This document shows, in pieces, positions 1 through 64,000 of a DNA stretch of 64,000 nt (within the stretch, counting starts at the first letter, position 1; every line of letters starts with the position of its first letter). Position numbers and translations under genes: made by a program. The notes beneath the pieces are model-generated. The model did not search any database and was not told where the DNA came from. It worked only from the letters and a program-made list of their open reading frames with translations. The stretch covers positions 263,493 through 327,492 of the forward strand of contig CAVTVI010000006.1 of NCBI GenBank assembly GCA_963738175.1, written 5' to 3'. The stretch is from an uncultured Verrucomicrobiae bacterium. Its GTDB lineage: Bacteria > Verrucomicrobiota > Verrucomicrobiia > Limisphaerales > UBA11358.

Positions 1-3000
1 ACACCATCCTCGCCCATCGCCGAGTGGTGCGACCAATGGGCGTCCGAAGGCAAAAAAAATCTCTGGGATACCGTCCCCGCCATCGTGGAAATGCAGAGTG
101 AAGGCGGCGCGGTCGGCGCCGTCCATGGAATGTTGCAGACCGGCTCCATTGCCACGACGTTCACCGCGTCGCAAGGCCTGCTGCTGATGATCCCGAATAT
201 GTTCAAATTCGCCGGGGAACTCTTGCCAGCGGTTTTTCACGTCACCGCCCGAACGGTCGCCACGCACGCGCTCTCAATTTTTGGCGACCACAGCGACATC
301 ATGGCCTGCCGCTCGACCGGCTGGGGAATGCTCGGCGCGGCCTCGGTGCAGGAGACGATGGATTTCGCGCTCATTTCGCAAATCGCCTCGTGGCGTTCGC
401 GTTTGCCTTTCATCCATTTCTTCGACGGTTTCCGAACGTCGCACGAAGTTTCCAAAATCGAATTGATTGATGAAGCCGTGATGCGCGCGCTGATTGATGA
501 CAAGCTGATCGCCGAAATTCGAGCGCGCGCCATGTCGCCCGACAAACCGGTGCTGCGCGGCACGGCGCAAAATCCCGACGCATTTTTCCAGGGACGCGAG
601 GCGGCGAACGGTTTTTATTCCGCCTGTCCCGATATCGTCCAGAAGGTCATGGATGAATTTTACCAGTTCACCGGGCGCCAATATAATTTGTTCGACTACG
701 TCGGCGCGCCGGATGCGGAACGTGTCATCGTGCTGATGGGTTCCGGCTGCGAAGCCGTCCACGAAACGGTGGAGCATCTCATCGCGAAAGGTGAAAAGAT
801 GGGCGTGCTGAAAGTGCGCCTGTATCGTCCGTTCGACGGCAAACGTTTCGTCGCGTCGCTGCCGAAATCAGTGAAAAAAATCGCCGTCCTCGACCGCACC
901 AAAGAACCGGGCGCGACGGGCGAACCGCTTTACCAGGACGTCGTCACGGCGTTGATGGAAGAAACCGCCGCCGACCGTTCGCATTTGAAAACGATGCCGC
1001 AGGTTTTCACCGGTCGCTACGGCTTGTCGTCGAAGGAATTCACGCCGGCGATGGTCAAGGCGGTGTTCGACAACCTTTCCGTCGTGCCGAAAAATCATTT
1101 CACCGTCGGCATCACCGACGACATTTCGCACACAAGCCTGGCGTATGACGCGGAGTTTTCCACGGAGCCGAAAAATGTCGTGCGCGCCCTTTTCTACGGA
1201 CTCGGCGCAGACGGCACGGTGGGCGCGAATAAAAATTCCATCAAAATCATCGGCGAGGAAACGGACAATTATGCGCAGGGCTACTTCGTTTACGATTCAA
1301 AAAAATCCGGTTCGATGACCGTGTCGCATCTGCGCTTCGGCCCGCAACCGATTCGTTCAACTTATTTGATTTCCAGCGCGAATTTCATCGCGTGCCATCT
1401 GCCGGGATTTTTGGAACGCTACGAAATGCTGCGCACGCTCGTGCCGGGCGGAACATTTCTGCTGAACACGCCGCACTCGAAAGACGAAATCTGGTCGAAG
1501 CTGCCGACGCCGGTGCAGCAAAGTTTGCTCGCGAAAAAGGCGAAATTTTTCGTGATTGACGCCACCAAGGTTGCGCATGACAGCGGCATGGGCGGACGCA
1601 TCAACACCGTCATGCAAGTCTGCTTCTTCGCGCTCTCCGGCGTGCTGCCGAAGGACGAGGCAATTGACGCCATCAAAAAATCCATCAAGAAAACCTACGG
1701 CAAAAAAGGCGAGGAGGTCGTCCAGAAAAATTTGCAGGCCGTGGACAACACGCTCGCGCATCTGCACGAAGTTCCGGTGACGAATAACAAGTTGAACGGC
1801 GCGGGCCCGTTGTTGCCGCCGCTTTCGCCGGACGCGCCGGAATTTGTCCGCGATGTTTTGGGCAAGCTCGCGTCCGGTTTTGGCGACGATTTGCCGGTCA
1901 GCGCGTTTCCGAACGACGGAACTTTTCCGACCGGCGACGGCACAATATGAAAAACGCAATCTCGCGCTGGAAATCCCGATCTGGGACGAGAAGACGTGCA
2001 TCCAATGTTTGAAATGCGTGGCGATCTGTCCGCACGCGACGATCCGCGCGAAAGTTTATGAGCGCGGCGGAATTGAAGAACGCACCGGCGACATTCAAGG
2101 TCACCGACGCGCGCGTGCCGGAATTCAAAGGCTTGAAATTCTCGCTGCAAGTTGCGGCGGAAGATTGCACCGGCTGTTCGCTGTGCGTGGACGTCTGCCC
2201 GGCCAAAAACAAGACCGAGACGAAACTCAAGGCCATCAACATGCGTCCGCAAGCGCCATTGCGCGCGGCGGAACATGACAACTGGAATTATTTCCTGACG
2301 TTGCCCGAATTTGACCGGCGCAAAATCAAGACGACCACGCTGCGGCAGCAGCAGATTTTGCAGCCGCTGTTTGAATTCAGCGGCGCGTGCGCGGGTTGCG
2401 GCGAAACGCCTTACATCAAAATGCTTTCGCAATTGTTTGGCGACCGCGCGGTCATCGCCAACGCGACGGGCTGCTCCTCGATCTACGGCGGCAATCTGCC
2501 GACGACGCCTTATGCCAAAAACAAATGCGGTCGCGGCCCGACGTGGTGCAATTCGCTGTTCGAGGACAACGCGGAGTTTGGTTTGGGTTTCCGCGTCGCG
2601 ATTGACAAGCAAAAACAGTTTGCGGAAGAGCTGGTAAAAAAACTCGCGGCACAAATCGGTGATGAATTTGCCACCGGACTCCTTCTGGCCGATCAAAGCG
2701 ATGAAGCCGGCATTTACGATCAGCGCGAGCGCGTTATTGCGTTGAAGGAAAAGCTCAAGAAGATTGAATCGCCGGAAGCGAAACTTCTGCTGCCGTTGGC
2801 CGATCAGCTTGTGAAAAAAAGCGTGTGGATTCTCGGCGGCGACGGCTGGGCCTACGACATTGGTTACGGCGGGTTGGATCATGTGCTCGCCAGCGGCCGC
2901 AAGGTCAATGTTCTCGTGATGGACACGGAAGTTTATTCCAACACCGGCGGGCAGATGAGCAAATCCACGCCGCGCGGAGCGGTGGCGAAGTTCGCCGCCG

Positions 3001-3518
3001 GCGGCAAACCGGCGGGCAAGAAAGACCTCGGCCTGATCGCAATGAGCTACGGAAATATCTACGTCGCCAGCGTCGCGATGGGCGCGAAGGACGAACACAC
3101 GTTGAAAGCTTTTGTCGAAGCGGAATCGTTTCCCGGCCCGTCGCTCATCATCGCCTACAGCCATTGCATCGCGCACGGCATCGCGATTGACACGGGCATC
3201 GGCGCGCGGCAGCAGAAGCTCGCGGTCGAATCCGGCCAGTGGTTGCTGTATCGCTACGATCCGCGGCGCGCTGAATACGGCGAGAATCCGCTACAGATTG
3301 ATTCGAGCGCGGCGAAGTCGCAGGTGAAGGATTTCATGCTGACGGAAAACCGGTTCAAGATGCTGACGAAGAGCAAACCGGACGACGCGAAGAAATTTTT
3401 CGCGCAATCACAAGTGGACGCCGACCGGCGCTGGAAATTTTACCAATTCATGGCCGCGCGCGACATGAAACCGGCGGCTGCAATTGCACCAAACACGACC
3501 GAAGCCGTCAAAAATTAA
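1..3518 (+). CDS. nifJ: pyruvate:ferredoxin (flavodoxin) oxidoreductase, single-polypeptide PFOR; 5' end outside the window; frame broken twice in the sequence as given
   Basis: Frame 1 reads from nt 1 (TPSSPIAEWCDQWASEGKKNLW..VEMQSEGGAVGAVHG) into ORF 85..1950. The ferredoxin-domain segment QYEKRNLALEIPIWDEKTCIQCLKCVAICPHATIRAKVY is in frame 2 (ORF 1844..2278). The rest, with CTGCSLCVDVCP and TPP motif GGDGWAYDIGYGGLDH, is in ORF 2058..3518. Shifts are at ~1935 and ~2063. Confidence 0.9.
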
Positions 3519-3531
3519 CCGCAGGAAACTT

Positions 3532-4521
3532 ATGGACCTGACCACAACTTATCTGGGCCTGAAACTGCGTTCGCCGCTGGTGGTTTCCGCATCGCCGCTG
3601 TCGGAAGACGTGGGTGACATCAAGCGCATGGAAGACGCCGGGGCGGCGGCGGTTGTCTTGCATTCGCTGTTCGAGGAACAATTGCGCCAGGACCGGCTGG
3701 AGTTGAATCAAAATCTTGAAAACGGCACGGAAAGTTTTGCCGAGGCGCTGACATATTTTCCCGATGCTGCGGAATATCGCCTCGGCCCGGAGGAGTATTT
3801 GAAGCACATCGCCGCCGCAAAAAAGGCGACGAAAATTCCCATCATCGCCAGCTTGAACGGATCGTCCGTCGGCGGCTGGACGGAATACGCCAAACAAATC
3901 CAGCTGGCGGGCGCGGACGCGCTGGAGCTGAACATTTATTACATCCCGACCGATATGGATTTGTCCGGCGAGGTGGTCGAGGAGACTTACATCAACATTT
4001 TGCGCGCGGTGAAATCCGAGGTGACGATTCCCGTGGCCGTGAAGTTGAGCCCGTTCTTCAGCAATTTTGCGAACATGGCCAAACGCTTCGATCAAGCCGG
4101 CGCCGACGGGCTGGTTTTGTTCAACCGTTTTTACCAGCCGGACATCGAACTGGAATCATTGGAAGTGAAGCCGAATATTTTGTTGAGCACGCCGATGGCG
4201 ATGCGCCTGCCGTTGCGCTGGATCGCCCTGCTCCACGGCAGATTGAACGCCAGCCTCGCGGCGACGAGCGGCATTCATCGCGCGACGGACGTCCTCAAAA
4301 TGCTCATGGTCGGCGCGGATGTGACGATGCTTTGCTCGACCATCATCCGCCACGGTTTCCCGCAGATCGCCATGATCGAACGCGAGCTGATTGACTGGCT
4401 GGAAGAGCACGAATACGAATCCATCAGCCAGTTGAAGGGCAGCTTGAGCCAGAAAAACTGCGCCGACCCTGCCGCCTTCGAGCGCGCGCAATACATGAAA
4501 GCCTTGTGCGGTTCATCTTAA
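3532..4521 (+). CDS. dihydroorotate dehydrogenase-like (class 1 DHOD/DPD-type TIM barrel) protein, PFOR-associated
   Basis: ATG 3532 lies 14 nt after the PFOR stop. Motifs: LKLRSPLVVSASPLS, IPIIASLNG, IPVAVKLSPFF, GADGLVLFNRF. Confidence 0.75.
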   Translation: MDLTTTYLGLKLRSPLVVSASPLSEDVGDIKRMEDAGAAAVVLHSLFEEQLRQDRLELNQNLENGTESFAEALTYFPDAAEYRLGPEEYLKHIAAAKKATKIPIIASLNGSSVGGWTEYAKQIQLAGADALELNIYYIPTDMDLSGEVVEETYINILRAVKSEVTIPVAVKLSPFFSNFANMAKRFDQAGADGLVLFNRFYQPDIELESLEVKPNILLSTPMAMRLPLRWIALLHGRLNASLAATSGIHRATDVLKMLMVGADVTMLCSTIIRHGFPQIAMIERELIDWLEEHEYESISQLKGSLSQKNCADPAAFERAQYMKALCGSS

Positions 4522-4626
4522 TTTATCCATATGAAAGAAAATCGTTTTTTTCCAAAAGTGGGCGTGGGCCTGATGCCAAAACAGGATCGAACCGCCTGGC
4601 TCAAGGGTGGCGACGCCGTTTGTGAA

Positions 4627-5316
4627 ATGCCCCCGCGCAAGCCGCTCGGCAGGGCGTGGCATTTGATTTTGATCGGCGCGCCGGGCGTCGGCAAAGGCAC
4701 GCAAGCCGAAATGCTGTCCGAACGGCTGGCCTGCTGCCACCTTTCCACCGGCGACGTTTTCCGCGCGGCAAAATGTTTCGACGGAAAAAATCAATCGCCT
4801 GCGATCAAAAGCGCGGTTGATTACATGAAGCGCGGCGACCTGGTTCCCGACGCGACCGTGCTCCAGCTCATCCACGAACGCGTGCACTGCCTGCATTGCT
4901 CCGGCGGATTTTTGCTCGACGGTTTTCCCCGCACCGTCGCGCAGGCCGAAGCGCTGGACAAATTGTTCAACGAGGAACACGTCGCCTTGAACGCGGTTTT
5001 CAATTACGAACTGCCGCTCGCAAAGATTGTCGCGCGCATCTCCGGCCGCCGGGTCTGTTCCCAATGCAAGGCCGTTTTTCACATCGCCACTCGCAAGCCG
5101 CAAGTCGAAGGCGTCTGCGACCAATGCGGCGGCTCGCTCTTGCAACGCGAGGATGACCGGCCGGAAGCCGTGGCCGTGCGGATGAAAGCCTACGAACAAA
5201 GCACGCGGCCGCTTATCAAATTTTATCAGAAGCGCGGACTGCTCATCAACATTGACGCCGACGGCCCGCCCGAGGAAATTTACAAGCGCACGCGGTGGCT
5301 GGCACTCGGCTACTGA
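4627..5316 (+). CDS. adk: adenylate kinase (Zn-lid type)
   Basis: P-loop GAPGVGKGTQAEML, GFLLDGFPRT, lid CSQC...CDQC. ATG 4627 gives a normal N-terminus; the ORF-track start 4531 would add 32 aa. Confidence 0.9.
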   Translation: MPPRKPLGRAWHLILIGAPGVGKGTQAEMLSERLACCHLSTGDVFRAAKCFDGKNQSPAIKSAVDYMKRGDLVPDATVLQLIHERVHCLHCSGGFLLDGFPRTVAQAEALDKLFNEEHVALNAVFNYELPLAKIVARISGRRVCSQCKAVFHIATRKPQVEGVCDQCGGSLLQREDDRPEAVAVRMKAYEQSTRPLIKFYQKRGLLINIDADGPPEEIYKRTRWLALGY

Positions 5317-5335
5317 CAGACTTTTCAACTGGGAT

Positions 5336-5584
5336 TTGAAACCAAACGAAAAGAAAATCTGGTTTCCCGCCAAAAAATACGGTTGGGGTTGGGGACCGCC
5401 CGTTTGCTGGCAGGGTTGGCTGGTCATGTTGGCGTATTTTATTTTGCTCGGCGCGGGCGCGGTGTTTGTGCTGCCAAAACATTTCGGATTATTTCTTGGC
5501 TGGGTCGGAATTCTCGTCGCAGGTTTAATTTCAATCTGTTTACTCAAAGGCGAGAAACCGCGCTGGCGCTGGGGCAAAGACTAA
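5336..5584 (+). CDS. small two-TM membrane protein, unknown function
   Basis: ORF 5252..5584. Motif WFPAKKYGWGWGPP followed by two hydrophobic helices. TTG 5336 avoids overlap with adk. No family recognised. Confidence 0.4.
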   Translation: MKPNEKKIWFPAKKYGWGWGPPVCWQGWLVMLAYFILLGAGAVFVLPKHFGLFLGWVGILVAGLISICLLKGEKPRWRWGKD

Positions 5585-5590
5585 ATCCTC

Positions 5591-6643
5591 TCAACAAATT
5601 CTCGGCAACTGCTCGCCGCTCGGCATGTCGAGAATCCGCCTCGCGCCGATGGTGCTTTTGAGGGTGACCAGCGGCGCGGATTTTTCCGCGACCCGGCCGA
5701 TGCCGGCGGCGTTTGAAGAAACTTCATGCCGACGGAGAATTTGCAACGCCCGCTCCGCATCCTTCGCCGCAATGAAAGCGACAAATCTTCCTTCATTCGC
5801 AACGTGCAATGGATCCAGGCCGAGCATCTCGCACGCAGCGTGGACATCTTCGCGCACGGGAATCAATTTTTGTTCCACCGCAATTTTTACCCGCGCCGCT
5901 TCCGCGATTTCATTCAACGCACTCGCCAGCCCGCCGCGCGTCAGGTCGCGCAGGCAATGGATTTCAATCCCCGCCTTGATCAAATCCAAAACCACTTCGT
6001 GAACCGGCGCGGAGTCACTTTCAATCGTGCTTTCAAATTGCAACCCTTCGCGCACGGCCATGATCGCCATGCCGTGCCGGCCCAAATCGCCGCTCACGAT
6101 CACCGCGTCGCCGGGATGGACATTTTGCGGCGCAATGTCGAGTGAATGTTCAATGACGCCGATGCCCGCTGTGTTGATGAACAGTCCGTCGCCCTTGCCT
6201 TTGTCCACGACCTTTGTGTCGCCGGTCACGATTTGCACTCCGCACTTTTTCGCCGCATCGCGCATCGAACAAACGACGCGCCACAAAGTTTCCATCGGCA
6301 ATCCTTCCTCGATGATGAAAGCGCTCGTCAGATACAGCGGACGCGCACCGCTCATCGCCAGATCGTTCACCGTTCCATGAATCGCCATCGAACCGATGTC
6401 GCCGCCCGGAAAAAAAATCGGGCGCACGACGTAGGAATCCGTTGTCATCGCCAGCCGGCCGGCGGGAACGTCGAACTGCGCCGAATCGTGGCGCGTGTCG
6501 AGAATCGGATTGCTGAACGCCTTGCCGAAAACTTCTTCCAGCAACTGGTGCATCAGTTTTCCGCCGCCGCCATGCGCCATCAGCACATGCGGATATTGCG
6601 AAATCGGCAACGGACACGCCGCGCTGAAATCAGGCGTCTTCAT
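5591..6643 (-). CDS. hypE: [NiFe]-hydrogenase maturation protein HypE
   Basis: MAHGGGGK motif, AIR-synthase-like body, C-terminal PRIC. ATG 6643 overlaps the hypD stop (ATGA). Confidence 0.93.
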
Positions 6644-7752
6644 TTTGCACCTGCCATTTCTGTCACATCCTGCCGGCGATACCGATAATAAGCCGCGCAC
6701 GCGCCTTCGCTCGAAACCATCGTCGCGCCGAACGGATGCTCCGGCGTGCAGCGCGTGCCGAATGCCGGACATTCATTTGGCTTTTTCAAGCCCTGCAAAA
6801 TCAATCCGGCAACGCACTCGGCCGGTTCCGCGACGTGATGGTTCGTCAGTTTGAATTTCTTCTCCGCGTCAAACGCCGCGTATTCATTGGCCAGACCGAG
6901 TCCGCTCTGCGGAATCTCGCCGATGCCGCGCCACTTGCGCGGAACCACCCGGAAAACTTTTTTGATCAAATCCTGCGCCGGCAGGTTGCCTTCGCGGCAG
7001 ACGGCCCGCGCATATTGATTTTCCACTTCCGCGCGCCCGGATTCCAGTTGCTGCACCGTCAACAAGATGCCGTGCAAAATGTCCAGCGGCTCGAAACCGG
7101 TGACAACAATCGGCACGCGATATTTTTTCACGAGCGGAAAATATTCCTCGTAGCCCATCACCGCGCAAACGTGGCCGGCGGCGAGAAACGCCTGCACGCG
7201 ACAATTTGGCGAAGACATCAAGGCTTCAATCGCGGGCGGCACAAGCACATGAGAAATCAGCATCGAGAAATTTTTCAAACCCTTTTGCGCCGCCTGAAAA
7301 ACGGCCATCGCCGTCGCGGGCGCGGTCGTTTCAAAACCGACGCCGAAGAAAACCACTTCGCGCGACGGATTTTCCTCCGCAATTTTCACTGCGTCTAGCG
7401 GCGAATAAACGATGCGCACGTCGCCACCTTTGGCCTTCACCGAAAGCAGATCCGTCGTGCTGCCCGGCACGCGCAGCATATCGCCGAACGAGGTGAAAAT
7501 CACGCCAGGTCGTGCGGCGATTTCCAATGCCTGCTCGATCACTTCGAGCGGCGTCACGCAAACCGGGCAGCCCGGCCCGTGAATCAAAGTGATTTGTTTC
7601 GGCAGCAATTCGTCTATGCCGAATTTCACGATGGCGTGCGTCTGGCCGCCGCAGACTTCCATGATCGTCCACGGTTTCGTGGTGACGCGATGGATTTCCG
7701 CCGCGAGTTTTTGCGCAAGCTCGCCGTCGCGGTATTCGTCGAGAAATTTCAT
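6640..7752 (-). CDS. hypD: [NiFe]-hydrogenase maturation protein HypD
   Basis: [10 protein letters not shown]-terminus; [15 protein letters not shown] and GFETTAP motifs. Confidence 0.95.
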
Positions 7753-8003
7753 GGCGAGCGTTCCTCCAGTTCGCCGAGTTCGTCCATGCGTTTCAGATAT
7801 TCAAAAACTTTTTGCGCCTCCGCCTCGTCCACTTTGCTCAACGCAAAACCGACATGAACAATGACGTAGTCGCCGATGACGACCTCCGGCACATACGCGA
7901 GGCTCGCCTCCTTGACGATGCCGCCGAAGTTGATCCGGCCCATGCGCGTCAACTCATCGTCGCCGCTGATGCTCACGACTTTTCCTGGAATGGCGAGGCA
8001 CAT
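7749..8003 (-). CDS. hypC: [NiFe]-hydrogenase maturation chaperone HypC
   Basis: [10 protein letters not shown]-terminus (Cys2), 84 aa, 4-nt overlap with hypD. Confidence 0.93.
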
Positions 8004-8006
8004 GAT

Positions 8007-10301
8007 TTATTTCAGGTTAAGATGGTTTCGCGCGGCAAAAACTTGCCCCAATGCGATGCCGCCGTCGTTGGTCGGCACGCGCTGATGCCAATAAGGCTGG
8101 AAATTTTCCGCGCGCAGCCGCGTCACCACGTGCTCAAGCAGGTAACGGTTTTGAAAACAGCCGCCGCTCAACACCACGCGCGATTGCCCAAATTTTTTGG
8201 CGACTTCAACCACCGACTCGGCCAGCGCGTTGTGGAATTTTGCGGAAATTTTCGCCACGGAAACGCCGTCGTTCACGTCCGCCAAAATTGAATGGATCAT
8301 CAGCGGCCAGTCCAGGGTGAGTGACGAGTGACGGGTGACGAGGGGCAAGTCGTAGCGATCTTCCGTCACGACTTCACCGATTGCGAACTCCAGTTCCATC
8401 GCCGGCTGACCCTCAAACCGCATCTGTTGCCGCAGGTTGACCAGCGATGCGACCGCATCAAACAATCGCCCCATGCTGGAGGTTGAAGGCGAATTCAACC
8501 GGCGTTGCAGCATTCCTTTCAAAGTGACCATCTCAACCGGCGGCATTTCCCGCAGCGGCGGCAGGTGGTTCATTTCAAAGGCGGCCTCGCCATACAATTC
8601 ATAGAGCAGCCCCAGCGCGGCACGGCGCGGTTCCTTCACCGCCTTGTCGCCGCCGGGCAACCGGAACTGGCGCAAATGCGCCACGCGTTCGGCTTTTTCT
8701 TCCGTGACCAGGAAAAATTCGCCGCCCCAAATCGTGCCGTCCGTGCCATAGCCGGTGCCGTCCCACGCGACGCCAAGCGCGGGCAATTCAACTTCATTTT
8801 CCGCGATGCACGACAGGACGTGCGCGAGATGATGCTGGACGCCAAAAATATTCTTTCCGGTTTCACGCGCAAAACGCGTTGACAGATAATCGGGATGCAA
8901 ATCGGCGGCGACAATCTCCGGCTTCACTTGGTAGAGCTTCTCAAAATCGCCGACGACCCGGCGGAACGCGCTGTCCGCCGGTTCCGTTTCCAGATCGCCG
9001 ATGTGCTGGCTGATGAAAACATTTTCACCGACGGCGAGCGCGACGGAATTTTTCAGATGCGCGCCGACGGCGAGAACATTTTTGATTTGAAATTTTGGAT
9101 TTTGAATTTGCACCGGCAGCGGCGCGTAGCCGCGCGCGCGGCGCAAAATCATTTCGCGGCCAAGTATCACGCGGACGATGGAATCATCCTCGTGCCGGAC
9201 AATCGGGCGGTTGTGAACGAGAAAAAAATCGGCGATGCCGCGCAAGCGTTCACACACTTCTACTTCATCGGTGCAAATCGGCTCGTCGCTCAAGTTGCCG
9301 CTGGTGGCAACGACGGGAAATTTCAATTCCGCCATCAACAGGTGATGCAACGGGTTCGATGGCAGCATCACGCCGAGGTTCGGATTGCCCGGGGCGACGG
9401 ACGGCGCAATGAAATTACCGGACGCCTTGCAATCGCATTCTGATGTTTGAAGCCGTTTCAGCAAAACAACCGGCGCTTCGGGCGAGCGCAACAGTTGTTC
9501 TTCGAGCGGCGAAACTTCGCAGACGGCTTGCACGCTTTCGAGCGACGGAAACATCAGCGCAAAGGGTTTTTCTTCGCGGTGTTTTCGTTCGCGCAACAGT
9601 TGGATGATTTTTTCATTCCGCGCGTCCGCCAGCAGATGAAATCCGCCGATGCCTTTGACCGCGACAATTTTTCCACGCCGGATCGCACCTGCGGCAGCGA
9701 GCAGCGCCTGGTCGCCGCCAAAAATAGCTTCGCCGGCGTCGTTCCAAAATTCCAGGTGCGGGCCGCAGACCGGGCACGCATTGGGCTGCGCATGGAAGCG
9801 GCGGTCGAGTGGGTTTTCGTATTCCGCATGGCACGCCGGACACAGCGCGAATTTTTTCATCGAAGTGTTCGCGCGGTCGTAGGGCAGCGCTTCAATAATG
9901 CTGAAGCGCGGGCCGCAATTTGTGCAATTCGTGAAGGGATAACGAAACCGCCGGTTTTTGGAATTGAAAATTTCGCGCAGGCATTCGGGGCAGGTGGCGA
10001 TGTCGGGCGGGACGAGCGCGGTTTTTTGTCCGCCGGTTTCGCTGGCGCGGATTTCAAATTTTTGGAAGCCGACCGCGTCGAGCCACGTCGTCTCCATGCT
10101 TTGAATGAAACTGTGCGGCGGCTTTTCGGAGTCAAATCGCAGAAGAAACTTTTCCAATTCAGCGCGCGCGCCTTCGGCTTCGATGAACACGCCCTGCGGG
10201 GTGTTGTTGACCCAGCCGGTCAGGCCGAGTTCTTCCGCGAGCCGGAAGACAAACGGGCGGAAGCCGACGCCTTGCACCGCGCCGCGCACGGCCAGCTTCA
10301 A
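8007..10301 (-). CDS. hypF: carbamoyltransferase HypF
   Basis: Acylphosphatase domain (VRGAVQGVGFRPFV), two Zn-finger pairs (CPEC..CTNCGPRF, CPAC..CPVCGP), YrdC-like and Kae1-like domains. TTG 10301 is chosen as the start because the ORF-track start 10454 overlaps hypA. Confidence 0.9.
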   Translation of the reverse strand: MKLAVRGAVQGVGFRPFVFRLAEELGLTGWVNNTPQGVFIEAEGARAELEKFLLRFDSEKPPHSFIQSMETTWLDAVGFQKFEIRASETGGQKTALVPPDIATCPECLREIFNSKNRRFRYPFTNCTNCGPRFSIIEALPYDRANTSMKKFALCPACHAEYENPLDRRFHAQPNACPVCGPHLEFWNDAGEAIFGGDQALLAAAGAIRRGKIVAVKGIGGFHLLADARNEKIIQLLRERKHREEKPFALMFPSLESVQAVCEVSPLEEQLLRSPEAPVVLLKRLQTSECDCKASGNFIAPSVAPGNPNLGVMLPSNPLHHLLMAELKFPVVATSGNLSDEPICTDEVEVCERLRGIADFFLVHNRPIVRHEDDSIVRVILGREMILRRARGYAPLPVQIQNPKFQIKNVLAVGAHLKNSVALAVGENVFISQHIGDLETEPADSAFRRVVGDFEKLYQVKPEIVAADLHPDYLSTRFARETGKNIFGVQHHLAHVLSCIAENEVELPALGVAWDGTGYGTDGTIWGGEFFLVTEEKAERVAHLRQFRLPGGDKAVKEPRRAALGLLYELYGEAAFEMNHLPPLREMPPVEMVTLKGMLQRRLNSPSTSSMGRLFDAVASLVNLRQQMRFEGQPAMELEFAIGEVVTEDRYDLPLVTRHSSLTLDWPLMIHSILADVNDGVSVAKISAKFHNALAESVVEVAKKFGQSRVVLSGGCFQNRYLLEHVVTRLRAENFQPYWHQRVPTNDGGIALGQVFAARNHLNLK

Positions 10302-10333
10302 TCGCTGCGCGGGCGGATTTTTCCCCGGCGTTT

Positions 10334-10681
10334 TTAGCGTTCGATTTCGAAGCCTTCGAGAACCATGTCGGTCGGGTTCACGGCGCGGACTTCGAGCGAG
10401 CCGCACTGGGGGCAAACGTCGGGCAGATGATGGCCATGGAATTGATGATTGCATTTTTTACAGCGGAGCAATGGTTCGACTTCGTCCAGCTCCAGCGTGG
10501 CATCCTTCACGAGCGGGCGGTCTTTTTTCACGATGTCAAAGCTGAACCGGACATGGTCGCCGCTGTGGCTGGTGAGCGCGTTGCAGCGGATCTTGACGTG
10601 CGTGACGCGCCGCGCCTTCTGCGCGACGGCCTGTTTTTCAACAGCCTCGATGATGGCCTGGACGAGATGGACTTCGTGCAT
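10334..10681 (-). CDS. hypA: hydrogenase nickel-insertion protein HypA
   Basis: MHEV N-terminus and Zn site CKKC-N-CPQC; 115 aa. Confidence 0.9.
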   Translation of the reverse strand: MHEVHLVQAIIEAVEKQAVAQKARRVTHVKIRCNALTSHSGDHVRFSFDIVKKDRPLVKDATLELDEVEPLLRCKKCNHQFHGHHLPDVCPQCGSLEVRAVNPTDMVLEGFEIER

Positions 10682-10792
10682 AACTCAATTTGGTTTTGCG
10701 GACGACATGATTTGTCGGGCAACTAAAATCTAAACCCGCCCATTTGTTTGCGCGCAACCAAAATTGCCACTCACTTCGCATTTCTTGCCAGG

Positions 10793-11257
10793 TCAAAACC
10801 CTTCGCGCACGGCCAGCGATTGAATTTGTTTCAGCGCAACTTCAAATCCCGCCGCGGCGCGCGGCGAAAGGCCGTCACCAAAACCGAGGTCTTCAACGGG
10901 AATGGCCAGCGCCCAGGCTTTTGGGCTGCGACCAAAGATTTTTTTCGCGAGCGCAAGCAGCGAATGCGGGTCGGTCGCGTGGGCAAGAATCTGCCCGGCG
11001 TCGCCGGCTTCGATTTCGCGCAATTCCACTCCGCCCTTTGATTTTGCATCGGCGTCAACAAACACGACGGCACGCGCCTGCGAAACCGGCGCGGCCAGTT
11101 CCGGCGTGAGCTGGTGGCAGACGATGACGCGCACGCCGGGCAGTTTCTGCGCTTCAACCGCCTCGGCGACTTTCGGGCCGACGCCGTCGTCACGGCGCAG
11201 GGTGTTGCCGTAACCGATGACGAGCATCTCGGTTTCAATGGAAACTTCGCCATTCAT
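10793..11257 (-). CDS. hoxW: hydrogenase large-subunit C-terminal endopeptidase (HoxW/HycI family)
   Basis: IGYGNTLRRDDGVGPKV and HQLTPEL motifs. Lies immediately downstream of hoxH. ATG 11257 or 11323 could be the start. Confidence 0.85.
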   Translation of the reverse strand: MNGEVSIETEMLVIGYGNTLRRDDGVGPKVAEAVEAQKLPGVRVIVCHQLTPELAAPVSQARAVVFVDADAKSKGGVELREIEAGDAGQILAHATDPHSLLALAKKIFGRSPKAWALAIPVEDLGFGDGLSPRAAAGFEVALKQIQSLAVREGF

Positions 11258-11338
11258 AAAAATTTTGCCGGCGGAGAAACGACCGCACAAATGCTTCCCC
11301 GCCGGCGTTTTTTTGTCCAACACAACCCAGACAAAAAT

Positions 11339-12763
11339 TCAGCCGCGCGCGACTTCGTTCAGCACCGTTCCGTCCGGCGCGATGAGTTGAATGCGCAACG
11401 GCATCTGGCCGATGGCGTGGGTCGAGCAGCTCAAGCACGGATCGTAGCAGCGGATGCCGTGCTCGATGCGGTTCAACATCGGTTCGGGAATTTCATTTCC
11501 ACGAACGTAATGCTTCGCGATTTGCGCGACGGTTTTGTTCATCGCGAGGTTGTTCTGGCCGGTGGCGATGATGAGGTTGACCTTTTTGAGGATGCCGTCG
11601 CGGTCAACCGTGTAATCGTGAAAGAGCGTGCCGCGCGGCGCTTCGCTCGCCCCGACGCCGCGCAGGTTGTTGATGCCCGCATCGGCGCGCAACTGCCCCG
11701 AAAGCAAGTCCGGGTCGTCAATATAATATTCAATCAATTCGATGCCGGCGAGAATTTCGATCAGCCGCGCGTAATGGTAGAGAAACGACGAGGTGACCGC
11801 GCCGCGCCCGAGGCTTTTGAAATTGTCCAGTTCGCGGTCGGCTTGCGGCACGCCCATGCGTTCGCAGATGTTGAGCCGCGCGAGCGGGCCGACGCGATAC
11901 ATGCCGTCGGGGAAGCCGAACGGCTTGTAGTAAGGCGATTTGAGGTAGGAGCTTTTTTGCACCGCCTCGGCGATGAACTCCTGATAATTCTGCGGATCAA
12001 GCTGGTCGGCGATGATGCTGCCGCTGCTGTCGGTGAAACGCAATTTGCCGCCGTGGTGTTCCCACGAACCGTTCGGGCTGACCAGCCCCATGAACAACGA
12101 AGGGAAATTTCCGAACACCAGCGTTTCCTTTGTGTGCGACTTGAGCGTTTTTTTGAAAATCTCCAGCGCGGTTTTCGCGGTCGCGAACGCTTCCGGCAGC
12201 CAGGAGCGGATTTTTTCGCGGCCTTCCGCAGTCAACGGGCTGCGCACGCCGCCGGGCACGGCCCACGCGGGGTGAATTTTTTTGCCGCCGAGAATTTCGA
12301 TGATTTCCTGGCCGAACTGGCGCAGGCGGATGCCCGCGCGCGCCAAATCCGGGTTCGCGGCGGCAAGTCCAAAGACGTTGCGCTTTTCCGGCGAAGTATC
12401 CCAGCCGAGCAAAAAATCCGGCGAGCTCAAATGAAAGAAACTCAACGCGTGGCTTTGGACGATTTGCCCGAGGTTCATCAGGCGGCGCAATTTGTCGGCG
12501 GCGGGCGGCACGGCCACGGCCAATATCGCGTCGCCGGCCTTGGCGGAGGCGAGCAGGTGGCTGACGGGACAAATGCCGCAGATGCGCGGCGTGATGCCGG
12601 GCATTTCGCTCATGGGCCGGCCTTCGCAGAATTTTTCAAAGCCGCGAAATTCCACGACGTGAAACTCGGCGTCGGACACGTTGCCCTCGTCGTCCAGAAA
12701 AATGCTGATTTTCGCGTGGCCTTCGATACGGGTCACGGGGTCAATTAAGATTCGTTTTGCCAT
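11339..12763 (-). CDS. hoxH: bidirectional (group 3d-type) [NiFe] hydrogenase large subunit
   Basis: RIEGH; N-terminal [10 protein letters not shown] and C-terminal DPCLSCSTH metal-ligand motifs. Confidence 0.95.
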
Positions 12764-12766
12764 AAT

Positions 12767-13315
12767 TCATCCAAATTTGATGTCCGCGCCGGCCAACTGC
12801 GGCGCGTTGCCCGCGAGCAGTTGCGTCACGAACGATTTTATCCTTGCCGCCGACGGCGGGCAGCCGGGCAAATAGTAATCCACATGGATCATTTCATGCA
12901 CGGGCATGACACGTTCCAGCAACGGCGGCACGATGCCTTTTTCCTCCGGCACGCAGCGGTTCAACTGCGCGGCTTCCATGTAGGCGCGCTGCAAAACATT
13001 TTCGTGGTTGCCCAATCCAAGTTGGTTGCGGATGGCGGTGACATTGCCGGTCACGGCGCAATCGCCGAAGCCGACGACGATTTTTGTCCGCGCGCGGATT
13101 TTGTGAACCATCTCGACGTGTTCCTCATTGCAGATTGCGCCTTCGACAAGGCATACGTCCACATCGTGCGGATATTCCTTCACGTCCACGACCGGACTGA
13201 AGACGACGTCCACCAATTGGGCGAGTTCAATCAGAAACTCGTCCAGATCGAGGAACGACATGTGGCAGCCGGAACAACCGCCCAGCCAGACCGTCGCTAA
13301 TCGGGTGCGACCCAT
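12767..13315 (-). CDS. hoxY: bidirectional [NiFe] hydrogenase small subunit
   Basis: [22 protein letters not shown] and PGCPP motifs; 182 aa. Confidence 0.93.
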
Positions 13316-14019
13316 AATTTTTTCTCCCTTGCGTTGACGATGAATTCAAGTTTCGTCCGGTCGCGTTCCATTTCGGCCACCGTCGAGCCTTTGTGGAAAA
13401 GCGCGCCCGTCGGGCACGATTGCACGCATTTACCGCAATTCGTGCAGGTTTCAGAATCACCCCATTGCATATTGAGGTCGGTGATGATTTTGCATTTGCC
13501 GCCGCGACCGGCGACGTTCTTGGTGCCGGCGCCTTCGATGTGCCAGCAGGCGCGGACGCAACGCGTGCAAAGAATGCAACGGTTGTGATCCATGCCGAAC
13601 AACCGGTGCGTCGCATCCACGTTCCATTTCGGATAACAATAATCGTAACGGACATGATCCATGCCGTTTGCATAAGCGAGCGTTTGCAGTTCGCAATGAC
13701 CGTTCGCCACGCACACGGCGCAAACGTGATTGCGTTCGGCGAAGAGCAATTCCAGAATTATCCGGCGATATTTCCGCAGCCGTTCGCTGTCGGTCTTGAC
13801 CTCCATGCCTTCGGCGACTTTCGTAGTGCAGGCCGGCAACAATTTCGGCGCGCCCGAAATTTCCACGATGCACAGCCGGCACGCGCCGACATCATAAACG
13901 CCTTCGAGATGGCACAGCGTTGGAATGTTGATGCCGGCCTCGGTCGCGGCCGACAACACCGTGGCGCCTTCCTCGGCGCTGATCGGCTTGCCGTCAATGG
14001 TCAAAGTTTTTGCGGCCAT
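13297..14019 (-). CDS. hoxU: diaphorase Fe-S subunit HoxU (NuoG N-terminal-like)
   Basis: 2Fe-2[19 protein letters not shown] plus [11 protein letters not shown] and [12 protein letters not shown] clusters. Confidence 0.92.
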
Positions 14020-14055
14020 AAATTTAAGTAATGAATGGATTGGTTGAATTATATT

Positions 14056-14541
14056 TCATGGCTGACGGCTCAATCGAAGGCTTAAAAATGGATACGGATA
14101 GGTAAACGGATGGGTAATGAACATGGTGCCCTTAATACGACCGCCTGGCAAATTGAACGGGGCATTGATCGTATTGGTTCCTCTTTCGGAGCCGACGGCG
14201 ACTGCCCCGATAATCTTGCCGCGAATGATGAAGTCGTCCTTGATATGAAGCAGTCGTGCAAACCAACCGCGATTTACCTGGACGACGCATTCGCTCAATT
14301 CCGCACCACCCGCCCGCCCCGTCACGCTTCCATCGGCTGAAATATGCAACACGATCTCAACGTCTTGGGCTGCTACCTTCTTTTGCGTAGCTTCCTCATA
14401 ACTTATCCCTGTGAAACGACTTTTCCCATGCCATTGACCTGCCATGTCCGAAACTGCGGCGGTTTCGGTTGAAAATGAATTCACAGCCGTTAAAACCGTG
14501 AACGCAATTATATATCCTACGAGTTGTAATTTTTTATTCAT
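14056..14541 (-). CDS. hypothetical secreted protein embedded in the hox operon
   Basis: 161-aa ORF with a signal-peptide-like N-terminus ([24 protein letters not shown]). Its ATG overlaps the hoxF stop (ATGA at 14538-14541). Visibly AT-richer than its neighbours. No family recognised. Confidence 0.6.
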
Positions 14542-16187
14542 GTCGTGACGGTTTCATTTTTCAATTCGCCGTTTCCGCGCGGACCAAATTCATCCGGTTG
14601 CAACAATTCCTCATATTCCTTTCGGAAATATTTCAGCGTGCTGATCACCGGATTTGGCGCGGTCTGGCCGAGTCCGCACAGGCTGGTGTTTTTCACCATG
14701 TCACAAAGTTCCTCGAGCTTTGCGAGGTCGCGCGCGGTGGCTTTGCGTTGCGTGATTTTTTCGAGCAAATTGAACATCTGCACCGTGCCGGCGCGGCAGG
14801 GAATGCACTTGCCGCAGGATTCTTCCATGCAAAATTCCATGTAAAATTTCGCGATCTCCACCATGTTCGTGCTGTCGTCCATCACGACCATGCCGCCGGA
14901 ACCCATGATGGAACCGAGCTTGTTCAAAGATTCATAATCCACCGGCGTGTCGAGATAATCCGCCGGGATGCAACCGCCCGAAGGTCCGCCGGTTTGCACC
15001 GATTTGACCTGCCGTCCGTCCGGCGCGCCGCCGCCCATTTCCATGACAATCTGCCGCAGCGGAATTCCCATCGGCACTTCGATGAGGCCGTTGTTTTTAA
15101 TTTTGCCGGTGAGCGCGAAAACTTTGGTGCCTTTGCTTTTTTCCGTGCCGATGCCCGCATACCATTCGCCGCCGCGATTGATGATCGCGGAAATGTTGGC
15201 AAAAGTTTCGACGTTGTTGATGAGCGTCGGAGAACCCCACAAACCGCTTTCCGCCGGAAACGGCGGACGCGGACGCGGCGTGCCGCGCTTGCCTTCGACC
15301 GATGCCATCAACGCCGTTTCCTCGCCGCACACAAACGCGCCCGCACCGATGCGGATGTCCACGTTAAAATTAAACGGCGTTTCAAAAATTCCCGCGCCAA
15401 GCAAGCCGAGCTGCTTCGCCTGCTTGATCGCAATCTGCAAACGCGAAATGGCGAGCGGATATTCGGCACGCACATATAAATATCCCTGGTCCGCGCCGAC
15501 GGCGTAGGCGGCAATGGCCATGCCTTCGAGCACAAGATGCGGATCGCTTTCCAAAACGCTGCGATCCATGAACGCGCCGGGATCGCCTTCGTCGCCGTTG
15601 CAAACGATGTATTTTTTCGCGCCGGGCGATTTGGCGACCGTGCCCCATTTTAGCCCGGTCGGAAATCCCGCGCCGCCGCGTCCGCGCAATCCGCTCTTCG
15701 TCACTTCCTCGACGACTTGCGCCGGCTGCAATTCCGTGAGCGAGTGATGCAATGCCGTGTAGCCGCCGATGGCGATGTAATCTTCGATGCGTTCCGGATC
15801 AATGATGCCGCCGTTCGCGCGGACGATGTGCATCTGCTTGGCGAAAAATGGGTGCTTGGGATCGCCGCGCTGCACCTTGCACTCGCCGCCTTTGAGCGCG
15901 GCGATAATGGACGGCGCGTCTTCGGGTTTCACAAATTCCCAGAGTCCGTGTTCGCCATTTTGATCCACACCAACGAGCGGGCCTTGTCCGCAAAATCCCA
16001 TGCAGCCGACGCGGCGCACTTCGACGTCCGCTTCCAATCCCTGCGCCTTGGCCTCGGCTTCGAGATTTTTTTTGATCACGTCGGCCTGTGAGGACATGCA
16101 GCCCGCCGACATGCAGGTGCGCACGATGATTTTTTTCCGGGAACTTCTATGTTTCCCGGCAATGCCATTTAAGTCGTCCAATTGCAT
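14538..16187 (-). CDS. hoxF: diaphorase NAD(P)H/FMN-binding subunit HoxF (NuoF-like)
   Basis: [23 protein letters not shown], and an N-terminal thioredoxin-like Fe-S domain. Confidence 0.95.
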
Positions 16188-16190
16188 AAT

Positions 16191-16712
16191 TCAAATCCAG
16201 GTTTTGATTTTTTCGAGCGCGGCCTCGGGAGTTTGTTTCGGGGCCACATGGCCGTCGTAAGTCACCGCCGGCGCAATGCCGCAGGCGCCGATGCAACGCG
16301 CTGTCAAAAGGGAAAGTTTGTTGTCCGCCGTCGTTTCGCCGGGCTTGATCTTATATTTTTCCTGGATGCCGCCGATGATCTTGTCCGCGCCCTTCACATA
16401 ACACGCCGTGCCCAGGCACACGACGCAGGTGTGTTCGCCCTGCGGCTTGAGCTGGAAGAAATGATAAAACGTCGCGACGCCGTAGACGCGACTGGGCGGC
16501 AGCTTGAGTTTGATGGAAATGAAGAGCAGCAAATCGTCTTCCAGATAGCCAAAGAGTTCCTGCGCCTTGTGCAGCACTTCGATCAAAGCATCCTGCCGGA
16601 ACTGGTGCTTCTTCATGTGGACTTCCAGAATCTTGAAGCGCTTGTCTCCGCTGGCGTGCTTCAGCACGCGCGCGGCGTTCTTTTCCTTTTCCCTTGGAAA
16701 CATCGGTAACAT
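16191..16712 (-). CDS. hoxE: diaphorase 2Fe-2S subunit HoxE (NuoE-like)
   Basis: CLGTACYVKG...CIGACGIAP motifs; first gene of the cluster. Confidence 0.92.
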   Translation of the reverse strand: MLPMFPREKEKNAARVLKHASGDKRFKILEVHMKKHQFRQDALIEVLHKAQELFGYLEDDLLLFISIKLKLPPSRVYGVATFYHFFQLKPQGEHTCVVCLGTACYVKGADKIIGGIQEKYKIKPGETTADNKLSLLTARCIGACGIAPAVTYDGHVAPKQTPEAALEKIKTWI

Positions 16713-17114
16713 AAAATTATCCGTTTGTGACTTCGACCAAACACAACTTATGAGTCGCAGGGTTCACAGACTCCACGCTGTTTGGCTTTGATTGAACATT
16801 TCTTGTGCATATGGCACCGGCGGATTTCATTTTCATTTCTTTCACAGTTCCGTCCGCCGCGGAATTCAAGTCAAGAAAGGCGAAGGAATTGCCAAGAAAT
16901 GCGAAGAGGGTTCCCGCCGGGTATATCAGATTTACGTTGCGGATTGCGTAGAAAATTAAAACCAGCTTATGAATAAAACATCCGGCTCCGTGAAATGCGC
17001 CCGGCCTTCCGCGTGCCGATCGCGCGGTTTGCGGCGGCGCACGCGGACGCGGCAGGAAAACGGTAAAAATTAACAGCAACTGAAATTCTCCTTTTAACCC
17101 CGACAAAAAAATAT

Positions 17115-19712
17115 ATGCAAAAAAACAACCTGTGTTCCCTCGGACTCATCGCGGCGGCCTTGATGGGCGCAACCGGCAGCCTGCACGCGGGCGAAGCGGA
17201 CTTGAAAATCCCCGGCCTCGAACAGGTGACATTCGACGGGCTGGGCGGCATGGGCGGCGTGACGCTGATGTATCTGGGAATCGTCATGTGCGCGGTCGGC
17301 GCGTTTTTTGGACTGGTGCAATACCGGCAGACGAAAAATCTGCCGGTGCACGAGTCCATGAGCAGCGTATCCCACATGATTTGGGAAACCTGCAAAACAT
17401 ATCTGTCGCAACAGGGAAAATTCCTCGTCGTTCTCTGGCTGTTGATCGCAAGCTGCATCCTCTTTTATTTCCGGTTTCTCGAGCATAAAAATTTCGGCGA
17501 CATTGCCGTCATCCTGCTCGCCTCGGTTCTGGGCATTCTTGGCAGCTACGGCGTCGCATGGTTCGGCATCCGCATTAATACGCAGGCCAACAGCCGCACG
17601 GCCTTTTCGGCGCTGCAAGGAAATCCGCTCAAAACACTTTCCATCCCGCTGCAATCAGGCATGAGCATCGGCTTGCTGCTGGTTTCCGTGGAATTGTTTT
17701 TCATGATCAGCATTCTGGTTTTTCTGCCGAAAGAACTCGTCGGCCCCTGCTTCATCGGCTTTGCCATCGGCGAATCGCTCGGCGCCACGGTGCTCCGCAT
17801 TTGCGGCGGCATCTTCACGAAAATCGCCGACATCGGCAGCGACTTGATGAAAATCGTCTTCAAACTTCCCGAAGATGATCCGAAAAATCCCGGCGTCATC
17901 GCCGACTGCACGGGCGACAACGCGGGCGATTCCGTCGGCCCGACGGCGGATGGCTTTGAAACCTACGGTGTGACCGGCGTCGCGCTCATCGCGTTTCTTG
18001 CGCTGGCGCTGGCGGCCACTCCGGCGGTTTGCGCCACGCTCATCGTCTGGCTGTTCGTGATGCGCGCGCTGATGATTGCGACTTCACTCGCTTCTTATTT
18101 CATCAACGACTCGGTTTGCCGCGCGAGATACGGCAACCTGAAGGATTTCGATTTTGAAGCGCCGCTGACGCAGCTTGTCTGGATCACCTCGGCGGTTTCG
18201 ATTTTCGTCACGTTTCTCGCCAGTTATGTATTGCTGGCCAAACAGGCCGGGTTGAATCCCGATTTGTGGTGGGTGCTTTCAGCGATCATTTCCTGCGGCA
18301 CGGCGGCGGGCGCGTTGATCCCCGAATTCTCGAAAATTTTTACCAGCACCAATTCGCAGCACGTCAAGGAAATCACGAACTGCTCCAAACACGGCGGCGC
18401 GTCGCTGAACATTTTGTCGGGTTTTGTGGCCGGCAACTTTTCCGCGTTTTGGACGGGACTGGTCATTCTGGCGCTGATGTTCACGAGCTGTCTTTTTGCG
18501 CTGTATCAAGGCTCGCCCGTCGTGGCGCTGATGCCCGAGTCGTTGAAATTCGCCGCGCCGATTTTTGCGTTCGGCCTGGTCGCCTTCGGCTTTTTGAGCA
18601 TGGGTCCGGTGACGATTGCCGTGGACAGTTACGGCCCGGTCACCGACAACGCGCAATCCATCTATGAATTGAGCCGGATCGAATCGCGCAAAAACATCCG
18701 CACTGAAATCGAGGAACAATTTGGCTTTGAACCGGATTTTGAAAACGCCAAGTATCAGCTCGAAAAGGGCGACGGCGTGGGCAACACCTTCAAGGCGACG
18801 GCAAAACCGGTCTTGATTGGAACGGCGGTCGTTGGCGCGACGACGATGGTTTTCGGCATCATCATTTTGCTAGACAACATTGGCAAGGCCGCCGATCCGT
18901 CCTTCAGCATCATTTCCAAATTGAGCCTCGTCATGCCCGAAATCATCCTCGGCCTGCTCATGGGCGGCTCGGTGATTTACTGGTTCACCGGCGCCTCGTG
19001 TCAGGCCGTCGTGACCGGCTCCTATCGCGCGGTGGTTTATATCAAGAAACACATCAAACTCGATTCCGTCACCGCGTCGGAAAAGGACAGCAAGGAAGTC
19101 GTCCGCATCTGCACCGTTTATGCGCAAAAAGGAATGTGGAATATTTTCATCGTGATTTTCTGTCTCGCGCTGTCGCTGGCGTTTTTCAACCCGTATTTCT
19201 TCATCGGCTACCTCATCGCCATCGCGTTCTTCGGATTGTTCCAGGCGATTTTCATGGCCAACGCCGGCGGCGCGTGGGACAACGCCAAAAAAATTGTCGA
19301 AGTCGAATTGCGCCAGAAAGGAACCGACCTTCACGCCGCGACCGTCGTCGGCGACACCGTGGGCGATCCGTTCAAGGACACGTCGTCCGTGGCGTTGAAC
19401 CCCGTGATCAAATTCACCACGCTCTTCGGTCTGCTCGCGGTGGAAATGGCGGTGACGATGCACAGCCAGAATTTGAAGAACACCATCGGCGGGATATTGT
19501 TTGTTGTCGCGCTGATTTTTGTCCACCGATCCTTTTATGCCATGCGCGTTCCCGAAGCCACGGACGAAGTTCCATCGGCACCGGTGGATCGGACAACAGT
19601 TCTCTCGCGAGAAAACTTAAATGAACCGGATTGGGTTCCGGGCAGCCCGGCTTCTGCGTCGCAAAATAATAATCACTTGATTCCGCCGCCTCTGGAGAAA
19701 TTGTCCCGTTGA
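17115..19712 (+). CDS. hppA: membrane-integral ion-translocating pyrophosphatase
   Basis: DCTGDNAGDSVGPTADGFETYGVTG, GGAWDNAKK and VGDTVGDPFKDTSSVALNPVIKF motifs; many TM helices; 865 aa. Confidence 0.93.
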   Translation: MQKNNLCSLGLIAAALMGATGSLHAGEADLKIPGLEQVTFDGLGGMGGVTLMYLGIVMCAVGAFFGLVQYRQTKNLPVHESMSSVSHMIWETCKTYLSQQGKFLVVLWLLIASCILFYFRFLEHKNFGDIAVILLASVLGILGSYGVAWFGIRINTQANSRTAFSALQGNPLKTLSIPLQSGMSIGLLLVSVELFFMISILVFLPKELVGPCFIGFAIGESLGATVLRICGGIFTKIADIGSDLMKIVFKLPEDDPKNPGVIADCTGDNAGDSVGPTADGFETYGVTGVALIAFLALALAATPAVCATLIVWLFVMRALMIATSLASYFINDSVCRARYGNLKDFDFEAPLTQLVWITSAVSIFVTFLASYVLLAKQAGLNPDLWWVLSAIISCGTAAGALIPEFSKIFTSTNSQHVKEITNCSKHGGASLNILSGFVAGNFSAFWTGLVILALMFTSCLFALYQGSPVVALMPESLKFAAPIFAFGLVAFGFLSMGPVTIAVDSYGPVTDNAQSIYELSRIESRKNIRTEIEEQFGFEPDFENAKYQLEKGDGVGNTFKATAKPVLIGTAVVGATTMVFGIIILLDNIGKAADPSFSIISKLSLVMPEIILGLLMGGSVIYWFTGASCQAVVTGSYRAVVYIKKHIKLDSVTASEKDSKEVVRICTVYAQKGMWNIFIVIFCLALSLAFFNPYFFIGYLIAIAFFGLFQAIFMANAGGAWDNAKKIVEVELRQKGTDLHAATVVGDTVGDPFKDTSSVALNPVIKFTTLFGLLAVEMAVTMHSQNLKNTIGGILFVVALIFVHRSFYAMRVPEATDEVPSAPVDRTTVLSRENLNEPDWVPGSPASASQNNNHLIPPPLEKLSR

Positions 19713-20115
19713 ACGAGGCGTTCAGCGCGGACGGAAAATTTTGCCTAACGTAGAAAGCTGATCCACTGCGGACTCACATGACGCTCGCGGCGCAGAAAAT
19801 CAGGGCCGGCAAAATTGGAACGAAAAAACTAAACCATGCGGCCCAATAAAAAAGCAAAAGCCTTGAACGAATTGGTATCGTTTTTGAAGTTTCGTCCATA
19901 ATTTACCTTTACTGCTCGAACCCAATTCTATTGAAAAATAAAGATTGTCACAGCCTTTTTCATGCTATTTTCAGCGTCCCTTTCGCCAAATCGGCAGAGG
20001 GAAAACGGTCTTAAAATTTCGCGTCCGTGTGGATGCGAATGGCCACAATAACATCAAAATCAATCCCGTTTTCCGCGGGATGGTTCGCTCCGGCGAATTT
20101 TTAACCAAAGGAAAT

Positions 20116-20940
20116 ATGTTAAGCATCGGCGTAAAAGAATTGTTGGAATCAGGCGTCCATTTTGGACACCAGACGAAGCGTTGGAACCCCAAGATGAAGC
20201 CCTTCATCTTCGACGCGCGGAACGGCATCCACATCATTGATTTGAGCAAGACGCTCACGCAGCTTGAAGCCGCGTGCGATTTTCTCGCCGCGACCGTTCG
20301 CCGGGGCGGAAAAGTTTTGTTCGTCGGCACCAAAAAACAGGCGCAGCAATGCGTCAAGGAAACCGCGAAGGAATGCGGGCAATTTTACGTCGTCGAGCGC
20401 TGGCTCGGCGGCACGATGACGAACTACGCGACCATCAAGACTTCCATCAAGCGCCTCAAGGAAATCGAGAAGATGAACGCGGACGGCACCATCAACGATT
20501 ACGTCAAGCAGGAACAGGCGATGATCCATCGCGAGGAAGCCCGTTTGCACAAGTATTTCGACGGCATCAGCGCGATGGACAAGCATCCCGCCGCGTTGTT
20601 CGTCGTGGACATCAAGCGCGAACACAACGCCGTGGCCGAGGCGATCAAACTGAAAATTCCCATCGTCGCGCTCGTGGACACGAATTCCGATCCCGACCTC
20701 GTGACGTATCCCATCGCCGCGAACGACGACGCCATCCGCTCCGTCCGCATGATCATGGCGACCGTCGCGCAGGTCATCACGCAGGCGCAAGCGGAATTTG
20801 AATCCAAACGCGCGCGCAAACCCGACGCGCAGGAAGCGGCTCCGGCAAGTGAAGAAAAATTTACATCGGCGCAGGCCGTTGAAGTTGCCGCCGGCGACGA
20901 TACGACCACGCCGGAAAGTTCCCCGGCGATTCAATCATAA
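20116..20940 (+). CDS. rpsB: 30S ribosomal protein S2
   Basis: MLSIGVKELLESGVHFGHQTKRWNPKM, with ATG at 20116. Has a low-complexity C-terminal tail. Confidence 0.95.
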   Translation: MLSIGVKELLESGVHFGHQTKRWNPKMKPFIFDARNGIHIIDLSKTLTQLEAACDFLAATVRRGGKVLFVGTKKQAQQCVKETAKECGQFYVVERWLGGTMTNYATIKTSIKRLKEIEKMNADGTINDYVKQEQAMIHREEARLHKYFDGISAMDKHPAALFVVDIKREHNAVAEAIKLKIPIVALVDTNSDPDLVTYPIAANDDAIRSVRMIMATVAQVITQAQAEFESKRARKPDAQEAAPASEEKFTSAQAVEVAAGDDTTTPESSPAIQS

Positions 20941-21038
20941 ACATAAATTGGTAGGGACGCGCTGCTGCGCGTCCGGCGGCGCGGCAGCGCCGCCCTACCA
21001 TCAATGCTCAACTTTCAACTCTCAACTAATTTAATTTT

Positions 21039-21882
21039 ATGGCTGAAATCACTGCTGCCAGCGTCGGCAAGCTCCGCGAAATGACCGGCGCGGGCTTGAT
21101 GGATTGCAAGAAGGCGCTCGTCGAGACCAAAGGCGACATCGAAGTCGCCGTGGAATATCTGCGCAAAAAAGGCATCGCGTCCGCCGAGAAAAAAGCGAGC
21201 CGCGCGGCCAACGAAGGCGTCATCGCCCAGCACATCGCGCCCGGCGCGAAAGTCGGCGTGCTGGTGGAAATCAATTGCGAGACGGATTTTGTCGCCAAGA
21301 ACGACAGCTTCCGCGCGTTCTGCGACGACATCGCGAAAAAACTTGCTGCAAATCCGAACGCGGATTTGGAAGCCGACCGCGTCGCCGTCGTGGCGAAGAT
21401 TGGCGAGAACATCAAAATTTCGCGGCATCAGCGCATCGAAGTTTCCGGCAACGGACTCGTCGCGGCTTACATCCACACCGGCGCGAAAGTCGGCGTGCTC
21501 GTCGAAGTCGGCGCGGGCAAGCCGGAGACGACTGGCAAGGAAGAATTCAAGCAGCTCGTGCGCGACATCACATTGCAGATCGCGGCGGGACATCCGCACG
21601 CCGTCTCGCGCGAGCAGGTCGCGCCCGAAATCATCGCGAAGGAACGCGAGATCGCCGCGTACTTCCGACCGTCTCAAGGGCAAGCCGCCGCAAGCGATGG
21701 AAAAAATTCTCGCGGGCGTGCTGGATAAATTTTTCCAGACCTACTGCCTCGTGGACCAGGGCTTCGTGAAACGCAATTCCGAAGTCAGCGTGAAGGAACA
21801 CGTCGCGCAGATCGGCAAGCAGCTTGGCGATGAGATCACGATCCGCCGTTTCGTGCGGTTTCAAGTCGGCGAAAGTGCGTAA
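21039..21882 (+). CDS. tsf: translation elongation factor Ts; frame broken once as given
   Basis: MAEITAASVGKLREMTGAGLMDCKKAL in frame 0 (ORF 21039..21728). The C-terminal part ..SDRLKGKPPQAMEKILAGVLDKFFQTYCLVDQGFV is in frame 1 (ORF 21289..21882). The shift is near 21660. Confidence 0.92.
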
Positions 21883-21906
21883 AATTCATCAAGACAAAAT
21901 TGCAAA

Positions 21907-21933
21907 GGCGTCCAGCAATGGACGCCTTTTTTT
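21907..21933. terminator. intrinsic terminator between convergent tsf and the lipoprotein gene
   Basis: GGCGTCCA-GCAA-TGGACGCC hairpin followed by TTTTTTT on the + strand. Confidence 0.75.
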
Positions 21934-21935
21934 GT

Positions 21936-22418
21936 TTAATCATTTTGATAAATGAAAATTGTTCCTGTGTCGGAATTGACCCAAATATAAAGGGAATAAC
22001 CTGCAAGATTAGGATCGCCTCGAAAATAGCCGTTTGTTATTGACGATGGCGTCCACCAAGGCATCGGAAGAAATTTTTTGTCGGGAGTAATAATTTGAGC
22101 TTTTGCCAATGGAGTGCGTGGATATGCGAGCGTTCTCTTAAATTGTGCGTTATTGGTTTGAATTAATTCATCAACAGTGGAATCAACTTCGTTAGTTGGA
22201 ACTCTGAAGCGAACGTAACGTTCAAGGTCTTGCATTCCGCCAGCGTAATCCAAATAGTAAATATCAGTTGCAGATAAAGGAAGTTTTGGATCCTGAAGTC
22301 CCGCCGCCGCCGGAGAAGATTTTGGCGAATCGCAGCGTTGCAATGATTCATCGAGTCCGCAACCAGCAAAAATTAAGATAGCCATCAAAATAAAAATTTG
22401 AATTCCGTAGAATTTCAT
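21936..22418 (-). CDS. hypothetical lipoprotein, AT-rich gene
   Basis: MKFYGIQIFILMAILIFAGC lipobox. Strikingly AT-rich compared with the flanks. No family recognised. Confidence 0.6.
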   Translation of the reverse strand: MKFYGIQIFILMAILIFAGCGLDESLQRCDSPKSSPAAAGLQDPKLPLSATDIYYLDYAGGMQDLERYVRFRVPTNEVDSTVDELIQTNNAQFKRTLAYPRTPLAKAQIITPDKKFLPMPWWTPSSITNGYFRGDPNLAGYSLYIWVNSDTGTIFIYQND

Positions 22419-22490
22419 ATTTGCGACGCTAACCAATTTTTCCAAATTGTCCAGACGCTTTGATTTGACGATTCGGCGCGCGGCTGTTAA

Positions 22491-24112
<1,622 letters not shown>

Positions 24113-24164
24113 CGAATGAAATTGACGGGTGCGACGGCGGTTTGTAGATTACGCGCCCGTTTGA

Positions 24165-24239
24165 TTCCAGAGTAGCTCAATGGTAGAGCACGCGGCTGTT
24201 AACCGTGTGGTTGTAGGTTCGAGTCCTACCTCTGGAGCC
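24165..24239 (+). tRNA. tRNA-Asn (anticodon GTT)
   Basis: Acceptor TCCAGAG/CTCTGGA, D-arm AGCTCAATGGTAGAGC, anticodon loop CTGTTAA, T-arm GGTTCGAGTCC, encoded CCA. Confidence 0.9.
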
Positions 24240-24285
24240 AATCTGTACCATAGAAAGAACCTCGTTTCTGCGATTTCCCCAAATC

Positions 24286-25185
24286 CTAGCTGAACCGCAC
24301 GGTCTCATTGCCATCGAGACGTTTGGACAAATCAATGGGATCACCCACGGAAACTTCCTGCGGATTCACCTGATAGGCCCAGACCTGAAAATGAGTCAGG
24401 TTGGCTTCGCCGTAGATGGTTGCGAATGCGCCGTCCACGGCGTCCGCACCGTGCGCGACTTTGACGCGACCGATGCGCGGGACATTGAAACGCGGATCAA
24501 ATGTCAGCCATTCCTGTCCGAGATAAACTTCGCAGTAGGCGTGAAAATCCATCGGCGTGCCGGGATCAATGTAACCGATGTCCGGCAAGTGTCCGGTGAC
24601 ATAGCGCGCGGGCAGATTGAAGGCGCGGCACAGCGCAATCGCCGCGTGCGCGAAATCGCGGCAGACGCCGTGACGCCGCGCGATCACTTCCGAGGCGGAA
24701 AGATCGGGCCGGCCAGAACCGAAGCGGTATTCGATGTTGTTGTGAACCCAGTCGCAGATGGCCTGTACGCGCGGAAGGCCGTGAGGAATCTGGCCGAAAT
24801 TATTCCACGCAAAATTCATCAGCTTGTCCGAATCGCAATAACGGCTCGGCAACGTGTAGCGCAACAATTCATGCGGCAGTTGTCCCACCGGCACGATGTT
24901 GCCAATGATCTCGCGATTGTCGGGCAGCGAAGAAACGGCGACGAGCGCGTCGTGACGGATTTCATTCCGCCCCGGCATGAACGTGGAGCGATAGGTGATG
25001 TTGCCGTGGCTGTCCTGAAATTCATACGACGGCAGGCCGATGCCGAATGAAAGTTTTTCCTGCATCACCAGCACCCGGCCTTCAAGCCGCGGCTTGAGCA
25101 CGAATAATACGGGCGTCGGCACGGTGGTTTCGTAGGCGAGGTTGCAGCCCACGCGGACGGTAAGGTTCAGCGGAGTCCAAGTCAT
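24286..25185 (-). CDS. transglutaminase-like cysteine protease family protein
   Basis: GVCRDFAHAAIALCRAFNLPARYVTG ... DFHAYCEVYL..WLTFDPR (Cys-His-Asp core). Confidence 0.8.
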   Translation of the reverse strand: MTWTPLNLTVRVGCNLAYETTVPTPVLFVLKPRLEGRVLVMQEKLSFGIGLPSYEFQDSHGNITYRSTFMPGRNEIRHDALVAVSSLPDNREIIGNIVPVGQLPHELLRYTLPSRYCDSDKLMNFAWNNFGQIPHGLPRVQAICDWVHNNIEYRFGSGRPDLSASEVIARRHGVCRDFAHAAIALCRAFNLPARYVTGHLPDIGYIDPGTPMDFHAYCEVYLGQEWLTFDPRFNVPRIGRVKVAHGADAVDGAFATIYGEANLTHFQVWAYQVNPQEVSVGDPIDLSKRLDGNETVRFS

Positions 25186-25230
25186 AGGTCAGCACGGCTT
25201 GCAACTTTTGACATTAAAAAATGATGCGGC

Positions 25231-25623
25231 TTATTTGTCGCGCTTCAGGCTGGCCTGGCGCATTTGGTCATGCTCCGCTTCGGCGACACCTTCTTCGACG
25301 AGCCTTTCATTGTCGCTTCGCCCTTCGTCGTCCTCGTCTTCGCCGGCGGCCACCGGCACTTGGTGTCCGGTCGAGCCGGGCAACGGATTCCAGCGTTCGG
25401 ATTCGGGCGCGGATTCGAGAATCATTTCTTTTGGGAACGTTTCCGGTTTGCCCGTCAACTCCCGTTTGGCCTGTTCCCAATCGGATTTCGACACTTCCTG
25501 CGCGGAACGTCCGTTGATAACGGCCAGTTCAACCGCGCGCTCCCGCACCATTTTGCGCGTCACCGTGCCGATGCCGATGGAGTTCTCGGTCAAAATGCCT
25601 TCCTTCAATGGGTTTGTTTTCAT
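25231..25623 (-). CDS. hypothetical protein, DUF2934-like N-terminal segment with an acidic tail
   Basis: 130-aa ORF; VRERAVELAVINGRSAQEVSKSDWEQAKRELTG. Confidence 0.5.
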   Translation of the reverse strand: MKTNPLKEGILTENSIGIGTVTRKMVRERAVELAVINGRSAQEVSKSDWEQAKRELTGKPETFPKEMILESAPESERWNPLPGSTGHQVPVAAGEDEDDEGRSDNERLVEEGVAEAEHDQMRQASLKRDK

Positions 25624-25850
25624 GGGTTAAAAATCAGCGTGCGTGCGAAAGTGTCCCCGCGTTTTGCGCGGTTTTCATTTCGCGCGTGCCGCGATTTTCC
25701 CTTGTGTCGCGGGATTTGGAAAAAATATTGTCGCGCTTTTCCGGTTTTGCCGCAGCCGCATCGGGCTTGGACCACGACCGGTGGAATGTCTGGGCGAAAA
25801 CCGGCGTTTGCCTTATGACTGCAATTTTTTGAGGCGATGATTTCATGGTT

Positions 25851-26372
25851 TTATTTCGCCGCCTGGGAATGGGCTTCGACGAACCACAGCCATTTGTCTA
25901 TGCCGCGCGAAACTTCGGTGAACAAATCCGCCGTGTCGGCGTCGTCCAGCGCGTTCGCCTCGTCAATCGTCGCGCGCGCTTCCTGTCCAAAAGTGGAAAG
26001 CGCCCGCGCCACGGCTTCGACATGCGCCATGCCTTCCGCGATTTGCAGCGGATACTCGGCGAGCCGCGTGCGCGACGCGGCCACGCGCACCGTGCCTTCG
26101 GCGATGCCGCCGAGCTGTACGATACGTTCGGCGATTTTATCCACATAATCTTCCACGGCTTCGTCCACCTTGTCGAACAGTTCGTGCAGGCCGATGAAGC
26201 TCGGGCCTTTCACATTCCAATGCGCCTGCTTCATCTGCGATTGCAGGTCCACGGCGGACGCCAGCCGCTGGTTCATCAGCGCGTTCAGTTCCAGACGATT
26301 TTTCAGCAAAATGTCGTTTTCAGTTTCATACATTTGCGGTGCTTCCTTGAAAGTAGCTTTGGATTTTTTCAT
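25851..26372 (-). CDS. dps: Dps family DNA-protection/ferritin-like protein
   Basis: LQSQMKQAHWNVKGPSFIGLHELFDKVDEAVEDYVDKIAERIVQLGG; ATG at 26372. Confidence 0.9.
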   Translation of the reverse strand: MKKSKATFKEAPQMYETENDILLKNRLELNALMNQRLASAVDLQSQMKQAHWNVKGPSFIGLHELFDKVDEAVEDYVDKIAERIVQLGGIAEGTVRVAASRTRLAEYPLQIAEGMAHVEAVARALSTFGQEARATIDEANALDDADTADLFTEVSRGIDKWLWFVEAHSQAAK

Positions 26373-26404
26373 AAATAAATTTTGATGGTTGTTTGAAATT
26401 TGTT

Positions 26405-26653
26405 TCAGGTCTTGTTGTGAAAGCCGTGGACGCGAGTGCGGTTGCGTTCCGCGAGCAAGTGCGCCTCGGCCTCCAGCCAATGCTGCACCTCGTGTCCCGG
26501 TCGCGAGCCCTGATTCACATAGCTGAAGTAGGCTTTTCTGGCCACTTCATCCGGTGACGGCGCAAAATCAATTTCGTTCTGGCTCAAGCCGGCGATGGCG
26601 GGCGCTGAAGTGCCGGCAGTTTTTTGATTTTGGGGATATTTATTTTGTTTCAT
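26405..26653 (-). CDS. DUF2934 family protein
   Basis: VARKAYFSYVNQGSRPGHEVQHWLEAEAHLL; ATG at 26653. Confidence 0.7.
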   Translation of the reverse strand: MKQNKYPQNQKTAGTSAPAIAGLSQNEIDFAPSPDEVARKAYFSYVNQGSRPGHEVQHWLEAEAHLLAERNRTRVHGFHNKT

Positions 26654-26684
26654 AAATTGAGAATAGCCTCGTCTGCGGCGCATT

Positions 26685-26706
26685 CGCCATGGGGTCTTCA
26701 CCCCAT
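26685..26706 (-). promoter_or_regulatory. stress-block palindromic box, copy 1
   Basis: Gene-sense sequence ATGGGGTGAAGACCCCATGGCG, 31 nt upstream of the DUF2934 ATG (DUF2934-dps unit). Confidence 0.6.
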
Positions 26707-26734
26707 TCGACAAAATTTCTAACTTCAGTCCGGT

Positions 26735-27775
26735 CTACTGGTTCGTCAGGATGACCTTCAAGGCGCGTTCCCGTCCGGCATTGCCGAAGGTGTCGTAGGC
26801 TTTTAGAATTTCATCGAGCGTGAAGTGATGCGTGATGAGTTGCGTCGGCTTGAGTTTCCCGGCCATGACCGTCTTGAGCAGCAACGGCGTGGTCACCGCG
26901 TCAACTAGCCGCGTCGTGATGGTCACGTTTTGCGACCAAAGTTTTTCGAGATGCAAGGTCACGCCTGCACCATGCACGCCGATGTTGGCAATATGGCCGC
27001 CCACGCCGATGATTTCCTGGCAGATGCCGAATGTCGCGGCCATACCGACTGCTTCGATGGCGACATCCACGCCTTTGCCGGAAGTCATGGCCATTACTTT
27101 TTCGACGGCCTTGCCATCGGTGCTATTGACCACCGCAGTCGCACCGAATTTTTTTGCGACCGCAAGCCGGTTATCATCGAGATCAATGACGATGATGCTT
27201 GCCGGAGCATAAAATTGCGTCGTCAGCAGCGCCGACAAACCGACGGGTCCGGCACCAATGATGGCCACCGTGTCGCCCGGTTTGACACAACCGTTTAGCA
27301 CGCCGCACTCGTAGCCAGTCGGCAAAATGTCGCTAAGCATAACCATCGCGTCGTCGTCCGCGCCCTCGGGAATGGGATAAAGACTGTTGTCCGCAAAAGG
27401 AATCCGGACGAACTCGGCCTGCGTTCCGTCAATCGTGTAGCCAAGGATCCAGCCGCCATGCTCGCAGTGGCCGGGCATGCCGCGCTTGCAATACTCGCAG
27501 GTGGCGCACGAAGTGATGCAGGAGATCATCACGCGGTCGCCCTTGCGAAAGCGGCTGACGCCAGTGCCGGCTTCTTCGATGATCCCGATTCCTTCATGGC
27601 CCAAAATACGGCCGTCAGTGACGACAGGCATGTCTCCTTTGAGAATGTGCAGGTCGGTTCCGCAAATGGTGGTCTTGGTCATCCGTACGATGGCGTCGGT
27701 CGCGTCGCGCAACGCGGGCTTGGGCATTTCTTCCAACTGCTTTTTTCCGGGGCCGTGATAAACGAGAGCTTTCAT
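26735..27775 (-). CDS. zinc-dependent alcohol dehydrogenase family oxidoreductase
   Basis: GHEGIGIIEEAG, structural Zn Cys cluster CTSCATCEYCKRG, Rossmann GAGPVGL. Confidence 0.88.
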   Translation of the reverse strand: MKALVYHGPGKKQLEEMPKPALRDATDAIVRMTKTTICGTDLHILKGDMPVVTDGRILGHEGIGIIEEAGTGVSRFRKGDRVMISCITSCATCEYCKRGMPGHCEHGGWILGYTIDGTQAEFVRIPFADNSLYPIPEGADDDAMVMLSDILPTGYECGVLNGCVKPGDTVAIIGAGPVGLSALLTTQFYAPASIIVIDLDDNRLAVAKKFGATAVVNSTDGKAVEKVMAMTSGKGVDVAIEAVGMAATFGICQEIIGVGGHIANIGVHGAGVTLHLEKLWSQNVTITTRLVDAVTTPLLLKTVMAGKLKPTQLITHHFTLDEILKAYDTFGNAGRERALKVILTNQ

Positions 27776-27793
27776 AAAAATGTGGCGGCAAGG

Positions 27794-28507
27794 TCAATCA
27801 ACTGCGGCGAACGAAGTCGTCTGGTGCGCGGGACTTTGCTCGATGGCTTCCTTGGTCAAATTGACGAACACCGTCGAGTCTTCGTAACTGATCCGCGCAA
27901 CTTTGCCCGCCGGGATCAGCACTTCTTTGCCGGAAAACCGGTGGCCGGTTTTGACGACGAGCCGACCAATCGCCCAGCTCTTGTCGTCCATCATGAAATC
28001 ACAGACGTGGCCGACAATTCCGTCGCTGGCCTTGACATGGTAGCCATTCACCACCCGCGTACTGCGCAGGTGCGCGTCGGCGGTTGCCCGCTTCGGATCC
28101 ATCGCCGACGCCTGTTCACTCAACAGTGGTTTTGCGGGCAATTCGAGGATTGGAAAACCGCTCATGCCCCACAAGCCATCGCCCTGCCAGTAGTAGGGCC
28201 AGCCGTAATAGCGGTAATATTCCTCTTCATACTGGCGCGACACCGGTTTGTGCCACTCGATCGGAGGACTATCCTCAATCTGTTTGCGGGTCAGGTTCAC
28301 GCGCAGGACTTTCCCGGCCTGATTGAGACTGCCGAAGGCATGAGGCGAGAGCAGCACCTGACGGCTCGTCAACCAGGTTCCCGTGTCGGCAACCAGATAA
28401 CGCACCGCCCAGCTCTGATCGTCGAAATAAAAATCTTTCACCTGCCCGATTTCACCATCCGACGCGCCGAGCTTGTCCCCGTATAATTTCTTGATGCTGC
28501 GCAACAT
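27794..28507 (-). CDS. PRC-barrel domain protein (two PRC-like segments)
   Basis: GDKLGASDGEIGQVKDFYFDDQSWAVRYLV and VKASDGIVGHVCDFMMDDKSWAIGRLV; ATG at 28507. Confidence 0.7.
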   Translation of the reverse strand: MLRSIKKLYGDKLGASDGEIGQVKDFYFDDQSWAVRYLVADTGTWLTSRQVLLSPHAFGSLNQAGKVLRVNLTRKQIEDSPPIEWHKPVSRQYEEEYYRYYGWPYYWQGDGLWGMSGFPILELPAKPLLSEQASAMDPKRATADAHLRSTRVVNGYHVKASDGIVGHVCDFMMDDKSWAIGRLVVKTGHRFSGKEVLIPAGKVARISYEDSTVFVNLTKEAIEQSPAHQTTSFAAVD

Positions 28508-28526
28508 AAATTTCAGGTTCGCCTGA

Positions 28527-28961
28527 TTATTTTCCGTTGTTTTGCCCGTGCTGGTCATCCTTTTGATTTTTCTTCTGGCCTTCATTCGAGCCGGATGGCT
28601 TCCAATTTTTCGGATACTTCTGGACCACCGCCGCATGGTGGTTTGCCGGGGAGTCGTGGAAATCCATCTTTACGGACGGGGAAGCCATCAGCACATTCAC
28701 CGTGACACCGCGTGGCGCCGGTCGTGCCACCCAGTCGTTGCCTTCCCGGTAGGCGTATTGGTGCCGGCTCACGCTGTAATAACATTCATACTGGGGGTAA
28801 TAAACGTAATCATCTTGCGCGGCGAACGCATAAGCATCCACTTGGACCCCGGCGCGCGGCCCGTCCACATAACCCACGCATCCGGTCAGCGTCACCAGAA
28901 GCACGGCGGCGAGCGTGAAAACAACCTTGCTGGTTTTGAAGAAAAGTTTTTTATAAATCAT
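28527..28961 (-). CDS. small secreted/lipoprotein, unknown family (paralog of 45854..46288)
   Basis: Signal/lipobox LVTLTGC. Shares the core DDYVYYPxY..YY.S.RHQYAY..G..WV..P.P.GV.V.VL.ASPSV.MD.HDSP..HHA...QKYP.NW.P.G with the paralog. Confidence 0.65.
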   Translation of the reverse strand: MIYKKLFFKTSKVVFTLAAVLLVTLTGCVGYVDGPRAGVQVDAYAFAAQDDYVYYPQYECYYSVSRHQYAYREGNDWVARPAPRGVTVNVLMASPSVKMDFHDSPANHHAAVVQKYPKNWKPSGSNEGQKKNQKDDQHGQNNGK

Positions 28962-28992
28962 CGGACGAAAATAATCGAACGAGACATCGGTG

Positions 28993-29014
28993 CGCCATGG
29001 GGTGTAACCCTACC
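28993..29014 (-). promoter_or_regulatory. stress-block palindromic box, copy 2
   Basis: GGTAGGGTTACACCCCATGGCG, 31 nt upstream of ATG 28961. Confidence 0.6.
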
Positions 29015-29059
29015 GCAAATTTTGCGAATTTATTTCCGTCCCGGTTGAGGCGCTGCAAC

Positions 29060-30529
29060 TCACTCCATCGCCGCCAGCAGTTCATCCAGCAAAACGGTGG
29101 CGAAGCTCGTGGCCGAATCACTCATCGCGTAGGGGATGATGAGTTCACGTCCATGCAGCAGCGCGCCGCAAGTGTAGACGACGTTTGGAACATAACCTTC
29201 GCGCTCCGCTTCGTTGGGGCAAAGGAATGGTTCGCGCAAACGTTTGATGACGCGCGCCGGATCGTTCAGGTCGAGCAGGAACGCGCCGAGGCAATACCTC
29301 CGCATCGCGCCGACGCCGTGGCTCAACACCAGCCAACCCGCTTCCGTTTCAATCGGCGAGCCGCAGTTGCCCAGCTTGATGAACTCCCACGGTTGCGCGG
29401 GAGATTGCAACACTTTTGGCTCCGCCCAAAAATGAATATTGTCCGAAAACATGATCAAAATGTTCTCGTCGTCCTGCCGCGAAAGCATGAAATACTTCCC
29501 ATTGATCTTGCGCGGGAACAACGCCATGCCTTTGTTCTGCACGGCGGGGCCGTTCAACGTGCGGAATTTGAAATTTACAAAGTCCGGCGTCTCCAGCAAT
29601 TGCGGCAGCGTGATTTTTCCGTCATAAGCGGTGTAGGTCGCGAAGTAAGTGAAGCTGCCGTCGTCGTTTTGGAAACGGACGAAGCGCGCGTCCTCGATGC
29701 CGTTGCTCTGGCTGGGCGCGGACGGAAAAAGCACGCGTTGAGAAATTTTGCTATCGGGCGCGAAGTGGACTTCGTAATTCGATTCCGCCAGCAGCAAAAT
29801 TCCGCGCGCGGCGTGGCTCGCCGTGGCGTCGGACGTGTCTTCCGTCAGACCTGACGCAAATAGAACCGCGTGCAATTCCTTCAGCGTAAAACCTTCGTGC
29901 AGCTTGTCCAGCACGCGTCGGCAAAAATCATTTTGCACGCCCGCCTCTTCAAGTTTGTGCGCGAACAATCCCTTGTCGTAGGCGGCATTCGGCACGCGCT
30001 CCGGCTCCATCACGAACGGCACGGGCGGCGTGAGCGTGATGCGATGTTGCGCGCTGACGACGCCGACGCGAAAGGTGATCGAGGAAATGTGCCCCTCGCC
30101 CGTCGCGCGCAAACTCAAGACGAAACGCAGCGCGCCCTTGGGCAATCCGCTTTGGTCGGGATGCGGCACGATGGACGGATTGAACAGCGCCGCCGATTCC
30201 GGCGAATACTCGTGCGTGAAATATGCGCCGATGAGCATCTGTCGTTCGGGCGACGGTGTCGCGCCGGGTTCGAGGTAAATGTTCACCTGCCCGAAGCGTT
30301 CGCGAAAAATTTCCTCGACGTGTTCGTGCCGGTTCGCAAATTCACCGAGCACCTGCGCCAGCAATTTGGCGACTTCTTCTTCCGGCAAGGCCATGACTCG
30401 CGCAACGATGTGCCGCGAAATGTCATCCGTGGTCGGACGAAACGGGCGCAACAGCACGCGCGAACGATCCGGCGTCAGCGTCGGCCCGATGCGTTTGGCG
30501 TGGAGAGTTGTATTTTTCAAAACAGGCAA
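29060..30529 (-). CDS. GH130-family glycosidase/beta-mannoside phosphorylase-like protein
   Basis: C-terminal five-bladed-propeller-type region DARFVRF..YFATYTAYDG..MALFPRKINGKYFMLSRQD..GSPIETEAGWLVLSHGVG..YCLGAFLLD..VPNVVYTCG. Confidence 0.7.
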   Translation of the reverse strand: MPVLKNTTLHAKRIGPTLTPDRSRVLLRPFRPTTDDISRHIVARVMALPEEEVAKLLAQVLGEFANRHEHVEEIFRERFGQVNIYLEPGATPSPERQMLIGAYFTHEYSPESAALFNPSIVPHPDQSGLPKGALRFVLSLRATGEGHISSITFRVGVVSAQHRITLTPPVPFVMEPERVPNAAYDKGLFAHKLEEAGVQNDFCRRVLDKLHEGFTLKELHAVLFASGLTEDTSDATASHAARGILLLAESNYEVHFAPDSKISQRVLFPSAPSQSNGIEDARFVRFQNDDGSFTYFATYTAYDGKITLPQLLETPDFVNFKFRTLNGPAVQNKGMALFPRKINGKYFMLSRQDDENILIMFSDNIHFWAEPKVLQSPAQPWEFIKLGNCGSPIETEAGWLVLSHGVGAMRRYCLGAFLLDLNDPARVIKRLREPFLCPNEAEREGYVPNVVYTCGALLHGRELIIPYAMSDSATSFATVLLDELLAAME

Positions 30530-30532
30530 CGG

Positions 30533-32815
30533 CTATTCTGCGGGCGTTTCCTTGAAACTGGTAAGGGTATTTTGCAGCGCCTGCATTTCCGCGAGCGACA
30601 GCAGAAAAGCCAGTGTGGATTCCGCGCCCTGGTTCTGGCTCAACCGGTCCATGTGCAATCCGTCGCGGCAGCCACCGGTGGTGGAGTCGTAGAGCGCAAG
30701 GCCGAGGTCGTTCCGGCCAAGAAACCACTCGAACGCGCGGCGCGCTTCGGCGACCCAAAACATATCACCCGTTGCGTGATACGCCTCGATGCACGCGGAA
30801 ATCGTCACCTGCGCCTCGATGGGTTGCTGGTCGAAAATGGCGCGTTCATAGCCGCGCGGAAAAAATCCGTTCGAGCCGACGGGCCGAAACGAGCCGGCGT
30901 CCGAGGTTTGGATTTTTATCAGCCAGCGCAAAGTTTTCAGGCCGAGTTCCAGCATCGCCGAATTGTTCAGGGAGCGTCCGTTGAGAATCATCGCGTGCGG
31001 CAGCTTGGCGTTCGCATACGAAACGACTTCTTCAAACCAATGCCATTCCTCCGTCGCGGCATCGGCGTGGCGCTGCATGAGCTTGGCCGTGAGCGATTCG
31101 CGGATCTGGTTCGCGCGCCGGTCGCCGCCGAACCGCCGCAGGTATTCGTCAATGCCGATGAGCGTGAACGCCCACGCGCGCGGCGAAGAAAATTCGGCGG
31201 CCACCGGCAGCGCCTGCTCGAAGAGCTGCGCCGCGAGCATCTGAAAACTGCCCTGCCCCGCCTGCGACACGCACAAGCCGAGCGCCCACAGCGCGTGACC
31301 CTGGCAATCTTCCGAGCCGACCTCTTCCAGCCAGCGCCGGTCGAAGCTCATAAAGTTACGAAATCGTCCGCTCTTGCGATCAAAAGCGTGATTGAGAAAC
31401 GCGGCGTAGGTGGCGGCCTTCGCGCCGAGTTGCGGCGAATCGTCACCGAGCTTTTTCAACATCAACGTCAGCGCCAGCGCGCGCGCGTTGTCGTCCGTGC
31501 AATAACCTTCCGCCAAATTCCGCACCGTGAAACTCGCGTGCTGAAACATTCCGGTCGAATCACTCATCCGAAACAGATGATCCAGTTTCATTTCCGGCAA
31601 TTGTCCAGGCTGTTCGTCGAGCGTCTTGATGGGCGAGGATTTTCTGCCGACGAAACTGTGATCCTTTCGCGCCTGCTCAAAAGATTTCGCGTAAAGCTGT
31701 GCGACGCGGCTCCAGATCATTTCACGTCCGAGCTTGTAAGCGTTCTTGCGCATCAAATGGCGCAGCGGTTCGTCGCGCAACAACTCGACGACAGCGACGG
31801 CAATCGCTTTTGCATCGCGGAACGGAACAAGTTTGCCGCGCTCGGCGGTCAATAATTCCGCCGCGTGCCAGTAAGGCGTTGAGACCACGGCGTTGCCCGC
31901 GCCGAATGCATACGCCAGCGTGCCGGACGTGATTTGCGATTCGGTCAGATACGGCGTGAGATAAATGTCCGCCGCGCCGATGAAGCGCATGAGTTCTTCC
32001 AGCTCGACAAAGCGATTGAAGAACACGACGTTTTTTTGCACGCCCAAATCTTTCGCCAGCCGTTCGAGGCTCAACCGATAAGCTTCGCCTTCGTCGCGCA
32101 GCAGATTCGGATGCGTCTGGCCCAGCACGATATAAACGACATTGGGAAATTCCTTGATGATTTCCGGCAAAGCGCGCAACGCAAATTCGATTCCCTTGTT
32201 CGGCGAGAGCAATCCGAACGTGAGCAAAACCTGTTTGCCAGCCACGCCGAATTCGTCCTTGAAATAATTTGGATCGGCGAACGGCATGTCGGGAATGCCG
32301 TGCGGGATAAGGTCAATCTTGTTTTCCGGCGCTTGATAAACGTCGCGCAGAAATTCCCGTCCGCGCTCGCTCATCACGACGAGCCGCGTCGAGCGCCGGA
32401 TCAATTCACGCATCACGCGGCTTTGCTCCGCGTTTGGTTCGCGCAAAATCGTGTGCAGCGTGGTGACGATGGGCATATTCAGTTCGCGCAGCAATGCCAG
32501 CACATGACTGCCCGCCGGCCCGCCGTAAATGCCGAACTCATGCTGCACGCAAACCACGTCCACGTCCGTGATGTTCAAAAAATCCGCCGCGCGCAGATAC
32601 GACGGCAAATCCTGCTCCGCGATTTCAAAACGGACTTCCGGCGGATAATCATAGCCTTCAGCAAGATCATTGACCGGCACGACGAGGCATTGCAGTTGCG
32701 GAAATTCCTTCGCCACGGCGCAGCGCAGATCGGTCGTGAACGTGGCGATGCCGCATTTGCGCGGCAGATAATCGCCGAGAAACGCGACCTTGCGGATGTC
32801 CGATGGTTGCTGCAT
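30533..32815 (-). CDS. glycosyltransferase family 4 (GT-B) fused to a C-terminal (alpha/alpha)6-barrel glycosidase-like domain
   Basis: N-terminal GT1/GT4 region (VAFLGDYLPRKCGIATFT, EGEAYRLS, TPYLTESQITSGTLAYAFGAGNAVVSTP) plus a ~370-aa helical-repeat C-terminus; 760 aa. Confidence 0.75.
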   Translation of the reverse strand: MQQPSDIRKVAFLGDYLPRKCGIATFTTDLRCAVAKEFPQLQCLVVPVNDLAEGYDYPPEVRFEIAEQDLPSYLRAADFLNITDVDVVCVQHEFGIYGGPAGSHVLALLRELNMPIVTTLHTILREPNAEQSRVMRELIRRSTRLVVMSERGREFLRDVYQAPENKIDLIPHGIPDMPFADPNYFKDEFGVAGKQVLLTFGLLSPNKGIEFALRALPEIIKEFPNVVYIVLGQTHPNLLRDEGEAYRLSLERLAKDLGVQKNVVFFNRFVELEELMRFIGAADIYLTPYLTESQITSGTLAYAFGAGNAVVSTPYWHAAELLTAERGKLVPFRDAKAIAVAVVELLRDEPLRHLMRKNAYKLGREMIWSRVAQLYAKSFEQARKDHSFVGRKSSPIKTLDEQPGQLPEMKLDHLFRMSDSTGMFQHASFTVRNLAEGYCTDDNARALALTLMLKKLGDDSPQLGAKAATYAAFLNHAFDRKSGRFRNFMSFDRRWLEEVGSEDCQGHALWALGLCVSQAGQGSFQMLAAQLFEQALPVAAEFSSPRAWAFTLIGIDEYLRRFGGDRRANQIRESLTAKLMQRHADAATEEWHWFEEVVSYANAKLPHAMILNGRSLNNSAMLELGLKTLRWLIKIQTSDAGSFRPVGSNGFFPRGYERAIFDQQPIEAQVTISACIEAYHATGDMFWVAEARRAFEWFLGRNDLGLALYDSTTGGCRDGLHMDRLSQNQGAESTLAFLLSLAEMQALQNTLTSFKETPAE

Positions 32816-32866
32816 GAAATTTTTTCGGGCAGCACGGGTGGATTTACCCGCCAGCTTCGCAGTCTT

Positions 32867-33178
32867 TTATTTTTCTTTTTGCCCGCATCGTTGCGGGCGA
32901 AATGCCGACCAGAGCGAGCCGGCCAGTTGCGCGCCTTTTAGAACGGTTTGCAGCCACGAAGGTTTTTCGGCGGCGGGCGCGGATTCTTTTTTGCGCCGGA
33001 AGGACGCAAGGCCGGTGACCAGCGAGACGGCGGATGACGCCAGCGAACCGATGGTCCTGGCCTGGCTTGTCAGCGAATGAACCTCGTCCGAAATTGTCCG
33101 CAATTCCTGGATCAGTTGCACGCGGTTGAGTTCGCTTTCCGCAATCAACAATTTTTTCCGCGAGGCGAGCGGGTTCAT
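32867..33178 (-). CDS. YqjK-like small protein
   Basis: MNPLASRKKLLIAESELNRVQL.. Its start overlaps the upstream stop (ATGA). Position after the YqjD/YqjE-like genes matches the E. coli yqjDEK order. Confidence 0.5.
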   Translation of the reverse strand: MNPLASRKKLLIAESELNRVQLIQELRTISDEVHSLTSQARTIGSLASSAVSLVTGLASFRRKKESAPAAEKPSWLQTVLKGAQLAGSLWSAFRPQRCGQKEK

Positions 33179-33564
33179 GCGAGGATTTTTTCCAGACATT
33201 CACGGTCCTTTCGGAGTTGGTCGAGCGTGGCGAAAAGTGTCTGCCAGTTTCGCAGCAAACCGGTGAGCCGCCGGTAAAGGCAAACCCCGGCTGCTCCGTA
33301 AAGAACAGTCATTGTTAAAAGGATGGCCACGGGTGACCAAGCCCACAGCAAGACCGCGATGGCCGCCGTGAGCGTCAGACCGGCGAGCAGGCCGAACGCC
33401 GCCACACCGAGCGCCAGCAAAAAGGCGTGCAAAAGACGCTCGCGTTCCTCCTGCACTTCCACCGCCAGCAGTTCAAGCCGGTTTTCCCCGATGGTCGCCA
33501 GCCGCCGCGCAAAATGTTTCGAGGTCGCGGCCAGTTGCCCGAAGCTGACGGTGGATTCTTCCAT
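33175..33564 (-). CDS. YqjE-like / DUF1469 ('phage holin family') membrane protein
   Basis: MEESTVSFGQLAATSKHFARRLATIGENRLELLAVEVQEERERLL followed by two TM helices. Confidence 0.65.
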   Translation of the reverse strand: MEESTVSFGQLAATSKHFARRLATIGENRLELLAVEVQEERERLLHAFLLALGVAAFGLLAGLTLTAAIAVLLWAWSPVAILLTMTVLYGAAGVCLYRRLTGLLRNWQTLFATLDQLRKDRECLEKILA

Positions 33565-33571
33565 AACGAAA

Positions 33572-33877
33572 TCAGCTCCGGTTGCAGGCGCACCGGCGGG
33601 CGACGAGATAACCGATGACCGCGCCGACGCCGATGGCGATGGCAATGGATTGATACGGATTTTCGCGGACGGTCTGGTCGGCGACCTTCGCGCCGGCGAC
33701 CGCCTTGTCGCGGACATTGGCCGCGATGTGTTTGGCGCTTTCGAGCGCGGCGGCGAGGCGCTTGCGGGCCTCCCCGACTTTATCTCCGGCCACGTCGGCG
33801 GTGGCGGCCATCAATGCGCGCGCGTCTTCGGCGAGCGTGCCAAGGTCATTGCCGGTTGGTTGTGTTTCTTTGTTCAT
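33572..33877 (-). CDS. YqjD/ElaB (DUF883) family membrane-anchored stress protein
   Basis: LAEDARALMAATADVAGDKVGEARKRLAAALESAK..VRENPYQSIAIAIGVGAVIGYLVAR. Confidence 0.8.
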   Translation of the reverse strand: MNKETQPTGNDLGTLAEDARALMAATADVAGDKVGEARKRLAAALESAKHIAANVRDKAVAGAKVADQTVRENPYQSIAIAIGVGAVIGYLVARRCACNRS

Positions 33878-34260
33878 GCTTTTTTTGTTTTTGGTTTGTT
33901 TGTGTTTTTCAACGGTAAATTTTCCGCGTCGGCGAGATGGGCCGCTTCTGGCGAACTTGCCACGGTCAAAATGGAATTTCTTCCGCCGAACGGATTGGCG
34001 ACGGTTTTTCTCGCCAGCGGGTCGGGAATCCATTTGCCGTCCACGACGAGGCAGTATTCGTAGGTGCCGGGCGCGAGGGCGGTTTCCTTCCACCAGTTGC
34101 CGACGCCGGAGGAATGCAGCGTCTTGGTTTCGGGTTGCCACTGGTTGAAAGTTCCCGCGACGCAAACGCTCTTGGCCGTCGGATGCGTGAATTCAAAGCG
34201 GACCGGCACCAGTTGCGGGTCACTGCTCCCGGCGTTGTCGTGGTTATGATTGTGTTTCAT
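33874..34260 (-). CDS. stand-alone CBM48 / AMPK-beta-type glycogen-binding domain protein
   Basis: VPVRFEFTHPTAKSVCVAGTFNQWQPETKTLH..WWKETALAPGTYEYCLVVDGKWIPDP. Confidence 0.7.
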   Translation of the reverse strand: MKHNHNHDNAGSSDPQLVPVRFEFTHPTAKSVCVAGTFNQWQPETKTLHSSGVGNWWKETALAPGTYEYCLVVDGKWIPDPLARKTVANPFGGRNSILTVASSPEAAHLADAENLPLKNTNKPKTKKA

Positions 34261-34346
34261 GGCGGATAAATTATCGGGAGGGCAAATTTCAATTCAAGGA
34301 GTTGTTCCCTTTCATAACGCCATCATGCACAGGGAAGCTTTGCCAG

Positions 34347-34368
34347 TGCCATGGGGTGTTACCCTACC
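34347..34368 (-). promoter_or_regulatory. stress-block palindromic box, copy 3
   Basis: GGTAGGGTAACACCCCATGGCA, 86 nt upstream of ATG 34260 (CBM48-yqjDEK-like-GT4-GH130 unit). Confidence 0.6.
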
Positions 34369-34542
34369 AGAGGATTTTCGAGCCGGATTCCGGCACGATG
34401 CCGATACCTTCCCCATAAAGTGGCCCGCCAGTTCAATCTTTTCTCCGCCCGGTTCACGCTTCCAAATTGAACCAAGGGTTTTTCCAGTGGCGGCAAGGAA
34501 CACCCTAGTCGCGGCCCGGCTTCGCAGGACGTAACGGTAATT

Positions 34543-35131
34543 ATGACCATCTATCAAACATACAGAGCGCGACGCATGAACAATGTGTGTCGGTTCTTAA
34601 AAATCAGCGGATGGGCGAAGTTTCTGGGGGTTCTGCTGATTTTCACGGCGTGCATCATGTTCGTCCAAGCGGGCACCAACGTCACTTTGGCCTGGATCCA
34701 AAGCACCAACCCCATTGTCGCCGGCTATAACATCTATTACGGCGGGGCCAGCGGCACCTACACCAACAAAACCTCGGCCGGGCCGGTAACCAGTCTGACC
34801 ATATCCAACCTCGTCAACGGAACCACCTATTATTTTGCCGCGACCACCTACAGCGCCGCCGGTGCGGAAAGTGCGTTTTCCAGCGAAGTGGCTTACACCG
34901 TGCCGAGTGCTACCCGGAGTGCAACTTCTGATCACGCTGGCGCATCAGTTCGTCCTGACCGTGACCGGTTTGGCCGGCCACACCTACGACATCCAGGCGA
35001 CACAGGATTTGAAGACCTGGACGGTCATCGGCACCGTGACTTTAGGTGTCAGCGGCTCGTTGAATTTCACCGACACGAACGCGCCCAGTTTTTCAAACCG
35101 CTACTATCGCTCACACGATACAACGCCTTGA
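34543..35131 (+). CDS. secreted fibronectin type III domain protein; frame broken once as given
   Basis: The FN3 part (NVTLAWIQSTNPIVAGYNIYYGGASGTYTNK..TYYFAATTYSAAGAESAFS) is in ORF 34543... The C-terminal beta-sandwich part (GVQLLITLAHQFVLTVTGLAGHTYDIQATQDLKTW..RYYR) is in ORF 34835..35131. The shift is near 34905. Confidence 0.7.
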
Positions 35132-35160
35132 GGCCGACTCAAATTTTTCATAAGAACGAA

Positions 35161-35484
35161 ATGAACTCAACGCCTCTTGATCTTGCCCGATGCAGCAACA
35201 CAAAAGTTGCCGGGCGCACCGGACAAATCATCGCACTGTTAAAAGCGCTGGGTGTGCCGGGACAGATGCTTTACTTCCGGCGTTGGCGTGAAAATGGATC
35301 GTTCTGGCTGCGAAAAATCAACCACCTGCAGGTTTTGGAACAGGCGCGCTGGCTTTACCGGCAACAGATTGTCTGCGTGCATCCGGACAAGGCGGGCGGC
35401 AGCACGGAACGGGCGATTCAGCTCAACTGGGCTTGGAGTGAGATTGAGCGGCGCTTCAAAGAGCATGGACATGAATTATGGTAG
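35161..35484 (+). CDS. small J-domain-like protein
   Basis: ATG 35161, 107 aa. HPD tripeptide in context: YRQQIVCVHPDKAGGSTERAIQLNWAWSEI. Confidence 0.5.
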   Translation: MNSTPLDLARCSNTKVAGRTGQIIALLKALGVPGQMLYFRRWRENGSFWLRKINHLQVLEQARWLYRQQIVCVHPDKAGGSTERAIQLNWAWSEIERRFKEHGHELW

Positions 35485-35519
35485 GAAATAAAGACAGCGC
35501 ACCGGCGTGAGAACGCAGG

Positions 35520-36065
35520 TCAATTTTCCTGCGGAATCAATCCCACCCGCAGGGCCAGCCGCACCAGTCCCGGAACGTCGTGAATTTTCAGGCAGTTCAT
35601 CAACTTTATACGATGGTATTCGACGGTCTTGGGACTGACCTTCAAAATCTCCGCAATCTTCTTCGTGTTCTGGCCTTCGGCAATCAGCAGGAGAATCTCG
35701 CGCTGCCGGATCGTCAACGGTTCGAGCGGGCTTTGCTCGCCGGCGATTCCATCCATGGTGATGTTTTTAAGGAATTGCGTGGAGATCTTCCCTTGCGAAT
35801 CAGCTTCCTTGCGGCTCGCACTTTTCAGAGCCGTCTCGGCCTGCTCGGTGCGCGTCTCGGCCTGTTCGGTTCGGATTTCGGCTTGTTCTGTCCGCGTCTT
35901 CGCCAGTTCCGTCCGGGTTTCAGCCTGTTCCGTGCGCGTCTCCGCTGATTCCGCGCGGGTCTTGGCCTGCTCGGTGCGCGTTTCAGCCTTCTCCGTCCGG
36001 GCTTCGGCCTGTTCAATCCTCGTTTTGCTGCCGGTCACGCCCGCAGGTTGATTCTTTTTTTTCAT
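35520..36065 (-). CDS. LuxR-family HTH regulator without a receiver domain, with an N-terminal heptad-repeat region
   Basis: C-terminal TIRQREILLLIAEGQNTKKIAEILKVSPKTVEYHRIKLMNCL. N-terminal region has about nine (A/T)ETRTEQ heptads. ATG at 36065. Confidence 0.8.
   Translation of the reverse strand: MKKKNQPAGVTGSKTRIEQAEARTEKAETRTEQAKTRAESAETRTEQAETRTELAKTRTEQAEIRTEQAETRTEQAETALKSASRKEADSQGKISTQFLKNITMDGIAGEQSPLEPLTIRQREILLLIAEGQNTKKIAEILKVSPKTVEYHRIKLMNCLKIHDVPGLVRLALRVGLIPQEN
35832..36020. repeat. 9 x 21-nt in-frame tandem repeat inside the LuxR-solo gene
   Basis: Units on the + strand: cgtctcggcctgctcggtgcg / cgtctcggcctgttcggttcg / ... / ggcttcggcctgttcaatcct. Confidence 0.9.
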
Positions 36066-36102
36066 TTCGACTCCATCACAATAAACAAAGAAATTTTGCG
36101 AG

Positions 36103-36125
36103 CGCCATGGGGTGTTTTCCCCATC
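36103..36125 (-). promoter_or_regulatory. stress-block palindromic box, copy 4
   Basis: GATGGGGAAAACACCCCATGGCG, 37 nt upstream of the LuxR-solo ATG 36065. Confidence 0.6.
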
Positions 36126-36178
36126 CTCAAACCAGACAGGTGAATCCAGTCCCGCTCGCGCAGGCGGCACGACCATGA

Positions 36179-36200
36179 GGTAGGGTTATACCCCATGGTA
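36179..36200 (+). promoter_or_regulatory. stress-block palindromic box, copy 5
   Basis: GGTAGGGTTATACCCCATGGTA on the + strand, 150 nt upstream of ATG 36351. Divergent partner of copy 4. Confidence 0.55.
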
Positions 36201-36350
36201 AATGACCGATTTGAACATATAATTTCAGTTGTAGTGCTGAAAGTCATGCAGGAAGATGAAATTGATTTGAGCACCGCGATCGGCATCAACGTACCGCCAC
36301 TCTAAAAAAACCTGTGGACAAAAATGGTCGGAGCCGATTAAAGAACCATC

Positions 36351-36956
36351 ATGAAATTCATCCTTCCATTACTCACGGCGGTGACATTGGCCGCCTGCCT
36401 TCTGACCGGCTGTCAATCGCCCAAGGCCATGTCTCCGCGCGAAAGCATTGCGACGCAATCCACGCGAAACAATGGCTACAGCCTGCTCCATCAACTTCTC
36501 GACGAGCAAAAAAATGTCGGCCTGCTGCGATTCATCAGACCCGAGAACTCCGATGTCAAAGAACTGGTGAAGCGGATTGCCACCGCTTCCGGAACCGGGG
36601 CAAAATTATTGGAGGCATTTGCCAAGGACGATCCTTCAATCAATCTGGACGACATCCGGCTGCCGCCGGGCGAAGTGGCCACGCGCGATGCGATTGCAGC
36701 CACCAAAAAAAAGGAATTGTTGAGCCAGAGCGGCGACACCTTTGAACTGACCCTGCTTTTGACCCAGACCGAGGCGTTGAGCTATGCCTGGCATCTGGCG
36801 GAAGTCACCGCCGAAAACGAGCCGCAACCCGAACGCGCCCGTGCGCTGGCCGGCATCAGTGACGACATGAAAAACCTCTATCACGAAGTGTTCGTCTTGT
36901 TGCTGTCGAAAACAGAATCATCGACCACGAACTCGATCACGGCTCAACCGCAATAG
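36351..36956 (+). CDS. hypothetical lipoprotein
   Basis: MKFILPLLTAVTLAACLLTGC lipobox; helical 201-aa body; no family recognised. Confidence 0.6.
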   Translation: MKFILPLLTAVTLAACLLTGCQSPKAMSPRESIATQSTRNNGYSLLHQLLDEQKNVGLLRFIRPENSDVKELVKRIATASGTGAKLLEAFAKDDPSINLDDIRLPPGEVATRDAIAATKKKELLSQSGDTFELTLLLTQTEALSYAWHLAEVTAENEPQPERARALAGISDDMKNLYHEVFVLLLSKTESSTTNSITAQPQ

Positions 36957-36984
36957 CGCGGGGATTTGTCCAAGTCTGAAGCCT

Positions 36985-37003
36985 GATGGGTAGAATACCC
37001 CAT
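36985..37003 (+). promoter_or_regulatory. degenerate/orphan copy of the palindromic box
   Basis: GATGGGTAGAATACCCCAT on the + strand, with no + strand ORF downstream. Followed by a 9-bp-stem hairpin AACACCGCA..TGCGGTGTT. Confidence 0.3.
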
Positions 37004-37107
37004 AACACCGCAGGAACTTTTCGATTACGATACAATGCGGTGTTGATATTGGTTCTATTTATCAGTTTGTTTTTACTGGGCTTGTTCACAATCAGACCCT
37101 AGCTCAC

Positions 37108-38289
37108 CTATTTTTTCATCGTGCGGAATTGTCGCAGGGCGACGAAGGGATCAATCCGCGCCAACAAAAAATGCGCCCAGTGATTTTTCCAGCGCTGCCA
37201 GAAAGTCTCGGTTTTCCGCCATTGAGGAAGTTCGATTTTCCGGGAAAGTTTCAGCGCGCGCTCAAAAATTTCCCGCGCCTCGGCGGCGGCCGTTTTGTCG
37301 TCAAATCGCAACATGAGTTCGTAATTCAAATTGAGGCTGCGGATGTCGAGATTGGAAGAGCCGACATAAGCGATGCCGTCGCAGAGAACCAGTTTGGCGT
37401 GCAAAATCTGCGGCTGATATTCGTAAATCTCCACGCCCGCTTTCAACAGGCGATGATACAAACTTCTGGCCGCCAGTTGCGAGACCGGCACGTCGGATTT
37501 GCCGGCCAGCAGCAGTTGCACGCGTCCGCCGCGCCGCGCCACGCGCTTCAAATCCCGGCGCAGCCGCCGGGTCGGCAGAAAATACGCGCTCACAATCCGC
37601 ACGTCATGGGCTTTGGCCAGATCGTGATAGAGCGCAGTTTGAAACGGGCTGGCACCGCGTCCGGGACGGATTGGCAAAAATTCCCCCGCCGTTCTCTTTT
37701 GAGATTTGCGTTTGTGTTTGAAGAGGCGCAAACGCAGCAGCGGTTTTTTGTGAAAATCCGACAGCGCAAATAATTCTTCAAATGAATCCGCCAGTTCTCC
37801 GGCCAGCGTTGCATTTTGAATCCGGACGCCGAGGTCGCACCAGCCGCGCGTCACGCCGTCGCCGTCGTATTCATCGGCCACATTAAATCCGCCGATGAAA
37901 ATGACGGACTCGTCGCAGACCAGAAGTTTGCGATGGTCGCGCACGCCGAAACGCCAGAGGTGAAGCGGATTGAAACGGCGCACCTGCGCGCCGGCGGCGA
38001 TGAGCGGGCTGAAAAAATTATCCGGCAAAAACCATGAACCGGCGGCATCCACCAGCACGCGCACGCGCACGCCGCGCCGGGTCGCCGCCAGCAGCGCTTC
38101 CAGAAACCGCCGCGCCAACTGGCCGTCGGAAAACGTGTAAGTTTCCAGTTGGATGGATTTCTGCGCCGCGTGGATCGCCGCCAGCATGGCCGGAAAAATT
38201 TCCCGGCCCATGGAAAGCCATTGCAGCGCGGGGGTGTTTGAAGCGGATATGTTTTTGATTTGATTCACCAAGCCGGAAAAGGAGCCCAC
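37108..38289 (-). CDS. phospholipase D / cardiolipin synthase family protein (two HKD motifs)
   Basis: HRKLLVCDESVIFIGGFN and LHAKLVLCDGIAYVGSSNLDIRS. Confidence 0.85.
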   Translation of the reverse strand: MGSFSGLVNQIKNISASNTPALQWLSMGREIFPAMLAAIHAAQKSIQLETYTFSDGQLARRFLEALLAATRRGVRVRVLVDAAGSWFLPDNFFSPLIAAGAQVRRFNPLHLWRFGVRDHRKLLVCDESVIFIGGFNVADEYDGDGVTRGWCDLGVRIQNATLAGELADSFEELFALSDFHKKPLLRLRLFKHKRKSQKRTAGEFLPIRPGRGASPFQTALYHDLAKAHDVRIVSAYFLPTRRLRRDLKRVARRGGRVQLLLAGKSDVPVSQLAARSLYHRLLKAGVEIYEYQPQILHAKLVLCDGIAYVGSSNLDIRSLNLNYELMLRFDDKTAAAEAREIFERALKLSRKIELPQWRKTETFWQRWKNHWAHFLLARIDPFVALRQFRTMKK

Positions 38290-38326
38290 CTGTTTGCCAC
38301 ATCAATGTTTGTTAACGACATACATT

Positions 38327-39499
38327 TTATTCCGACCGATCTTTTTGCTTTTCAAAATTGTATTGGAACAGCAGCCCGATGCTTTGCGCGCCTTCCTTGC
38401 CGTCGCGGAGCGCGTTGAACCCGTAACCGTAGCGCAGGATTATCTCAAAATTTTTATTTTGGGGCGCAAACGACAGGCCGCCGCCGGCGCCGGTCTGCCA
38501 ACTGCTCCGCTGGTCAAAGCCGGGCAGATAATCCATGTGGGCCGTCGCCGCCTCCAGCCGGAAATCCCAGCGATGCGCCGAATCCAAGGGCACGTCATAC
38601 CCGGCGTAAAAATGTTGAAAGCTCGTCGCGGTGAGTTCTTCATAATAGTAGCCGGGCAGCGTCAGCGGAAATTCCGACACCAGCGGCAGCACGCCGCCCA
38701 GCCGCCACGCGCTGAACCGGTCCGCATCGGTCGAGCCGCCCGCCGTGAACGCGAATGAAATTTTTTGCCCGCTGTTTGTCCACGCATAGTTCAAACCGGC
38801 ATAGAGCCAGTAAAGGTTCACATCGGGACTGATGCTGCGGTCGTCGCTGTAACCATATGGCTGGCTGTCCAAACGCCATTGCCGTTCAAACCAGACGGAA
38901 AGTTCCATGCCCAAGTCGGGATATAGAACCGGCTCCTTGCCCGCCACCCGGATGCCGCCCCGCGTGTAACCGCTGACTTGATTGCCGGGCAAAGTGAAAT
39001 TGTTTGCCGTGTCAGAAGTATCCGTAAAAGTTGAATCGCGCATCCCGCCGCGCGCGACCACGCTCACCGGAATCAGCATGCCCGGATTCAACAATTGATA
39101 CACGCTCAAGGCAATCCCGCCGCCATCGCCATTAAAACTTTCGCTTTTGTAGTATTGGCCCTGCCGGACTTCATAATAATTCGCGCCAAACAGTCCGCCA
39201 TTGAAACCGAGGCCGACATCGGTATAGGGCGATAGCAAATGTTTGAACCCGATTTCGCCGTCCACATAAGCCGGGGCAATGGCCAGACGCAAAGCCGTGT
39301 TGGTGTCAAAAAAGTCCGGGTTGTTGTAATAATAATAGGCGTAGACCGCCTGTGGTCCCTGGCCGGCGAGCGGCTGGTCGTAGCCCAACTCCAGCAGATT
39401 GCGATGCATGGGGTCAATTTGTGCGTGGCAATCGAAACCCGCCAGCAAACCGGCGGCGGCCAATAAAAAAATGCCCGGAGTTCGATTAAAAATAGGCAT
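38327..39499 (-). CDS. outer-membrane beta-barrel protein (Omp85/surface-antigen-like barrel, no POTRA seen)
   Basis: Signal peptide MPIFNRTPGIFLLAAAGLLAG; alternating aromatic/Gly-rich beta-strand pattern. Alternative ATG at 39559. Confidence 0.6.
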   Translation of the reverse strand: MPIFNRTPGIFLLAAAGLLAGFDCHAQIDPMHRNLLELGYDQPLAGQGPQAVYAYYYYNNPDFFDTNTALRLAIAPAYVDGEIGFKHLLSPYTDVGLGFNGGLFGANYYEVRQGQYYKSESFNGDGGGIALSVYQLLNPGMLIPVSVVARGGMRDSTFTDTSDTANNFTLPGNQVSGYTRGGIRVAGKEPVLYPDLGMELSVWFERQWRLDSQPYGYSDDRSISPDVNLYWLYAGLNYAWTNSGQKISFAFTAGGSTDADRFSAWRLGGVLPLVSEFPLTLPGYYYEELTATSFQHFYAGYDVPLDSAHRWDFRLEAATAHMDYLPGFDQRSSWQTGAGGGLSFAPQNKNFEIILRYGYGFNALRDGKEGAQSIGLLFQYNFEKQKDRSE

Positions 39500-39591
39500 G
39501 GTGATTTTATGTAAGGGGCTGTCATTACAGATGAGTGACATCGCTCCCGCATCCTTCATGGATTTTACGATAGACTGGAAAGCCTTGTGAC

Positions 39592-39613
39592 CGCCATGGG
39601 GTGTTCACCCCAT
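39592..39613 (-). promoter_or_regulatory. stress-block palindromic box, copy 6 (perfect 8-bp arms)
   Basis: ATGGGGTGAACACCCCATGGCG, 92 nt upstream of ATG 39499 (32 nt from the alternative ATG 39559). Confidence 0.6.
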
Positions 39614-39619
39614 TTGAGA

Positions 39620-40550
39620 CTATGGCGCGGAAAGCTGTTCGAGTTTTGCGCCCTCACGCTGCAAGAGGGTTGCTTCAACCCGGGGCACATACATTTGCGT
39701 TTCCGCCGGCAGATGTTCGGCGATGGCGTCGTAACTGTCCGTTTTATGGCGGTCCAAAAGTTTTTGCACCGTGCCTTCACCCGCGTTGTAAGCGGCCAAA
39801 GCGAGCCGCCAGTCCTTAAAACGGTCGTAAAGATATTTCAGATACTGGGCGGACGCGGTCGCGCTCGGTTCCGGCTGAAACCGTTGATCGCGCGGCCACA
39901 GCGAAAGACCAAACCGTCTGGCCGTGTCCGGCATCAATTGAAATAATCCTGCCGCTCCCGCCGGACTCATTGCGCGGCGGTCGAAGGACGATTCCACCTC
40001 CGCCACCCAGACCAGTTCCGGCGGAATCTTTTGCGCGGTAAAAATCGGCTTCAACTCCGGCACATATTCTTTTGCCAAAGCCGGCCACGGGAGCGACGGA
40101 AACTTTTTTCACCCAAAGCTCGCGTTCCTTTTCCGGCGGGGGATTGGGAACCGGTTGCGGCGGCTGGTTGGTTTCGGCTTTTGGCGGTGGAATCGTGAGC
40201 CGGATTTCGTCCGCGACATCCAGATAATCCATCTGCGACTTGAGCCACGCGGCATAGGGCTGCGTTTCTTCGCGACTTTCCAGCAGCGGCAGGATGGTTT
40301 GGGCGGTTTGCCGCAGCGTGGCAATGTCCACGACGTAGTCGCCTTGAAAGCGTTGCTGCACTTCGCGGAAAAATTGCCGCACCGCCTGCCCGTCCGCCTC
40401 GGGAAGCGCATTGAGAACATTCGTGTCGAGATTTTCCTGCGCCCACTGTTGCGCGCCTTGGATGAGATCCGGCAACGTGACCGTGTCGTCATCTGCCCGG
40501 GCGACCACTGAACCCGCCAAAAGCAACATAAGTGTGATAAAGCTTTTCAT
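39620..40550 (-). CDS. secreted lytic transglycosylase (SLT domain); frame broken once as given
   Basis: The N-terminal part, with signal peptide MKSFITLMLLLAGSVVARA, is in ORF 39816..40670. The SLT part (VAEVESSFDRRAMSPAGAAGLFQLMP..ALAAYNAGEG) is in ORF 39620..40078. The junction is near 40097. Confidence 0.8.
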
Positions 40551-40628
40551 GAAGCTGGCATGGTGACGGCGCAAATCAAAAGAAGGGAAAAATTCATCGG
40601 CTGAAAGCTGCCACATTCTGAAAGAGGT

Positions 40629-40650
40629 CGCAACGGGGTGTTCCACCCAT
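40629..40650 (-). promoter_or_regulatory. stress-block palindromic box, copy 7 (degenerate proximal flank)
   Basis: ATGGGTGGAACACCCCGTTGCG, 78 nt upstream of ATG 40550. Confidence 0.5.
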
Positions 40651-40712
40651 AATCTTGAATCAGACTTCATGAATTCAGTCCCGATACGTTTGGCAGAGGG
40701 ACACCATCAAAT

Positions 40713-40734
40713 AGTAGGGTTTTACCCCATGGCA
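40713..40734 (+). promoter_or_regulatory. stress-block palindromic box, copy 8
   Basis: AGTAGGGTTTTACCCCATGGCA on the + strand, 106 nt upstream of the mini-ORF at 40841. Divergent partner of copy 7. Confidence 0.55.
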
Positions 40735-40840
40735 AAAAGCGAGGGCACGTTCTAAAGTAAAAAAAGAAAAAAGTTGCCGGAACGCTTTTACAATTCACGG
40801 CGTCGGCATAAACAACAAGTGTAAAAACGAAAGACAAACT

Positions 40841-40945
40841 ATGCACCTTTTATTCTCTCCCGTTCTGGCCAGCGCACTCTACATCGGCGGCGGCTCCGTC
40901 GGCCTCCTGCTCGTCATCGTCATTGTGGTCTTATTGCTCCGTTGA
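40841..40945 (+). CDS. 34-aa hydrophobic mini-protein (not in the ORF track)
   Basis: My own translation: MHLLFSPVLASALYIGGGSVGLLLVIVIVVLLLR-stop. Single TM helix. First ORF after box copy 8. Confidence 0.4.
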   Translation: MHLLFSPVLASALYIGGGSVGLLLVIVIVVLLLR

Positions 40946-40973
40946 CCGTTGAGCCGCAAATTTCACCGACCGC

Positions 40974-41747
40974 ATGAGCATCCAAATCGGAATTTTGCGA
41001 ATTATACCGGTGACACTGGCGACCTTCTTGATGGTCGGCGAACTTCAGGCACAGGTCAACTGGCTCACCGATAATCGCTCTGTGACCGCATCTGGTTATG
41101 TTCAGGTTCCGCCAATGCCGGTCTTGAATTATCTTGCGACCAAGACTCCTTCCGCGTCATTTGCCACGTTCAATGGAAATGTTTCTGGAACAGTGGATGA
41201 GAACTATCCGGGTCCGCCAACAGCGGGCGGCGACAGCCAGGCGGCGCAAAACTCCTCTTTGAGCGGGAATCAATTTAATTTCAGTTCATCGTTGTCGGCG
41301 GCGACGGGTGGAGTAGGCCAGAACTGCACGGTTTACAGCGAAGCGGATTCGTTCAGCGAATTGACCTTCAGCGTCAACAGCCCGCAAACATGGAGTCTGG
41401 CCGTGGATTTGGTTGATCCCTACGGCAACGTATCCGCAAGCTGGAACCTGATTTCAGCACAAGTAGGCTTGCTTCTCGGCGCTCCCATCCCAAATCCTGA
41501 TCCAAGCGGGCTCCCGATTTATTATCAGGGAACACTTGCACCCGGGGACACTTATACCCTTACTTTTGCCCTCGACGCTTCTCAAAATGCGCCTGACCCG
41601 GCGGGCGATGATTCGCAAGTAAGCATTGATGCGACCTTCTCGGTAGTGCCCGAACCCTCTTCGTATGCGCTGATGGTCATGGGATTAACCGGCCTCTTTG
41701 CCCTGAAAAGGAAGTGCAAAAATGATTTAACTAACCCGCTCCGCTGA
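40974..41747 (+). CDS. PEP-CTERM sorting-domain protein
   Basis: N-terminal signal peptide and C-terminal VPEPSSYALMVMGLTGLFALKRKCK. Confidence 0.8.
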   Translation: MSIQIGILRIIPVTLATFLMVGELQAQVNWLTDNRSVTASGYVQVPPMPVLNYLATKTPSASFATFNGNVSGTVDENYPGPPTAGGDSQAAQNSSLSGNQFNFSSSLSAATGGVGQNCTVYSEADSFSELTFSVNSPQTWSLAVDLVDPYGNVSASWNLISAQVGLLLGAPIPNPDPSGLPIYYQGTLAPGDTYTLTFALDASQNAPDPAGDDSQVSIDATFSVVPEPSSYALMVMGLTGLFALKRKCKNDLTNPLR

Positions 41748-41817
41748 TTGCGGAAATGCTTTTGCCGCCACGTTGACGGTGAACAAAAACAAACAACCAA
41801 AACAAAAACAAACAACT

Positions 41818-42021
41818 ATGACCACACTAGAAATCAAAGGCGACTGGAACATCACCAAAGGCAAGCTGAAACAAAAATGGGCCGCGCTCACGGACGACGA
41901 TCTCCAATACGCCGAAGGCAGGCAGGACGAACTGATTGGCCGGATCCAGAAGCGCACGGGCGAGACCCGTGAAGCCGTCGAAAAAGCCGTCAAGGAATTC
42001 TTTGCCGCCGGCGGCAATTGA
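41818..42021 (+). CDS. csbD: CsbD family general stress protein
   Basis: KGDWNITKGKLKQKWAALTDDDLQYAEGRQDELIGRIQKRTGETREAVEKAV. ATG 41818 follows an A/C-rich leader. Confidence 0.88.
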   Translation: MTTLEIKGDWNITKGKLKQKWAALTDDDLQYAEGRQDELIGRIQKRTGETREAVEKAVKEFFAAGGN

Positions 42022-42050
42022 GCGGACACCATTGATTCTTTACCTAAAAG

Positions 42051-42087
42051 CCGGAACGAAAAATCGTTCCGGCCCTTTTTGTTTTTG
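42051..42087 (+). terminator. intrinsic terminator after csbD
   Basis: GCCGGAACGA-AAAA-TCGTTCCGGC hairpin followed by CCTTTTTGTTTTT. Confidence 0.8.
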
Positions 42088-42198
42088 AAATTATGTCTTT
42101 GCGGGCAGAATGGGAATCGTCTTCCCCACGTCTCTCCTGCTTTATTAACGAGTCACTAAACGACCTTTAACGGGATGCTGAATTGCGGAACGGAATCA

Positions 42199-42666
42199 TC
42201 ACATCCGCAAACCATTGGATGACGGCTGGCTTTGCCGGTTTGGCGGCGGCGCAGATTGTTCGAGGCAACCGTCGCTCACGCGCAGAACATTGCCCACCGT
42301 GATCAATAACTCCTCGATGCTATAAGGTTTGAGCAGCGTGGCCTCGATTTGCAGCCACGGATGCCGGCTCAATTCATCTTCGGGAAAGGTTCCGGTGGCC
42401 ATGATGACCGGCAACGCCATGCGGGCGGCATGAACTTTCTTGACCAACTCAACACCTGTCATCCTCGGCATATCGTTGTCGGTGATCAGCAGATGATAAT
42501 TTTTAAGTTGCAACACTTCCCAAGCGTCAGCCCCGTCGTTGGCGGTATCAACCTCGTAGCCGGATTCAACCAGCACCGTGCTGTTGAGTTGGAGAATTAA
42601 AGGCTCGTCATCCGCCAGAAGAATGCGCTGGGGGGTCGTTTTGCACTTAAGTGGCGCGCTGGGCAA
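42199..42666 (-). CDS. stand-alone response-regulator receiver protein
   Basis: ILLADDEPLILQ..HLLITDNDMPRMTG..PVIMATG; 155 aa, no output domain. Confidence 0.85.
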   Translation of the reverse strand: MPSAPLKCKTTPQRILLADDEPLILQLNSTVLVESGYEVDTANDGADAWEVLQLKNYHLLITDNDMPRMTGVELVKKVHAARMALPVIMATGTFPEDELSRHPWLQIEATLLKPYSIEELLITVGNVLRVSDGCLEQSAPPPNRQSQPSSNGLRM

Positions 42667-42733
42667 CGTATTTCTCCGTCATGTAAAACTACTCTTTCTT
42701 TCATTTCGACATCATAGGCTGAAACCTTTGCGG

Positions 42734-42756
42734 CTGCCATGGGGTGTTTTACCCAT
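42734..42756 (-). promoter_or_regulatory. stress-block palindromic box, copy 9
   Basis: ATGGGTAAAACACCCCATGGCAG, 67 nt upstream of ATG 42666. Confidence 0.6.
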
Positions 42757-42927
42757 GCCGGGTTGGATGATTCATTCCGCCAACGCCTTCGCACCGCCGA
42801 AATCCGCGCGCTGGCAGCGTTCCTCAAATCAACACGGATTGACAGAGTTTCGCCCATCACACGTTAAGGATTGACTATTTAGCTCGGATTGTATATGAGT
42901 CGGACTTAACTCATTTTAGAAGTCAGC

Positions 42928-43740
42928 ATGAATACACCTCCACCAGGGAAATCAAAGTTGCCAGCGGCCCGTTCCGCTTTCACATTGACGGAATTGCTGG
43001 TGGTGATTGGCACGATTGCGTTGCTGGCGGTAATGCTGTTGCCCGCCCTTGCCGCCTCCAGCAGTGAAAGAGCCATCCGCACGGCCTGTCTGAACAACCT
43101 CCGCCAGTTAAGCATTGAGATGACCGTTTATGCCGGCAACAACAATGACAAAGTCCTCCCAGCCCGCTCGGTGGGGTCGAGTTTTAATCAGATTGCTCTC
43201 AGTGGAATTTCCGGAACAACCGCCACCAACATCGGCCTGCTCCCGACCAACACAGCTTCAATCTGGACCTGCCCCGATCACCCCGGATTACCCTACTTTG
43301 ATCCGTTTCAATCCCCCGCGCAGTGGGACATCGGCTACCAGTATTTTGGCGGCATCACCAATTGGGTCAACCCGGTGTATCCTTCGGGGCTCCATCCATC
43401 ACGCAGTCCCGTCAAGTTGAGCCAGTCCCAGCCCTATTGGTGCCTGGCCGCAGATATAGAATTTTATGACGGAACCGGCGGCGGCTGGAGCGCCCAGCCG
43501 ATGGGTGGTGGTGGTAGTGGTGGTTCAATTTATGTGAGCGAGCACCATGGTTCAGACTCGTTGACTCCCCAGGGTGGCAACGAAGTGTTTGTGGACGGCT
43601 CCGCCCGGTGGATACAGATCGAGAAAATGCGATTTCTTACGACCTTTAATACAGCCCGGCAATTTTATTTCTATCAGGATCCCAAAGACTTTACGCCCTT
43701 GTTGCTCTTACATATGAATAATTTGCTTCCGCCGCCGTGA
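42928..43740 (+). CDS. prepilin-type N-terminal cleavage/methylation domain protein (DUF1559-like pseudopilin)
   Basis: [24 protein letters not shown] at the N-terminus; the C-terminal region carries HHGSD. Confidence 0.8.
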
Positions 43741-43753
43741 ACCGAGACATGAC

Positions 43754-45808
43754 ATGAAATCCCGGCAAACAGCTGATTGGGTGGGACACAGACAAGTTCT
43801 GCTTCATCCCGGACAACTGTTGCTGTCAATTTGCGTGGCGATTTGCTCGACCGTGTTTTCTTCATCACTCATGGCCGGTTCACCGAACGGCCAGGTGGCA
43901 AGCTGGGGTTCGCGGGTGATGCCAAACGTGCCACCGGGAACGGTCTTCACCAGTATCGCCGCCGGATTCGATCACAGTCTGGCCCTGAAAAATGACGGAA
44001 CGGTCATGGCTTGGGGAAACAACTTCGACGGTCAGGCAACGGCGCCCGCCGGGTTGAGCAACGTCGTGGCCATTGCGGCTGGGGGCGGCGGGTATAGTCT
44101 CGCGCTGAAGAACGACGGAACGGTTGTCAGTTGGGGTTCCACGAATGTCATGAATCCGCATGAAACGCCCCCGGCATTGCCTCCGATTATGGCCATCGCG
44201 GCGGGGGAATTTTATAGCCTGGCACTTGCGACCAACGGGAATGTGGTCGCGTGGGGTGGAGGCCTCTATGGCCAGTCTATGCCGGGCGGTTTGACCAACG
44301 TCTTGGCCATCGCAGCGGGCAGTTATCACAGTCTGGCGCTCAAAAGCGATGGCACCGTGGTTGCCTGGGGTGCCGGCACGCCTGCGACCAATTCATTTCC
44401 CAACTACGGCCAGAACCTCGTGCCCGCCGGGTTAAGCAACGTGATCGCCATCGCGGCGGGAGCGAACCACAGCATGGCCCTCAAACAGGATGGAACGGTC
44501 ATCGCCTGGGGATGCAATTATGACGGTCAAACAAATGTGCCCGCCGGGCTGAACAATGTCGTGGCCATCGCCGCCGGTGGCAGCGAGGAAACCGGCCACA
44601 GCCTGGCGCTCAAGAGCGATGGCACCGTGGTCGCCTGGGGAAACAACAATTACGGCCAGACGAATGTGCCGGCCGGCTTGAGCAACATCGTGGCCATTGC
44701 CGCCGGCTCTTATTACAATCTGGCACTCACCGGCGATGGCTCAATCGTCGCGTGGGGCGGTGCCAATGCCGATTACGCAACCGTGCCGTCCAAATTGAAT
44801 AACGTGGCCGCCATGAGCGCCGCGTGGGGGCACAACCTCGGCCTTGAAAGCGACGGCTCGGTGGTGCTCTGGGATTACAACTATCAAACCAATCCGCCAG
44901 CCGGGTTGAATAACATGATCGCGGTTGCGGCGGGAGCTAATTTCGATCTGGCGCTCCGGGGCGACGGCTCCGTGCTTGCGTGGGGAGATGATTCCTACGG
45001 GCAAACCGACGTCCCCGCCGGGTTGAGCAATGCGGTGGCGATTGCGGCAGGCGATCGCCACAGCCTAGCCCTGTGCAATGATGGGACGGTGGTCGCGTGG
45101 GGAGCCGGACTGACCAACGGCGGCCCGTTCCCGCACTTCGGCCAGTCACTGGTTCCGGCTGGATTAAGCAATGTCGTGGCGATTGACGCGGGCGAGGTTC
45201 ACAGCTTGGCCCTGTGCAATGATGGCACCGTGGTTGCCTGGGGGGACAATTCCGCCGGGCAAACCAATGTTCCGGTCGGTTTGAGCAGCGTGGTCGCCAT
45301 CGCGGCGGGTTCGTTTCACAATCTTGCCCTTTTGAGCAACAGCACGGTGGTTGCCTGGGGAAATAATTACTTTGGCCAGACGAATGTGCCGGTGGGATTG
45401 AGTAATGTCCTCGCGGTTGCGGCAGACAACAGCCACAGTCTGGCGCTGAAAAACGACGGCACGGTCGTTGTCTGGGGCGACAACACTTACGGCCAGACCA
45501 ATGTGCCGTCCGGGTTGACAAACGTTGTGACCATTGCAGCGCACACGGGCCGCGGCATGGCCATCACTGCCGCCTTGAAAATCCTGTCCATCGAATCTTC
45601 CGGCAATAGCGCGCTCCTGCGTTTCCATGGGTTTGCGGGACGCCAATATACTATGGAATACTCGCCCGACCTCGCTCCGGGTGATTGGTTTGAACTGCCG
45701 GGTGCCGGCGTTGAAGGCAGCGGGTTGGATGCGGCAGTAATGGATACCAACGCCATGTCGGCAGCGGCCAGCAGATTCTATCGCGTAAAGGAATCCCAGT
45801 CCCCCTGA
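43754..45808 (+). CDS. secreted RCC1-repeat (beta-propeller) protein
   Basis: About 13 tandem ~50-aa repeats of V(V/I)AIAAG..HSLAL..DGTVVAWG.N..GQTNVPAGLSN; signal peptide present. Confidence 0.85.
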   Translation: MKSRQTADWVGHRQVLLHPGQLLLSICVAICSTVFSSSLMAGSPNGQVASWGSRVMPNVPPGTVFTSIAAGFDHSLALKNDGTVMAWGNNFDGQATAPAGLSNVVAIAAGGGGYSLALKNDGTVVSWGSTNVMNPHETPPALPPIMAIAAGEFYSLALATNGNVVAWGGGLYGQSMPGGLTNVLAIAAGSYHSLALKSDGTVVAWGAGTPATNSFPNYGQNLVPAGLSNVIAIAAGANHSMALKQDGTVIAWGCNYDGQTNVPAGLNNVVAIAAGGSEETGHSLALKSDGTVVAWGNNNYGQTNVPAGLSNIVAIAAGSYYNLALTGDGSIVAWGGANADYATVPSKLNNVAAMSAAWGHNLGLESDGSVVLWDYNYQTNPPAGLNNMIAVAAGANFDLALRGDGSVLAWGDDSYGQTDVPAGLSNAVAIAAGDRHSLALCNDGTVVAWGAGLTNGGPFPHFGQSLVPAGLSNVVAIDAGEVHSLALCNDGTVVAWGDNSAGQTNVPVGLSSVVAIAAGSFHNLALLSNSTVVAWGNNYFGQTNVPVGLSNVLAVAADNSHSLALKNDGTVVVWGDNTYGQTNVPSGLTNVVTIAAHTGRGMAITAALKILSIESSGNSALLRFHGFAGRQYTMEYSPDLAPGDWFELPGAGVEGSGLDAAVMDTNAMSAAASRFYRVKESQSP

Positions 45809-45853
45809 TTTTTCAACTGTGCGCGAAAATTGGCCGGACACTCATTGACCCGG

Positions 45854-46288
45854 TTATTTTTTGTCGTGACCCGGCCCGGCATTCTCGTCGTGATGTTCAC
45901 CGGCAGGCCGCCAATTTCTCGGATACTTCTGCATCATCTCGGCATGATGCCGTTCCGGGGAGTCATGCCAATCCATGTGCACTGACGGTGAAGCCAGCAG
46001 CACTTCAACCGAGACTCCCATCGGCACCGGCGCAAAAACCCAGACACCGCCATCCAAATAAGCGTATTGGTGCCGGTGGCTGTTGTAATAGATGGCATAG
46101 TTGGGATAATATACATAGTCGTCCTGCACGATTACGACCGGGGGTGCCACGATCACGGGAGGCGGCACGCCGATCACGATGGTTACTCCGCCAGCGTAAC
46201 CCGCGCTTCCGGTCAGCGTCGCCAGCAGCACGGCACCCAGCACGAATGCAACCTTGTTAGTTTTTAAGAAATGTTTTTTGTTATTCAT
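45854..46288 (-). CDS. small secreted/lipoprotein, paralog of 28527..28961
   Basis: MNNKKHFLKTNKVAFVLGAVLLATLTGSAG.. Same conserved core as the 28.5-kb gene. Confidence 0.65.
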   Translation of the reverse strand: MNNKKHFLKTNKVAFVLGAVLLATLTGSAGYAGGVTIVIGVPPPVIVAPPVVIVQDDYVYYPNYAIYYNSHRHQYAYLDGGVWVFAPVPMGVSVEVLLASPSVHMDWHDSPERHHAEMMQKYPRNWRPAGEHHDENAGPGHDKK

Positions 46289-46317
46289 GGGATGAGAGTA
46301 TTCCAGAAGGTGCGCCG

Positions 46318-46339
46318 GCGCTATGGGGTGTAACCCGAA
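46318..46339 (-). promoter_or_regulatory. stress-block palindromic box, copy 10
   Basis: TTCGGGTTACACCCCATAGCGC, 29 nt upstream of ATG 46288. Confidence 0.6.
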
Positions 46340-46457
46340 GGAAGGCCCGGCACAATCCGCCGCAAAAATTTGACTTTTATTGATAATCCCCGCGAAGCAG
46401 GAGAAATGTCCGTCGTCCACTTAAAAAATCCGCGCGCCGAGATGGCTTGCTGGAAGA

Positions 46458-46655
46458 TTATTGCCAGAAGGAAATCACCGTTGAAGTCAACTCCTTGCCG
46501 GAAGGGAAAACTTTCCATTTGCCGTCATAATCAGCCACGGCCATGCACCGGAAATCTTCACATTGAACCCAATACCGTTGGCCGATTACCAGCCGTGGAT
46601 CGCCCACGAAGCGAGCATCTGATTTTTTGACGCTTTTGATCACCCTCTGCCACAC
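46458..46655 (-). CDS. hypothetical 65-aa protein
   Basis: GTG-started ORF directly behind box copy 11. Protein-like composition (..RYWVQCEDFRCMAVADYDGKWKVFPSGKEL..). No family recognised. Confidence 0.35.
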   Translation of the reverse strand: MWQRVIKSVKKSDARFVGDPRLVIGQRYWVQCEDFRCMAVADYDGKWKVFPSGKELTSTVISFWQ

Positions 46656-46676
46656 TAACCTTTTTCATCACCGCCT

Positions 46677-46698
46677 CGCCATGGGGTGTTCACCCTAT
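46677..46698 (-). promoter_or_regulatory. stress-block palindromic box, copy 11
   Basis: ATAGGGTGAACACCCCATGGCG, 21 nt upstream of GTG 46655. Confidence 0.55.
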
Positions 46699-46766
46699 AC
46701 GTTTCGGACTGATGCGCTACCTGACCTTCTCGTTCCGGCTGTTTGTTTCTGCTTCCGGCGTCGAAA

Positions 46767-47450
46767 TCAAACAATGGTCAACTGGACGCTGTTCTCGATG
46801 ATGCCCGCGCTGATGGCGTAGCGGGTGAGGCCGGCGGTGTCGTGGATGTCGAGCTTCTCCATGAGATGTTCGCGATGTTTCTCGACGGTCTTGATGCCGA
46901 TGCCCAATTCTTCCGCAGTTTGCTTGTTGGCCTTGCCTTCGGCGATGAGTTGCAGCACTTCCATTTCGCGCGAAGTCAGTTCGGAAATTTTCTTTTTAAG
47001 CAGTCCGGCGCGGTTCGGCGTTTTTTTATTCTGATGGTCGAGGCGTTTGGAAATGGAGGGACTGAAAAATGTTTTTCCTTTTTGGACTTCCCGGATCGCG
47101 CGGCACACCTCGTGGGCGGAAGTCTGCTTGAGCAGAAATCCCACCGCGCCGGAATCGGTCGCGTTTTTGACATACGCGTCGTCGCTGTGCGCGGAGAGCA
47201 TGAGCACTTTGGTGGCGGGAACGGCCTGGAGCACCTGCCGCGTGGCTTCCAATCCGTTGAGCAGCGGCATCGCGATGTCCATCAACACCACTTCGGGACG
47301 AAGTTTTTTCGCCAGCGCGACGGCCTGGCGACCGTCCTGCGCCTCGCCGACGATTTCAATGTCGTCTTCGAGTTCGAGCATCTTGCGAAAACCTTCGCGC
47401 ACGATCATGTGGTCTTCCGCGAGCAGGACGGTGATTCTTTTCATGGACAT
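46767..47450 (-). CDS. NarL/FixJ-family response regulator (REC + LuxR HTH)
   Basis: VLLAEDHMIVREG..VVLMDIAMPLLNG; LTSREMEVLQLIAEGKANKQTAEELGIGIKTVEKHREHLMEKL. Confidence 0.92.
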   Translation of the reverse strand: MSMKRITVLLAEDHMIVREGFRKMLELEDDIEIVGEAQDGRQAVALAKKLRPEVVLMDIAMPLLNGLEATRQVLQAVPATKVLMLSAHSDDAYVKNATDSGAVGFLLKQTSAHEVCRAIREVQKGKTFFSPSISKRLDHQNKKTPNRAGLLKKKISELTSREMEVLQLIAEGKANKQTAEELGIGIKTVEKHREHLMEKLDIHDTAGLTRYAISAGIIENSVQLTIV

Positions 47451-47465
47451 ATTAATGATGTTTCT

Positions 47466-48605
47466 TTACCGGATTTTTTTGCGGGGGGGGGGTAATTTGC
47501 CAAATGGAATTTCCACCTGGACGGCGGTGCCTTTGCCGGGCGCGGATTCGACGCAAAAAGTGCCGCCGACCATTTCGACGCGCTCCCTCATGCCGAGCAG
47601 TCCGAGACGGTTGCCGGTATTGGCGTGCAAGGCGCGCTCGACACTGAAAGATTTGCCGTCGTCCTTGATTTCCATGCGGGCGACGGCCTGAAATTTGCGG
47701 ATGTCCACTTCCACGCGGCGCGCGTGGGCGTGGCGGGCCACGTTGGTGAGCGCTTCCTGCGCCACGCGAAAGAGCACCGTCCGTTTGGCGATGTCCAATT
47801 GCTCGATGCCCGCAAACGCCTTCAAGTGAACCTGGAGGCGCGTCCGCTTGGAAAAGAGTTTCACGAACGAATGCAGCGCGGGGATCAAGCCGAGGTCGTC
47901 CAGCACCGCCGGGCGCAATTCGCGGGCGAACTGATGCACGATGTCCACGGATTTTTCCACGAGCCGCTGCGTGCTGGCGATGTTGCGGTCGAGATGCTTG
48001 GTGTTGAGCGCGGCCTCTTTTTTCAAGGCCGCGAGCCGGACGTTGATGCCGGTCAAAGTCTGGGCGATGACATCATGCAGTTCGCGGCTGATGCGTTTCC
48101 GCTCGTCCTCCTGCGCGGAAAGAATCTGGCGGGACAATTGCCGCAACTGCTCCTGCAGGCGTTCCGAATCCGCCAGCAACTTGCTGTAATGGTGCTCGCT
48201 TTTTTTAAGCGCCGTCTCCACCGCCTTGCGCTGGGCGATTTCCTGCTGCAACTCCACGTTCGAGGCGGCCAGTTCCACGGTGCGCTGGCTCAACATCTCG
48301 ACGATCTGGTTCAGGTGGACGGCGGCCTCGTGTGAGCCGCGATGGATTTTCTCGATGGGAGTGATCGCCTCGGTGAAAAAAATCCCCGCCTGCCTGATGA
48401 GCGCGGTGCGTTTGCCGGCCGCGCGACCCGGCAACACTTTGGTCACGAGGATTTGCTCATGGAGCTTGGCCATGTCCAGCGTCTGCAAGCCGACGTCCAG
48501 CGCCTGCTGGCCCATGCCGCGCGCCCGTTGCAGACGTGCGCGGGAGCGTTGCTTGAGATAAGCCTGCAGTTCCGCCTGATAACGTTTTGAAAATTTTTGT
48601 TTCAT
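47466..48605 (-). CDS. cytoplasmic sensor histidine kinase (HisKA_3 + HATPase_c)
   Basis: H-box ISRELHDVIAQTL; IKDDGKSF; LGLLGMRERVEMVGG. No TM segment. Confidence 0.9.
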   Translation of the reverse strand: MKQKFSKRYQAELQAYLKQRSRARLQRARGMGQQALDVGLQTLDMAKLHEQILVTKVLPGRAAGKRTALIRQAGIFFTEAITPIEKIHRGSHEAAVHLNQIVEMLSQRTVELAASNVELQQEIAQRKAVETALKKSEHHYSKLLADSERLQEQLRQLSRQILSAQEDERKRISRELHDVIAQTLTGINVRLAALKKEAALNTKHLDRNIASTQRLVEKSVDIVHQFARELRPAVLDDLGLIPALHSFVKLFSKRTRLQVHLKAFAGIEQLDIAKRTVLFRVAQEALTNVARHAHARRVEVDIRKFQAVARMEIKDDGKSFSVERALHANTGNRLGLLGMRERVEMVGGTFCVESAPGKGTAVQVEIPFGKLPPPRKKIR

Positions 48606-49300
48606 AACCCGGCGAATTCCCGCGCGACCCGCCGGACGGATTTGGCCGATTTTAACACCAGCCGCTGCGTGCTGGCGATTTCATTTTTGAGACCCCTGGT
48701 GTTGCGCCGCGCCTCCTGTTTCAATGAAAGCAGCCGGACATTGATGCCCAGCAAAGTCTGGGCGATTTCATCATGCAGTTCGCGGCTGATGTTCTTGCGG
48801 TCGTCTTCCTGCGCCGCCATCACCCGGTGCGTCAGCAGCCGCAGCCGCTTTTGCAACCGGAGCGATTCCTCCAGGCATTTGTTGTGGTGCTTCCCGGTTT
48901 TCTCGAAAGCGTCCTCCATGGCCTTGCGCCGGGTGATGCCGCGTTGCAACTGGCGGTTGGACACGGCCAGTTCTTCCGTGCGCTGGCCCAGCGTTTCGTT
49001 CAACCGGCTCAAGTCAATTTTGCCTTGCCGCGCGGCGCGATGTGTTTCCGCGATCGGAATGTTGGCCTCGGTGAAAAAAATCCCGGCCAGCTTGGTGAAG
49101 CCGTTTTTTATTTTGGATAATTCCAAGGTGGCGAGCGCGCGCTCGTGAATCCGCGCCAGTTCCAGCGTGCCCAGACCGAGGGCGACCGCCTCGCGTCCCA
49201 GTCCCAACGCCGGCTGCAGGCTTGCCTGCGGGCCTTGCTTCAGGTGTTTTCGCAACACAGCCACATACCGTTCCGACAAGCCGATTAGATTTTGCTTCAT
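48602..49300 (-). CDS. histidine-kinase paralog with sensor + DHp (H-box) but no ATPase domain
   Basis: Collinear with the N-terminal 230 aa of the 47466..48605 kinase (GIFFTEA, H-box ISRELHDEIAQTL). Ends at ..VAREFAGL-stop, where the kinase continues ARELRPAVLDDLGL. ATGA overlap with the kinase start. Confidence 0.8.
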   Translation of the reverse strand: MKQNLIGLSERYVAVLRKHLKQGPQASLQPALGLGREAVALGLGTLELARIHERALATLELSKIKNGFTKLAGIFFTEANIPIAETHRAARQGKIDLSRLNETLGQRTEELAVSNRQLQRGITRRKAMEDAFEKTGKHHNKCLEESLRLQKRLRLLTHRVMAAQEDDRKNISRELHDEIAQTLLGINVRLLSLKQEARRNTRGLKNEIASTQRLVLKSAKSVRRVAREFAGL

Positions 49301-49388
49301 GTTGTCAAGCCGGGTTCTGCGGAGTTGGGGCTTTATCTTTCAATTTTCAATCACAACTCATGACATTGTCCGTCAATTTCATTGGTTC

Positions 49389-49409
49389 GGATATGGGGTG
49401 AAACCCGAC
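49389..49409 (-). promoter_or_regulatory. stress-block palindromic box, copy 12
   Basis: GTCGGGTTTCACCCCATATCC, 88 nt upstream of ATG 49300. A second palindrome CCGGTGAACACCGG lies at 49431..49444. Confidence 0.5.
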
Positions 49410-49525
49410 CCCGATCAAAAATTTGAAAGCCCGGTGAACACCGGAGGAAAAGTGTTCGCCGGGCGATGCCGGCCTAAACAAAATTTTGTTTCGTCCAGGC
49501 TGTGCAAATGTTTCAAGTCCGCCCA

Positions 49526-49741
49526 TCAGACGCTCTTGGGTCTTACGAGCAACAGCACGATTCCGCCGATGAGCGCGAGCGCTCCGACGGCGGGCGGAAT
49601 AAAATGATTGTCGGTGGTCGCAATGTGCATCCCAAGAAACTCGATGGGTTTTCCCGGAGTGGTGAAGCTCAAGCCCGAATAGGCGAGCACCACAATGCCC
49701 AAAGTAATCAGCAGGACGGCAACAATGGTTTTTGTGTTCAT
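49526..49741 (-). CDS. small two-TM membrane protein
   Basis: MNTKTIVAVLLITLGIVVLAYSG ... AVGALALIGGIVLLLV; 71 aa. Confidence 0.55.
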   Translation of the reverse strand: MNTKTIVAVLLITLGIVVLAYSGLSFTTPGKPIEFLGMHIATTDNHFIPPAVGALALIGGIVLLLVRPKSV

Positions 49742-49768
49742 ATTGAATTTATAAATTGATTTCTCCGG

Positions 49769-49921
49769 CTAAAGCACCGGTTTCCTGCCCGAGATGACCC
49801 GGAGCAAAACCACCACAATGGCGATGACAAGGAGGACATGAATGAAGCCGCCCATCGTGGTTCCGGTCACCAGACCGAGCAGCCACAAAACAACCAGCAC
49901 AAACGCAATGGTGTATAACAT
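49769..49921 (-). CDS. Lmo0937-like 50-aa membrane mini-protein (not in the ORF track)
   Basis: My own translation: MLYTIAFVLVVLWLLGLVTGTTMGGFIHVLLVIAIVVVLLRVISGRKPVL-stop. Confidence 0.6.
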   Translation of the reverse strand: MLYTIAFVLVVLWLLGLVTGTTMGGFIHVLLVIAIVVVLLRVISGRKPVL

Positions 49922-49984
49922 AAGATTTCTTTCGGTTGATTTGCCGGCGGGCGCGCTTTGCGTCCGCCGGCACTCAATTGACGT

Positions 49985-50770
49985 TCAGTTCGCGGCCACA
50001 GGCACGGCGATGGTCATGTTGTTGATCACGCTGGTCACGCCGTTGATGTCGGCGGCGAGCTTGGTGACAAGGCTCTTTTCCGCGTCGTTTTTGGCGATTC
50101 CAGTCACGGTGACGACGCCGTCCGTTGTCGTAATTCCGGTATGAATGGCGCTGGTCGAACTGTGCGACATCAAGGACGACTTGACCTGGGCCGTGATAGA
50201 CGCGTCATCAATCTTGTCACCGATGGTTGCGTCGGGCGCGGTCGGCGGAGTTTTGGCAACTGTCATCTCGTTGTTGACCGATTTGACGTTGTCAATGTCC
50301 TTGGCGTATTCGGTGGTGAGTTCCTTCTGCGCCAGGCTGCTCGCCTCACCTTGCAAGGTGACGACGCCGTCTTTCGTATAAACGGTGGTTCCGGTGGCGC
50401 TCACGTTGCGATGGAACAACAGCGCGGTCTTCACTTTCGTGGTGATCCAGGCGTCGGAATGTTCCGCCGGCTGTTCGCCGCTGATTGTCAATTGATCATC
50501 CACGCTCGTGACGCCGGGCAAACTCGCCACGGTGTTTTCGGCCATGGATTTGTGCGACGCATCGGCGACCGTGCCGGTCAGGGTGACGACGCCGTCCTTG
50601 GATTCAACTTTGATTGAATCGTCCTTGAGATAGGTTTTGAACGTGTAGGACTTCGCGGCGGACGACTCGATGCGGCTGTCCGTGTCGGCGGCGCGCAAAG
50701 GCGAGCTGGTGATTAACAGGGTGCTGACGGCCGCCATGAGGGCGAGCGTACGGGTCGGTTTGATTTTCAT
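49985..50770 (-). CDS. periplasmic BON-domain protein (OsmY-like, 3-4 BON repeats)
   Basis: Signal peptide plus repeated ..V.V.TKDGVVTL.G.V......A...A..I.GV.SV.N.. modules. Confidence 0.85.
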   Translation of the reverse strand: MKIKPTRTLALMAAVSTLLITSSPLRAADTDSRIESSAAKSYTFKTYLKDDSIKVESKDGVVTLTGTVADASHKSMAENTVASLPGVTSVDDQLTISGEQPAEHSDAWITTKVKTALLFHRNVSATGTTVYTKDGVVTLQGEASSLAQKELTTEYAKDIDNVKSVNNEMTVAKTPPTAPDATIGDKIDDASITAQVKSSLMSHSSTSAIHTGITTTDGVVTVTGIAKNDAEKSLVTKLAADINGVTSVINNMTIAVPVAAN

Positions 50771-50842
50771 TATGTTTTAATTTTGTTTATTGCGTTATTG
50801 TTTTTTTACACTAGAAACATGGTGGCGGGTGCGTCGGTTCTT

Positions 50843-50864
50843 CGCTATGGGGTGTAACCCTACC
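50843..50864 (-). promoter_or_regulatory. stress-block palindromic box, copy 13
   Basis: GGTAGGGTTACACCCCATAGCG, 72 nt upstream of ATG 50770. Confidence 0.6.
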
Positions 50865-50903
50865 GTGCAGTTCAGGGATTTTTTTCCGAAATGCATGACG
50901 CGG

Positions 50904-51047
50904 TCATTTGGTGCCGTTCTGAATTCCCTGGCCGGCGTTTGAAACATCCTTGCCGAAGCCATGGGCCGTGTTGCAGCCCATGCCGGCGACGAGCGCGAGC
51001 GCGGTGACGGATGACAGAACGACGATGAGTTTGATTCGCTGGAACAT
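50904..51047 (-). CDS. entericidin-like small lipoprotein
   Basis: MFQRIKLIVVLSSVTALALVAGMGCNTAHGFGKDVSNAGQGIQNGTK; ATG at 51047. Confidence 0.7.
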   Translation of the reverse strand: MFQRIKLIVVLSSVTALALVAGMGCNTAHGFGKDVSNAGQGIQNGTK

Positions 51048-51137
51048 ATTTTTATGTTTGGGTTGATGGTTTTGCTGCGGGGTGATGAGCAATATTTTAT
51101 TTTTCACGGCCAGAGTATCACCCGGCCACCTTGCCGA

Positions 51138-51159
51138 CGCCATGGGGTGTAACCCTACT
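51138..51159 (-). promoter_or_regulatory. stress-block palindromic box, copy 14
   Basis: AGTAGGGTTACACCCCATGGCG, 90 nt upstream of ATG 51047. Confidence 0.6.
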
Positions 51160-51223
51160 GGCAGTCAAGAGGTGATTTCCGAAACACGCCGTTCTTTTAT
51201 TCCAGACGGCCTCAATATCCGCG

Positions 51224-54001
51224 TTAAACCGGTTTCGCCGCGCCGGGTTGATCAAGCACTTCGCGCACTTTGTTCGCCAGCGCGGACGGCGTGAACGGTT
51301 TCTGCAGGAGCGCCACGCCCTTGTCCAACACGCCTTGGTGGACGATGGCGTTCTCGGTGTAGGCCGAGGTGAAAAGAATCTTGGTCTGCGGCCGCAACGC
51401 CCGCAAGCGGTCGGCCAGTTCCTTGCCGCTCATGTGTGGCATGACGACATCGGTGAACAACAAATCAATATAGCCGGTGTCACGCTGTTGTTTCAGGTTC
51501 AAGGCCTCGACGCCATTGGCCGCCGTCAAAACAGTGTAGCCCAGACGCCTTAACAATGTCGCCGCCATCTCCCGCAAGGCAGGATCGTCCTCGACCAGCA
51601 GAATGGTTTCCGTCCCGTGCGGCAAATCCGGCGAGCCCAAACGCAGAATGGGAATCTTCGCCTCCGATTCCATTTGCGGCAGATAAATTTTGAAAGTCGT
51701 GCCGCGCCCCGGTTCGCTATAAATGCTGATATGACCTCCACTTTGTTTGATGATGCCGTAACAGGTGGACAAGCCCAGGCCGGTTCCCTGTCCAACGTCT
51801 TTGGTGGAAAAAAACGGCTCGAACACGCGCGCCTTCACTTCGTCGCTCATGCCCGTGCCCGTGTCCGTGATCGCCAGCATCACATAATCGCCCGGTTTCA
51901 ATTCGGGATAACGGCCTACGCTCTCTTCGTCGAACGAGACGTTCGCCGTTTCCAGAATGAGTTTGCCGCCGTTGGGCATGGCATCGCGCGCGTTGATCGC
52001 CATGTTTATGATGACCTGTTCAATCTGTCCGGCGTCCACCTTCACCATATGCAGGTCACTGGCGGGGACAATCTGTGCATTCACATCACCACCCATGAGA
52101 TGGCGAAGCATGCCTTCCATGCCTGCGATGACCTGGTTGAGATCGAGGGCTTCCGGTTGAAGAAATTGCTTGCGGCCATACGCCAGCAGTTGCCGGGTCA
52201 GTGCGGCGGCCCGGCTGGCGGCCCGGTTGATTTCGTTCGCGTTTTTGACCAGCGGACTTCCGGCGGGGAGATCGCCGAGCAGCAATTCACTCTGGCCGAT
52301 GATGGCCGTCAGGATGCTGTTGAACTCGTGCGCAAAACCGCCCGCCAGTTTGCCGACGGTCTCCATTTTTTGGGATTGCAACAACTGGGCTTCGATCCGT
52401 TTGCGCTCGGTGATGTCGCGACCCATGCCAACGAGTCCGATGATCGTGCCAGTCGCGTCACGCAAGGGAATTTTTGAGCTAAGGGACCAGTGGGTTTCAC
52501 CGGCTGCGGTGACGATTTTTTCCTCATGGTTGATGAGGGGCTGGCCGGTTTGAATCACAGCCTGGTCATCGGCAAAATATCCCGCAGCCAGTTCTTCAGG
52601 ATAAATTTCAAAATCGCTTTTGCCGATGGCTTCGGCTTCCGTCTGACAGCCCATGTTTTTCAATTCGGCCAGATTGGCGAGCGTTTTACGACCGGCCAGG
52701 TCTTTGATGTAAATGGTATCCGGTGAATTATCAATCATGGTGCGCAACAGATTGCGTTCTTGCGCCAGCGCAGCGTCAGCCTGCCTGTGTTCGGTGATGT
52801 CAAAAAATATTCCCTGCGTGCCTATGATTTTTCCATCCGAGCCAAATACCGGCGATTTCACAACTTGCCAATACTGTATTTTCCCATCCACACTGGGATA
52901 CTGTTCCTCCACATCGATTCGCTTGCCTGTTTCCATTATCCATTGATGATTAATCGCGCCCTGAATCGCCAACTGGATCTCTTTCGCCGCTTCCGGATGG
53001 TTTGCGAATTCGCTGGCTGCAAGTTCCCGAGACGTTTTGCCCAGGATTTGTTCCGGCGTCATGCCTTTGATCCGGCAATACCAGGAATTCACAAAAACAA
53101 AGCGGCCTTCCGCATCCTTGCGGAAAACGCCGGCGGGCAATTGATCAACCAGCGAATGGTAAAGCGCCTGCGAGTCGGCCAGTTCCCCGGTTCGTTCCTC
53201 AACCTGCGCCAAAGTATGCGACAATTGCGTGCGGCTGCGGCGGGCGGCCAGCAAAACGAACATGACCGCGCCAAAGGCGACGGCGATGTTCGCGATGCCG
53301 AACAGGATGGCGTTATTCTTGATCCAGCCAAAACTGGCAAACGTCGCACTGGCCTGCCCGCCGGAAAAATGATAGCCATAGTCGCTAAAGGCATTTGCGG
53401 CGGCGGTCACACGTTCGGTCAGCGGGGGAATGTTCTGATCCATCGCCTTCATGGCGGCGGCAAAATCCGAGTCTTCCAAGTTCTGGACTTTGCGGAATTC
53501 GGTGTCCAGATCGTTAAAGGCATTTTCCAGATTGGATGCCAGGTTCCGGCCCTCGCCTTCGGGCAGAAGCGTCTTGATGTTTTCCAATTCCGCGCGCGTT
53601 TGAACCGCCGTGTCTTGCACCGCCTTCGCCTTGCCGGCTTTTTCCCCTTGCTGCGCGAAAAGATATTCGTAGGAGTCGAGCCGGTAGATGGCCAGATGCT
53701 CCTGCAACGACGCCAACTCGTTGAGCGCGGGCAGACCCTGATGTTCCAGCGATGCGGCGGTTTTCATCCCGGTTTTGCACACCTGCCAGAGCGTGAACAT
53801 TTGAACAACGGCGAAAACGAAAATCAAAAAAACGACGAGCAGAATGTGGCGGAACGTCGCCCAGAGCGGACGGATTTCCTTTTCGTAGGCCAAAGCGCCA
53901 CGCGCTTCGCCCGCCTCATCCGTTTGCCGGTGCAATCCCTTCGCGGGGCTCGCGGTTTTTTCACGGCTTCCGGTTTGGTTGTTTTTTTGGGTCTTATCCA
54001 T
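51224..54001 (-). CDS. membrane hybrid sensor histidine kinase (helical sensor, PAS x2-3, HisKA, HATPase, REC)
   Basis: TM helices flank a ~170-aa helical domain. H-box FAHEFNSILTAI; DTGTGM; GTGLGLS. C-terminal REC ILLVEDDPALREM..LLFTDVVMPHMSG. Confidence 0.9.
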   Translation of the reverse strand: MDKTQKNNQTGSREKTASPAKGLHRQTDEAGEARGALAYEKEIRPLWATFRHILLVVFLIFVFAVVQMFTLWQVCKTGMKTAASLEHQGLPALNELASLQEHLAIYRLDSYEYLFAQQGEKAGKAKAVQDTAVQTRAELENIKTLLPEGEGRNLASNLENAFNDLDTEFRKVQNLEDSDFAAAMKAMDQNIPPLTERVTAAANAFSDYGYHFSGGQASATFASFGWIKNNAILFGIANIAVAFGAVMFVLLAARRSRTQLSHTLAQVEERTGELADSQALYHSLVDQLPAGVFRKDAEGRFVFVNSWYCRIKGMTPEQILGKTSRELAASEFANHPEAAKEIQLAIQGAINHQWIMETGKRIDVEEQYPSVDGKIQYWQVVKSPVFGSDGKIIGTQGIFFDITEHRQADAALAQERNLLRTMIDNSPDTIYIKDLAGRKTLANLAELKNMGCQTEAEAIGKSDFEIYPEELAAGYFADDQAVIQTGQPLINHEEKIVTAAGETHWSLSSKIPLRDATGTIIGLVGMGRDITERKRIEAQLLQSQKMETVGKLAGGFAHEFNSILTAIIGQSELLLGDLPAGSPLVKNANEINRAASRAAALTRQLLAYGRKQFLQPEALDLNQVIAGMEGMLRHLMGGDVNAQIVPASDLHMVKVDAGQIEQVIINMAINARDAMPNGGKLILETANVSFDEESVGRYPELKPGDYVMLAITDTGTGMSDEVKARVFEPFFSTKDVGQGTGLGLSTCYGIIKQSGGHISIYSEPGRGTTFKIYLPQMESEAKIPILRLGSPDLPHGTETILLVEDDPALREMAATLLRRLGYTVLTAANGVEALNLKQQRDTGYIDLLFTDVVMPHMSGKELADRLRALRPQTKILFTSAYTENAIVHQGVLDKGVALLQKPFTPSALANKVREVLDQPGAAKPV

Positions 54002-54055
54002 GATTCCTATCGTCCAGGAGCGGTTTGTTATTTTTGTCTGTGTTTGCAGCCGCAG

Positions 54056-54481
54056 TTATTTGATTTCGATTTTTTTGACGCCTTTTAATTTGGTGTCGTC
54101 GGGCACGAGGGCGATGGCGCCTTTCGTCGCGGCGACCAGCGCGACCAGTGCGGCGGCGTCATCAGCTTTCTTCGGCTCCGAACCGCGACCGGAGAAAGTG
54201 AGGCGCTGCCAGAAGGTTTTGAACTGGCTGCCATCCATGCCGCTGGCCTGTTGCAGCGCGGCATCCGTCTTGTCCGGCAGCACGACGATGATGATCGCCT
54301 GTCCGTCTTCCCAATACTTGGTCTTGGCGGTGTAAATGTCCTTGAGTTCATCCGCCGACAGGCTGTCGGCGGCGACGCTGGAATTGGCGATCACCACCGC
54401 GCCATCGAGCGCCAGCGCGCTAAACGTGCCGGCCACCAGCAAGACTACGAGCAATCCAATTTTAAGCAAAAATAATTTCAT
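54056..54481 (-). CDS. small periplasmic PBP-like (PstS-family-like) protein
   Basis: Signal peptide; VVIANSSVAADSLSADELKDIYTAKTKYWEDG...FWQRLTFSG; 141 aa. Confidence 0.5.
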   Translation of the reverse strand: MKLFLLKIGLLVVLLVAGTFSALALDGAVVIANSSVAADSLSADELKDIYTAKTKYWEDGQAIIIVVLPDKTDAALQQASGMDGSQFKTFWQRLTFSGRGSEPKKADDAAALVALVAATKGAIALVPDDTKLKGVKKIEIK

Positions 54482-54517
54482 GTTCAGCTTCTTTGATCGG
54501 TTTGGCTTCTGATTGGA

Positions 54518-55732
54518 TTAGAAACTGAATGTGGTTTTGAGCGCGAGCATGAACCAGCCGTCGTCGTTTCTCACCGGGTTGTTGGCATTGTCATCCAACA
54601 GCCCGGTGCCACGGATGTAATGTCCCTCCACCTTGAAAACCCACCACGGTTCCGGGTCGAAGCGGAATGAAAGCGCCAGGTCTTTTTGGGAAGCATCCGA
54701 CGGAGCGGCAAGTTTCCCGCCATTATAATATTCCGTATAGTAGCCGCCGACTACCAGCCACTTGTTAAAACGATAGTCCGCGCTGCCATACCAGGCCTCG
54801 CTGGCGCTAAATGTATGAGTGGCGCCGATGTCCTGGCTGACCTGGATATTGTAATACTCGGCTTGGAACGTCCAATCTTTCCACAAGTATTCGGCGGAGT
54901 ATTGTTGCAATATGACGGGACCCTCGGCGCGCAATGAAATTGAGGAGGGGTTTGGTGGCGGAGCTCCCGTAGGCACTTTAAAATTGTAATCAAAATTGAA
55001 CAAGTATCCAAGGGATGCGCCGAAGCGCAGGCCGTTCACCGGGGTGTTCCACCATAATTGGGAGCCGGCGGTTGATATCTGATCGAAGGAAGTTATGTTC
55101 CCGCCTGGCGGCAGCGAATTGTTGATTACATTCGCCACGCCACTGTCCGGCGCGATGTTGATGAATCCCGCATAAGCTTCGTAAGAAAGACCACCCGCCT
55201 TGCTCAACGGAATGTTTCCGAAAAGAGCGCCCCCATCCAGCGTGCAGGAAAGATTTCGAAAACGCGCGTCATAAATTCCCTGCGGCAACAGCACAAACGT
55301 GCGCGCCAGATCCACGTCTTGAATATCATTGTAAATGCCGCCCGGCTTGCGAATCCGTCCCGCGCGCAGGCCAATGTAGTCGTTAAAGGTATATTCAGCG
55401 GAAGCATAATCGAGAAAGGGCTGGTATTTGCCGGCATCACCCACGTCAAACAGAAATCCTTGCGCCGCGATGTGCGTGCGCGGAAACGGATTGAGCGAAG
55501 TATTTAAGCCGACTTCCATGTATTCGAATGAACCGTTCCTGGTGTTATCGGCGAGGTAATTATATTTGGTCGTGTCCAGAAATCCCTGGCTGACGAAGCC
55601 GTGGAAATCAAATGGCGGCATATTGGTGCCAAGGAGATTCAATTCCGCAGCTTCAAGGTGGCAGGCCGTCAAAGCAACCGGTAATGCAAGCAGCAACCTC
55701 CCGGTCAACTGCCTGATAATGGTTTTGTTCAT
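54518..55732 (-). CDS. outer-membrane porin-like beta-barrel protein
   Basis: Signal peptide MNKTIIRQLTGRLLLALPVALTA; alternating beta-strand pattern; C-terminal ..LKTTFSF. Confidence 0.6.
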   Translation of the reverse strand: MNKTIIRQLTGRLLLALPVALTACHLEAAELNLLGTNMPPFDFHGFVSQGFLDTTKYNYLADNTRNGSFEYMEVGLNTSLNPFPRTHIAAQGFLFDVGDAGKYQPFLDYASAEYTFNDYIGLRAGRIRKPGGIYNDIQDVDLARTFVLLPQGIYDARFRNLSCTLDGGALFGNIPLSKAGGLSYEAYAGFINIAPDSGVANVINNSLPPGGNITSFDQISTAGSQLWWNTPVNGLRFGASLGYLFNFDYNFKVPTGAPPPNPSSISLRAEGPVILQQYSAEYLWKDWTFQAEYYNIQVSQDIGATHTFSASEAWYGSADYRFNKWLVVGGYYTEYYNGGKLAAPSDASQKDLALSFRFDPEPWWVFKVEGHYIRGTGLLDDNANNPVRNDDGWFMLALKTTFSF

Positions 55733-55815
55733 ATTATGACTGTTAGATGACTGGCTGGATTGATTCGCGACACTGGAGTCAATTTTGCCAATGAATGGAT
55801 TTGCTCTCACAAGCT

Positions 55816-57813
55816 TCATGCAATGGCAGGGGGACTTTGACGGACCGTCACTCCTTCCTTCCGAAGAAGGGCGGTGTCAGTTTTATTATCCAGCATGGCG
55901 CGCACTTTGCGGGCGAGGGTGGCGGGCGTGTAGGGTTTGGACAGGAATTCAACCCCGGCTTCAAAGACGCCATGCTGGGCGATGGCCTCGTCGGTGTAGC
56001 CGGAAGTGAACAGGATTTTGAGATCAGGATAAGTTGCCTTCAGCCACACGGCCATCACTTTGCCGCTCATCACCGGCATGATGACATCGGTGACGACCAG
56101 GCGGATCGGCGTTCCTTTATGTTCGCGCGCCACTTGCAACGCCTCCTGCCCGTTGTTCGCGCGCAGCACATTGTAACCTTGGCCTTCCAAAACGCTGCAG
56201 GCCAGATGACGCACGGACGGCTCATCTTCAACGAGCAACACGGTTTCCGTCCCGCGCGGAATCGGGCCCGTTGCGGCGATTTTGGTTGAAATGTCAATGG
56301 GCTGTTCAACGCGCGGGAAATAAATCTTGAAGACCGTGCCCTTGCCCAGCTCGCTTTGCACTTCAATATGGCCGCCGCATTGCTGGACGATGGTCTGGCA
56401 GGTCGCCAGTCCCAGACCCGTGCCCTTGCCCACTGGCTTGGTCGTGAAAAACGGCTCAAACAACCGCCTTTTCACTTCCTCGCGCATGCCGGTTCCCGTG
56501 TCACTGACACTCAACATCACATAATCGCCGGGAATTAAGCCTGCGCGCGTGTGCGCGTCGTTTTCATCGAACGTGACGTTGCCGGTGGTGATGGTGAGCT
56601 TGCCGCCGTTGGGCATGGCGTCGCGGGCGTTGACGATCAGATTCATTATCACCTGTCCGATCTGGCCGGCGTCAGCCTTGATGCGTCCGGTTTCCTTTCC
56701 GGGGACAATCGTCATCTCGATGTGCTCATCAATGAGTCGGCGCAACATTTTGTCCAGGTCAACCACCACGTCTTTGAGGTCAAGCACGACGGTTTGCACG
56801 GTTTGCCTGCGGCTGAAGACGAGCAGTTGCCGCGTCAGCGCGGCGGCGCGATCCGATGCGTGCCGGATCTCCTCAATGTATTTTCGCAGCGCACTTTTCG
56901 GGTCAAGGTCGGCCATGATCAAATCGGTGTAACCGATGATGACGGCGAGAATGTTGTTGAAGTCATGCGCCACGCCGCTGGCGAGATGGCCGACCACCTC
57001 CATTTTTTGCGCCTCGATGAACTGCGTCTCCAGCTTCTTGCGTTCGGTAATATCCTGGGCCGTCCCGAACAGGCCCACGACCTTGCCCTCGGCATCCTCC
57101 ATCGTGTATCCAATCTCCCGGATCGTCTTCAAGACGCCAGCCCGCATTTGGATGCGGTATTCGAGCTCGAAGGATGTCCCGCCCGCTCTGGCTTCGGCAT
57201 TCGTCCGCAGAACCTCCGGCCGGTCGTCGGGAAGCACGCGATTCAAAAAAGTCTCATATCTGCCATCGAACAGCGCCTTTTCGATTTCAAAAATCCGGCA
57301 AAGCTCATCTGACCATCGCAGCTTTTTGCTGGCTAGGTTATACCGCCAGCTTCCCATCTTGGCGACACGCTGGGCCTCCGCTAAATCAGCTTCATTCTCT
57401 CGCAACTTCACATACGTCTGTTTGCGTTCATCACGCTCCACCACTTCCCGCATGGCGCGGCGCACGGCGGGAACAAGACGGGCGAGACGTTCCTTCAGGA
57501 CATAATCCGTCGCGCCGCTCTTGAGCGAATCAATGGCCCGTTCCTCGCCCAGCGACCCGGAAACCAGAATGACCGGCAGGTCGGGCCAACTGGCGCGCAC
57601 GATTTCCACGGCGGACAACCCGTCAAACGCAGGCAGCGAGAAGTCCGAAAGAATCAGGTCAATGCCGCCGCGTTCAAGCGCCGCCACAAACTCATCGCGG
57701 TTTTGCACGCAGGTAACCGCGCAAGGGATGTCCCCCGCTTCCAGCGTGGATTGAATGAGCGCGGCATCGTGGGGATCATCCTCCAGATGCAGGATGCGGA
57801 GCGGGGATTTCAT
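55816..57813 (-). CDS. hybrid histidine kinase (REC-PAS-HisKA-HATPase-REC)
   Basis: N-terminal REC ILHLEDDPHDAALI..LILSDFSLPAFDG; H-box VAHDFNNILAVI; VSDTGTGM; GTGLGLA; C-terminal REC VLLVEDEPSVRHL..LVVTDVIMPVMSG. Confidence 0.9.
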   Translation of the reverse strand: MKSPLRILHLEDDPHDAALIQSTLEAGDIPCAVTCVQNRDEFVAALERGGIDLILSDFSLPAFDGLSAVEIVRASWPDLPVILVSGSLGEERAIDSLKSGATDYVLKERLARLVPAVRRAMREVVERDERKQTYVKLRENEADLAEAQRVAKMGSWRYNLASKKLRWSDELCRIFEIEKALFDGRYETFLNRVLPDDRPEVLRTNAEARAGGTSFELEYRIQMRAGVLKTIREIGYTMEDAEGKVVGLFGTAQDITERKKLETQFIEAQKMEVVGHLASGVAHDFNNILAVIIGYTDLIMADLDPKSALRKYIEEIRHASDRAAALTRQLLVFSRRQTVQTVVLDLKDVVVDLDKMLRRLIDEHIEMTIVPGKETGRIKADAGQIGQVIMNLIVNARDAMPNGGKLTITTGNVTFDENDAHTRAGLIPGDYVMLSVSDTGTGMREEVKRRLFEPFFTTKPVGKGTGLGLATCQTIVQQCGGHIEVQSELGKGTVFKIYFPRVEQPIDISTKIAATGPIPRGTETVLLVEDEPSVRHLACSVLEGQGYNVLRANNGQEALQVAREHKGTPIRLVVTDVIMPVMSGKVMAVWLKATYPDLKILFTSGYTDEAIAQHGVFEAGVEFLSKPYTPATLARKVRAMLDNKTDTALLRKEGVTVRQSPPAIA

Positions 57814-58327
57814 GGTTGACCTCCTTCTTTCCGGGAGAAAGGACTTCACCGTTTTGGATCGAAGTTTCATCTCTCACTATATTTGGCGGCGGTTCATTGA
57901 CCGCCGCCCAAAAGACACCGACTTGTTTGACCGCCTTCATAAACTCCGAAAAATCCACGGGCTTTACCACATAGGCGTTGACGCCATGCTTGTAAAACTC
58001 GGCCAAATCGGGCGCTTCACGCGAAGAAGTGAGCACCACGACCGGAATCAACTTCAAATGTTCGTCCGCCTTCATGGTTTTCAGAACTTCCAATCCGCTG
58101 ACCTTGGGCATTTTGTTGTCGAGCAAGACGACCACGGGATTGCCGGGCGGGCGGCTTTTGAATTTCCCCCGGTGATAAAGATAATCCAGCGCCTCCGCGC
58201 CGTCGTGAACGACTTTGACCTTGTTGGCCAGATGTTGCTCCTCCAGCGCGGTCAACGTCAGTTCCACATCCCGCAGATCATCCTCGACCAGCAGGATGTT
58301 TTTGATGCTTCTGCTTTCAGTGTTCAT
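57776..58327 (-). CDS. single-domain response regulator (CheY/Rcp1-like)
   Basis: ILLVEDDLRDVELT..VVLLDNKMPKVSG..VVVLTSS..AYVVKPVDF. Confidence 0.9.
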   Translation of the reverse strand: MNTESRSIKNILLVEDDLRDVELTLTALEEQHLANKVKVVHDGAEALDYLYHRGKFKSRPPGNPVVVLLDNKMPKVSGLEVLKTMKADEHLKLIPVVVLTSSREAPDLAEFYKHGVNAYVVKPVDFSEFMKAVKQVGVFWAAVNEPPPNIVRDETSIQNGEVLSPGKKEVNHEIPAPHPASGG

Positions 58328-59537
58328 TGATGACTCCGTTTTGTTGCTTTGGGATTGAAAAATAAAAAGTCGCGCCGCCGTCCATCACGCCTTCCGCCCA
58401 CACCCGGCCGCCGTGCCGGTGAATGATGCGCTGGACGTTCGCCAGCCCGATGCCCGTGCCCTCGAACTCGGCCTGACTGTGCAGGCGCTGAAACACGCCG
58501 AACAGTTTGTGGGCATATTGCGGATCGAAACCCGCGCCGTTGTCGCGGATGAAAACCACCGTCTCACCATCGCCGCCCGGAACACAGCCAATCTCGATTT
58601 TGGCCTCGGCGCGGCCGCCGGTGAACTTCACCGCATTGGAAATCAGATTGACCAGCACCAGGCGCAACAGGGCGCGGTCGGCCTGAACGGCCGGCAGCGG
58701 AAGGATTTTGCACGCAATCTTCCGCTCTTTTGTCTCGGCCTGAAAATCACCCAAGGTTTCGCGGACCAGTTCTTCGAGATTGATTTCCGTCTTTTTCAAT
58801 TCGGCACGTCCTATGCGCGAGAACGCCAGCAGGTCGTCAATCAAATCACCCATGCGCTTGGTTGACTGGGAAATAACGGCCAGATGCCGGAGGCTTTTTT
58901 CGGACAGCGACGGCCCAGCGTCGTTTTGCAGCAGATTCACGAAGCCCAGAACATGGCGCAGCGGCGCGCGCAAATCGTGCGAGACGGAATAACTGAACGC
59001 TTCCAGCTCCGCATTGGCGGCTTCCAGTTGCGCCGTGCGTTCAGTGACACGCTGCTCCAGTTCCGCGTTGAGACGTCGTATTTCACCTTCCGCCCGTTTG
59101 TGCTCGGTTATGTCGCGGATGTTGCATTGAATCACTTTTTTGTCACCGGCTTCATACACATTGCTGACAAACTCGACGGCACTCTTGCGACCGTCCCTCG
59201 TTTCCAGCGGCAGATGCTCATAGCGGACATAACCGTTCTTTTGTAATCGCTCAAGCATGACCTTGTTCGACTCGATGTCCTTGAACGGACTCAACTCGCC
59301 GACAGTTAGGCCGACCATTTCGTTGCGGGAAAAACCCAAGAGGTTAACCAGGAAAGGATTCACATCAGTGATGCGGCCCGTATCCACATTCAGAATCAGG
59401 ATGCCGTCCTTTGCCGCTTCAAACAGCCGGCGATAACTGATTTCAGAGGCGCGAAGCGCCTGCTCTGTCCGCGTCTCGTCTGGCACAGTGTGGATTTCGC
59501 TGTGAGCAACATTCCGGTTTTGATGATCACTGTTCAT
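58317..59537 (-). CDS. cytoplasmic PAS histidine kinase
   Basis: PAS (YRRLFEAAKDGILILN); H-box VSHDLRAPLRHV; IRDNGAGF; GTGIGLA. Confidence 0.9.
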   Translation of the reverse strand: MNSDHQNRNVAHSEIHTVPDETRTEQALRASEISYRRLFEAAKDGILILNVDTGRITDVNPFLVNLLGFSRNEMVGLTVGELSPFKDIESNKVMLERLQKNGYVRYEHLPLETRDGRKSAVEFVSNVYEAGDKKVIQCNIRDITEHKRAEGEIRRLNAELEQRVTERTAQLEAANAELEAFSYSVSHDLRAPLRHVLGFVNLLQNDAGPSLSEKSLRHLAVISQSTKRMGDLIDDLLAFSRIGRAELKKTEINLEELVRETLGDFQAETKERKIACKILPLPAVQADRALLRLVLVNLISNAVKFTGGRAEAKIEIGCVPGGDGETVVFIRDNGAGFDPQYAHKLFGVFQRLHSQAEFEGTGIGLANVQRIIHRHGGRVWAEGVMDGGATFYFSIPKQQNGVINEH

Positions 59538-59640
59538 GATCCTGTCACCGTTAATTTCATTTCTCCCCGCAAAGTTTGGCTTACGCCATCAAGAGATTTC
59601 TCGGGCAATGGTTTAATGATGAACAGAAAAGGGACACAAT

Positions 59641-59664
59641 CGCCATGGGGTGTTCACCCCATGG
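59641..59664 (-). promoter_or_regulatory. stress-block palindromic box, copy 15 (perfect 10-bp arms)
   Basis: CCATGGGGTG-AA-CACCCCATGG followed by CG, 103 nt upstream of ATG 59537. Heads the six-gene signalling operon. Confidence 0.6.
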
Positions 59665-59881
59665 GTATTTTCGAGTCGTCCCGGATGAAAACTGCCGGCT
59701 GACCGGGGCTTTGTCCGTGCCGAGGCCAACCTCCAGCAGGCTGAACTGAATCTTTCCCGCACTATGGACTCGAAAAGTTCAACGGTTTTTGCATTTCCAT
59801 AAAGCAGGGTTTTGAGAAATTGTAACGTGCAAACCGATTTTTTGTTGCCCCAAGATAATTCATTGCTGTATTGAAAGCCGG

Positions 59882-60652
59882 ATGCACCTCGGCAAAATTC
59901 AGATTTTTCCCATCAAATCATTGGACGGCCTGTCCGTCGGGCAAACTCAAATCACATCCGGCGGCATTTTGGCAAACGACCGCGTCTACGCGATTTTCGA
60001 CAAGGATGGCAAAGTTGTAAACGGCAAGCGCACGGCGCGCGTGCATGAGTTGCGCTGCAAATTCGACGCGGAGATCAGGGAAATTCAACTCTGGCAAAAT
60101 GGCGGATCGTCGCCCACGCAATTTTATTTTGACGCGCCGGAAAAAATTGAAAAATGGCTGGGCGATTTTTTCGGGTTTGCCGTCACGTTGCGGCGCGAAC
60201 CGCAAAAAGGTTTTCCCGACGACCGCGAGGCGTTTGGCCCGACCATCACGAGCGACGCCAGCCTGCGCGAAATCCAGAAATGGTTTCCCGAACTGACGCT
60301 GGAAAGTTTGCGCCGCCGTTTCCGCACGAATCTTGAACTCACCGGTGGCGAGCCGTTTTGCGAAGACCGGCTTTTTGGCGCGCCCGGCGAACTCAAGCCG
60401 TTCCAGATCGGCGCGGTGAAATTTTTCGGCCACAACCCCTGCCAGCGCTGCGTCGTGCCCACGCGCGATCCCGACAGCGGCCAGGCCGTCACGGATTTTC
60501 AAAAAAAATTCATGGAACTGCGCAAAAGATTTCTGCCCGAATGGGCCAACGCGCAGCGCTTCAATCATTTTTACCGGTTCACGGTGAATACTTCCATCCC
60601 GCCGGATGGAGCGGGAAAATCATTGCGAGTGGGCGACGCGGTTGCATTTTAA
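59882..60652 (+). CDS. MOSC domain protein (N-terminal beta-barrel + MOSC)
   Basis: IQIFPIKSLDG..., RFRTNLEL, conserved Cys in NPCQRCVVPTRDPDSG. Confidence 0.8.
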   Translation: MHLGKIQIFPIKSLDGLSVGQTQITSGGILANDRVYAIFDKDGKVVNGKRTARVHELRCKFDAEIREIQLWQNGGSSPTQFYFDAPEKIEKWLGDFFGFAVTLRREPQKGFPDDREAFGPTITSDASLREIQKWFPELTLESLRRRFRTNLELTGGEPFCEDRLFGAPGELKPFQIGAVKFFGHNPCQRCVVPTRDPDSGQAVTDFQKKFMELRKRFLPEWANAQRFNHFYRFTVNTSIPPDGAGKSLRVGDAVAF

Positions 60653-60910
60653 TTTTGGATTTTCGGTCGCGATTTGTTCGCCGTGTGCAATTTGCGACAA
60701 GCCAGCCTGCCGATTTTTCCCAATCGCTTCTTTGCGGCGGGAAAAAACCATTGAAATTGCTTGGTTTTTTTACGACAGCAGTTTTGGTTATCATTTGGCA
60801 TTTGTGATGCTGACAATGAGTTGCGTTTATGACGATGTCTTTGAAAGACGGACCGCGCCAGACATGAATCAATTCCAAAAACTAAAACCCAAAAACCCAA
60901 AGGAACTGCC

Positions 60911-62314
60911 ATGAACAAGTTAAGAGCAAACTGTCTGAACTTCAAGGAACTGCTGGCGCAAAACATTGCGCTGATTTCGCCGACCATGACGGCGGCGCTG
61001 ATTGTGCCGCTGATGTTCGGCACCACCGGCAGCATCAGTTGGCTGTCTTATGGCTTGGGAGCCGTCTTGGTATTGTTTGTCGCGCTTAGCTTGAACCAAT
61101 TTGCCAAGCGCACGACCAATTCCGGTTCGATGTATAGCTACGCCATGTCCGGTCTTGGATTTGCCGGCGGCTCGCTCTGCGGCTGGTGTCTTCTGTGGGC
61201 GTATCTGTTCATCGGTCTGGCCGGCACGACCGGATTCACAATTTTCGCGACGACGCTGCTTCAGATGGTTCATGTCAACGTGCCGCCCCTGATTCTTTTC
61301 GCTTTATGTTTGGGATCATGTTTCTATATCGCTTACAAGGACATCAAAATTTCCACGTTGATCACTTTGGGGCTGGAAGTGTTTTCATGCGCTTTCATCA
61401 TGTTGCTCGCGTTCATCGTCTTGGGGCATCACCACTTTGCGATTGATTCATCGCAATTCAACTTTAAGGGCACCTCGCTGCTGACCTTGGGCATGGGCAC
61501 GGTGGTCGCAATCTTCAGCCTCGTCGGTTTTGAAAGTTCCACGGCGTTTGGCGAAGAAGCCGTCAATCCGCTTAAAACCATTCCCCGTTCTATCATTTGG
61601 AGTCTCATCATCACGGCATCCTTCTTTATTTTCATCACTTATGTGGAAGTGCAGGGCACGGCAGGATCCTCGACCACTTTGGACAAAATGAGTGCGCCGC
61701 TGAACACGCTTGCCGTCATGTATGGCGTGCCCTACCTGCAGCCGATTCTTTCGCTGGGTGCCATGGTCAGCTTTTTTGCCCTGGCATCTTCCTGCATGAA
61801 CGCCGGCGCCCGCGTGATGTATGCGATGGGCCGTCACGACTTTTTCCCGCAAAACACCAGCTATGCCCATGCGAAGCACGGCACGCCCCACGTTGCCCTT
61901 ATTGTCATGGCCATTGTGATGTTCGCCGTGGTGTCAGTGGCTTACGGCTTTCTGGTGACTAACGGCCTGGCGGTGCTCGACGAGTTCAACTTCGCCGGCA
62001 CCATGGGCGCATTTGGTTTCGTTGGCGCTTACACGCTCATCGTGCTTGCCGCGCCATTCTTTCTCAAAAAACGCGGCGAACTGAAGGCACAACACGTCAT
62101 ACTGTGCGTTGTGGCAATGGTGCTGATGTTGGTTCCCATCGTTGGCAGCGTCTGGCCCGTTCCCTCCGCGCCGGTCAATTATTTTCCGTATGCTTTCGCC
62201 GCCTATCTTTGGTTTGGCATCCTCCGCGTGATGGGAATGAGGCATCAAATACCACAGCGCGTGGACGAAGTCAGTCAGGAAGTCCAGAAACTCCATGCCG
62301 CCGCAACCGCCTGA
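60911..62314 (+). CDS. APC-superfamily amino acid/polyamine permease
   Basis: 467 aa, about 12 TM helices, GFESSTAFGEEA motif. Confidence 0.8.
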   Translation: MNKLRANCLNFKELLAQNIALISPTMTAALIVPLMFGTTGSISWLSYGLGAVLVLFVALSLNQFAKRTTNSGSMYSYAMSGLGFAGGSLCGWCLLWAYLFIGLAGTTGFTIFATTLLQMVHVNVPPLILFALCLGSCFYIAYKDIKISTLITLGLEVFSCAFIMLLAFIVLGHHHFAIDSSQFNFKGTSLLTLGMGTVVAIFSLVGFESSTAFGEEAVNPLKTIPRSIIWSLIITASFFIFITYVEVQGTAGSSTTLDKMSAPLNTLAVMYGVPYLQPILSLGAMVSFFALASSCMNAGARVMYAMGRHDFFPQNTSYAHAKHGTPHVALIVMAIVMFAVVSVAYGFLVTNGLAVLDEFNFAGTMGAFGFVGAYTLIVLAAPFFLKKRGELKAQHVILCVVAMVLMLVPIVGSVWPVPSAPVNYFPYAFAAYLWFGILRVMGMRHQIPQRVDEVSQEVQKLHAAATA

Positions 62315-62318
62315 AATT

Positions 62319-63140
62319 ATGCCCGCGACAAAAATCGGCTCCGTAGCCTCGCTCCATCGTTATCCCGTCAAATCCATGATGGGCGAGGAACTGAACGCGA
62401 CGCGCGTCGGCACAAAAGGTTTTCACGGCGACCGCGCCTTCGCCATCGCCGACGCCGAAACGGGAAAAATCGCCAGCGCAAAAAATCCGTCCAAATGGCC
62501 GACGCTTTTCAACTTTCGCGCCGCGTTCGCCGGACCGTTGAACGGCGATTCTCTGCCGTCCGTCTGGATCACTTTGCCGGACGGCAGCACCGTTTCGACC
62601 GAGGACAAAAACATCGCCACGCGCTTGTCGTCGAGTTTGGGCAAGCCGGTTCGTTTTCTGAAAGGCGCGACGGCTTCCGGCACGCTCGAAGAATACTGGC
62701 CGGACATTGACGGCCTCGCGCGGCGCGATGTCGTGACCGACGAAGCGATGCCCGCCGAAACTTTTTTTGATTGCGCCACAATTCATTTTCTGACGACGGC
62801 CACGCTCTCAAGTCTTCGCGCGCTTTATCCCGAAGGCCAGGTTGAAACGCGCCGTTTCCGCCCGAATCTCGTGATCCAGACCGCCCCCGACTTCAAGGGC
62901 TTTCCCGAAAATGAATGGGACGAAAAAATTCTTGCCATCGGCGGCGAAGTAAAAATAAAAATCACCGGGCCGTGCGGTCGCTGCGTGATGACCACGCTGC
63001 CGCAAGGCGATTTGCCCAAGGACACCGGCATCTTGAAAACCGCCGCGCGCCACAATCAGGCGCGCGTCGGCGCTTACGCCTCCGTCCTGCAAGGCGGCGT
63101 CATCCGCGCGGGCGATTCCGTTCAGATCGAATCTAATTAA
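62319..63140 (+). CDS. MOSC domain protein (YiiM/YcbX-like, no ferredoxin domain)
   Basis: LHRYPVKSMMGEEL, RRFRPNLVI, GPCGRCVMTTLPQGD. ATG 62319 follows the permease stop. Confidence 0.8.
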   Translation: MPATKIGSVASLHRYPVKSMMGEELNATRVGTKGFHGDRAFAIADAETGKIASAKNPSKWPTLFNFRAAFAGPLNGDSLPSVWITLPDGSTVSTEDKNIATRLSSSLGKPVRFLKGATASGTLEEYWPDIDGLARRDVVTDEAMPAETFFDCATIHFLTTATLSSLRALYPEGQVETRRFRPNLVIQTAPDFKGFPENEWDEKILAIGGEVKIKITGPCGRCVMTTLPQGDLPKDTGILKTAARHNQARVGAYASVLQGGVIRAGDSVQIESN

Positions 63141-63227
63141 AGTATCGGTCTTTTTTCTGTGCCTTTCCCTTTGACAAAGCGAATTGGCAGTTCCACCTTC
63201 GCATTTCTGCGCGCTAAAGTCTAAATC

Positions 63228-63989
63228 ATGCATGACCTGACCGCATCGAATTGGGCGATCTTGATTACCGCCGTTTTCACGGTCGCATTTTTCTATTCCT
63301 CCGTCGGCCACGGCGGCGCGACGGGTTATCTCGCCGCGCTCGCGCTCGTCGGCGTCGCGCCCGCTTCCGCAAAAGTGACAGTGTTGATTGCGAATGTTTT
63401 CGTCGCCAGCATCGCGTTCTGGCGCTTTTACCAGGCCGGTCATTTCGATTGGAGAATTTTTCTTTCGTTCGCCGTCGCATCCGTTCCCTTCGCGTTTCTC
63501 GGCAGCAAAATTCACATCAGCCCGCATACTTACAAAATCATTCTGGGCGCGGTGCTGTCAGTCGCGGGAATTATTTTATTGTTCCGCTCGCGCTGGCAGA
63601 CTGAAGATGTCACTTTGCGAAAATGTTTTTTGCCGGTCGCGTTGCTCGTCGGCGCGGTGCTGGGATTTCTCGCGGGACTGACCGGAATTGGCGGCGGCGT
63701 TTTTTTGAGTCCGCTGCTTTATTTGTTCCGCTGGGTGAAACCCAAAACCACCGGCGGCATCGCAGCCGGATTCATCGTGGTGAACTCCATCGCCGGACTC
63801 GTCGGCGCGGGCTGGGAAAAAATCACGCACGCCGGGCCACTGCTCTGGCTCACGCTGCCAGCGGTCATCGGCGCGCTGCTCGGCACGCATCTCGGCGCGC
63901 GACGCTGGAGCAGCGTCACGTTCAGCCGCGTGCTGGCGGGCGTGCTGATTTTTGCCGGTGGAAAATTATTGCTGGAAACGGTCAACTGA
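63228..63989 (+). CDS. TauE/SafE family sulfite/anion exporter
   Basis: 253 aa, 7-8 TM helices, two GxGGG(x)FL-type repeats (SVGHGGATGYL; LTGIGGGVFLSPLL). Confidence 0.75.
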   Translation: MHDLTASNWAILITAVFTVAFFYSSVGHGGATGYLAALALVGVAPASAKVTVLIANVFVASIAFWRFYQAGHFDWRIFLSFAVASVPFAFLGSKIHISPHTYKIILGAVLSVAGIILLFRSRWQTEDVTLRKCFLPVALLVGAVLGFLAGLTGIGGGVFLSPLLYLFRWVKPKTTGGIAAGFIVVNSIAGLVGAGWEKITHAGPLLWLTLPAVIGALLGTHLGARRWSSVTFSRVLAGVLIFAGGKLLLETVN

Positions 63990-64000
63990 AATTTCATTCG

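Follow-up and report, generated by a model that had tools for sequence, protein, structure and literature searches.

A predicted box-linked, general-stress-type regulon in a Verrucomicrobiae genome and a response regulator as its probable in-block reader

Among the closest described systems is DevR/DosR of Mycobacterium tuberculosis, in which a NarL-family regulator and the HisKA_3 kinases DosS and DosT control several dozen partly clustered stress and dormancy genes and autoregulate their operon. The DosR site is a GC-rich palindrome of ~20 bp with a GGG/CCC core (GGGACT-WW-AGTCCC), and many target mRNAs are leaderless in the mycobacterial phylum. The proximal DevR box overlaps the -35 element (PMC3029386). 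LiaFSR and VraSR, the envelope-stress systems of Firmicutes, also have a HisKA_3 partner and autoregulate their own operons, with LiaS and VraS as membrane kinases under LiaF, while LuxR, answering an acyl-homoserine lactone and serving a small regulon, exemplifies class II activation by a GerE-type dimer on a ~20-bp inverted repeat standing in for the -35 element (lux box at -42.5). In the sigmaB, RpoS and EcfG-NepR-PhyR responses, output families including CsbD, YflT, Dps, OsmY/BON, ElaB/YqjD, entericidin and PRC-barrel proteins are transcribed from alternative-sigma -35/-10 pairs, and master stress sigma factors are frequently unlinked to their regulons. In Deinococcus, a conserved palindrome, the RDRM, overlaps promoter elements of many leaderless stress genes phylum-wide; it is the operator of the XRE-type repressor DdrO, which is cleaved by the metalloprotease IrrE.

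Here we consider a block of genes in a 64-kb stretch of Verrucomicrobiae DNA (the window, meaning the whole stretch analysed) that resembles each of these systems in part. We take the block to be a local concentration of a general-stress-type regulon of Verrucomicrobiota and neighbouring phyla, read by a response regulator encoded in the block itself, and give this reading a probability of roughly 0.6. The regulon is marked by a 22-nt box, ATGGGGTGAA or GGTAGGGTTA followed by CACCCCATRGCG, with 16 copies between 26685 and 59662. A degenerate pattern matched 14 times in the window against 0.23 expected, and a weight matrix trained solely on 202 sites from other genomes found 16 sites of 13-33 bits, each inside this interval; shuffled windows at a threshold of at least 8 bits gave 0-2 hits (mean 0.25 per 64 kb). 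The preliminary description had counted boxes ahead of housekeeping genes as an argument against a regulon, and the weight-matrix scan of the window found none in the housekeeping flanks of the block. The box is confirmed as real and restricted to this interval, and all 16 copies are oriented toward an ORF.

The box is 20-22 bp long (18-22 bp in another of our delimitations) and falls into two discrete forms, between which intermediates are rare. One of them, V1, has the perfect 8-2-8 palindrome ATGGGGTG-AA-CACCCCAT; the other, V2, GGTAGGGTTA-CACCCCAT, is asymmetric, its left arm being displaced by 1 bp. The right half CACCCCAT is invariant and common to both, and half of the box copies are perfect palindromes.

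Boxes 5, 6 and 9 lie on the plus strand and the others, with the units they front, on the minus strand; positions of start codons are counted from the box start, and scores are those of the 202-site matrix. Box 1 (V1, ATGGGGTGAAGACCCCATGGCG, 26685-26706, 27.2 bits; ATG at +53) precedes unit 1 (24286-26653), encoding DUF2934 (26405-26653), Dps/ferritin (25851-26480), a 130-aa acidic protein (25231-25623) and Transglut_core (24286-25185); the longest Dps/ferritin ORF overlaps DUF2934. Behind box 2 (V2, GGTAGGGTTACACCCCATGGCG, 28993-29014, 32.1 bits; ATG at +53), unit 2 (26735-28961) carries a 144-aa lipoprotein, a PRC-barrel protein and a Zn-dependent alcohol dehydrogenase. Box 3 (V2, 34347-34368, 31.7 bits), with a leader of ~56 nt, fronts unit 3 (29060-34260: AMPK1_CBM, ElaB/YqjD-like DUF883, YqjE-like Phage_holin_3_6, a 110-aa protein, a 760-aa GT4 and a 489-aa GH130), which is also box-fronted in the related loci L002 and L131-L133. 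Box 4 (V1, 36103-36124, 25.7 bits) drives toward a LuxR-type regulator (35520-36065) and is divergent from box 5 (V2, 36179-36200, 24.9 bits), which faces a 201-aa lipoprotein (36351-36956); box 6 (weak V1-like, 36986-37007, 13.2 bits) has a 20-aa hydrophobic mini-ORF at +54. Box 7, a perfect V1 palindrome (39592-39613, 32.1 bits; ATG at +54), is followed by a 410-aa envelope protein and a PLD/cardiolipin-synthase-like protein (37108-38289), box 8 (weak V1-like, 40629-40650, 14.0 bits) by a frameshifted SLT lytic transglycosylase (39620-40616), and box 9 (V2' variant GGGTTTTACCCCAT, 40713-40734, 24.7 bits) by a PEP-CTERM protein (40974-41747) and CsbD (41773-42021). A receiver-only protein (42199-42666) lies behind box 10 (V1-like, 42735-42756, 19.1 bits; 35-aa ORF at +52), and a second paralog of the 144-aa lipoprotein (45854-46288) behind box 11 (V2, 46319-46340, 28.4 bits; ATG at +52). 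Box 14 (V2, 50843-50864, 32.6 bits), conserved in L001, L002 and L131-L133, precedes unit 14 (49526-50770), with BON x3 (OsmY-like), DUF5670 and a 71-aa membrane protein with two transmembrane segments, and box 15 (V2, 51138-51159, 32.3 bits; GTG at +52) an entericidin-like lipoprotein (50904-51107). Box 16, again a perfect V1 palindrome (59641-59662, 32.1 bits), heads a unit with a PAS kinase (58317-59537) and a receiver (57776-58327) first, then a hybrid kinase (55816-57870), a 433-aa putative outer-membrane barrel, a 141-aa PBP-like protein and another hybrid kinase (51224-54001).

Pfam profiles back the families that had been named from the sequence: Ferritin/Dps, DUF2934, PRC, Zn-ADH, DUF883 (YqjD/ElaB), Phage_holin_3_6 (YqjE-like), CsbD, BON x3, entericidin, DUF5670, PLD, GT4, GH130 and, in a frameshifted ORF, SLT. 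A supposed YqjK (32867-33199) and two supposed outer-membrane barrels had no profile match; the ORF at 54518-55819 has a signal peptide and the C-terminus TTFSF. The output resembles the sigmaB and RpoS regulons (BON, CsbD, Dps, ElaB) rather than the USPs and alpha-crystallin of the DosR regulon. The reported lack of a sigma factor or PhyR/NepR-like partner-switch gene stands, neither Sigma70_r2 nor a PhyR/NepR-like protein being found among the window ORFs scanned, and no sigma gene was found in ~150 kb of Pfam-annotated related loci, including the annotated box-rich ones. The conclusion that the controlling factor is unknown calls for correction, since a full NarL-type two-component operon lies inside the block, along with five more kinase or receiver genes.

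Promoter geometry was derived from 200 independent box sites in other genomes. At these sites there is no conservation 5' of the box (information content at most 0.1 bit), and a TAnnnT hexamer lies 18 nt 3' of it (A at +41 in 66%, T at +45 in 69%, from the box start). In 60 of the 200 sites, against 4.9 expected, the first ORF begins between +51 and +54, with start codons clustering 6-8 nt past the hexamer; in the window, 8 boxes are followed by an ORF of 35 aa or more that begins at +52 to +59. Hexamer spacing and start-codon pile-up together suggest that the box is centred near -43.5, the classic centre position of a class II activator, and that the promoters often make leaderless mRNAs, the predicted transcription start lying some 52 nt from the start of the box and in very many cases coinciding with the start codon. 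TANNNT adjoining the start codon is known to mark leaderless genes (PMC4007540, PMC4633059), and in Akkermansia leaderless transcription start sites reportedly make up 10% of sites (PMC4782308). The box would then span about -52 to -31, with the CACCCCAT half at about -42 to -35. The -10 is of the normal housekeeping type and a canonical -35 is absent: bases -35 to -30 read TRGCGN, of which T-R-G-C at -35 to -32 is highly conserved. Because no -35 hexamer is recognisable, the promoters look activator-dependent.

One could instead suppose that the box is an operator at which the unphosphorylated regulator, or some other protein, occludes the -35 region until stress. The palindrome over promoter elements of leaderless stress genes does recall the RDRM/DdrO layout, and a protein sitting on -52 to -31 would obstruct sigma region 4. 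However, there is no recognisable -35 hexamer to hide, the box lies further upstream than the RDRM, at the activator position, and the scanned ORFs of the window yielded neither an XRE-type repressor nor an IrrE-like protease; we consider repression quite improbable.

The operon in question comprises, all on the minus strand, a NarL/FixJ-type response regulator (46767-47450; REC, 4.6e-27; GerE helix-turn-helix, 6e-18), our proposed box reader; HK379 (47466-48605), a soluble HisKA_3 histidine kinase with an N-terminal RsbU_N-like helical domain; and its paralog HK232 (48602-49300), which has the same N-terminal domain and the H-box RELHDEIAQTL, and lacks the ATPase domain. The RsbU_N-like match is marginal, and neither kinase has a transmembrane segment. 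The regulator falls in the NarL/VraR/DevR class of proteins, dimeric binders of inverted repeats; the closest solved regulator is VraR (E = 3.8e-45) rather than DevR, and the recognition helix, KTVEKHR, does not vary among orthologs with 64-88% overall identity. Box 12 (V1, 46677-46698, 29.6 bits), fronting a 61-65-aa protein, lies 69 nt past the regulator stop codon, a position at which a box recurs in relatives, and most operon loci have a strong box there. Box 13 (V2' variant GGTCGGGTTTCACCCCATATCC, 49389-49410, 21.1 bits), 89 nt upstream of the operon and with a -10-like GACAAT at 49365-49370, is a candidate autoregulatory promoter; transcription from box 14 may also read through into the operon. 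In the window and in 14 further loci, ranging from Limisphaerales-like genomes to Akkermansiaceae, the GGGTTTYACCCCAT variant precedes the operon at a distance of 80-140 nt; no upstream box was detected in seven others (L027, L028, L063, L085, L118, L123 and L130). The operon, or part of it, is present in ~21-23 of the 119 box-selected 8-kb tiles in which box distribution was sampled, and when loci were picked solely for the presence of the regulator, each of the 9 had 2 or more boxes. This response regulator, which the preliminary description had named just as a gene to knock out or overexpress, is with its kinases the probable controlling factor.

The same linkage could mean merely that the two-component system is one more member of the regulon, the reader being encoded outside the window, either as an unrelated transcription factor or as a dedicated alternative sigma, with its region 4 recognising CACCCCATRGC as an extended -35. 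The most conserved bases of the box do reach the -35 position (T17, G19 and C20, at 88-100%), and T-R-G-C there could suit a dedicated sigma rather than an activator. Master stress sigmas being often encoded away from their regulons also fits, as do the boxes in Lentisphaerae and Kiritimatiellales tiles, few in number, in which no regulator ortholog was seen. Against a sigma factor, an 18-22-bp element that is a perfect palindrome in half of its copies is the kind of site that dimeric transcription factors typically bind, unlike a -35 element, the -10 is housekeeping TAnnnT, and no annotated box-rich locus contains a sigma gene; against any outside reader, the regulator operon is box-flanked on both sides across families. 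We therefore regard an outside reader as somewhat unlikely.

The displaced left arm of V2 fits a simple homodimer less well and hints at a second reader. The response regulator would then read V1, and a second GerE-type protein V2, alone or as a heterodimer, in a refinement compatible with our preferred reading in which V2 boxes preferentially front envelope proteins. The candidates, both with the helix KTVEYHR, are RR2 of relatives and the box-fronted LuxR-type regulator at 35520-36065 (minus strand), which has ~10 TRTEQAE heptads and a GerE helix-turn-helix 66% identical to that of RR2, has no receiver domain, and is possibly a second-tier regulator. Besides the discreteness of the two forms and the V1 box before the LuxR-type gene, this arrangement is favoured by a hydrophobic N-terminal segment being commoner in first genes behind V2 (45 of 89) than in those behind V1 (22 of 93; p = 2e-4), and by RR2 adjoining a V2-driven DUF883 operon in L002, L131 and L132. 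Yet V2 is the commonest form in lineages in which orthologs of neither this LuxR-type regulator nor RR2 were seen, V2 or V2' boxes stand directly beside the main regulator operon, and the right half is shared by both forms, so that two separate readers seem unlikely.

The box is found across Verrucomicrobiota, Lentisphaerae and Kiritimatiellales, where it is clustered too and again fronts BON, DUF2934/Dps, DUF5670, PRC, YflT and receiver or kinase genes. By Pfam, first genes behind 149 boxes include BON (7), REC (5), DUF2934 (4), PAS kinases, RRM_1, DUF5670 and OMP_b-brl (3 each), and Ferritin, PRC, YflT, DUF3309, Ice_binding and AMPK1_CBM (2 each). A box common to the phylum and its neighbours makes the block no private island. 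The idea of one stress-type regulon is supported in silico, with the same box before the same families in many PVC-group genomes; that of an unusual, private block does not, as relatives normally show 3-8 boxes per 8-15 kb.

As previously described, the block starts near tRNA-Asn(GTT) (24166-24240, plus strand), which is convergent with the last gene of unit 1, ending at 24286, 45 nt away. This proximity would suit a horizontally acquired island integrated at the tRNA, with the boxes as island-specific repeats. Such an origin is hardly credible: GC is 53-60% inside and outside the block alike, no integrase or transposase was seen among the window ORFs scanned, neither a repeat of the tRNA 3' end nor other integration-site signs were found, and close relatives carry the same sub-blocks, in different order, between ilvD and mlaA. 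The spread of the box over several phyla also contradicts it, and the unconserved box flanks speak against the boxes being MITE or REP elements.

Starting from the directly observed box statistics, promoter geometry, conservation, gene content and operon-box linkage, we infer that the regulator binds the DNA, that it activates rather than represses, and that the signal is stress. In the mechanism we envisage, HK379 would phosphorylate the response regulator, and HK232, with a phospho-accepting helical domain and no ATPase domain, might tune HK379 activity. The phosphorylated dimer would bind the box near -43.5, overlapping the -35 position, and recruit the RNA polymerase holoenzyme as a class II activator in the manner of DevR/DosR and LuxR, phosphorylation taking the place of the LuxR ligand. 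The weaker box variant upstream of the kinase-regulator operon would provide positive autoregulation, and the box-fronted PAS kinases, receiver-only proteins and LuxR-type regulator perhaps feedback or a second tier.

Such a system would share with DevR/DosR the classes of regulator and kinase, the form and placement of the site, autoregulation and leaderless targets, in a different phylum and with a different box, GGGGTG-AA-CACCCC. Its kinases are soluble, with the RsbU_N-like domain, itself reminiscent of sigma-driven stress responses, instead of haem-GAF, and with an extra ATPase-less paralog. Unlike in LiaFSR and VraSR, the regulon is much larger and extends beyond the envelope, and the NCBIfam LiaS score is 92 bits against a cut-off of 450; unlike in the sigmaB, RpoS and EcfG systems, a housekeeping-type -10 goes with an upstream palindrome, and no sigma or anti-sigma gene turned up in the scanned ORFs. 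If our reading is true, this would be a general stress response undescribed for this group, driven by a response regulator as the DosR regulon is.

A 22-nt element, the box, recurs in the window, where a repeat search finds it on the + strand as CCATGGGGTGTTCACCCCAT or CCATGGGGTGTAACCCTACC. Most block genes lie on the - strand, and in the sense of the genes that it fronts the box reads [ATGGGGTGAA or GGTAGGGTTA]CACCCCATGGCG. A degenerate pattern of the box matches the window 14 times against 0.23 matches expected from shuffles. A weight matrix built solely from 202 sites in other genomes, none of them from the window, returns 16 sites of 13-33 bits, all within 26685-59662, and none in the remaining 31 kb; in Markov-shuffled windows the matrix averages 0.25 hits even with the threshold lowered to 8 bits. 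One of the 16 (49389-49410) was missed by a matrix made from window sites only; it was spotted by reading the gap and confirmed by the matrix from other genomes. The box-free 31 kb encodes PFOR, dihydroorotate dehydrogenase, adenylate kinase, Hyp maturation proteins, NiFe hydrogenase and H+-PPase, together with rpsB, tsf, pyrH, fpg, MOSC proteins and a permease. Judged by orientation, the 16 boxes could drive nearly all genes of 24286-59537, the assignment of genes to units being putative. An fn3 protein (34543-35484) has no box-driven assignment, and no box accompanies a + strand pair at 42928-45808, a 270-aa protein with a prepilin-type N-terminal motif and a 684-aa protein with 12 RCC1 repeats. 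Local GC in this pair reaches 60%, and it resembles an unrelated insertion.

What kind of element the box might be was approached with a box-centred alignment of 200 sites, again none from the window. Over the 70 nt upstream of the box, every position carries at most 0.1 bit; inside it, conservation is 91-100% for GG (positions 4-5) and ACACCCCAT (positions 9-17) and about 90% for G19 and C20. Eighteen nt past the box lies a TAnnnT hexamer (T40; A41, 66%; T45, 69%), and an A-rich stretch begins at about +55, counted from the box start. Counting ORFs of 30 aa or more, the first one begins at offset 51-54 in 60 of the 200 sites, where control offsets predict 4.9, and start codons peak 6-8 nt past the hexamer; eight boxes of the window are followed by a gene starting at +52 to +59. 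On the simplest reading, TAnnnT would be the -10 hexamer, and transcription would begin some 52 nt from the start of the box, in many cases at the start codon itself, yielding leaderless mRNAs. The centre of the palindromic box class, V1, would then fall near -43.5, with CACCCCAT spanning -42 to -35, if the modal start-codon position is taken as the putative start site. At the -35 position the 200 sites read TRGCGN, with no usable TTGACA. A class II activator site is centred near -41.5 to -43.5, overlaps a weak or absent -35 element and is accompanied by a functional -10. By geometry alone, the box would qualify as such a site, being centred near -43.5 over an absent -35 with a correctly spaced TAnnnT. 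In Akkermansia muciniphila 10% of start sites are leaderless (PMC4782308), and TANNNT beside ATG is a signature known from Deinococcus and mycobacteria (PMC4007540, PMC4633059).

Several other readings of the box were considered and rejected. As the -10 of an ECF-type promoter it should have CGGAA(A/T) or CGGGAC as a -35 lying 25-27 nt upstream, where the 200 sites are unconserved. Taken as a sigmaB-like GGGTAT or sigma32-like CCCCATNT -10, it lacks the required partner -35, 13-17 nt upstream, and these readings also fail because the downstream TAnnnT and the start-codon peak place the start site elsewhere. For sigma54, the GG-N10-GC spacing, judged by eye, varies between sites. A structured cis-regulatory RNA or REP element fits poorly with a left arm that varies without compensation, an invariant right arm and unconserved flanks, and a cis-regulatory RNA is further disfavoured by the position of the box upstream of the putative start site. 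Rfam at gathering threshold has tRNA-Asn as its sole match in the window.

The box is not confined to this genome. With one genome per species scanned, at least 119 eight-kb stretches contain it, and most of those listed come from Limisphaerales, Pedosphaera, Verrucomicrobiaceae, Prosthecobacter, Akkermansia/Akkermansiaceae, Opitutaceae, Chthoniobacter and Methylacidiphilales within the Verrucomicrobiota, and from Lentisphaerae/Victivallales and Kiritimatiellales. Taxon labels are unreliable for several of the MAGs. Boxes with a correctly spaced -10 occur on Acidobacteriota-labelled contigs (L012, L082, L083, L121), assigned to Terriglobia (3 boxes on a 637-kb contig), Acidobacteriaceae and Sulfotelmatobacter; the alternatives are a regulon reaching past the PVC group and mis-binning of the contigs. 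Six MAG stretches labelled 'uncultured Bifidobacteriaceae (binchicken)' (L019, L025, L079, L090, L115, L130) have 3-6 boxes per tile and proteins 41-85% identical to those of the window, so that their labels are evidently wrong or the bins chimeric.

When the first ORF behind 149 non-window boxes was searched against Pfam, the commonest families were BON (7), Response_reg (5) and DUF2934 (4), followed by PAS (kinases), RRM_1, DUF5670 and OMP_b-brl (3 each) and Ice_binding, DUF3300, Ferritin, DUF3309, PRC, YHS, AMPK1_CBM and YflT (2 each); the remaining first ORFs are mostly small proteins without a family. The preliminary description, which read the box-fronted genes as a general stress regulon, had named boxes in front of housekeeping genes as the observation that would speak against it. 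Since no ribosomal or core-metabolic family is among the 25 commonest behind the 149 boxes, this sample gives no such sign. In some relatives a box precedes genes for ice-binding-like proteins (PF11999) and for RRM_1 RNA-binding proteins (L001:5984-8010 and the Pfam survey), a hint that the regulon may also respond to cold or freezing.

In the window itself, nearly all the families that had been read from the sequence were recovered by Pfam, namely Transglut_core, Ferritin/Dps, DUF2934, Zn-ADH, PRC, GH130, GT4, AMPK1_CBM, DUF883, Phage_holin_3_6, PLD, CsbD, BON (three times), DUF5670, entericidin and, in a frame-shifted ORF, SLT; 'YqjK' and the 'outer-membrane barrels' match no profile. The 433-aa protein proposed as a barrel has a signal peptide and ends in ...TTFSF. 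The lytic transglycosylase at 39620-40616 (-) lies in two frames, with the signal peptide and N-terminal part at 39816-40616 and the SLT domain at 39620-40078, owing either to a genuine frameshift (or pseudogene) or to an indel in the assembly. Just before the block, pyrH (AA_kinase) and fpg (Fapy_DNA_glyco and H2TH) form one 465-aa ORF with no stop between them (22524-24112, +), the Fpg zinc finger falling in the next, overlapping frame (23912-24112), which points to indel errors or unusual fusions. The kinase HK379, described below, is similarly split in the close relative L133. Two paralogous 144-aa lipoproteins (28527-28961 and 45854-46288, -), 17.3 kb apart and 74-77% identical in DNA, each stand directly behind a box of the second class, V2. 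They match no Pfam or NCBIfam family and have orthologs in L024, L120 and L124.

The block had been thought unusual for its clustering and was noted to begin close to the only tRNA of the window, tRNA-Asn (24166-24240). A tRNA-linked island was rejected, as the block lacks an integrase, a repeated tRNA 3' end and a GC shift; window GC is about 56%, without a compositional break at the block. In close relatives (regulator 92% identical) the same sub-blocks occur in a different order between ilvD and mlaA, and in L133 the whole set is packed in three co-oriented box-driven units. Relatives in general usually have their boxes clustered too, 3-8 per 8-15 kb, and a single contig can also have boxes 1.5 Mb from each other (L044 and L099). 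The clustering belongs to the regulon as a lineage trait and is not peculiar to this window.

As to the controlling factor, the reported absence of sigma and PhyR/NepR-like genes stands: none of the window ORFs scanned has sigma-70 region 2 (Sigma70_r2), and the Sigma70_r4_2 matches are solely cross-hits on GerE domains. What had been under-weighted is the signalling within the block. It includes a NarL-type response regulator (46767-47450, -), the histidine kinase HK379 (47466-48605, -) and its truncated paralog HK232 (48602-49300, -), which has an H-box and no ATPase domain, and also two hybrid kinases, a PAS kinase, two receiver-only proteins and a LuxR-type regulator without receiver domain (35520-36065, -). 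The N-terminus of the last consists of about ten TRTEQAE-like heptads, encoded by 21-nt DNA repeats at 35833-36042; in L001 (10842-11100) a box-fronted PAS hybrid kinase of 707 aa begins with this repeat, which resembles a mobile coiled-coil module.

The three-gene operon is linked to the boxes well beyond this genome. A tblastn search with window proteins finds regulator orthologs of 55-81% identity in about 17 box-selected tiles, and part of the operon, kinase pair included, in about 21-23 of the 119 tiles listed, where a single-copy gene is expected in about 0.2% of random 8-kb tiles. Conversely, nine loci chosen by the regulator alone, blind to the box, all have at least two boxes (9/9). 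Five of these are close relatives (L001, L002, L131-L133) and four come from one family (L134-L137), whose regulators are 75-91% identical to an Akkermansiaceae query and hence roughly 65-70% to the window regulator. The first gene of the operon is preceded, at a distance of 80-140 nt, by a distinct and weaker variant, GGTAGGGTTT(C/T)ACCCCAT, both in the window (49389-49410, with the -10-like GACAAT) and at 14 other loci, and a strong box follows the regulator stop codon in most loci (46677-46698 in the window).

The regulator has an N-terminal receiver (Pfam Response_reg, 4.6e-27), with the motif VVLMDIAMP kept in all orthologs, and a C-terminal GerE domain (6e-18; PDB matches EsrB, VraR, NarL-C and DosR-C). 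With a predicted phospho-acceptor Asp and a four-helix GerE/LuxR helix-turn-helix it belongs to the NarL/FixJ (LuxR-type) regulators. It lies outside the named equivalogs searched (NarL, UhpA, MctR, UvrY and others), the best NCBIfam match, MctR, scoring 207 bits where 300 are required, and NCBIfam has no equivalog for the kinases or six unknown proteins either. Its nearest solved relatives are VraR, NarL, DesR and DevR, the last sixth among the PDB matches. More than 120 cluster representatives are 84-93% identical to it, from Verrucomicrobiae where named. Across orthologs of 64-88% identity the recognition helix KTVEKHR is invariant, while just 7% of the inter-domain linker is. Its conservation and linkage to the box, the boxes around the operon and the invariant helix together point to a positively autoregulated two-component system, of which this regulator is the candidate box reader. 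The tail beyond the GerE domain, GIIESSVQLTI(V/L), is nearly invariant (46767-46840) and may serve in contacts with RNA polymerase or with a partner protein.

HK379 has HisKA_3 (2.6e-14) and HATPase_c (7.1e-14) and is thus a HisKA_3 histidine kinase; HK232, with HisKA_3 only, is not a complete kinase. Neither has a hydrophobic segment, and both are predicted to be soluble. Common to both is a conserved N-terminal domain, about 100 aa long; among PDB sequences it matches the RsbU N-domain alone, and marginally (E = 0.017), and its Pfam RsbU_N score is slightly below cut-off. In L002 (6256-10684), KaiC, KaiB, KaiB and a PAS-HisKA_3 kinase take the place of HK232/HK379 directly upstream of the orthologous regulator, and a weak box precedes kaiC (at 6014), an arrangement suggestive of a Kai timer that feeds the box regulon there.

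V1 (ATGGGGTGAA...) and V2 (GGTAGGGTTA...) are discrete forms of the box, and the first gene encodes an N-terminal hydrophobic segment in 45/89 cases behind V2 versus 22/93 behind V1 (Fisher p = 2e-4). The recognition helix KTVEYHR is identical in the box-fronted LuxR-type regulator and in RR2, a second response regulator which in relatives adjoins a V2-driven DUF883 operon. Because of the discrete classes, the V2 bias and this common helix, a two-tier control with a second protein for one box class is possible, and we regard it as a tentative alternative to a single box reader.

Among known systems, the box system resembles the DevR/DosR regulon most closely in function. The DosR box is TTSGGGACTWWAGTCCCSAA, and DosS/DosT are GAF-haem kinases. 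The box here differs in sequence, and Pfam finds no GAF domain in the kinases; its geometry is like that of the DevR proximal box, which overlaps the -35 element (PMC3029386), and of LuxR-type class II activation. By sequence LiaR/VraR are nearest to the regulator, but LiaFSR/VraSR systems have a membrane-anchored LiaS-type kinase and a LiaF-like inhibitor, whereas the kinases here have no hydrophobic segment, score 92 of the 450 bits of the LiaS equivalog, and share their operon with no LiaF-like gene. The sigmaB, RpoS and EcfG regulons are similar in output. Such sigma-driven responses use sigma-specific -35/-10 pairs, such as GTTTAA-N14-GGGTAT and GGAAC-N16-CGTT. Here, in contrast, the upstream region is unconserved and the -10 is TAnnnT. 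The box system therefore lacks what defines the DevR/DosR, VraR/LiaR and sigmaB/RpoS/EcfG systems, and we rate it a predicted response-regulator-driven stress regulon. In the full-text literature on Verrucomicrobia/Akkermansia stress regulators, promoter motifs and two-component regulons, and on DevR promoter architecture, mostly outside subscription journals, no description of this box or of a PVC stress regulator was found.

Taken as a whole, our model, to which we give a probability of roughly 0.45, slightly short of even odds, is that Verrucomicrobiota, probably Lentisphaerota and Kiritimatiellota, and possibly some Acidobacteriota would govern their general stress response by a dedicated phosphorelay module of three proteins and not by an alternative sigma factor. 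The module would consist of an RsbU_N-like HisKA_3 kinase, its paralog without ATPase domain and the NarL-type regulator, and the latter would recognise the box, worth roughly 25 bits and placed at -43.5, in promoters that are mostly leaderless. The output might be divided between envelope and cytoplasmic/regulatory targets by the two discrete classes of box, and in some lineages a KaiC-KaiB timer may be wired into the same regulator.

To the PVC superphylum belong Akkermansia, abundant soil and freshwater Verrucomicrobia, and methanotrophs, and for these a clear-cut box together with a candidate for its master regulator offers a testable model. With the box, stress regulons may be read directly from metagenome-assembled genomes, and dozens of unannotated small proteins would be flagged as stress effectors. 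If the model is true, CsbD, BON, Dps, ElaB and YflT, which are under alternative sigma factors in Firmicutes and Proteobacteria, would here be under a two-component regulator.

Follow-up and report, generated by a model that had tools for sequence, protein, structure and literature searches.

A palindromic element repeated upstream of stress-type genes in Verrucomicrobiota: a probable promoter-embedded operator of a NarL-family response regulator

What is the short palindrome that stands in front of so many genes in one block of this genome? Across the 64,000-nt stretch of DNA that we analysed (the window), the pattern ACCCCATGG matches 12 times, compared with 0.36 matches expected (both strands; maximum of 2 in 100 shuffles), a copy number beyond chance, as a sequence-only reading of the window had held. 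The matches are confined to positions 26687 to 59664, and the same count yields no copy of the element in 1–26.6 kb or 59.7–64 kb. The 22-bp palindrome is a real repeat: all 15 copies listed in that reading are present, each within 26.7–59.7 kb, ACCCC is invariant among them, ACCCCAT is found in 14 of 15 (the copy at 40629 has ACCCCGT), and a GGG run occurs in the distal arm of every copy. The copies were also correctly described as intergenic, with each lying upstream of and facing a gene after correction of start codons; ORFs 35520–36176 and 39816–40670 overlap a copy because the mechanical ORF list uses the first possible start codon.

The element exists in two length classes. Class P (copies at 26685, 36103, 39592, 42735, 46677 and 59641, with that at 40629 as a degenerate member) is a 7-2-7 palindrome, aTGGGGTG-AA-CACCCCAt. 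Class A (copies at 28993, 34347, 36178, 40712, 46319, 49389, 50843 and 51138) has the form GGTAGGGTT(A/T)-CACCCCAT, also given as TAGGGTT-A-CACCCCA (7-1-7 spacing), and is 1 base shorter. The dyad is symmetric, but only its gene-proximal flank has a conserved TGGC/TAGC extension. An additional degenerate copy is located at 36985–37007, between convergent genes.

The geometry of the surrounding promoters was derived from 199 instances of the element in the window and in 119 loci from many genomes. In 114 of these instances, TAnnnT begins 28–30 nt past the A of ACCCC, with neighbouring offsets accounting for 1–4 instances each, and this offset places the 7-2-7 palindrome ~32 bp upstream of a −10 box (31.5–32.5 bp from the repeat centre), overlapping the −35 region. 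The distance between motif and −10 box is constant within 1 bp across many genomes and genes. Approximately 40% of the instances have no clean TAnnnT at the expected offset, and some of these represent the palindrome's non-promoter face or chance matches. ATG peaks at offsets 40–43 (57 instances, 36 of which open ORFs of at least 50 aa). About one-quarter of the promoters begin directly at an ATG, and the corresponding mRNAs appear to be leaderless; in the verrucomicrobium Akkermansia, ~10% of the transcription starts that have been mapped are leaderless (PMC4782308). The element itself aside, no TTGACA-like −35 hexamer was recognisable in these promoters, no second conserved box was seen around the element in the aligned instances, and no flanking sequence common to the copies was found. 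Transcription-start positions and all numbering relative to +1 are predictions from sequence. The element is most likely a promoter-embedded operator, rather than an RNA hairpin or a mobile repeat.

The proposal that the element belongs to an undescribed regulon and precedes almost all operons of the block gained support and can be extended to many Verrucomicrobiota genomes. A genome scan with the motif gave matches mostly in Verrucomicrobiota, Lentisphaerae and Kiritimatiellales, and orthologues of window genes were found behind the motif in these other genomes. Across Verrucomicrobiota, the motif lies upstream of orthologous genes for BON, PRC-barrel, Dps, SOD, YflT, DUF892 and receiver proteins. 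The motif-selected loci were fetched with a pattern fixing GCCATGGGGTG, which makes the conservation seen at those bases partly circular for this set; secondary copies and loci selected by the response-regulator gene (RR-selected loci) were used to counter this. The target set comprises Dps, BON/OsmY-like, PRC-barrel and entericidin-like proteins, SOD, catalase-peroxidase, YflT, DUF892, small lipoproteins, a GT4/GH130/CBM48 sugar operon, a phospholipase-D-like enzyme, and further kinases and receivers; it looks like a general-stress or stationary-phase regulon. The stress-gene control circuit is apparently conserved across Verrucomicrobiota and previously undescribed.

The only regulator recurrently linked to the motif is a NarL-type two-component operon, and the candidate cognate operon in the window lies on the minus strand at 46767–49300. 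It contains two HisKA_3 kinase genes, one for a truncated paralogue with a weak RsbU_N-like match and HisKA_3 but without an ATPase domain (48602–49300) and one for a full HisKA_3 kinase (47466–48605), followed by a gene for a NarL-family response regulator with REC and GerE domains (46767–47450). The closest solved relatives of this regulator are VraR, NarL, DesR and DevR, and it falls under every NCBIfam equivalog cut-off, including that for NarL (135 bits vs. cut-off of 250). Both kinases match RsbU_N, as do stressosome output proteins, with scores (22.5 and 23.3 bits) below the Pfam gathering score of 25.5. RsbU_N is the domain for activation of RsbU by RsbT, and non-RsbU signalling proteins that carry it are proposed RsbT targets in Proteobacteria (PMC9237108). 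RsbR/S/T genes are absent from the window, and a stressosome connection of the kinases is only a lead.

Unbiased clustering of all ORFs in the motif-selected loci gave the kinase (26 loci) and the regulator (21 loci) as the top clusters, the next being present in 9 loci; neither another DNA-binding protein nor a sigma-factor gene was recurrent in this clustering. Reciprocally, 80 loci chosen by the regulator gene alone (508 kb) contained 189 motif matches, compared with 8 in a reversed-sequence control. The promoter of the two-component operon itself carries the motif in 16 of 24 RR-selected loci, at 70–140 nt upstream of the first kinase gene (one extra copy at 173 nt), and allowing for a degenerate distal arm raises the count to 22 of 24. 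This orthologous promoter has a class A site in some loci and a class P site in others, which points to one protein as the binder of both classes. In the window, a class A copy (GGTCGGGTTTCACCCCATATCC, 49389–49411, minus strand) upstream of the operon is a putative autoregulatory site.

We consider, with a probability of about 0.6, that a NarL/LuxR-family (GerE helix-turn-helix) response regulator uses the element as its operator within sigma-70-type promoters, the REC-GerE protein encoded at 46767–47450 being most likely that regulator. Binding of the motif by this protein, activation rather than repression, and the inducing signal are what we infer from these comparisons. A regulator dimer would bind the 7-2-7 repeat TGGGGTG-AA-CACCCCA, or the 1-base-shorter TAGGGTT-A-CACCCCA, with the repeat centre between about −43.5 and −44.5, ~32 bp ahead of the TAnnnT −10 box, so that the gene-proximal half-site and the one-sided TGGC extension would take the place of the −35 hexamer. 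The bound regulator would recruit RNA polymerase (class-II-type activation) to promoters without a good −35 element, and transcription would start 6–7 nt past the −10 box, in about one-quarter of cases at the A of the start codon to yield a leaderless mRNA. Phosphorylation by the HisKA_3 kinase or kinases encoded just upstream would allow the regulator to activate the stress-gene promoters as well as its own operon, where the site would confer positive autoregulation. A single rigid dimer would not usually accommodate the 1-base difference in half-site spacing between the two classes, which counts against this explanation.

The consensus of the NarL heptamer is TACYYMT, and the half-site core ACCCC resembles it. 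Like the 7-2-7 sites of Escherichia coli NarL, the element has two 7-bp half-sites with a 2-bp gap and is probably bound by a NarL/FixJ-family regulator with a GerE-type helix-turn-helix. It differs in its half-site (CACCCCA), in the outward orientation of the half-sites (G-run, then C-run, the opposite of TACCCCT-NN-AGGGGTA for NarL), in the common occurrence of a second length class (7-1-7), and in its targets, which are stress genes rather than the nitrate respiration genes of NarL. At the E. coli ogt1052 promoter, NarL needs no more than one 7-2-7 site for activation (PMC9314961); that site is centred at −44.5, 32 bp upstream of the −10 element, compared with 31.5–32.5 bp between centre and −10 box here. 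DevR/DosR, which governs the dormancy regulon of Mycobacterium tuberculosis, is likewise a NarL-family regulator with HisKA_3 kinases, is autoregulated (as predicted here), recognises an 18–20 bp palindromic box (GGG...CCC, with the outer GGG and CCC 8 nt apart, as in the element), and controls dozens of clustered stress-survival genes (PMC3177182), as may also be the case here. The Dev half-site is GGGACT, however, rather than GGGGTG, and 2–4 tandem boxes are present at every DevR promoter (PMC3177182), whereas the element is accompanied by no second conserved box. The kinases described here also have a weak RsbU_N-like NH2-terminus instead of GAF/haem domains, and VraR, NarL and DesR are nearer to the regulator than DevR is; the phylum, too, is unrelated.

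An activator operator with the same geometry might instead be bound by another protein, with the two-component operon being merely a regulated target, but we regard this as doubtful. The coiled-coil LuxR/GerE solo regulator encoded at 35520–36065, which is preceded by a motif copy of its own within the block, and a factor encoded outside the window are candidates, given that genes of global regulators need not adjoin their sites and that two length classes might mean two proteins. Orthologues of the solo regulator were nevertheless found in 0 of 119 motif-selected and 1 of 80 RR-selected loci, the response-regulator and kinase genes form the top clusters, the site upstream of their operon is kept in 16 to 22 of 24 independently selected loci, and classes A and P swap at the same orthologous promoter.

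Phosphorylation-activated NarL-family regulators with such geometry are usually activators. The sequence-only reading had allowed for a repressor or an activator operator, and the evidence favours the latter. A repressor dimer that blocks RNA polymerase at the −35 region until stress frees the promoter is improbable: such a position is classic for repressors, and autoregulated repressors are common, but apart from the motif no TTGACA-like −35 hexamer can be recognised in the promoters, the distance to the −10 box is fixed within 1 bp, as is typical of activators that need polymerase contact, and a NarL 7-2-7 site at equal distance activates (PMC9314961). The promoter of an alternative sigma factor, also proposed earlier, is very unlikely. 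The conserved ACCCCATGGC would then be a −35 element of, for example, an ECF-type factor, with which the fixed spacing to the downstream box, the one-sided conservation of the extension, and the stress-type targets would be compatible. Gene content is indeed similar to that of the general stress regulons of SigB (Bacillus), RpoS (E. coli) and EcfG (Alphaproteobacteria), including Dps, OsmY/BON, YflT, YciE/F-like DUF892, entericidin-like lipoprotein, catalase, SOD and small stress proteins, and one promoter signature is likewise common to many scattered or clustered operons. However, the downstream box is a plain TAnnnT rather than an ECF-type −10, the 16–24 bp dyad reaches to about −52 and far exceeds the contact of sigma region 4, perfect palindromes lie between divergent genes at three loci, and the motif-linked loci have no recurrent sigma-factor gene. 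The shared signature here is a dyad operator beside an ordinary −10 box, from which we infer a two-component activator and not a dedicated sigma factor. The remaining suggestions, a 5′-UTR RNA hairpin (riboregulator or protein-binding stem-loop) or a REP/MITE-type repeat, can practically be dismissed: class P copies are able to form a 7-bp stem (−10.6 kcal/mol, z = −2.3), but class A copies, about half of the window set, fold no better than shuffled sequence (z = 0 to +0.6), aligned copies show no compensatory changes (judged by eye), no Rfam match was obtained even at E ≤ 1, the element lies upstream of the predicted start, with many genes beginning 6–7 nt past the −10 box and the start codon often ~41 nt past ACCCC with that box between, so that the motif would not be transcribed, and the copies have unrelated flanks, a fixed distance to the −10 box, and an orientation that always follows the gene.

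With the activator operator as the preferred reading, genes can be assigned provisionally to the window copies, all of which are on the minus strand with the exception of those at 36178 and 40712. The copy at 26685–26707 (aaTGGGGTGAAGACCCCATGGCG; −10 TATTCT, 26660–26665; putative leaderless ATG, 26653) is predicted to drive genes for a DUF2934 small protein (26405–26653) and Dps (25851–26480; ORF-finder limits), and that at 28993–29015 (GGTAGGGTTACACCCCATGGCG; −10 TATTTT, 28968–28973; putative leaderless ATG, 28961) those for a small lipoprotein, a PRC-barrel protein and a Zn-alcohol dehydrogenase (28961 down to 26735). The copy at 34347–34369 (−10 CATGAT, 34322–34327) probably serves genes for a CBM48 protein, a holin-X-like protein, GT4 and GH130 (34260 down to 29060), and the orthologous operon with the motif is present in four other loci. 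The solo regulator gene (corrected start, 36065) would be driven from 36103–36125 (class P variant, GATGGGGAAAACACCCCATGGCG; −10 TATTGT, 36078–36083), and a gene for a 201-aa protein of unknown function (36351–36956) from 36178–36200 on the plus strand (GGTAGGGTTATACCCCATGGTA; −10 TATAAT, 36218–36223). A perfect class P copy at 39592–39614 (ATGGGGTGAACACCCCAT; −10 TATCGT, 39567–39572; putative leaderless ATG, 39559) is predicted to control genes for a 410-aa unknown protein and a phospholipase D/cardiolipin-synthase-like protein (39559 down to 37108). The weakest copy, at 40629–40651 (TATGGGTGGAACACCCCGTTGCG), has a poor −10 box (CAGCTT) and lies upstream of a 284-aa ORF region (listed as 39816–40670), and the plus-strand copy at 40712–40734 (AGTAGGGTTTTACCCCATGGCA; −10 TAAAGT, 40753–40758) may drive a PEP-CTERM protein gene (40974–41747).

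The class P variant at 42735–42757 (CATGGGTAAAACACCCCATGGCA; −10 TATGAT, 42711–42716) probably controls the gene for a receiver-only REC protein (42199–42666), orthologues of which lie behind the motif in four loci and close to the response-regulator gene in 28 of 80 RR-selected loci. A small lipoprotein paralogous to that of 28527–28961 is the predicted product downstream of 46319–46341 (TTCGGGTTACACCCCATAGCG; −10 TACTCT; putative leaderless ATG, 46288), and this promoter and gene are also found together in three other loci. Directly past the stop codon of the response-regulator gene, the copy at 46677–46699 (TATAGGGTGAACACCCCATGGCG; −10 TAGTGT, 46652–46657) would drive only a 61-aa ORF (46461–46643) or a short RNA; 18 of 75 RR-selected loci likewise have a motif just after the regulator gene, with varying cargo. 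The copies at 50843–50865 (GGTAGGGTTACACCCCATAGCG) and 51138–51160 (AGTAGGGTTACACCCCATGGCG) are predicted to drive genes for a triple-BON-domain (OsmY-like) protein (49985–50770), whose orthologues lie behind the motif in four loci, and an entericidin-like small lipoprotein (50907–51107), respectively. The element at 59641–59666 is a near-perfect 24-bp palindrome (GCCATGGGGTGAACACCCCATGGG) with no good −10 box on its plus face; its minus face (−10 CATCAT, 59616–59621) is predicted to drive a six-gene signalling operon (59537 down to 51224) encoding a PAS kinase, a REC protein, two hybrid kinases, a 433-aa protein without a family match, and a 141-aa PBP-like protein.

The sequence-only reading had described 15 copies of a palindromic element, and the recurrence is real: counting both strands, the window contains 12 matches to the pattern ACCCCATGG, where dinucleotide-preserving shuffles lead one to expect 0.36 (at most 2 in any shuffle). 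All of the matches lie within 26687-59664, and a looser pattern recovered each of the 15 coordinates. ACCCC is kept in every copy and ACCCCAT in 14 of the 15, the exception being the copy at 40629 (ACCCCGT). Read in the sense of the downstream gene, the copies form two length classes. Class P (aTGGGGTG-AA-CACCCCAt, a 7-2-7 inverted repeat) comprises the copies at 26685, 36103, 39592, 42734, 46677 and 59641 and a degenerate version at 40629. Class A, GGTAGGGTT(A/T)-CACCCCAT, is one base shorter, differs in the distal (gene-distal) arm and comprises those at 28993, 34347, 36179, 40713, 46318, 49389, 50843 and 51138. A description as two 7-bp half-sites with a 2-bp gap, TGGGGTG-AA-CACCCCA, holds for class P only, about half of the copies; class A is of the form 7-1-7. 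The extension TGGC(G/A) or TAGC is present on the gene-proximal side only, all 15 copies point at the downstream gene, and flanking sequence is unrelated from copy to copy. An extra degenerate copy (GATGGGTAGAATACCCCATAACA at 36985-37007, followed 29 nt on by TACGAT) sits where a 201-aa gene and a phospholipase-D-like gene converge, between their 3' ends; directed antisense into the latter, it may act as an antisense promoter or be a site in decay.

To characterize promoter geometry, 199 instances from the window and the loci of other genomes were aligned on ACCCC. A TAnnnT hexamer begins 28-30 nt downstream of ACCCC in 114 of these instances, with adjacent offsets represented by only 1-4 each, and judging by its sequence it is an ordinary sigma-70-type -10 box (in the window TATTCT, TATTTT, TATTGT, TATAAT, TATCGT and TATGAT, among others). 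The distance from the class P dyad centre to the -10 box is 31.5-32.5 bp; relative to the predicted transcription start, the A of ACCCC would then fall near -41 and the dyad centre at about -43.5 to -44.5. The -35 position is taken up by the proximal half-site and its TGGC extension (ATGGCG), and an alignment of 211 instances showed no information content beyond -11 on the upstream side, counted from ACCCC. With the start so placed, the arrangement, an operator at a fixed distance from the -10 box and a weak or absent -35 hexamer, is that of a class II activator-dependent sigma-70 promoter.

The same alignment revealed a pile-up of ATG codons at offsets 40-43 from ACCCC, 6-7 nt past the -10 box, in 57 instances or about a quarter of motif promoters; 36 of the 57 open ORFs of at least 50 aa. 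Such starts are found in the window at 26653, 28961, 39559 and 46288 (also 46643 and 51107) and, among other loci, in L003, L017, L037, L084, L092, L096 and L100 (L001-L119 denoting loci from other genomes selected by the motif). Given that their N-termini are also conserved in orthologues, as in L084, L092, L003 and L017, many of the transcripts are probably leaderless, which implies that the Verrucomicrobiota regulon would regularly give rise to leaderless mRNAs. This fits Akkermansia muciniphila, in which about 10% of mapped transcription starts are leaderless (PMC4782308).

A scan with the pattern GCCATGGGGTGN{2,3}ACCCYA, with one genome per species, yielded at least 119 loci, and the majority of those listed carry Verrucomicrobiota labels. 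The matches listed include Limisphaerales/subdivision 3, Verrucomicrobiales, Akkermansiaceae, Opitutales, Prosthecobacter, Haloferula and Luteolibacter, as well as Lentisphaerae/Victivallales and Kiritimatiellales. Closest to the window among them are Limisphaerales-type MAGs, whose nucleotide identity to it is 75-84% across several operons. The proposal that the element marks a regulon was supported beyond the window, in that the motif, among the matches listed, precedes orthologues of window genes in related genomes (GT4/GH130/CBM48, PRC-barrel, BON, DUF2934 and REC-only proteins, small lipoproteins and PAS kinase). MAGs labelled Bifidobacteriaceae (L003, L008, L050, L058, L079, L099) or Klebsiella (L107) carry the motif together with 77-80% identical orthologues; these labels are therefore almost certainly wrong and the content verrucomicrobial. 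Actinomycetota matches to TGGGGTCGCACCCCATGGC, which lack the -10 box and whose flanks look like coding sequence, were taken as chance.

A Pfam census of the 103 first ORFs downstream of instances with motif and -10 box found REC in 8, BON in 5, PRC in 3, Fe/Mn superoxide dismutase, DUF892, YflT and DUF2934 in 2 each, and catalase-peroxidase in 1; Dps lies behind the motif in L043, L064 and L119. Together with Dps, these families make up the gene set of a general-stress or stationary-phase regulon. The window's first 24 kb has no motif copy and carries housekeeping and energy genes (PFOR, [NiFe]-hydrogenase subunits with HypD/E/F, H+-pyrophosphatase, rpsB, tsf and a tRNA gene at 24166-24237). 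The motif block encodes a DUF2934 small protein, Dps, small lipoproteins, a PRC-barrel protein, a Zn-alcohol dehydrogenase, a CBM48/holin-X-like/GT4/GH130 operon, a coiled-coil LuxR solo regulator, a phospholipase-D-like enzyme, a PEP-CTERM protein, a receiver-only protein, a NarL-type two-component operon, a triple-BON protein, an entericidin-like lipoprotein and a six-gene operon comprising PAS and hybrid kinases, a receiver and two small ORFs.

To search for the protein that reads the motif, all ORFs of the motif-selected loci were clustered without prior assumptions. Among the at least 119 loci, the top clusters were a HisKA_3 kinase (26 loci) and a 225-aa REC-GerE regulator (21 loci); a third cluster (21 loci) is apparently an antisense ORF of the kinase gene, and the next real cluster comprises 9 loci. 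Another binding protein is the alternative that fares best, and no further recurrent DNA-binding protein or sigma factor appeared among the ORF clusters of the motif-selected loci listed. Both clusters correspond to the two-component operon of the window (46767-49300, minus strand; regulator at 46767-47450). Wherever the 5' end of this kinase-kinase-regulator operon is visible in the motif-selected loci, the motif faces it from about 70-150 nt upstream, and a further copy often lies behind the regulator stop codon.

The reciprocal test was performed with 80 metagenome loci (508 kb) selected solely by similarity to the regulator, which contain 189 motif matches compared with 8 in reversed-sequence controls. 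The first kinase gene is preceded by the motif at a distance of 70-140 nt (with one extra copy at 173 nt) in 16 of 24 informative loci, or in 22 of 24 if a degenerate distal arm beside an intact CACCCCATATAC is allowed; most misses in an earlier, strict positional test of these loci (12 of 28 upstream) were of this kind. At this one orthologous promoter the motif is, for example, of class A in L121, L131 and L169 and of class P in L122, L167 and L173 (loci numbered L121-L194 belonging to the regulator-selected set), and such alternation argues that one protein reads both classes. Genomic linkage thus points to the REC-GerE regulator as the candidate motif binder. The proximal extension at the two-component promoter of the window (49389-49411) is ATATCC in place of ATGGCG, and an ATATAC/ATAGAC extension occurs at the same promoter in the regulator-selected loci; given that the variant is conserved across genomes, the autoregulatory promoter may be tuned differently from target promoters.

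The regulator belongs to the NarL/FixJ family, with VraR, NarL, DesR and DevR as its nearest solved relatives, and is strongly conserved, the best 120 of at least 8000 scored relatives being 84-93% identical. Neither the regulator nor the kinases fit an NCBIfam equivalog; for the regulator the best match, MctR, scores 207 bits where 300 are required. The regulator protein as listed had no exact match in the contig index; its true start is probably two codons further on, with relatives of 225 aa. The kinases show sub-threshold RsbU_N matches, which by analogy hint at an RsbT-like input; the same kind of input has been suggested for certain stressosome outputs of Proteobacteria (PMC9237108). No RsbR/S/T genes were found within the window. 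The truncated kinase paralogue (48602-49300, minus strand) combines an RsbU_N-like N-terminus with a HisKA_3 dimerisation/phosphoacceptor domain and lacks the ATPase domain. It is conserved in tandem before the full kinase in L019, L022, L024, L031, L043, L047, L067, L081 and L098, and could serve as a phosphatase, an inhibitor or a phosphotransfer partner.

In E. coli, the NarL heptamer is TACYYMT, and two heptamers converge on the centre of the site. The motif appears to work like the NarL 7-2-7 site and the DevR/DosR Dev box, but belongs to neither. Its half-site is CACCCCA and the orientation is everted, with the G-run before the C-run, so that by the above consensus it is, strictly speaking, no NarL site. 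The Dev box is an 18-20 bp palindrome with the half-site G4G5G6A7C8T9 (GGGACT), and every DevR promoter has two to four tandem boxes (PMC3177182), whereas the half-site here is GGGGTG, with the GGG...CCC frame alone in common, and no second conserved box is present.

Class-II-type activation is the best-supported model for the motif promoters. A phosphorylated regulator dimer would bind the dyad overlapping the -35 region and recruit RNA polymerase to a promoter that otherwise offers a -10 box only; with the regulator's own operon among the targets, positive feedback would result. The one-sided TGGC extension may, as a guess, be read by sigma region 4. The geometry has direct experimental precedent in E. 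coli, where a lone NarL 7-2-7 site whose centre, at -44.5, precedes the -10 element by 32 bp suffices for NarL-dependent activation (PMC9314961). The one-base difference in spacing between classes A and P would be unusual for one rigid dimer.

We tentatively propose, with a probability of roughly 0.4 for the reading as a whole, that Verrucomicrobiota, together with Lentisphaeria and Kiritimatiellia lineages, run a general stress/stationary-phase response via one autoregulated NarL-type two-component system, with no dedicated sigma factor. Its kinases' RsbU_N-like input might couple to an RsbT-like partner, and its phylum-wide 7-2-7 operator would lie inside ordinary sigma-70 promoters, many giving leaderless mRNAs; here the regulon would be concentrated in an approximately 35-kb stress island beside a tRNA gene. 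Such a regulon is functionally akin to the SigB, RpoS and EcfG general-stress regulons, but apparently driven by a two-component activator instead.

Two readings suggested earlier from sequence gave way. As the promoter of an alternative sigma factor, the element would not be expected to combine a 16-24 bp dyad with a generic TAnnnT -10 box, and no linked sigma-factor gene was found among the motif-selected loci listed. Sigma-54, considered for TGGC(A/G), was rejected given that the GG-N10-GC frame, assessed by eye, suits only the copy at 34347. The 5'-UTR hairpin was rejected on the grounds that class A copies fold like shuffles (z of about 0) and that the motif precedes the -10 box and thus the predicted transcription start; Rfam matched no family anywhere in the block, whether at gathering score or with E <= 1. 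A REP/MITE-like repeat is incompatible with the unrelated flanks, the gene-facing orientation and the motif's position before orthologous genes elsewhere.

Soil, peat, freshwater and gut all harbour abundant Verrucomicrobiota, and to our knowledge almost nothing is known of their gene regulation. The motif string retrieved only unrelated primer sequences from full-text literature, and searchable literature on Verrucomicrobia promoter motifs, general stress response, stressosome and transcription start sites gave no account of the system. Response-regulator operators in activator-dependent promoters are a well-known kind of element; the regulon itself appears to be new, with conservation across the phylum. 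It offers a testable unit of one operator, one candidate regulator and defined targets, a promoter architecture recognisable by eye in metagenomes, a handle on stress or dormancy states of uncultured members via metatranscriptomes, and a source of inducible promoter parts for Verrucomicrobiota genetic tools. It is also a possible third design of general stress response, with a two-component activator where other phyla have SigB/RpoS or EcfG.

Several further features of the window were observed. Preceded by the perfect palindrome, the six-gene operon (59537-51224, minus strand) has genes for a PAS kinase, a REC protein, a pair of hybrid kinases, a 433-aa protein without family match and a 141-aa PBP-like protein; its kinase/REC content suggests a regulator-induced phosphorelay, as a feed-forward or signal-integration layer. 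The tRNA gene (24166-24237) lies some 2.4 kb past the leftmost copy (26685) and immediately beyond the leftward unit's final gene, making the stress block tRNA-adjacent; neither an integrase nor a GC shift was seen there. The operon from the 26685 promoter may also take in, within 24286-26480, the genes for Dps and a transglutaminase-like protein and an ORF of 130 aa. A 465-aa ORF at 22524-23921 (plus strand) with amino-acid-kinase (UMP-kinase-like) and formamidopyrimidine-DNA glycosylase domains is either a true fusion or two neighbouring genes joined by the mechanical ORF finder. The LuxR/GerE solo regulator (35520-36065, minus strand), with an N-terminal coiled coil of TRTEQAE-like repeats matching the Tropomyosin family, lies behind its own operator copy and is not conserved beside the motif in related loci. 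Within 46330-46700, the copy right after the regulator stop codon would drive just a 61-aa ORF (46461-46643, GTG start) or a short RNA; elsewhere the cargo at this position is Dps (L043, L064), a repeat-rich lipoprotein (L016, L055) or a desaturase-like membrane protein (L005). Two paralogous small lipoproteins (28527-28961 and 45854-46288), which begin MxxKKxFFKT, carry a lipobox LTGC or LTGS and match no family, each show a class A operator and a predicted leaderless start, and homologues with the same promoter are present in L084, L092 and L037.

Follow-up and report, generated by a model that had tools for sequence, protein, structure and literature searches.

A conserved 22-bp box with the geometry of an activator site at predicted stress-type promoters of Verrucomicrobiota

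A 22-bp box, found repeatedly in a 64-kb stretch of DNA from an uncultured Verrucomicrobiae bacterium (the window, meaning the whole stretch that was analysed), is conserved across the phylum Verrucomicrobiota, including its polarity, its register to a downstream hexamer and to start codons, and the content of the genes that follow it. Judging from sequence, we consider it fairly probable that the box belongs to an activator-dependent sigma-70-type promoter for a stress gene set, bound by a dimer of the GerE/LuxR type, for which the product of 46767-47450 is the best candidate. The box would form the upstream half of this promoter, an inverted repeat fused to a weak -35-like ATGGCR, with a TAnnnT -10 element 18-20 nt past the box; where a start codon lies 6-8 nt past this element, transcription would begin on or beside it. 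A GerE/LuxR-type HTH dimer would bind the dyad and recruit RNA polymerase in the manner of DosR at hspX. The binder may be the phosphorylated form of the NarL-family response regulator 46767-47450, fed by the kinase 47466-48605 (RsbU_N-HisKA_3). These promoters would switch on a stationary-phase or general-stress set with Dps, BON/OsmY, entericidin, DUF883/ElaB, DUF2934 and PRC-barrel proteins, together with lipoproteins and further signalling proteins, and the regulator's own operon would also be a target. We infer both that the binding protein activates rather than represses and which protein it is.

The window holds 14 strong and two weak copies of the box, all between positions 26685 and 59662 (Table 1), and the remaining 31 kb were found to be free of it. 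The sequence ACCCCATGGCG has seven exact matches in the window against 0.05 expected, so the repeat reported in a preliminary description of this DNA is real. With up to one mismatch there are 12 matches against 1.7 expected, and 12 or more were reached in none of 100 shuffles. The set of 14 strong copies was defined with the upstream arm included; 12 of them are on the minus strand and two (36179-36200 and 40713-40734) on the plus strand. The 13 minus-strand and two plus-strand copies described earlier correspond to these 14 and the weak minus-strand copy at 49389-49410, and the weak plus-strand copy at 36986-37007 is an additional candidate. This last copy sits where two genes end convergently, and it would be directed into the PLD gene in antisense. 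The ACCCCATGGCR half of every copy is turned towards the closest gene start downstream, as the preliminary description had it.

Table 1. Box copies in the window with the putative -10 hexamers, start codons and predicted target genes, and further features referred to in the text. Distances after a hexamer or start codon are counted from the box end or from the hexamer, respectively.
Feature	Position	Strand	Putative -10 hexamer; start codon	Predicted target genes or remarks
Reference housekeeping tRNA promoter	24112..24146	+	TTGACG, 17 nt, TAGATT	tRNA gene 24166-24237
Class A box ATGGGGTGAAGACCCCATGGCG	26685..26706	-	-10 TATTCT 26660-26665; ATG 26653, 6 nt on	DUF2934 gene 26405-26653, then Dps gene 25851-26480 (-)
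Class B box GGTAGGGTTACACCCCATGGCG	28993..29014	-	-10-like TATTTT 28968-28973; ATG 28961, 6 nt on	Lipoprotein gene 28527-28961 (-); copy in the preliminary description
Class B box	34347..34368	-	-10-like CATGAT 34322-34327	Operon: AMPK1_CBM gene 33874-34260, DUF883/ElaB-like gene about 33572-33886, YqjE-like holin-X family gene 33175-33717, 119-aa ORF
Coiled-coil GerE protein, 181 aa	35520..36065	-		About 9 TRTEQAE-type heptad repeats, then GerE HTH
Class A box ATGGGGAAAACACCCCATGGCG	36103..36124	-	-10 TATTGT 36078-36083; ATG 36065, 12 nt on	Coiled-coil and GerE/LuxR HTH protein gene 35520-36065 (-)
Class B box	36179..36200	+	TATAAT 36218-36223 (17 nt) or TAATTT 36220-36225	Lipoprotein-like gene 36351-36956; divergent from box 36103
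Weak box ATGGGTAGAATACCCCATAACA	36986..37007	+	TACGAT 37026-37031, 18 nt on	
Class A box ATGGGGTGAACACCCCATGGCG	39592..39613	-	-10 TATCGT 39567-39572; ATG 39559, 7 nt on	410-aa protein gene 38327-39559, probably with PLD gene 37108-38289
Degenerate class A box ATGGGTGGAACACCCCGTTGCG	40629..40650	-	Weak -10-like CAGCTT 40605-40610	Secreted protein gene 39816-40616 (-)
Class B box AGTAGGGTTTTACCCCATGGCA	40713..40734	+	-10 TAAAGT 40753-40758	PEP-CTERM protein gene 40974-41747 (+), long 5' leader; divergent from box 40629
Class A-like box ATGGGTAAAACACCCCATGGCA	42735..42756	-	-10 TATGAT 42711-42716	Receiver-only response regulator gene 42199-42666 (-)
Class B box CTTCGGGTTACACCCCATAGCG	46319..46340	-	-10 TACTCT 46295-46300; ATG 46288, 6 nt on	Paralogous lipoprotein gene 45854-46288 (-)
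Class A box ATAGGGTGAACACCCCATGGCG	46677..46698	-	-10 TAGTGT 46652-46657; in-frame GTG 46643, 8 nt on	Small gene 46458-46655 (-)
NarL/LiaR-family response regulator	46767..47450	-		REC and GerE HTH, recognition helix KTVEKHR
Soluble histidine kinase	47466..48605	-		RsbU_N, HisKA_3 and HATPase_c
Kinase paralogue	48602..49300	-		RsbU_N and HisKA_3, without ATPase domain
Weak box variant GGTCGGGTTTCACCCCATATCC	49389..49410	-	GACAAT 49365-49370, 18 nt on	Upstream of two-component operon (-)
Class B box GGTAGGGTTACACCCCATAGCG	50843..50864	-	Poor -10 CACCAT 50819-50824	Triple-BON (OsmY-like) gene 49985-50770, DUF5670 gene 49769-49921, 71-aa membrane protein (-)
Class B box AGTAGGGTTACACCCCATGGCG	51138..51159	-	-10 GATACT (18 nt) or TACTCT (20 nt; 51112-51117); GTG 51107	Entericidin-family lipoprotein gene 50904-51107 (-)
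Class A box in palindrome CCATGGGGTGAACACCCCATGG	59641..59662	-	-10-like CATCAT 59616-59621	PAS histidine kinase gene 58317-59537 and downstream signalling genes (-)

Two classes of box can be distinguished, and the class tends to track the gene family. Class A is the inverted repeat ATGGGGTG-AA-CACCCCAT, with the dyad symmetry and length (about 18-22 bp) of a symmetric operator, and at 59641-59662 the palindrome is perfect over 22 bp. Class B is the larger class; it reads GGTAGGGT(T/A)AC-ACCCCAT and is a partial dyad only. ACCCC is the same in 16 out of 16 copies, which bears out the near-invariance claimed for the proximal arm, and the variants of the distal arm are those listed earlier and come without a compensating change in the proximal one. 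The 3' end of the box, ATGGCR, is probably a weak -35 hexamer, which overlaps the proximal arm by its first two bases. It matches TTGACA at 3-4 of 6 positions and is separated from the -10 by a suboptimal spacer of 18-19 bp; such a suboptimal -35 and spacer together with a recognisable -10 are characteristic of class II activator promoters. Upstream of the box, an A/T tract resembling an UP element was only weakly enriched (0.31 vs 0.20).

Computed from the predicted -10 hexamer, the box extends from about -31 to -53 with the dyad centre at -43.5 to -44.5; by the same computation the operator falls within the range of class II operators, about -41.5 to -44.5, and keeps a fixed distance from the -10. 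The preliminary description had objected that a symmetric operator needs no orientation. Class A is a true dyad whose polarity comes only from the attached GGCR and the fixed -10 register, which answers this objection, and a dyad with GGCR attached and a fixed -10 register has the layout of a class II activator site. Several features of the box count against our preferred explanation. The left arm of class B is 1 bp closer than that of class A, the conserved GGTA flank in class B is not explained by simple dyad symmetry, and constraint on the 13-nt proximal segment ACACCCCATGGCR is far stronger than on the distal arm. Such one-sided constraint is unusual for a plain homodimer site. Furthermore, the box is found at none of the class I distances.

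A hexamer of the form NANNNT begins 18-20 nt past the box end in all 14 strong copies (background 0.139, p=1e-12), its A2 and T6 being present in each of them, and TANNNT begins there in nine of the 14 (background 0.013, p=1.5e-14). When offsets from 0 to 70 were scanned, no other offset had two or more TANNNT. At genes with long leaders (72 nt for BON, 86 nt for CBM, 103 nt for the PAS kinase and 239 nt for the PEP-CTERM gene), the hexamer tracks the box and not the start codon. We infer that this hexamer is the -10 element. Since the tRNA promoter in the window reads TTGACG-17-TAGATT, the box-associated -10 appears to be of the housekeeping type, and a scan with a generic sigma-70 consensus recovered ATGGCA-18-TATGAT at 42740-42711 unaided.

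An ATG or GTG lies 6-8 nt past the hexamer in ten of the 14 strong copies (background 0.088, p=2e-8), and six of those ten start codons begin the long ORF. Transcription is predicted to start about 31-33 nt past the box, on or beside the start codon where this lies 6-8 nt past the -10, so that leaderless mRNAs are predicted. Short gaps between box and gene would thus mean leaderless mRNAs and not initiation within the box. The transcription start had been placed inside or immediately beside the box, which the -10-type hexamer 18-20 nt downstream of all 14 strong copies does not support. The related suggestion of a core-promoter element is half right, as ATGGCR is probably a weak -35, while initiation would not take place in the box. 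The view that the box is a promoter-proximal element rather than a distal activator site agrees with its fixed register of 18-20 nt to the -10-type hexamer. In Akkermansia muciniphila about 10% of transcription starts are leaderless (PMC4782308).

Three of the box-to-start distances given earlier were reproduced exactly (31 nt from 26685 to ATG 26653, 31 nt from 28993 to ATG 28961 and 37 nt from 36103 to ATG 36065). The distance of 29 nt from 46318 to ATG 46288 becomes 30 nt, as this box ends at 46319. The 21 nt to GTG 46655 are arithmetically correct, but this GTG lies inside the -10-like TAGTGT (46652-46657), and the in-frame GTG 46643 is more likely to be the start of the small gene. The two lipoprotein genes are indeed paralogous with 52% identity, and the alignment of their N-termini begins at residue 4. 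At box 34347..34368 a short ORF opens at the predicted transcription start (ATG 34315), and another short ORF is placed at 42704.

Scanning public genomes for the box gave at least 117 loci, with 118 boxes in them. Among the matches listed, 78 of the 118 boxes are on contigs labelled as Verrucomicrobiota and four further boxes are on Lentisphaerae, Kiritimatiellae or Victivallales contigs. The hexamer is found 17-20 nt past the box in 68 of the 78 Verrucomicrobiota matches listed and in none of the 12 listed matches from unrelated phyla, which were treated as chance; initiation within the box finds no support in these matches either. Among the matches listed, a start codon follows 5-9 nt past the hexamer in 39 out of 61 public boxes, and the register of the box is constant to within 1 bp across about 150 promoters. 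GGGT and ACACCCCATGGCG were part of the search pattern, which accounts for their conservation in the public loci, so independent evidence comes only from the flanks and from additional boxes that did not select the locus.

The genes linked to the box in the window include Dps, three BON domains, entericidin, DUF883, DUF2934, PRC-barrel and DUF5670. Elsewhere the box is retained at orthologues of the DUF2934, lipoprotein, CBM, REC, BON, DUF5670, entericidin, PAS kinase, PRC-barrel and ADH genes, and the genes downstream of it in other genomes encode PRC-barrel, CsbD, Mn-catalase, DUF892, DJ-1, AhpC and DUF883 proteins. Single-linkage clustering of ORFs near boxes was used qualitatively only, because antisense ORFs make it noisy. 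By gene content, the box genes would thus qualify as a general stress or stationary-phase set. This content resembles that of regulons under alternative sigma factors in other phyla, which counts against our preferred explanation. A literature search with the motif strings returned unrelated primer coincidences only, and none of the papers retrieved on stress regulons or promoter motifs in Verrucomicrobia was relevant.

The most likely box-binding activator is the response regulator 46767-47450, and the kinase 47466-48605 is its presumed partner. Among the matches listed, these two are the commonest neighbours of the box: orthologues of the response regulator (66-83% identity) occur in at least 15, and the kinase in about 20, of the at least 117 box-selected 8-kb loci, and the KTVEKHR recognition helix is unchanged among the response-regulator orthologues. 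The ATPase-less kinase paralogue ahead of the full kinase is present in other genomes too. In Haloferula sp. BvORR071, which is culturable, a box and a regulator of 67% identity both fall within 184-192 kb of contig NZ_BATP01000056.1. The two-component operon is preceded by its own box variant in nine of the nine loci examined, including the copy in the window; at the orthologous operon in the eight other loci this variant is GTCGGGTTTYACCCCATAKAC with GAnnnT. Co-localisation with the two-component genes and autoregulation would be equally expected if the operon were a mere target, so a box beside the regulator does not separate the two hypotheses. An exact-sequence database look-up of the response regulator returned no record. 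A second candidate, as binder or as modulator, is the coiled-coil GerE protein, whose gene itself appears to be box-driven. Its HTH shares 52% identity with that of the response regulator, the recognition helix being KTVEYHR instead of KTVEKHR. No sigma-factor gene was found in the window, and all of the box-selected loci, at least 117, hold only 3-5 sigma-factor ORFs.

The class II geometry could also be served by another protein than the response regulator: by the coiled-coil GerE protein 35520-36065, by a split between classes A and B, by a heterodimer or by an unlinked factor. This has an appreciable, if minor, chance of being right. The coiled-coil GerE gene stands under a canonical class A promoter, the two HTHs are 52% identical with recognition helices one residue apart, and the two box classes tend to follow gene family; on the other hand, full-length coiled-coil homologues are rare among the listed loci (one, in L104, is fused to a receiver domain), whereas the response regulator and kinase are the neighbours met most often. 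A further possibility, which we consider unlikely, is that the box is the -35-region element of an alternative, RpoS-like group 2 sigma factor, with TAnnnT as -10 and ACCCCATGGCR in the place of TTGACA, so that no separate activator would be required. The strictly fixed -10 register with no box at a class I distance would fit, as would the near-invariant proximal 13 nt beside a variable distal arm and a gene content that mirrors the RpoS, sigma-B and EcfG regulons. Moreover, one Acidobacteriota-labelled locus (L065) has a class B box before a sigma gene (regions 1.2-4). However, the class A dyads of 18-22 bp reach to about -53, past sigma region 4, and a monomeric sigma domain needs no dyad. 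The window is without a sigma gene, and 3-5 sigma ORFs compare with 15-20 two-component ones in the at least 117 loci. ECF-type (GGAAC / CGT) and sigma-54 (GG-N10-GC) patterns misfit when read from the alignment. No ECF, sigma-54 or sigma-B/F consensus was found at the correct spacing, and the A2 and T6 of the -10 are as for a group 1/2 sigma. Individual patterns were rejected on the same alignment reading: GGAAC-N16-17-CGT of ECF promoters is absent, and from the GAAC of class A it is about 28 nt to any CGT or -10, which is too long; with TGGCR taken as the sigma-54 element, only a minority of the copies carry the -12 GC 10 nt past the GG, and two read AGCG and lack the GG; with GGGTAT taken as a sigma-B/F -10, no conserved GTTT lies upstream and GTTT-N14-16-GGGTAT is absent.

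A repressor operator over the -35, relieved under stress and comparable to the Deinococcus RDRM with DdrO or the SOS boxes with LexA, seems decidedly improbable to us. Repressors, too, classically sit on a palindrome over the -35, and they are known to bind palindromic stress motifs that extend across a phylum. Repressor operators, however, usually sit at variable positions on strong promoters, whereas here the position is fixed to 1 bp across about 150 promoters. The -35 invariably reads ATGGCR, which departs from the consensus, with a suboptimal spacer of 18-19 bp, and this combination is the signature of activator dependence. In addition, the nearby DNA-binding proteins are of response-regulator or LuxR types, mostly activators at such a position. 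We give next to no credence to transcription of the box into a hairpin that acts at the mRNA 5' end. Class A copies would allow a 7-bp stem of -10 to -11 kcal/mol, but across the copies the predicted stems range from -3.9 to -11.4 kcal/mol in differing registers, and the -10-type hexamer downstream of the box would place the box outside the transcript. Arm covariation, the check proposed in the preliminary description, was followed in the window and in the additional, non-selecting boxes of the public loci, where the right arm is constant and changes in the left arm are uncompensated. An Rfam search of the box gave no match even at E<=1, and the features of a structured cis-regulatory RNA (transcription, conserved pairing and compensation) were not found. 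These observations uphold the earlier preference for protein/DNA recognition over an RNA stem.

To our knowledge, the organisation of general stress and stationary-phase responses outside the model phyla is largely unexplored. We propose, tentatively and with rather more doubt than the promoter reading itself, that the general stress response of Verrucomicrobiota may run via one conserved NarL-type two-component regulator and not via an alternative sigma factor, with the 22-bp box on housekeeping-type promoters, many of them giving leaderless mRNAs. The same would probably apply to Lentisphaerae and Kiritimatiellae, and the two box classes are perhaps read by two paralogous GerE HTH proteins. 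If true, this would be a third wiring of a bacterial general stress regulon, beside RpoS/sigma-B and PhyR-NepR-EcfG. The box is a simple sequence handle for an apparent whole regulon across Verrucomicrobiota, which are abundant in soil, freshwater and gut, so this regulon could be taken straight from the sequence of any genome or MAG. The analysis singles out one kinase and its regulator as candidates, and for dozens of genes it predicts leaderless translation and a transcription start at single-nucleotide resolution. It may also provide a compact, portable and probably stress-inducible promoter for Verrucomicrobia genetic tools.

The regulons of RpoS, sigma-B and EcfG contain Dps, OsmY-type BON, entericidin, ElaB/YqjD (DUF883) and YqjE-like proteins, as well as CsbD, YciE/F (DUF892), Mn-catalase and PRC-barrel proteins. 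In gene content, the box regulon is therefore like those of RpoS in E. coli, sigma-B in Bacillus and EcfG in Alphaproteobacteria. It differs from them in that the box is without a linked alternative sigma factor, the -10 is of housekeeping type and specificity appears to come from an operator and a two-component regulator. In the class II promoters of LuxR and TraR, an 18-20-bp palindrome (lux box, tra box) lies over the -35 and is bound by a GerE/LuxR HTH dimer contacting RNA polymerase, and the palindrome described here likewise overlaps the -35. Unlike the predicted activator, LuxR and TraR are ligand-gated and not phosphorylation-gated; their boxes also work from class I positions and have no attached invariant GGCR.

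The closest solved or curated relatives of the two-component system are VraSR and LiaSR (VraR structure 5hev, E=4e-45; LiaS-type HisKA_3 kinase). No curated NCBIfam model reaches its cut-off, so the system is not an equivalog of the families they describe. An autoregulated operon is common to both, being suggested here by the box variant upstream of it. The kinase is soluble with RsbU_N here and membrane-embedded in VraSR/LiaSR, and operator sequence and regulon differ.

Another parallel is DosR/DevR of Mycobacterium tuberculosis at hspX/acr, likewise a NarL-family response regulator, the candidate binder here being taken from genome context. At hspX the DosR box has its centre at -43.5 and is accompanied by a -35 that is suboptimal and a -10 that matches the consensus (PMC13486717), and in DevR sites one half is often conserved and the other degenerate (PMC3177182). 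Both operators are G-rich dyads (GGGAC..GTCCC there, GGGGT..ACCCC here) near -43.5 at promoters that combine a good -10 with a suboptimal -35, the position here being computed from the hexamer, and one degenerate half-site is common to both. Both systems also have a stress or dormancy regulon and their own operon as a target, which for the box is a prediction. By sequence, VraR/LiaR (E=4e-45) stand nearer to the response regulator than DevR does (E=2e-25), and DosS/DosT have GAF/haem domains, whereas the input domain of the Verrucomicrobia kinase is RsbU_N. The half-site sequences differ too, and single boxes are found here, in contrast to the tandem boxes required by DevR.

Across the whole window the 11-mer ACCCCATGGCG has seven exact matches, against 0.05 expected; with at most one mismatch there are 12, against 1.7 expected, a number that no shuffle reached. 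Counted with its upstream arm, the box (an oriented 22-bp element with the proximal half ACCCCATGGCR) has 14 strong copies in the window, 12 on the minus and two on the plus strand, besides two weak copies at 49389 (-) and 36986 (+). Box positions are confined to 26.7-59.7 kb; the remaining half of the window is free of them. In every window copy the ACCCCATGGCR half faces the nearest downstream gene, as the preliminary description had it, and the box-to-start gaps reported there are correct to within one base: the third, given as 29 nt, is 30 nt with the box ending at 46319, and the others stand. The copy alignment also bears out the distal-arm variants and the near-invariant proximal arm, with ACCCC constant across the window copies. 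The weak copy 36986-37007 (+), with TACGAT 18 nt on, lies between two convergent gene ends and would give an antisense transcript into the PLD-domain gene 37108-38289.

We aligned the window copies on the box end and scanned offsets 0-70 for hexamers. A hexamer with A2 and T6, the bases that define a sigma-70-type -10, starts 18-20 nt 3' of the box in all 14 strong copies (background 0.139, p=1e-12). The TAnnnT form is found there in 9 of the 14 (background 0.013, p=1.5e-14), and at no other offset within 0-70 nt of the box end is it shared by even two copies. The distance between box and hexamer is constant despite long leaders (BON 72 nt, CBM 86 nt, PAS kinase 103 nt and PEP-CTERM 239 nt); the hexamer position is tied to the box, not to the start codon. 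The box ends in ATGGCR, which agrees with TTGACA at 3-4 of 6 positions and stands 18-19 bp away from the hexamer, and a generic consensus scan independently picks one box promoter, ATGGCA-18-TATGAT (42740-42711). A tRNA gene promoter in the window has the textbook form TTGACG-17-TAGATT, so the housekeeping promoters of the source organism are of the sigma-70 type. The box is thus very probably a -35 or upstream promoter element linked to a sigma-70-type -10.

Elements of the box promoter within the interval 28959-29014, and genes driven by box promoters in the window
Feature	Position	Strand	Remark
Box GGTAGGGTTACACCCCATGGCG	29014-28993	minus	interval 28959-29014
Hexamer TATTTT	28973-28968	minus	interval 28959-29014
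Lipoprotein gene ATG	28961	minus	interval 28959-29014
DUF2934 + Dps			box-driven
PRC-barrel protein			box-driven
Two lipoproteins			box-driven
CBM + DUF883 (ElaB/YqjD-like) + YqjE-like protein			box-driven
Triple-BON (OsmY-like) protein + DUF5670			box-driven
Entericidin			box-driven
PEP-CTERM protein			box-driven
Several signalling proteins			box-driven

Ten of the 14 copies have an ATG or GTG 6-8 nt 3' of the hexamer (background 0.088, p=2e-8), which is where transcription should start. Six of these codons open a long ORF, including those of the DUF2934 gene and of both lipoprotein paralogues, whose N-termini are alignable from residue 4. With the predicted start at the ATG or GTG, the 21-37-nt gaps are accounted for by box, spacer, -10 and discriminator, without room for a 5' leader. 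Transcription had earlier been placed as starting inside the box or right next to it; the predicted start lies about 31-33 nt past it instead. The 21-nt gap to GTG 46655 is right as a distance, but this GTG is part of the hexamer TAGTGT, and GTG 46643, in the same frame, is the likelier start. Leaderless starts are plausible for the phylum, since Cappable-seq of the mouse gut microbiome found about 10% of them in the verrucomicrobium Akkermansia muciniphila, whose promoter logos are of the -35/TATAAT type (PMC4782308).

At three box promoters an ATG sits exactly on the predicted start and opens only a short ORF (34313-34315, 42702-42704 and about 40596-40598). The ORF from ATG 34315 reads MKGNNSLN*. 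ATG 42704 is not in the frame of the receiver gene, for which TTG 42666 is the earliest possible start. Possible readings of these sites, at which ATGAAA recurs, are leaderless upstream ORFs, an initiator preference or frameshifted gene calls.

The box falls into two classes. Class A, ATGGGGTG-AA-CACCCCAT, has true dyad symmetry, and its copy at 59641-59662 forms a perfect palindrome of 22 bp. Class B, GGTAGGGT(T/A)AC-ACCCCAT, has the left arm one base nearer, a G-to-A change and a conserved GGTA flank. The class A dyad has a random distal (promoter-far) flank and RGCR as its proximal flank; what gives the box its polarity is therefore the -35-like bases attached to it, together with its register to the -10. 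If the hexamer is numbered -12 to -7, the dyad runs from about -53 to about -35 and has its centre at -43.5 or -44.5.

The earlier preference for protein/DNA recognition over an RNA stem is strengthened. An RNA element was rejected because transcription is predicted to start downstream of the box, and a hairpin because the predicted energies are -3.9 to -11.4 kcal/mol with registers that differ among copies; an Rfam search gave no hit at the gathering threshold and none at E<=1. An anchor search for ATGGCR + 17-20 nt + TAnnnT, which left both arms unconstrained, had the box in 88 of 106 matches, with ACCCC in all 88 but one. The exception, an ACTCC variant, has an unaltered left arm and argues against a stem.

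One public genome per species was scanned with the pattern GGGTN{1,2}ACACCCCATGGCG, giving at least 117 loci in which the searched letters are conserved by construction and the flanks are independent evidence; about 90 further boxes from looser patterns are independent of this pattern. Among the matches listed, 78 of 118 boxes lie on Verrucomicrobiota-labelled contigs and four more on Lentisphaerae/Kiritimatiellae/Victivallales contigs. The labels listed include Limisphaerales, Verrucomicrobiia, Akkermansiaceae, Opitutaceae, Chthoniobacter, Prosthecobacter and Haloferula, the closest genomes being subdivision 3 / Limisphaerales. Within the same matches, an A2/T6 hexamer stands at 17-20 nt in 68 of the 78 Verrucomicrobiota boxes and in none of the 12 matches treated as chance (Collinsella, Streptomyces, Lacticaseibacillus, Pseudomonadales and others), an internal control, and a start codon lies 5-9 nt past the hexamer in 39 of the 61 TAnnnT-bearing boxes. 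Box promoters also occur on contigs labelled Bifidobacteriaceae (binchicken co-assemblies; box-selected loci L002, L004, L024, L038, L043, L052 and L062) or Candidatus Sulfotelmatobacter (SMAG_U12678; L020, L034 and L077). Several of these hold orthologues of window genes, 56-81% identical, and the MAG labels or bins are probably wrong.

The box is kept, among the matches listed, at orthologues of the DUF2934, lipoprotein, CBM, receiver-only regulator, BON, DUF5670, entericidin, PAS kinase, PRC-barrel and alcohol dehydrogenase genes. Box-driven genes listed from other genomes encode PRC-barrel, CsbD, Mn-catalase, DUF892, DJ-1/PfpI, AhpC and RRM proteins. The families of box-driven genes are those that constitute the RpoS, sigma-B and EcfG regulons. 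A 270-aa ORF and, after it, 43754-45808 (+), which encodes a 684-aa protein carrying 12 RCC1 repeats, lie in the stress cluster in the opposite orientation and have no box. Also in the cluster, at 29060-32815 (-), are genes for a GH130 protein (mannoside phosphorylase-like) and a GT4 glycosyltransferase of 760 aa, neither with a box of its own in the window; the glycosyltransferase orthologue in locus L027 has one immediately upstream. Their products may serve compatible solute or glycan synthesis under stress.

We consider it likely that a dimeric transcription factor, not a sigma factor, reads the dyad; whether this factor is the NarL/LiaR-type response regulator 46767-47450 (-) is an evenly balanced question. 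NarL-type two-component systems are the commonest gene family adjoining boxes among the matches listed, which include regulator orthologues (66-83% identity) at 15 or more loci in at least 13 genomes, the RsbU_N-HisKA_3-HATPase kinase at about 20 loci and a DHp-only kinase paralogue at about 15. At 9 of 9 loci where the start of the two-component operon is visible, the window copy counted, a weak but conserved form of the box, GTCGGGTTTYACCCCATAKAC, stands upstream of the operon and has GAnnnT 18 nt on. The recognition helix KTVEKHR is invariant among the orthologues in box-selected loci; the nearest solved relatives are VraR, NarL, DesR and DevR, and none of the curated families compared claims the regulator.

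The rival readings are a dedicated sigma factor, a repressor acting at the dyad, and a second HTH protein. The window contains no sigma gene, and sigma ORFs number 3-5 in total among the at least 117 loci listed. The second protein, encoded at 35520-36065 (-) under a class A box promoter, has 181 aa with about nine TRTEQAE-type heptad repeats and then a GerE HTH, 52% identical to that of the regulator and with the helix KTVEYHR. This coiled-coil protein could read the box, or the two paralogues could divide the classes between them. In L104 a KTVEYHR-type HTH is joined to a receiver domain rather than a coiled coil.

On an Acidobacteriota-labelled MAG (L065, 4395-4445) a class B box, followed at 18 nt by TATCGT, lies upstream of a group-2-like sigma gene with regions 1.2, 2, 3 and 4; a divergent ECF sigma gene adjoins and a BON gene is close by. 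The arrangement could reflect a regulatory cascade, or hint that the box extends beyond the PVC group. The DHp-only paralogue of the window (48602-49300 (-); RsbU_N + HisKA_3, without ATPase domain) directly precedes the full kinase in no fewer than nine other genomes too, and so is no pseudogene; it may act in phosphotransfer or as an anti-kinase partner. Upstream of the operon's box, a degenerate dyad CCGGTGTTCACCGGG (about 49425-49445) looks like a decayed divergent box; L114, L066, L031 and L035 have a full class B box there, driving a divergent gene.

In the literature searched, the motif strings occur only in unrelated primers, and searches on Verrucomicrobia stress regulons or promoter motifs gave nothing relevant. 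The box promoter of Verrucomicrobiota as such, with its phylum-wide conservation, leaderless geometry and apparent stress-regulon role, appears to be undescribed. That apparent role is to switch a general stress regulon with no alternative sigma factor involved. Activator-dependent promoters and two-component regulons are, as kinds, already known. A dyad at about -44, together with a weak -35, a spacer of 18-19 bp and a good -10, gives the box promoter the geometry of a class II activator site; this geometry matches the cryo-EM activation complex of DosR at hspX, with its box centre at -43.5, suboptimal -35 and consensus -10 (PMC13486717). On this match we propose that a phosphorylated regulator dimer would bind the dyad and recruit the housekeeping holoenzyme. 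The box also resembles DevR sites, in which commonly one half is conserved and the other degenerate (PMC3177182).
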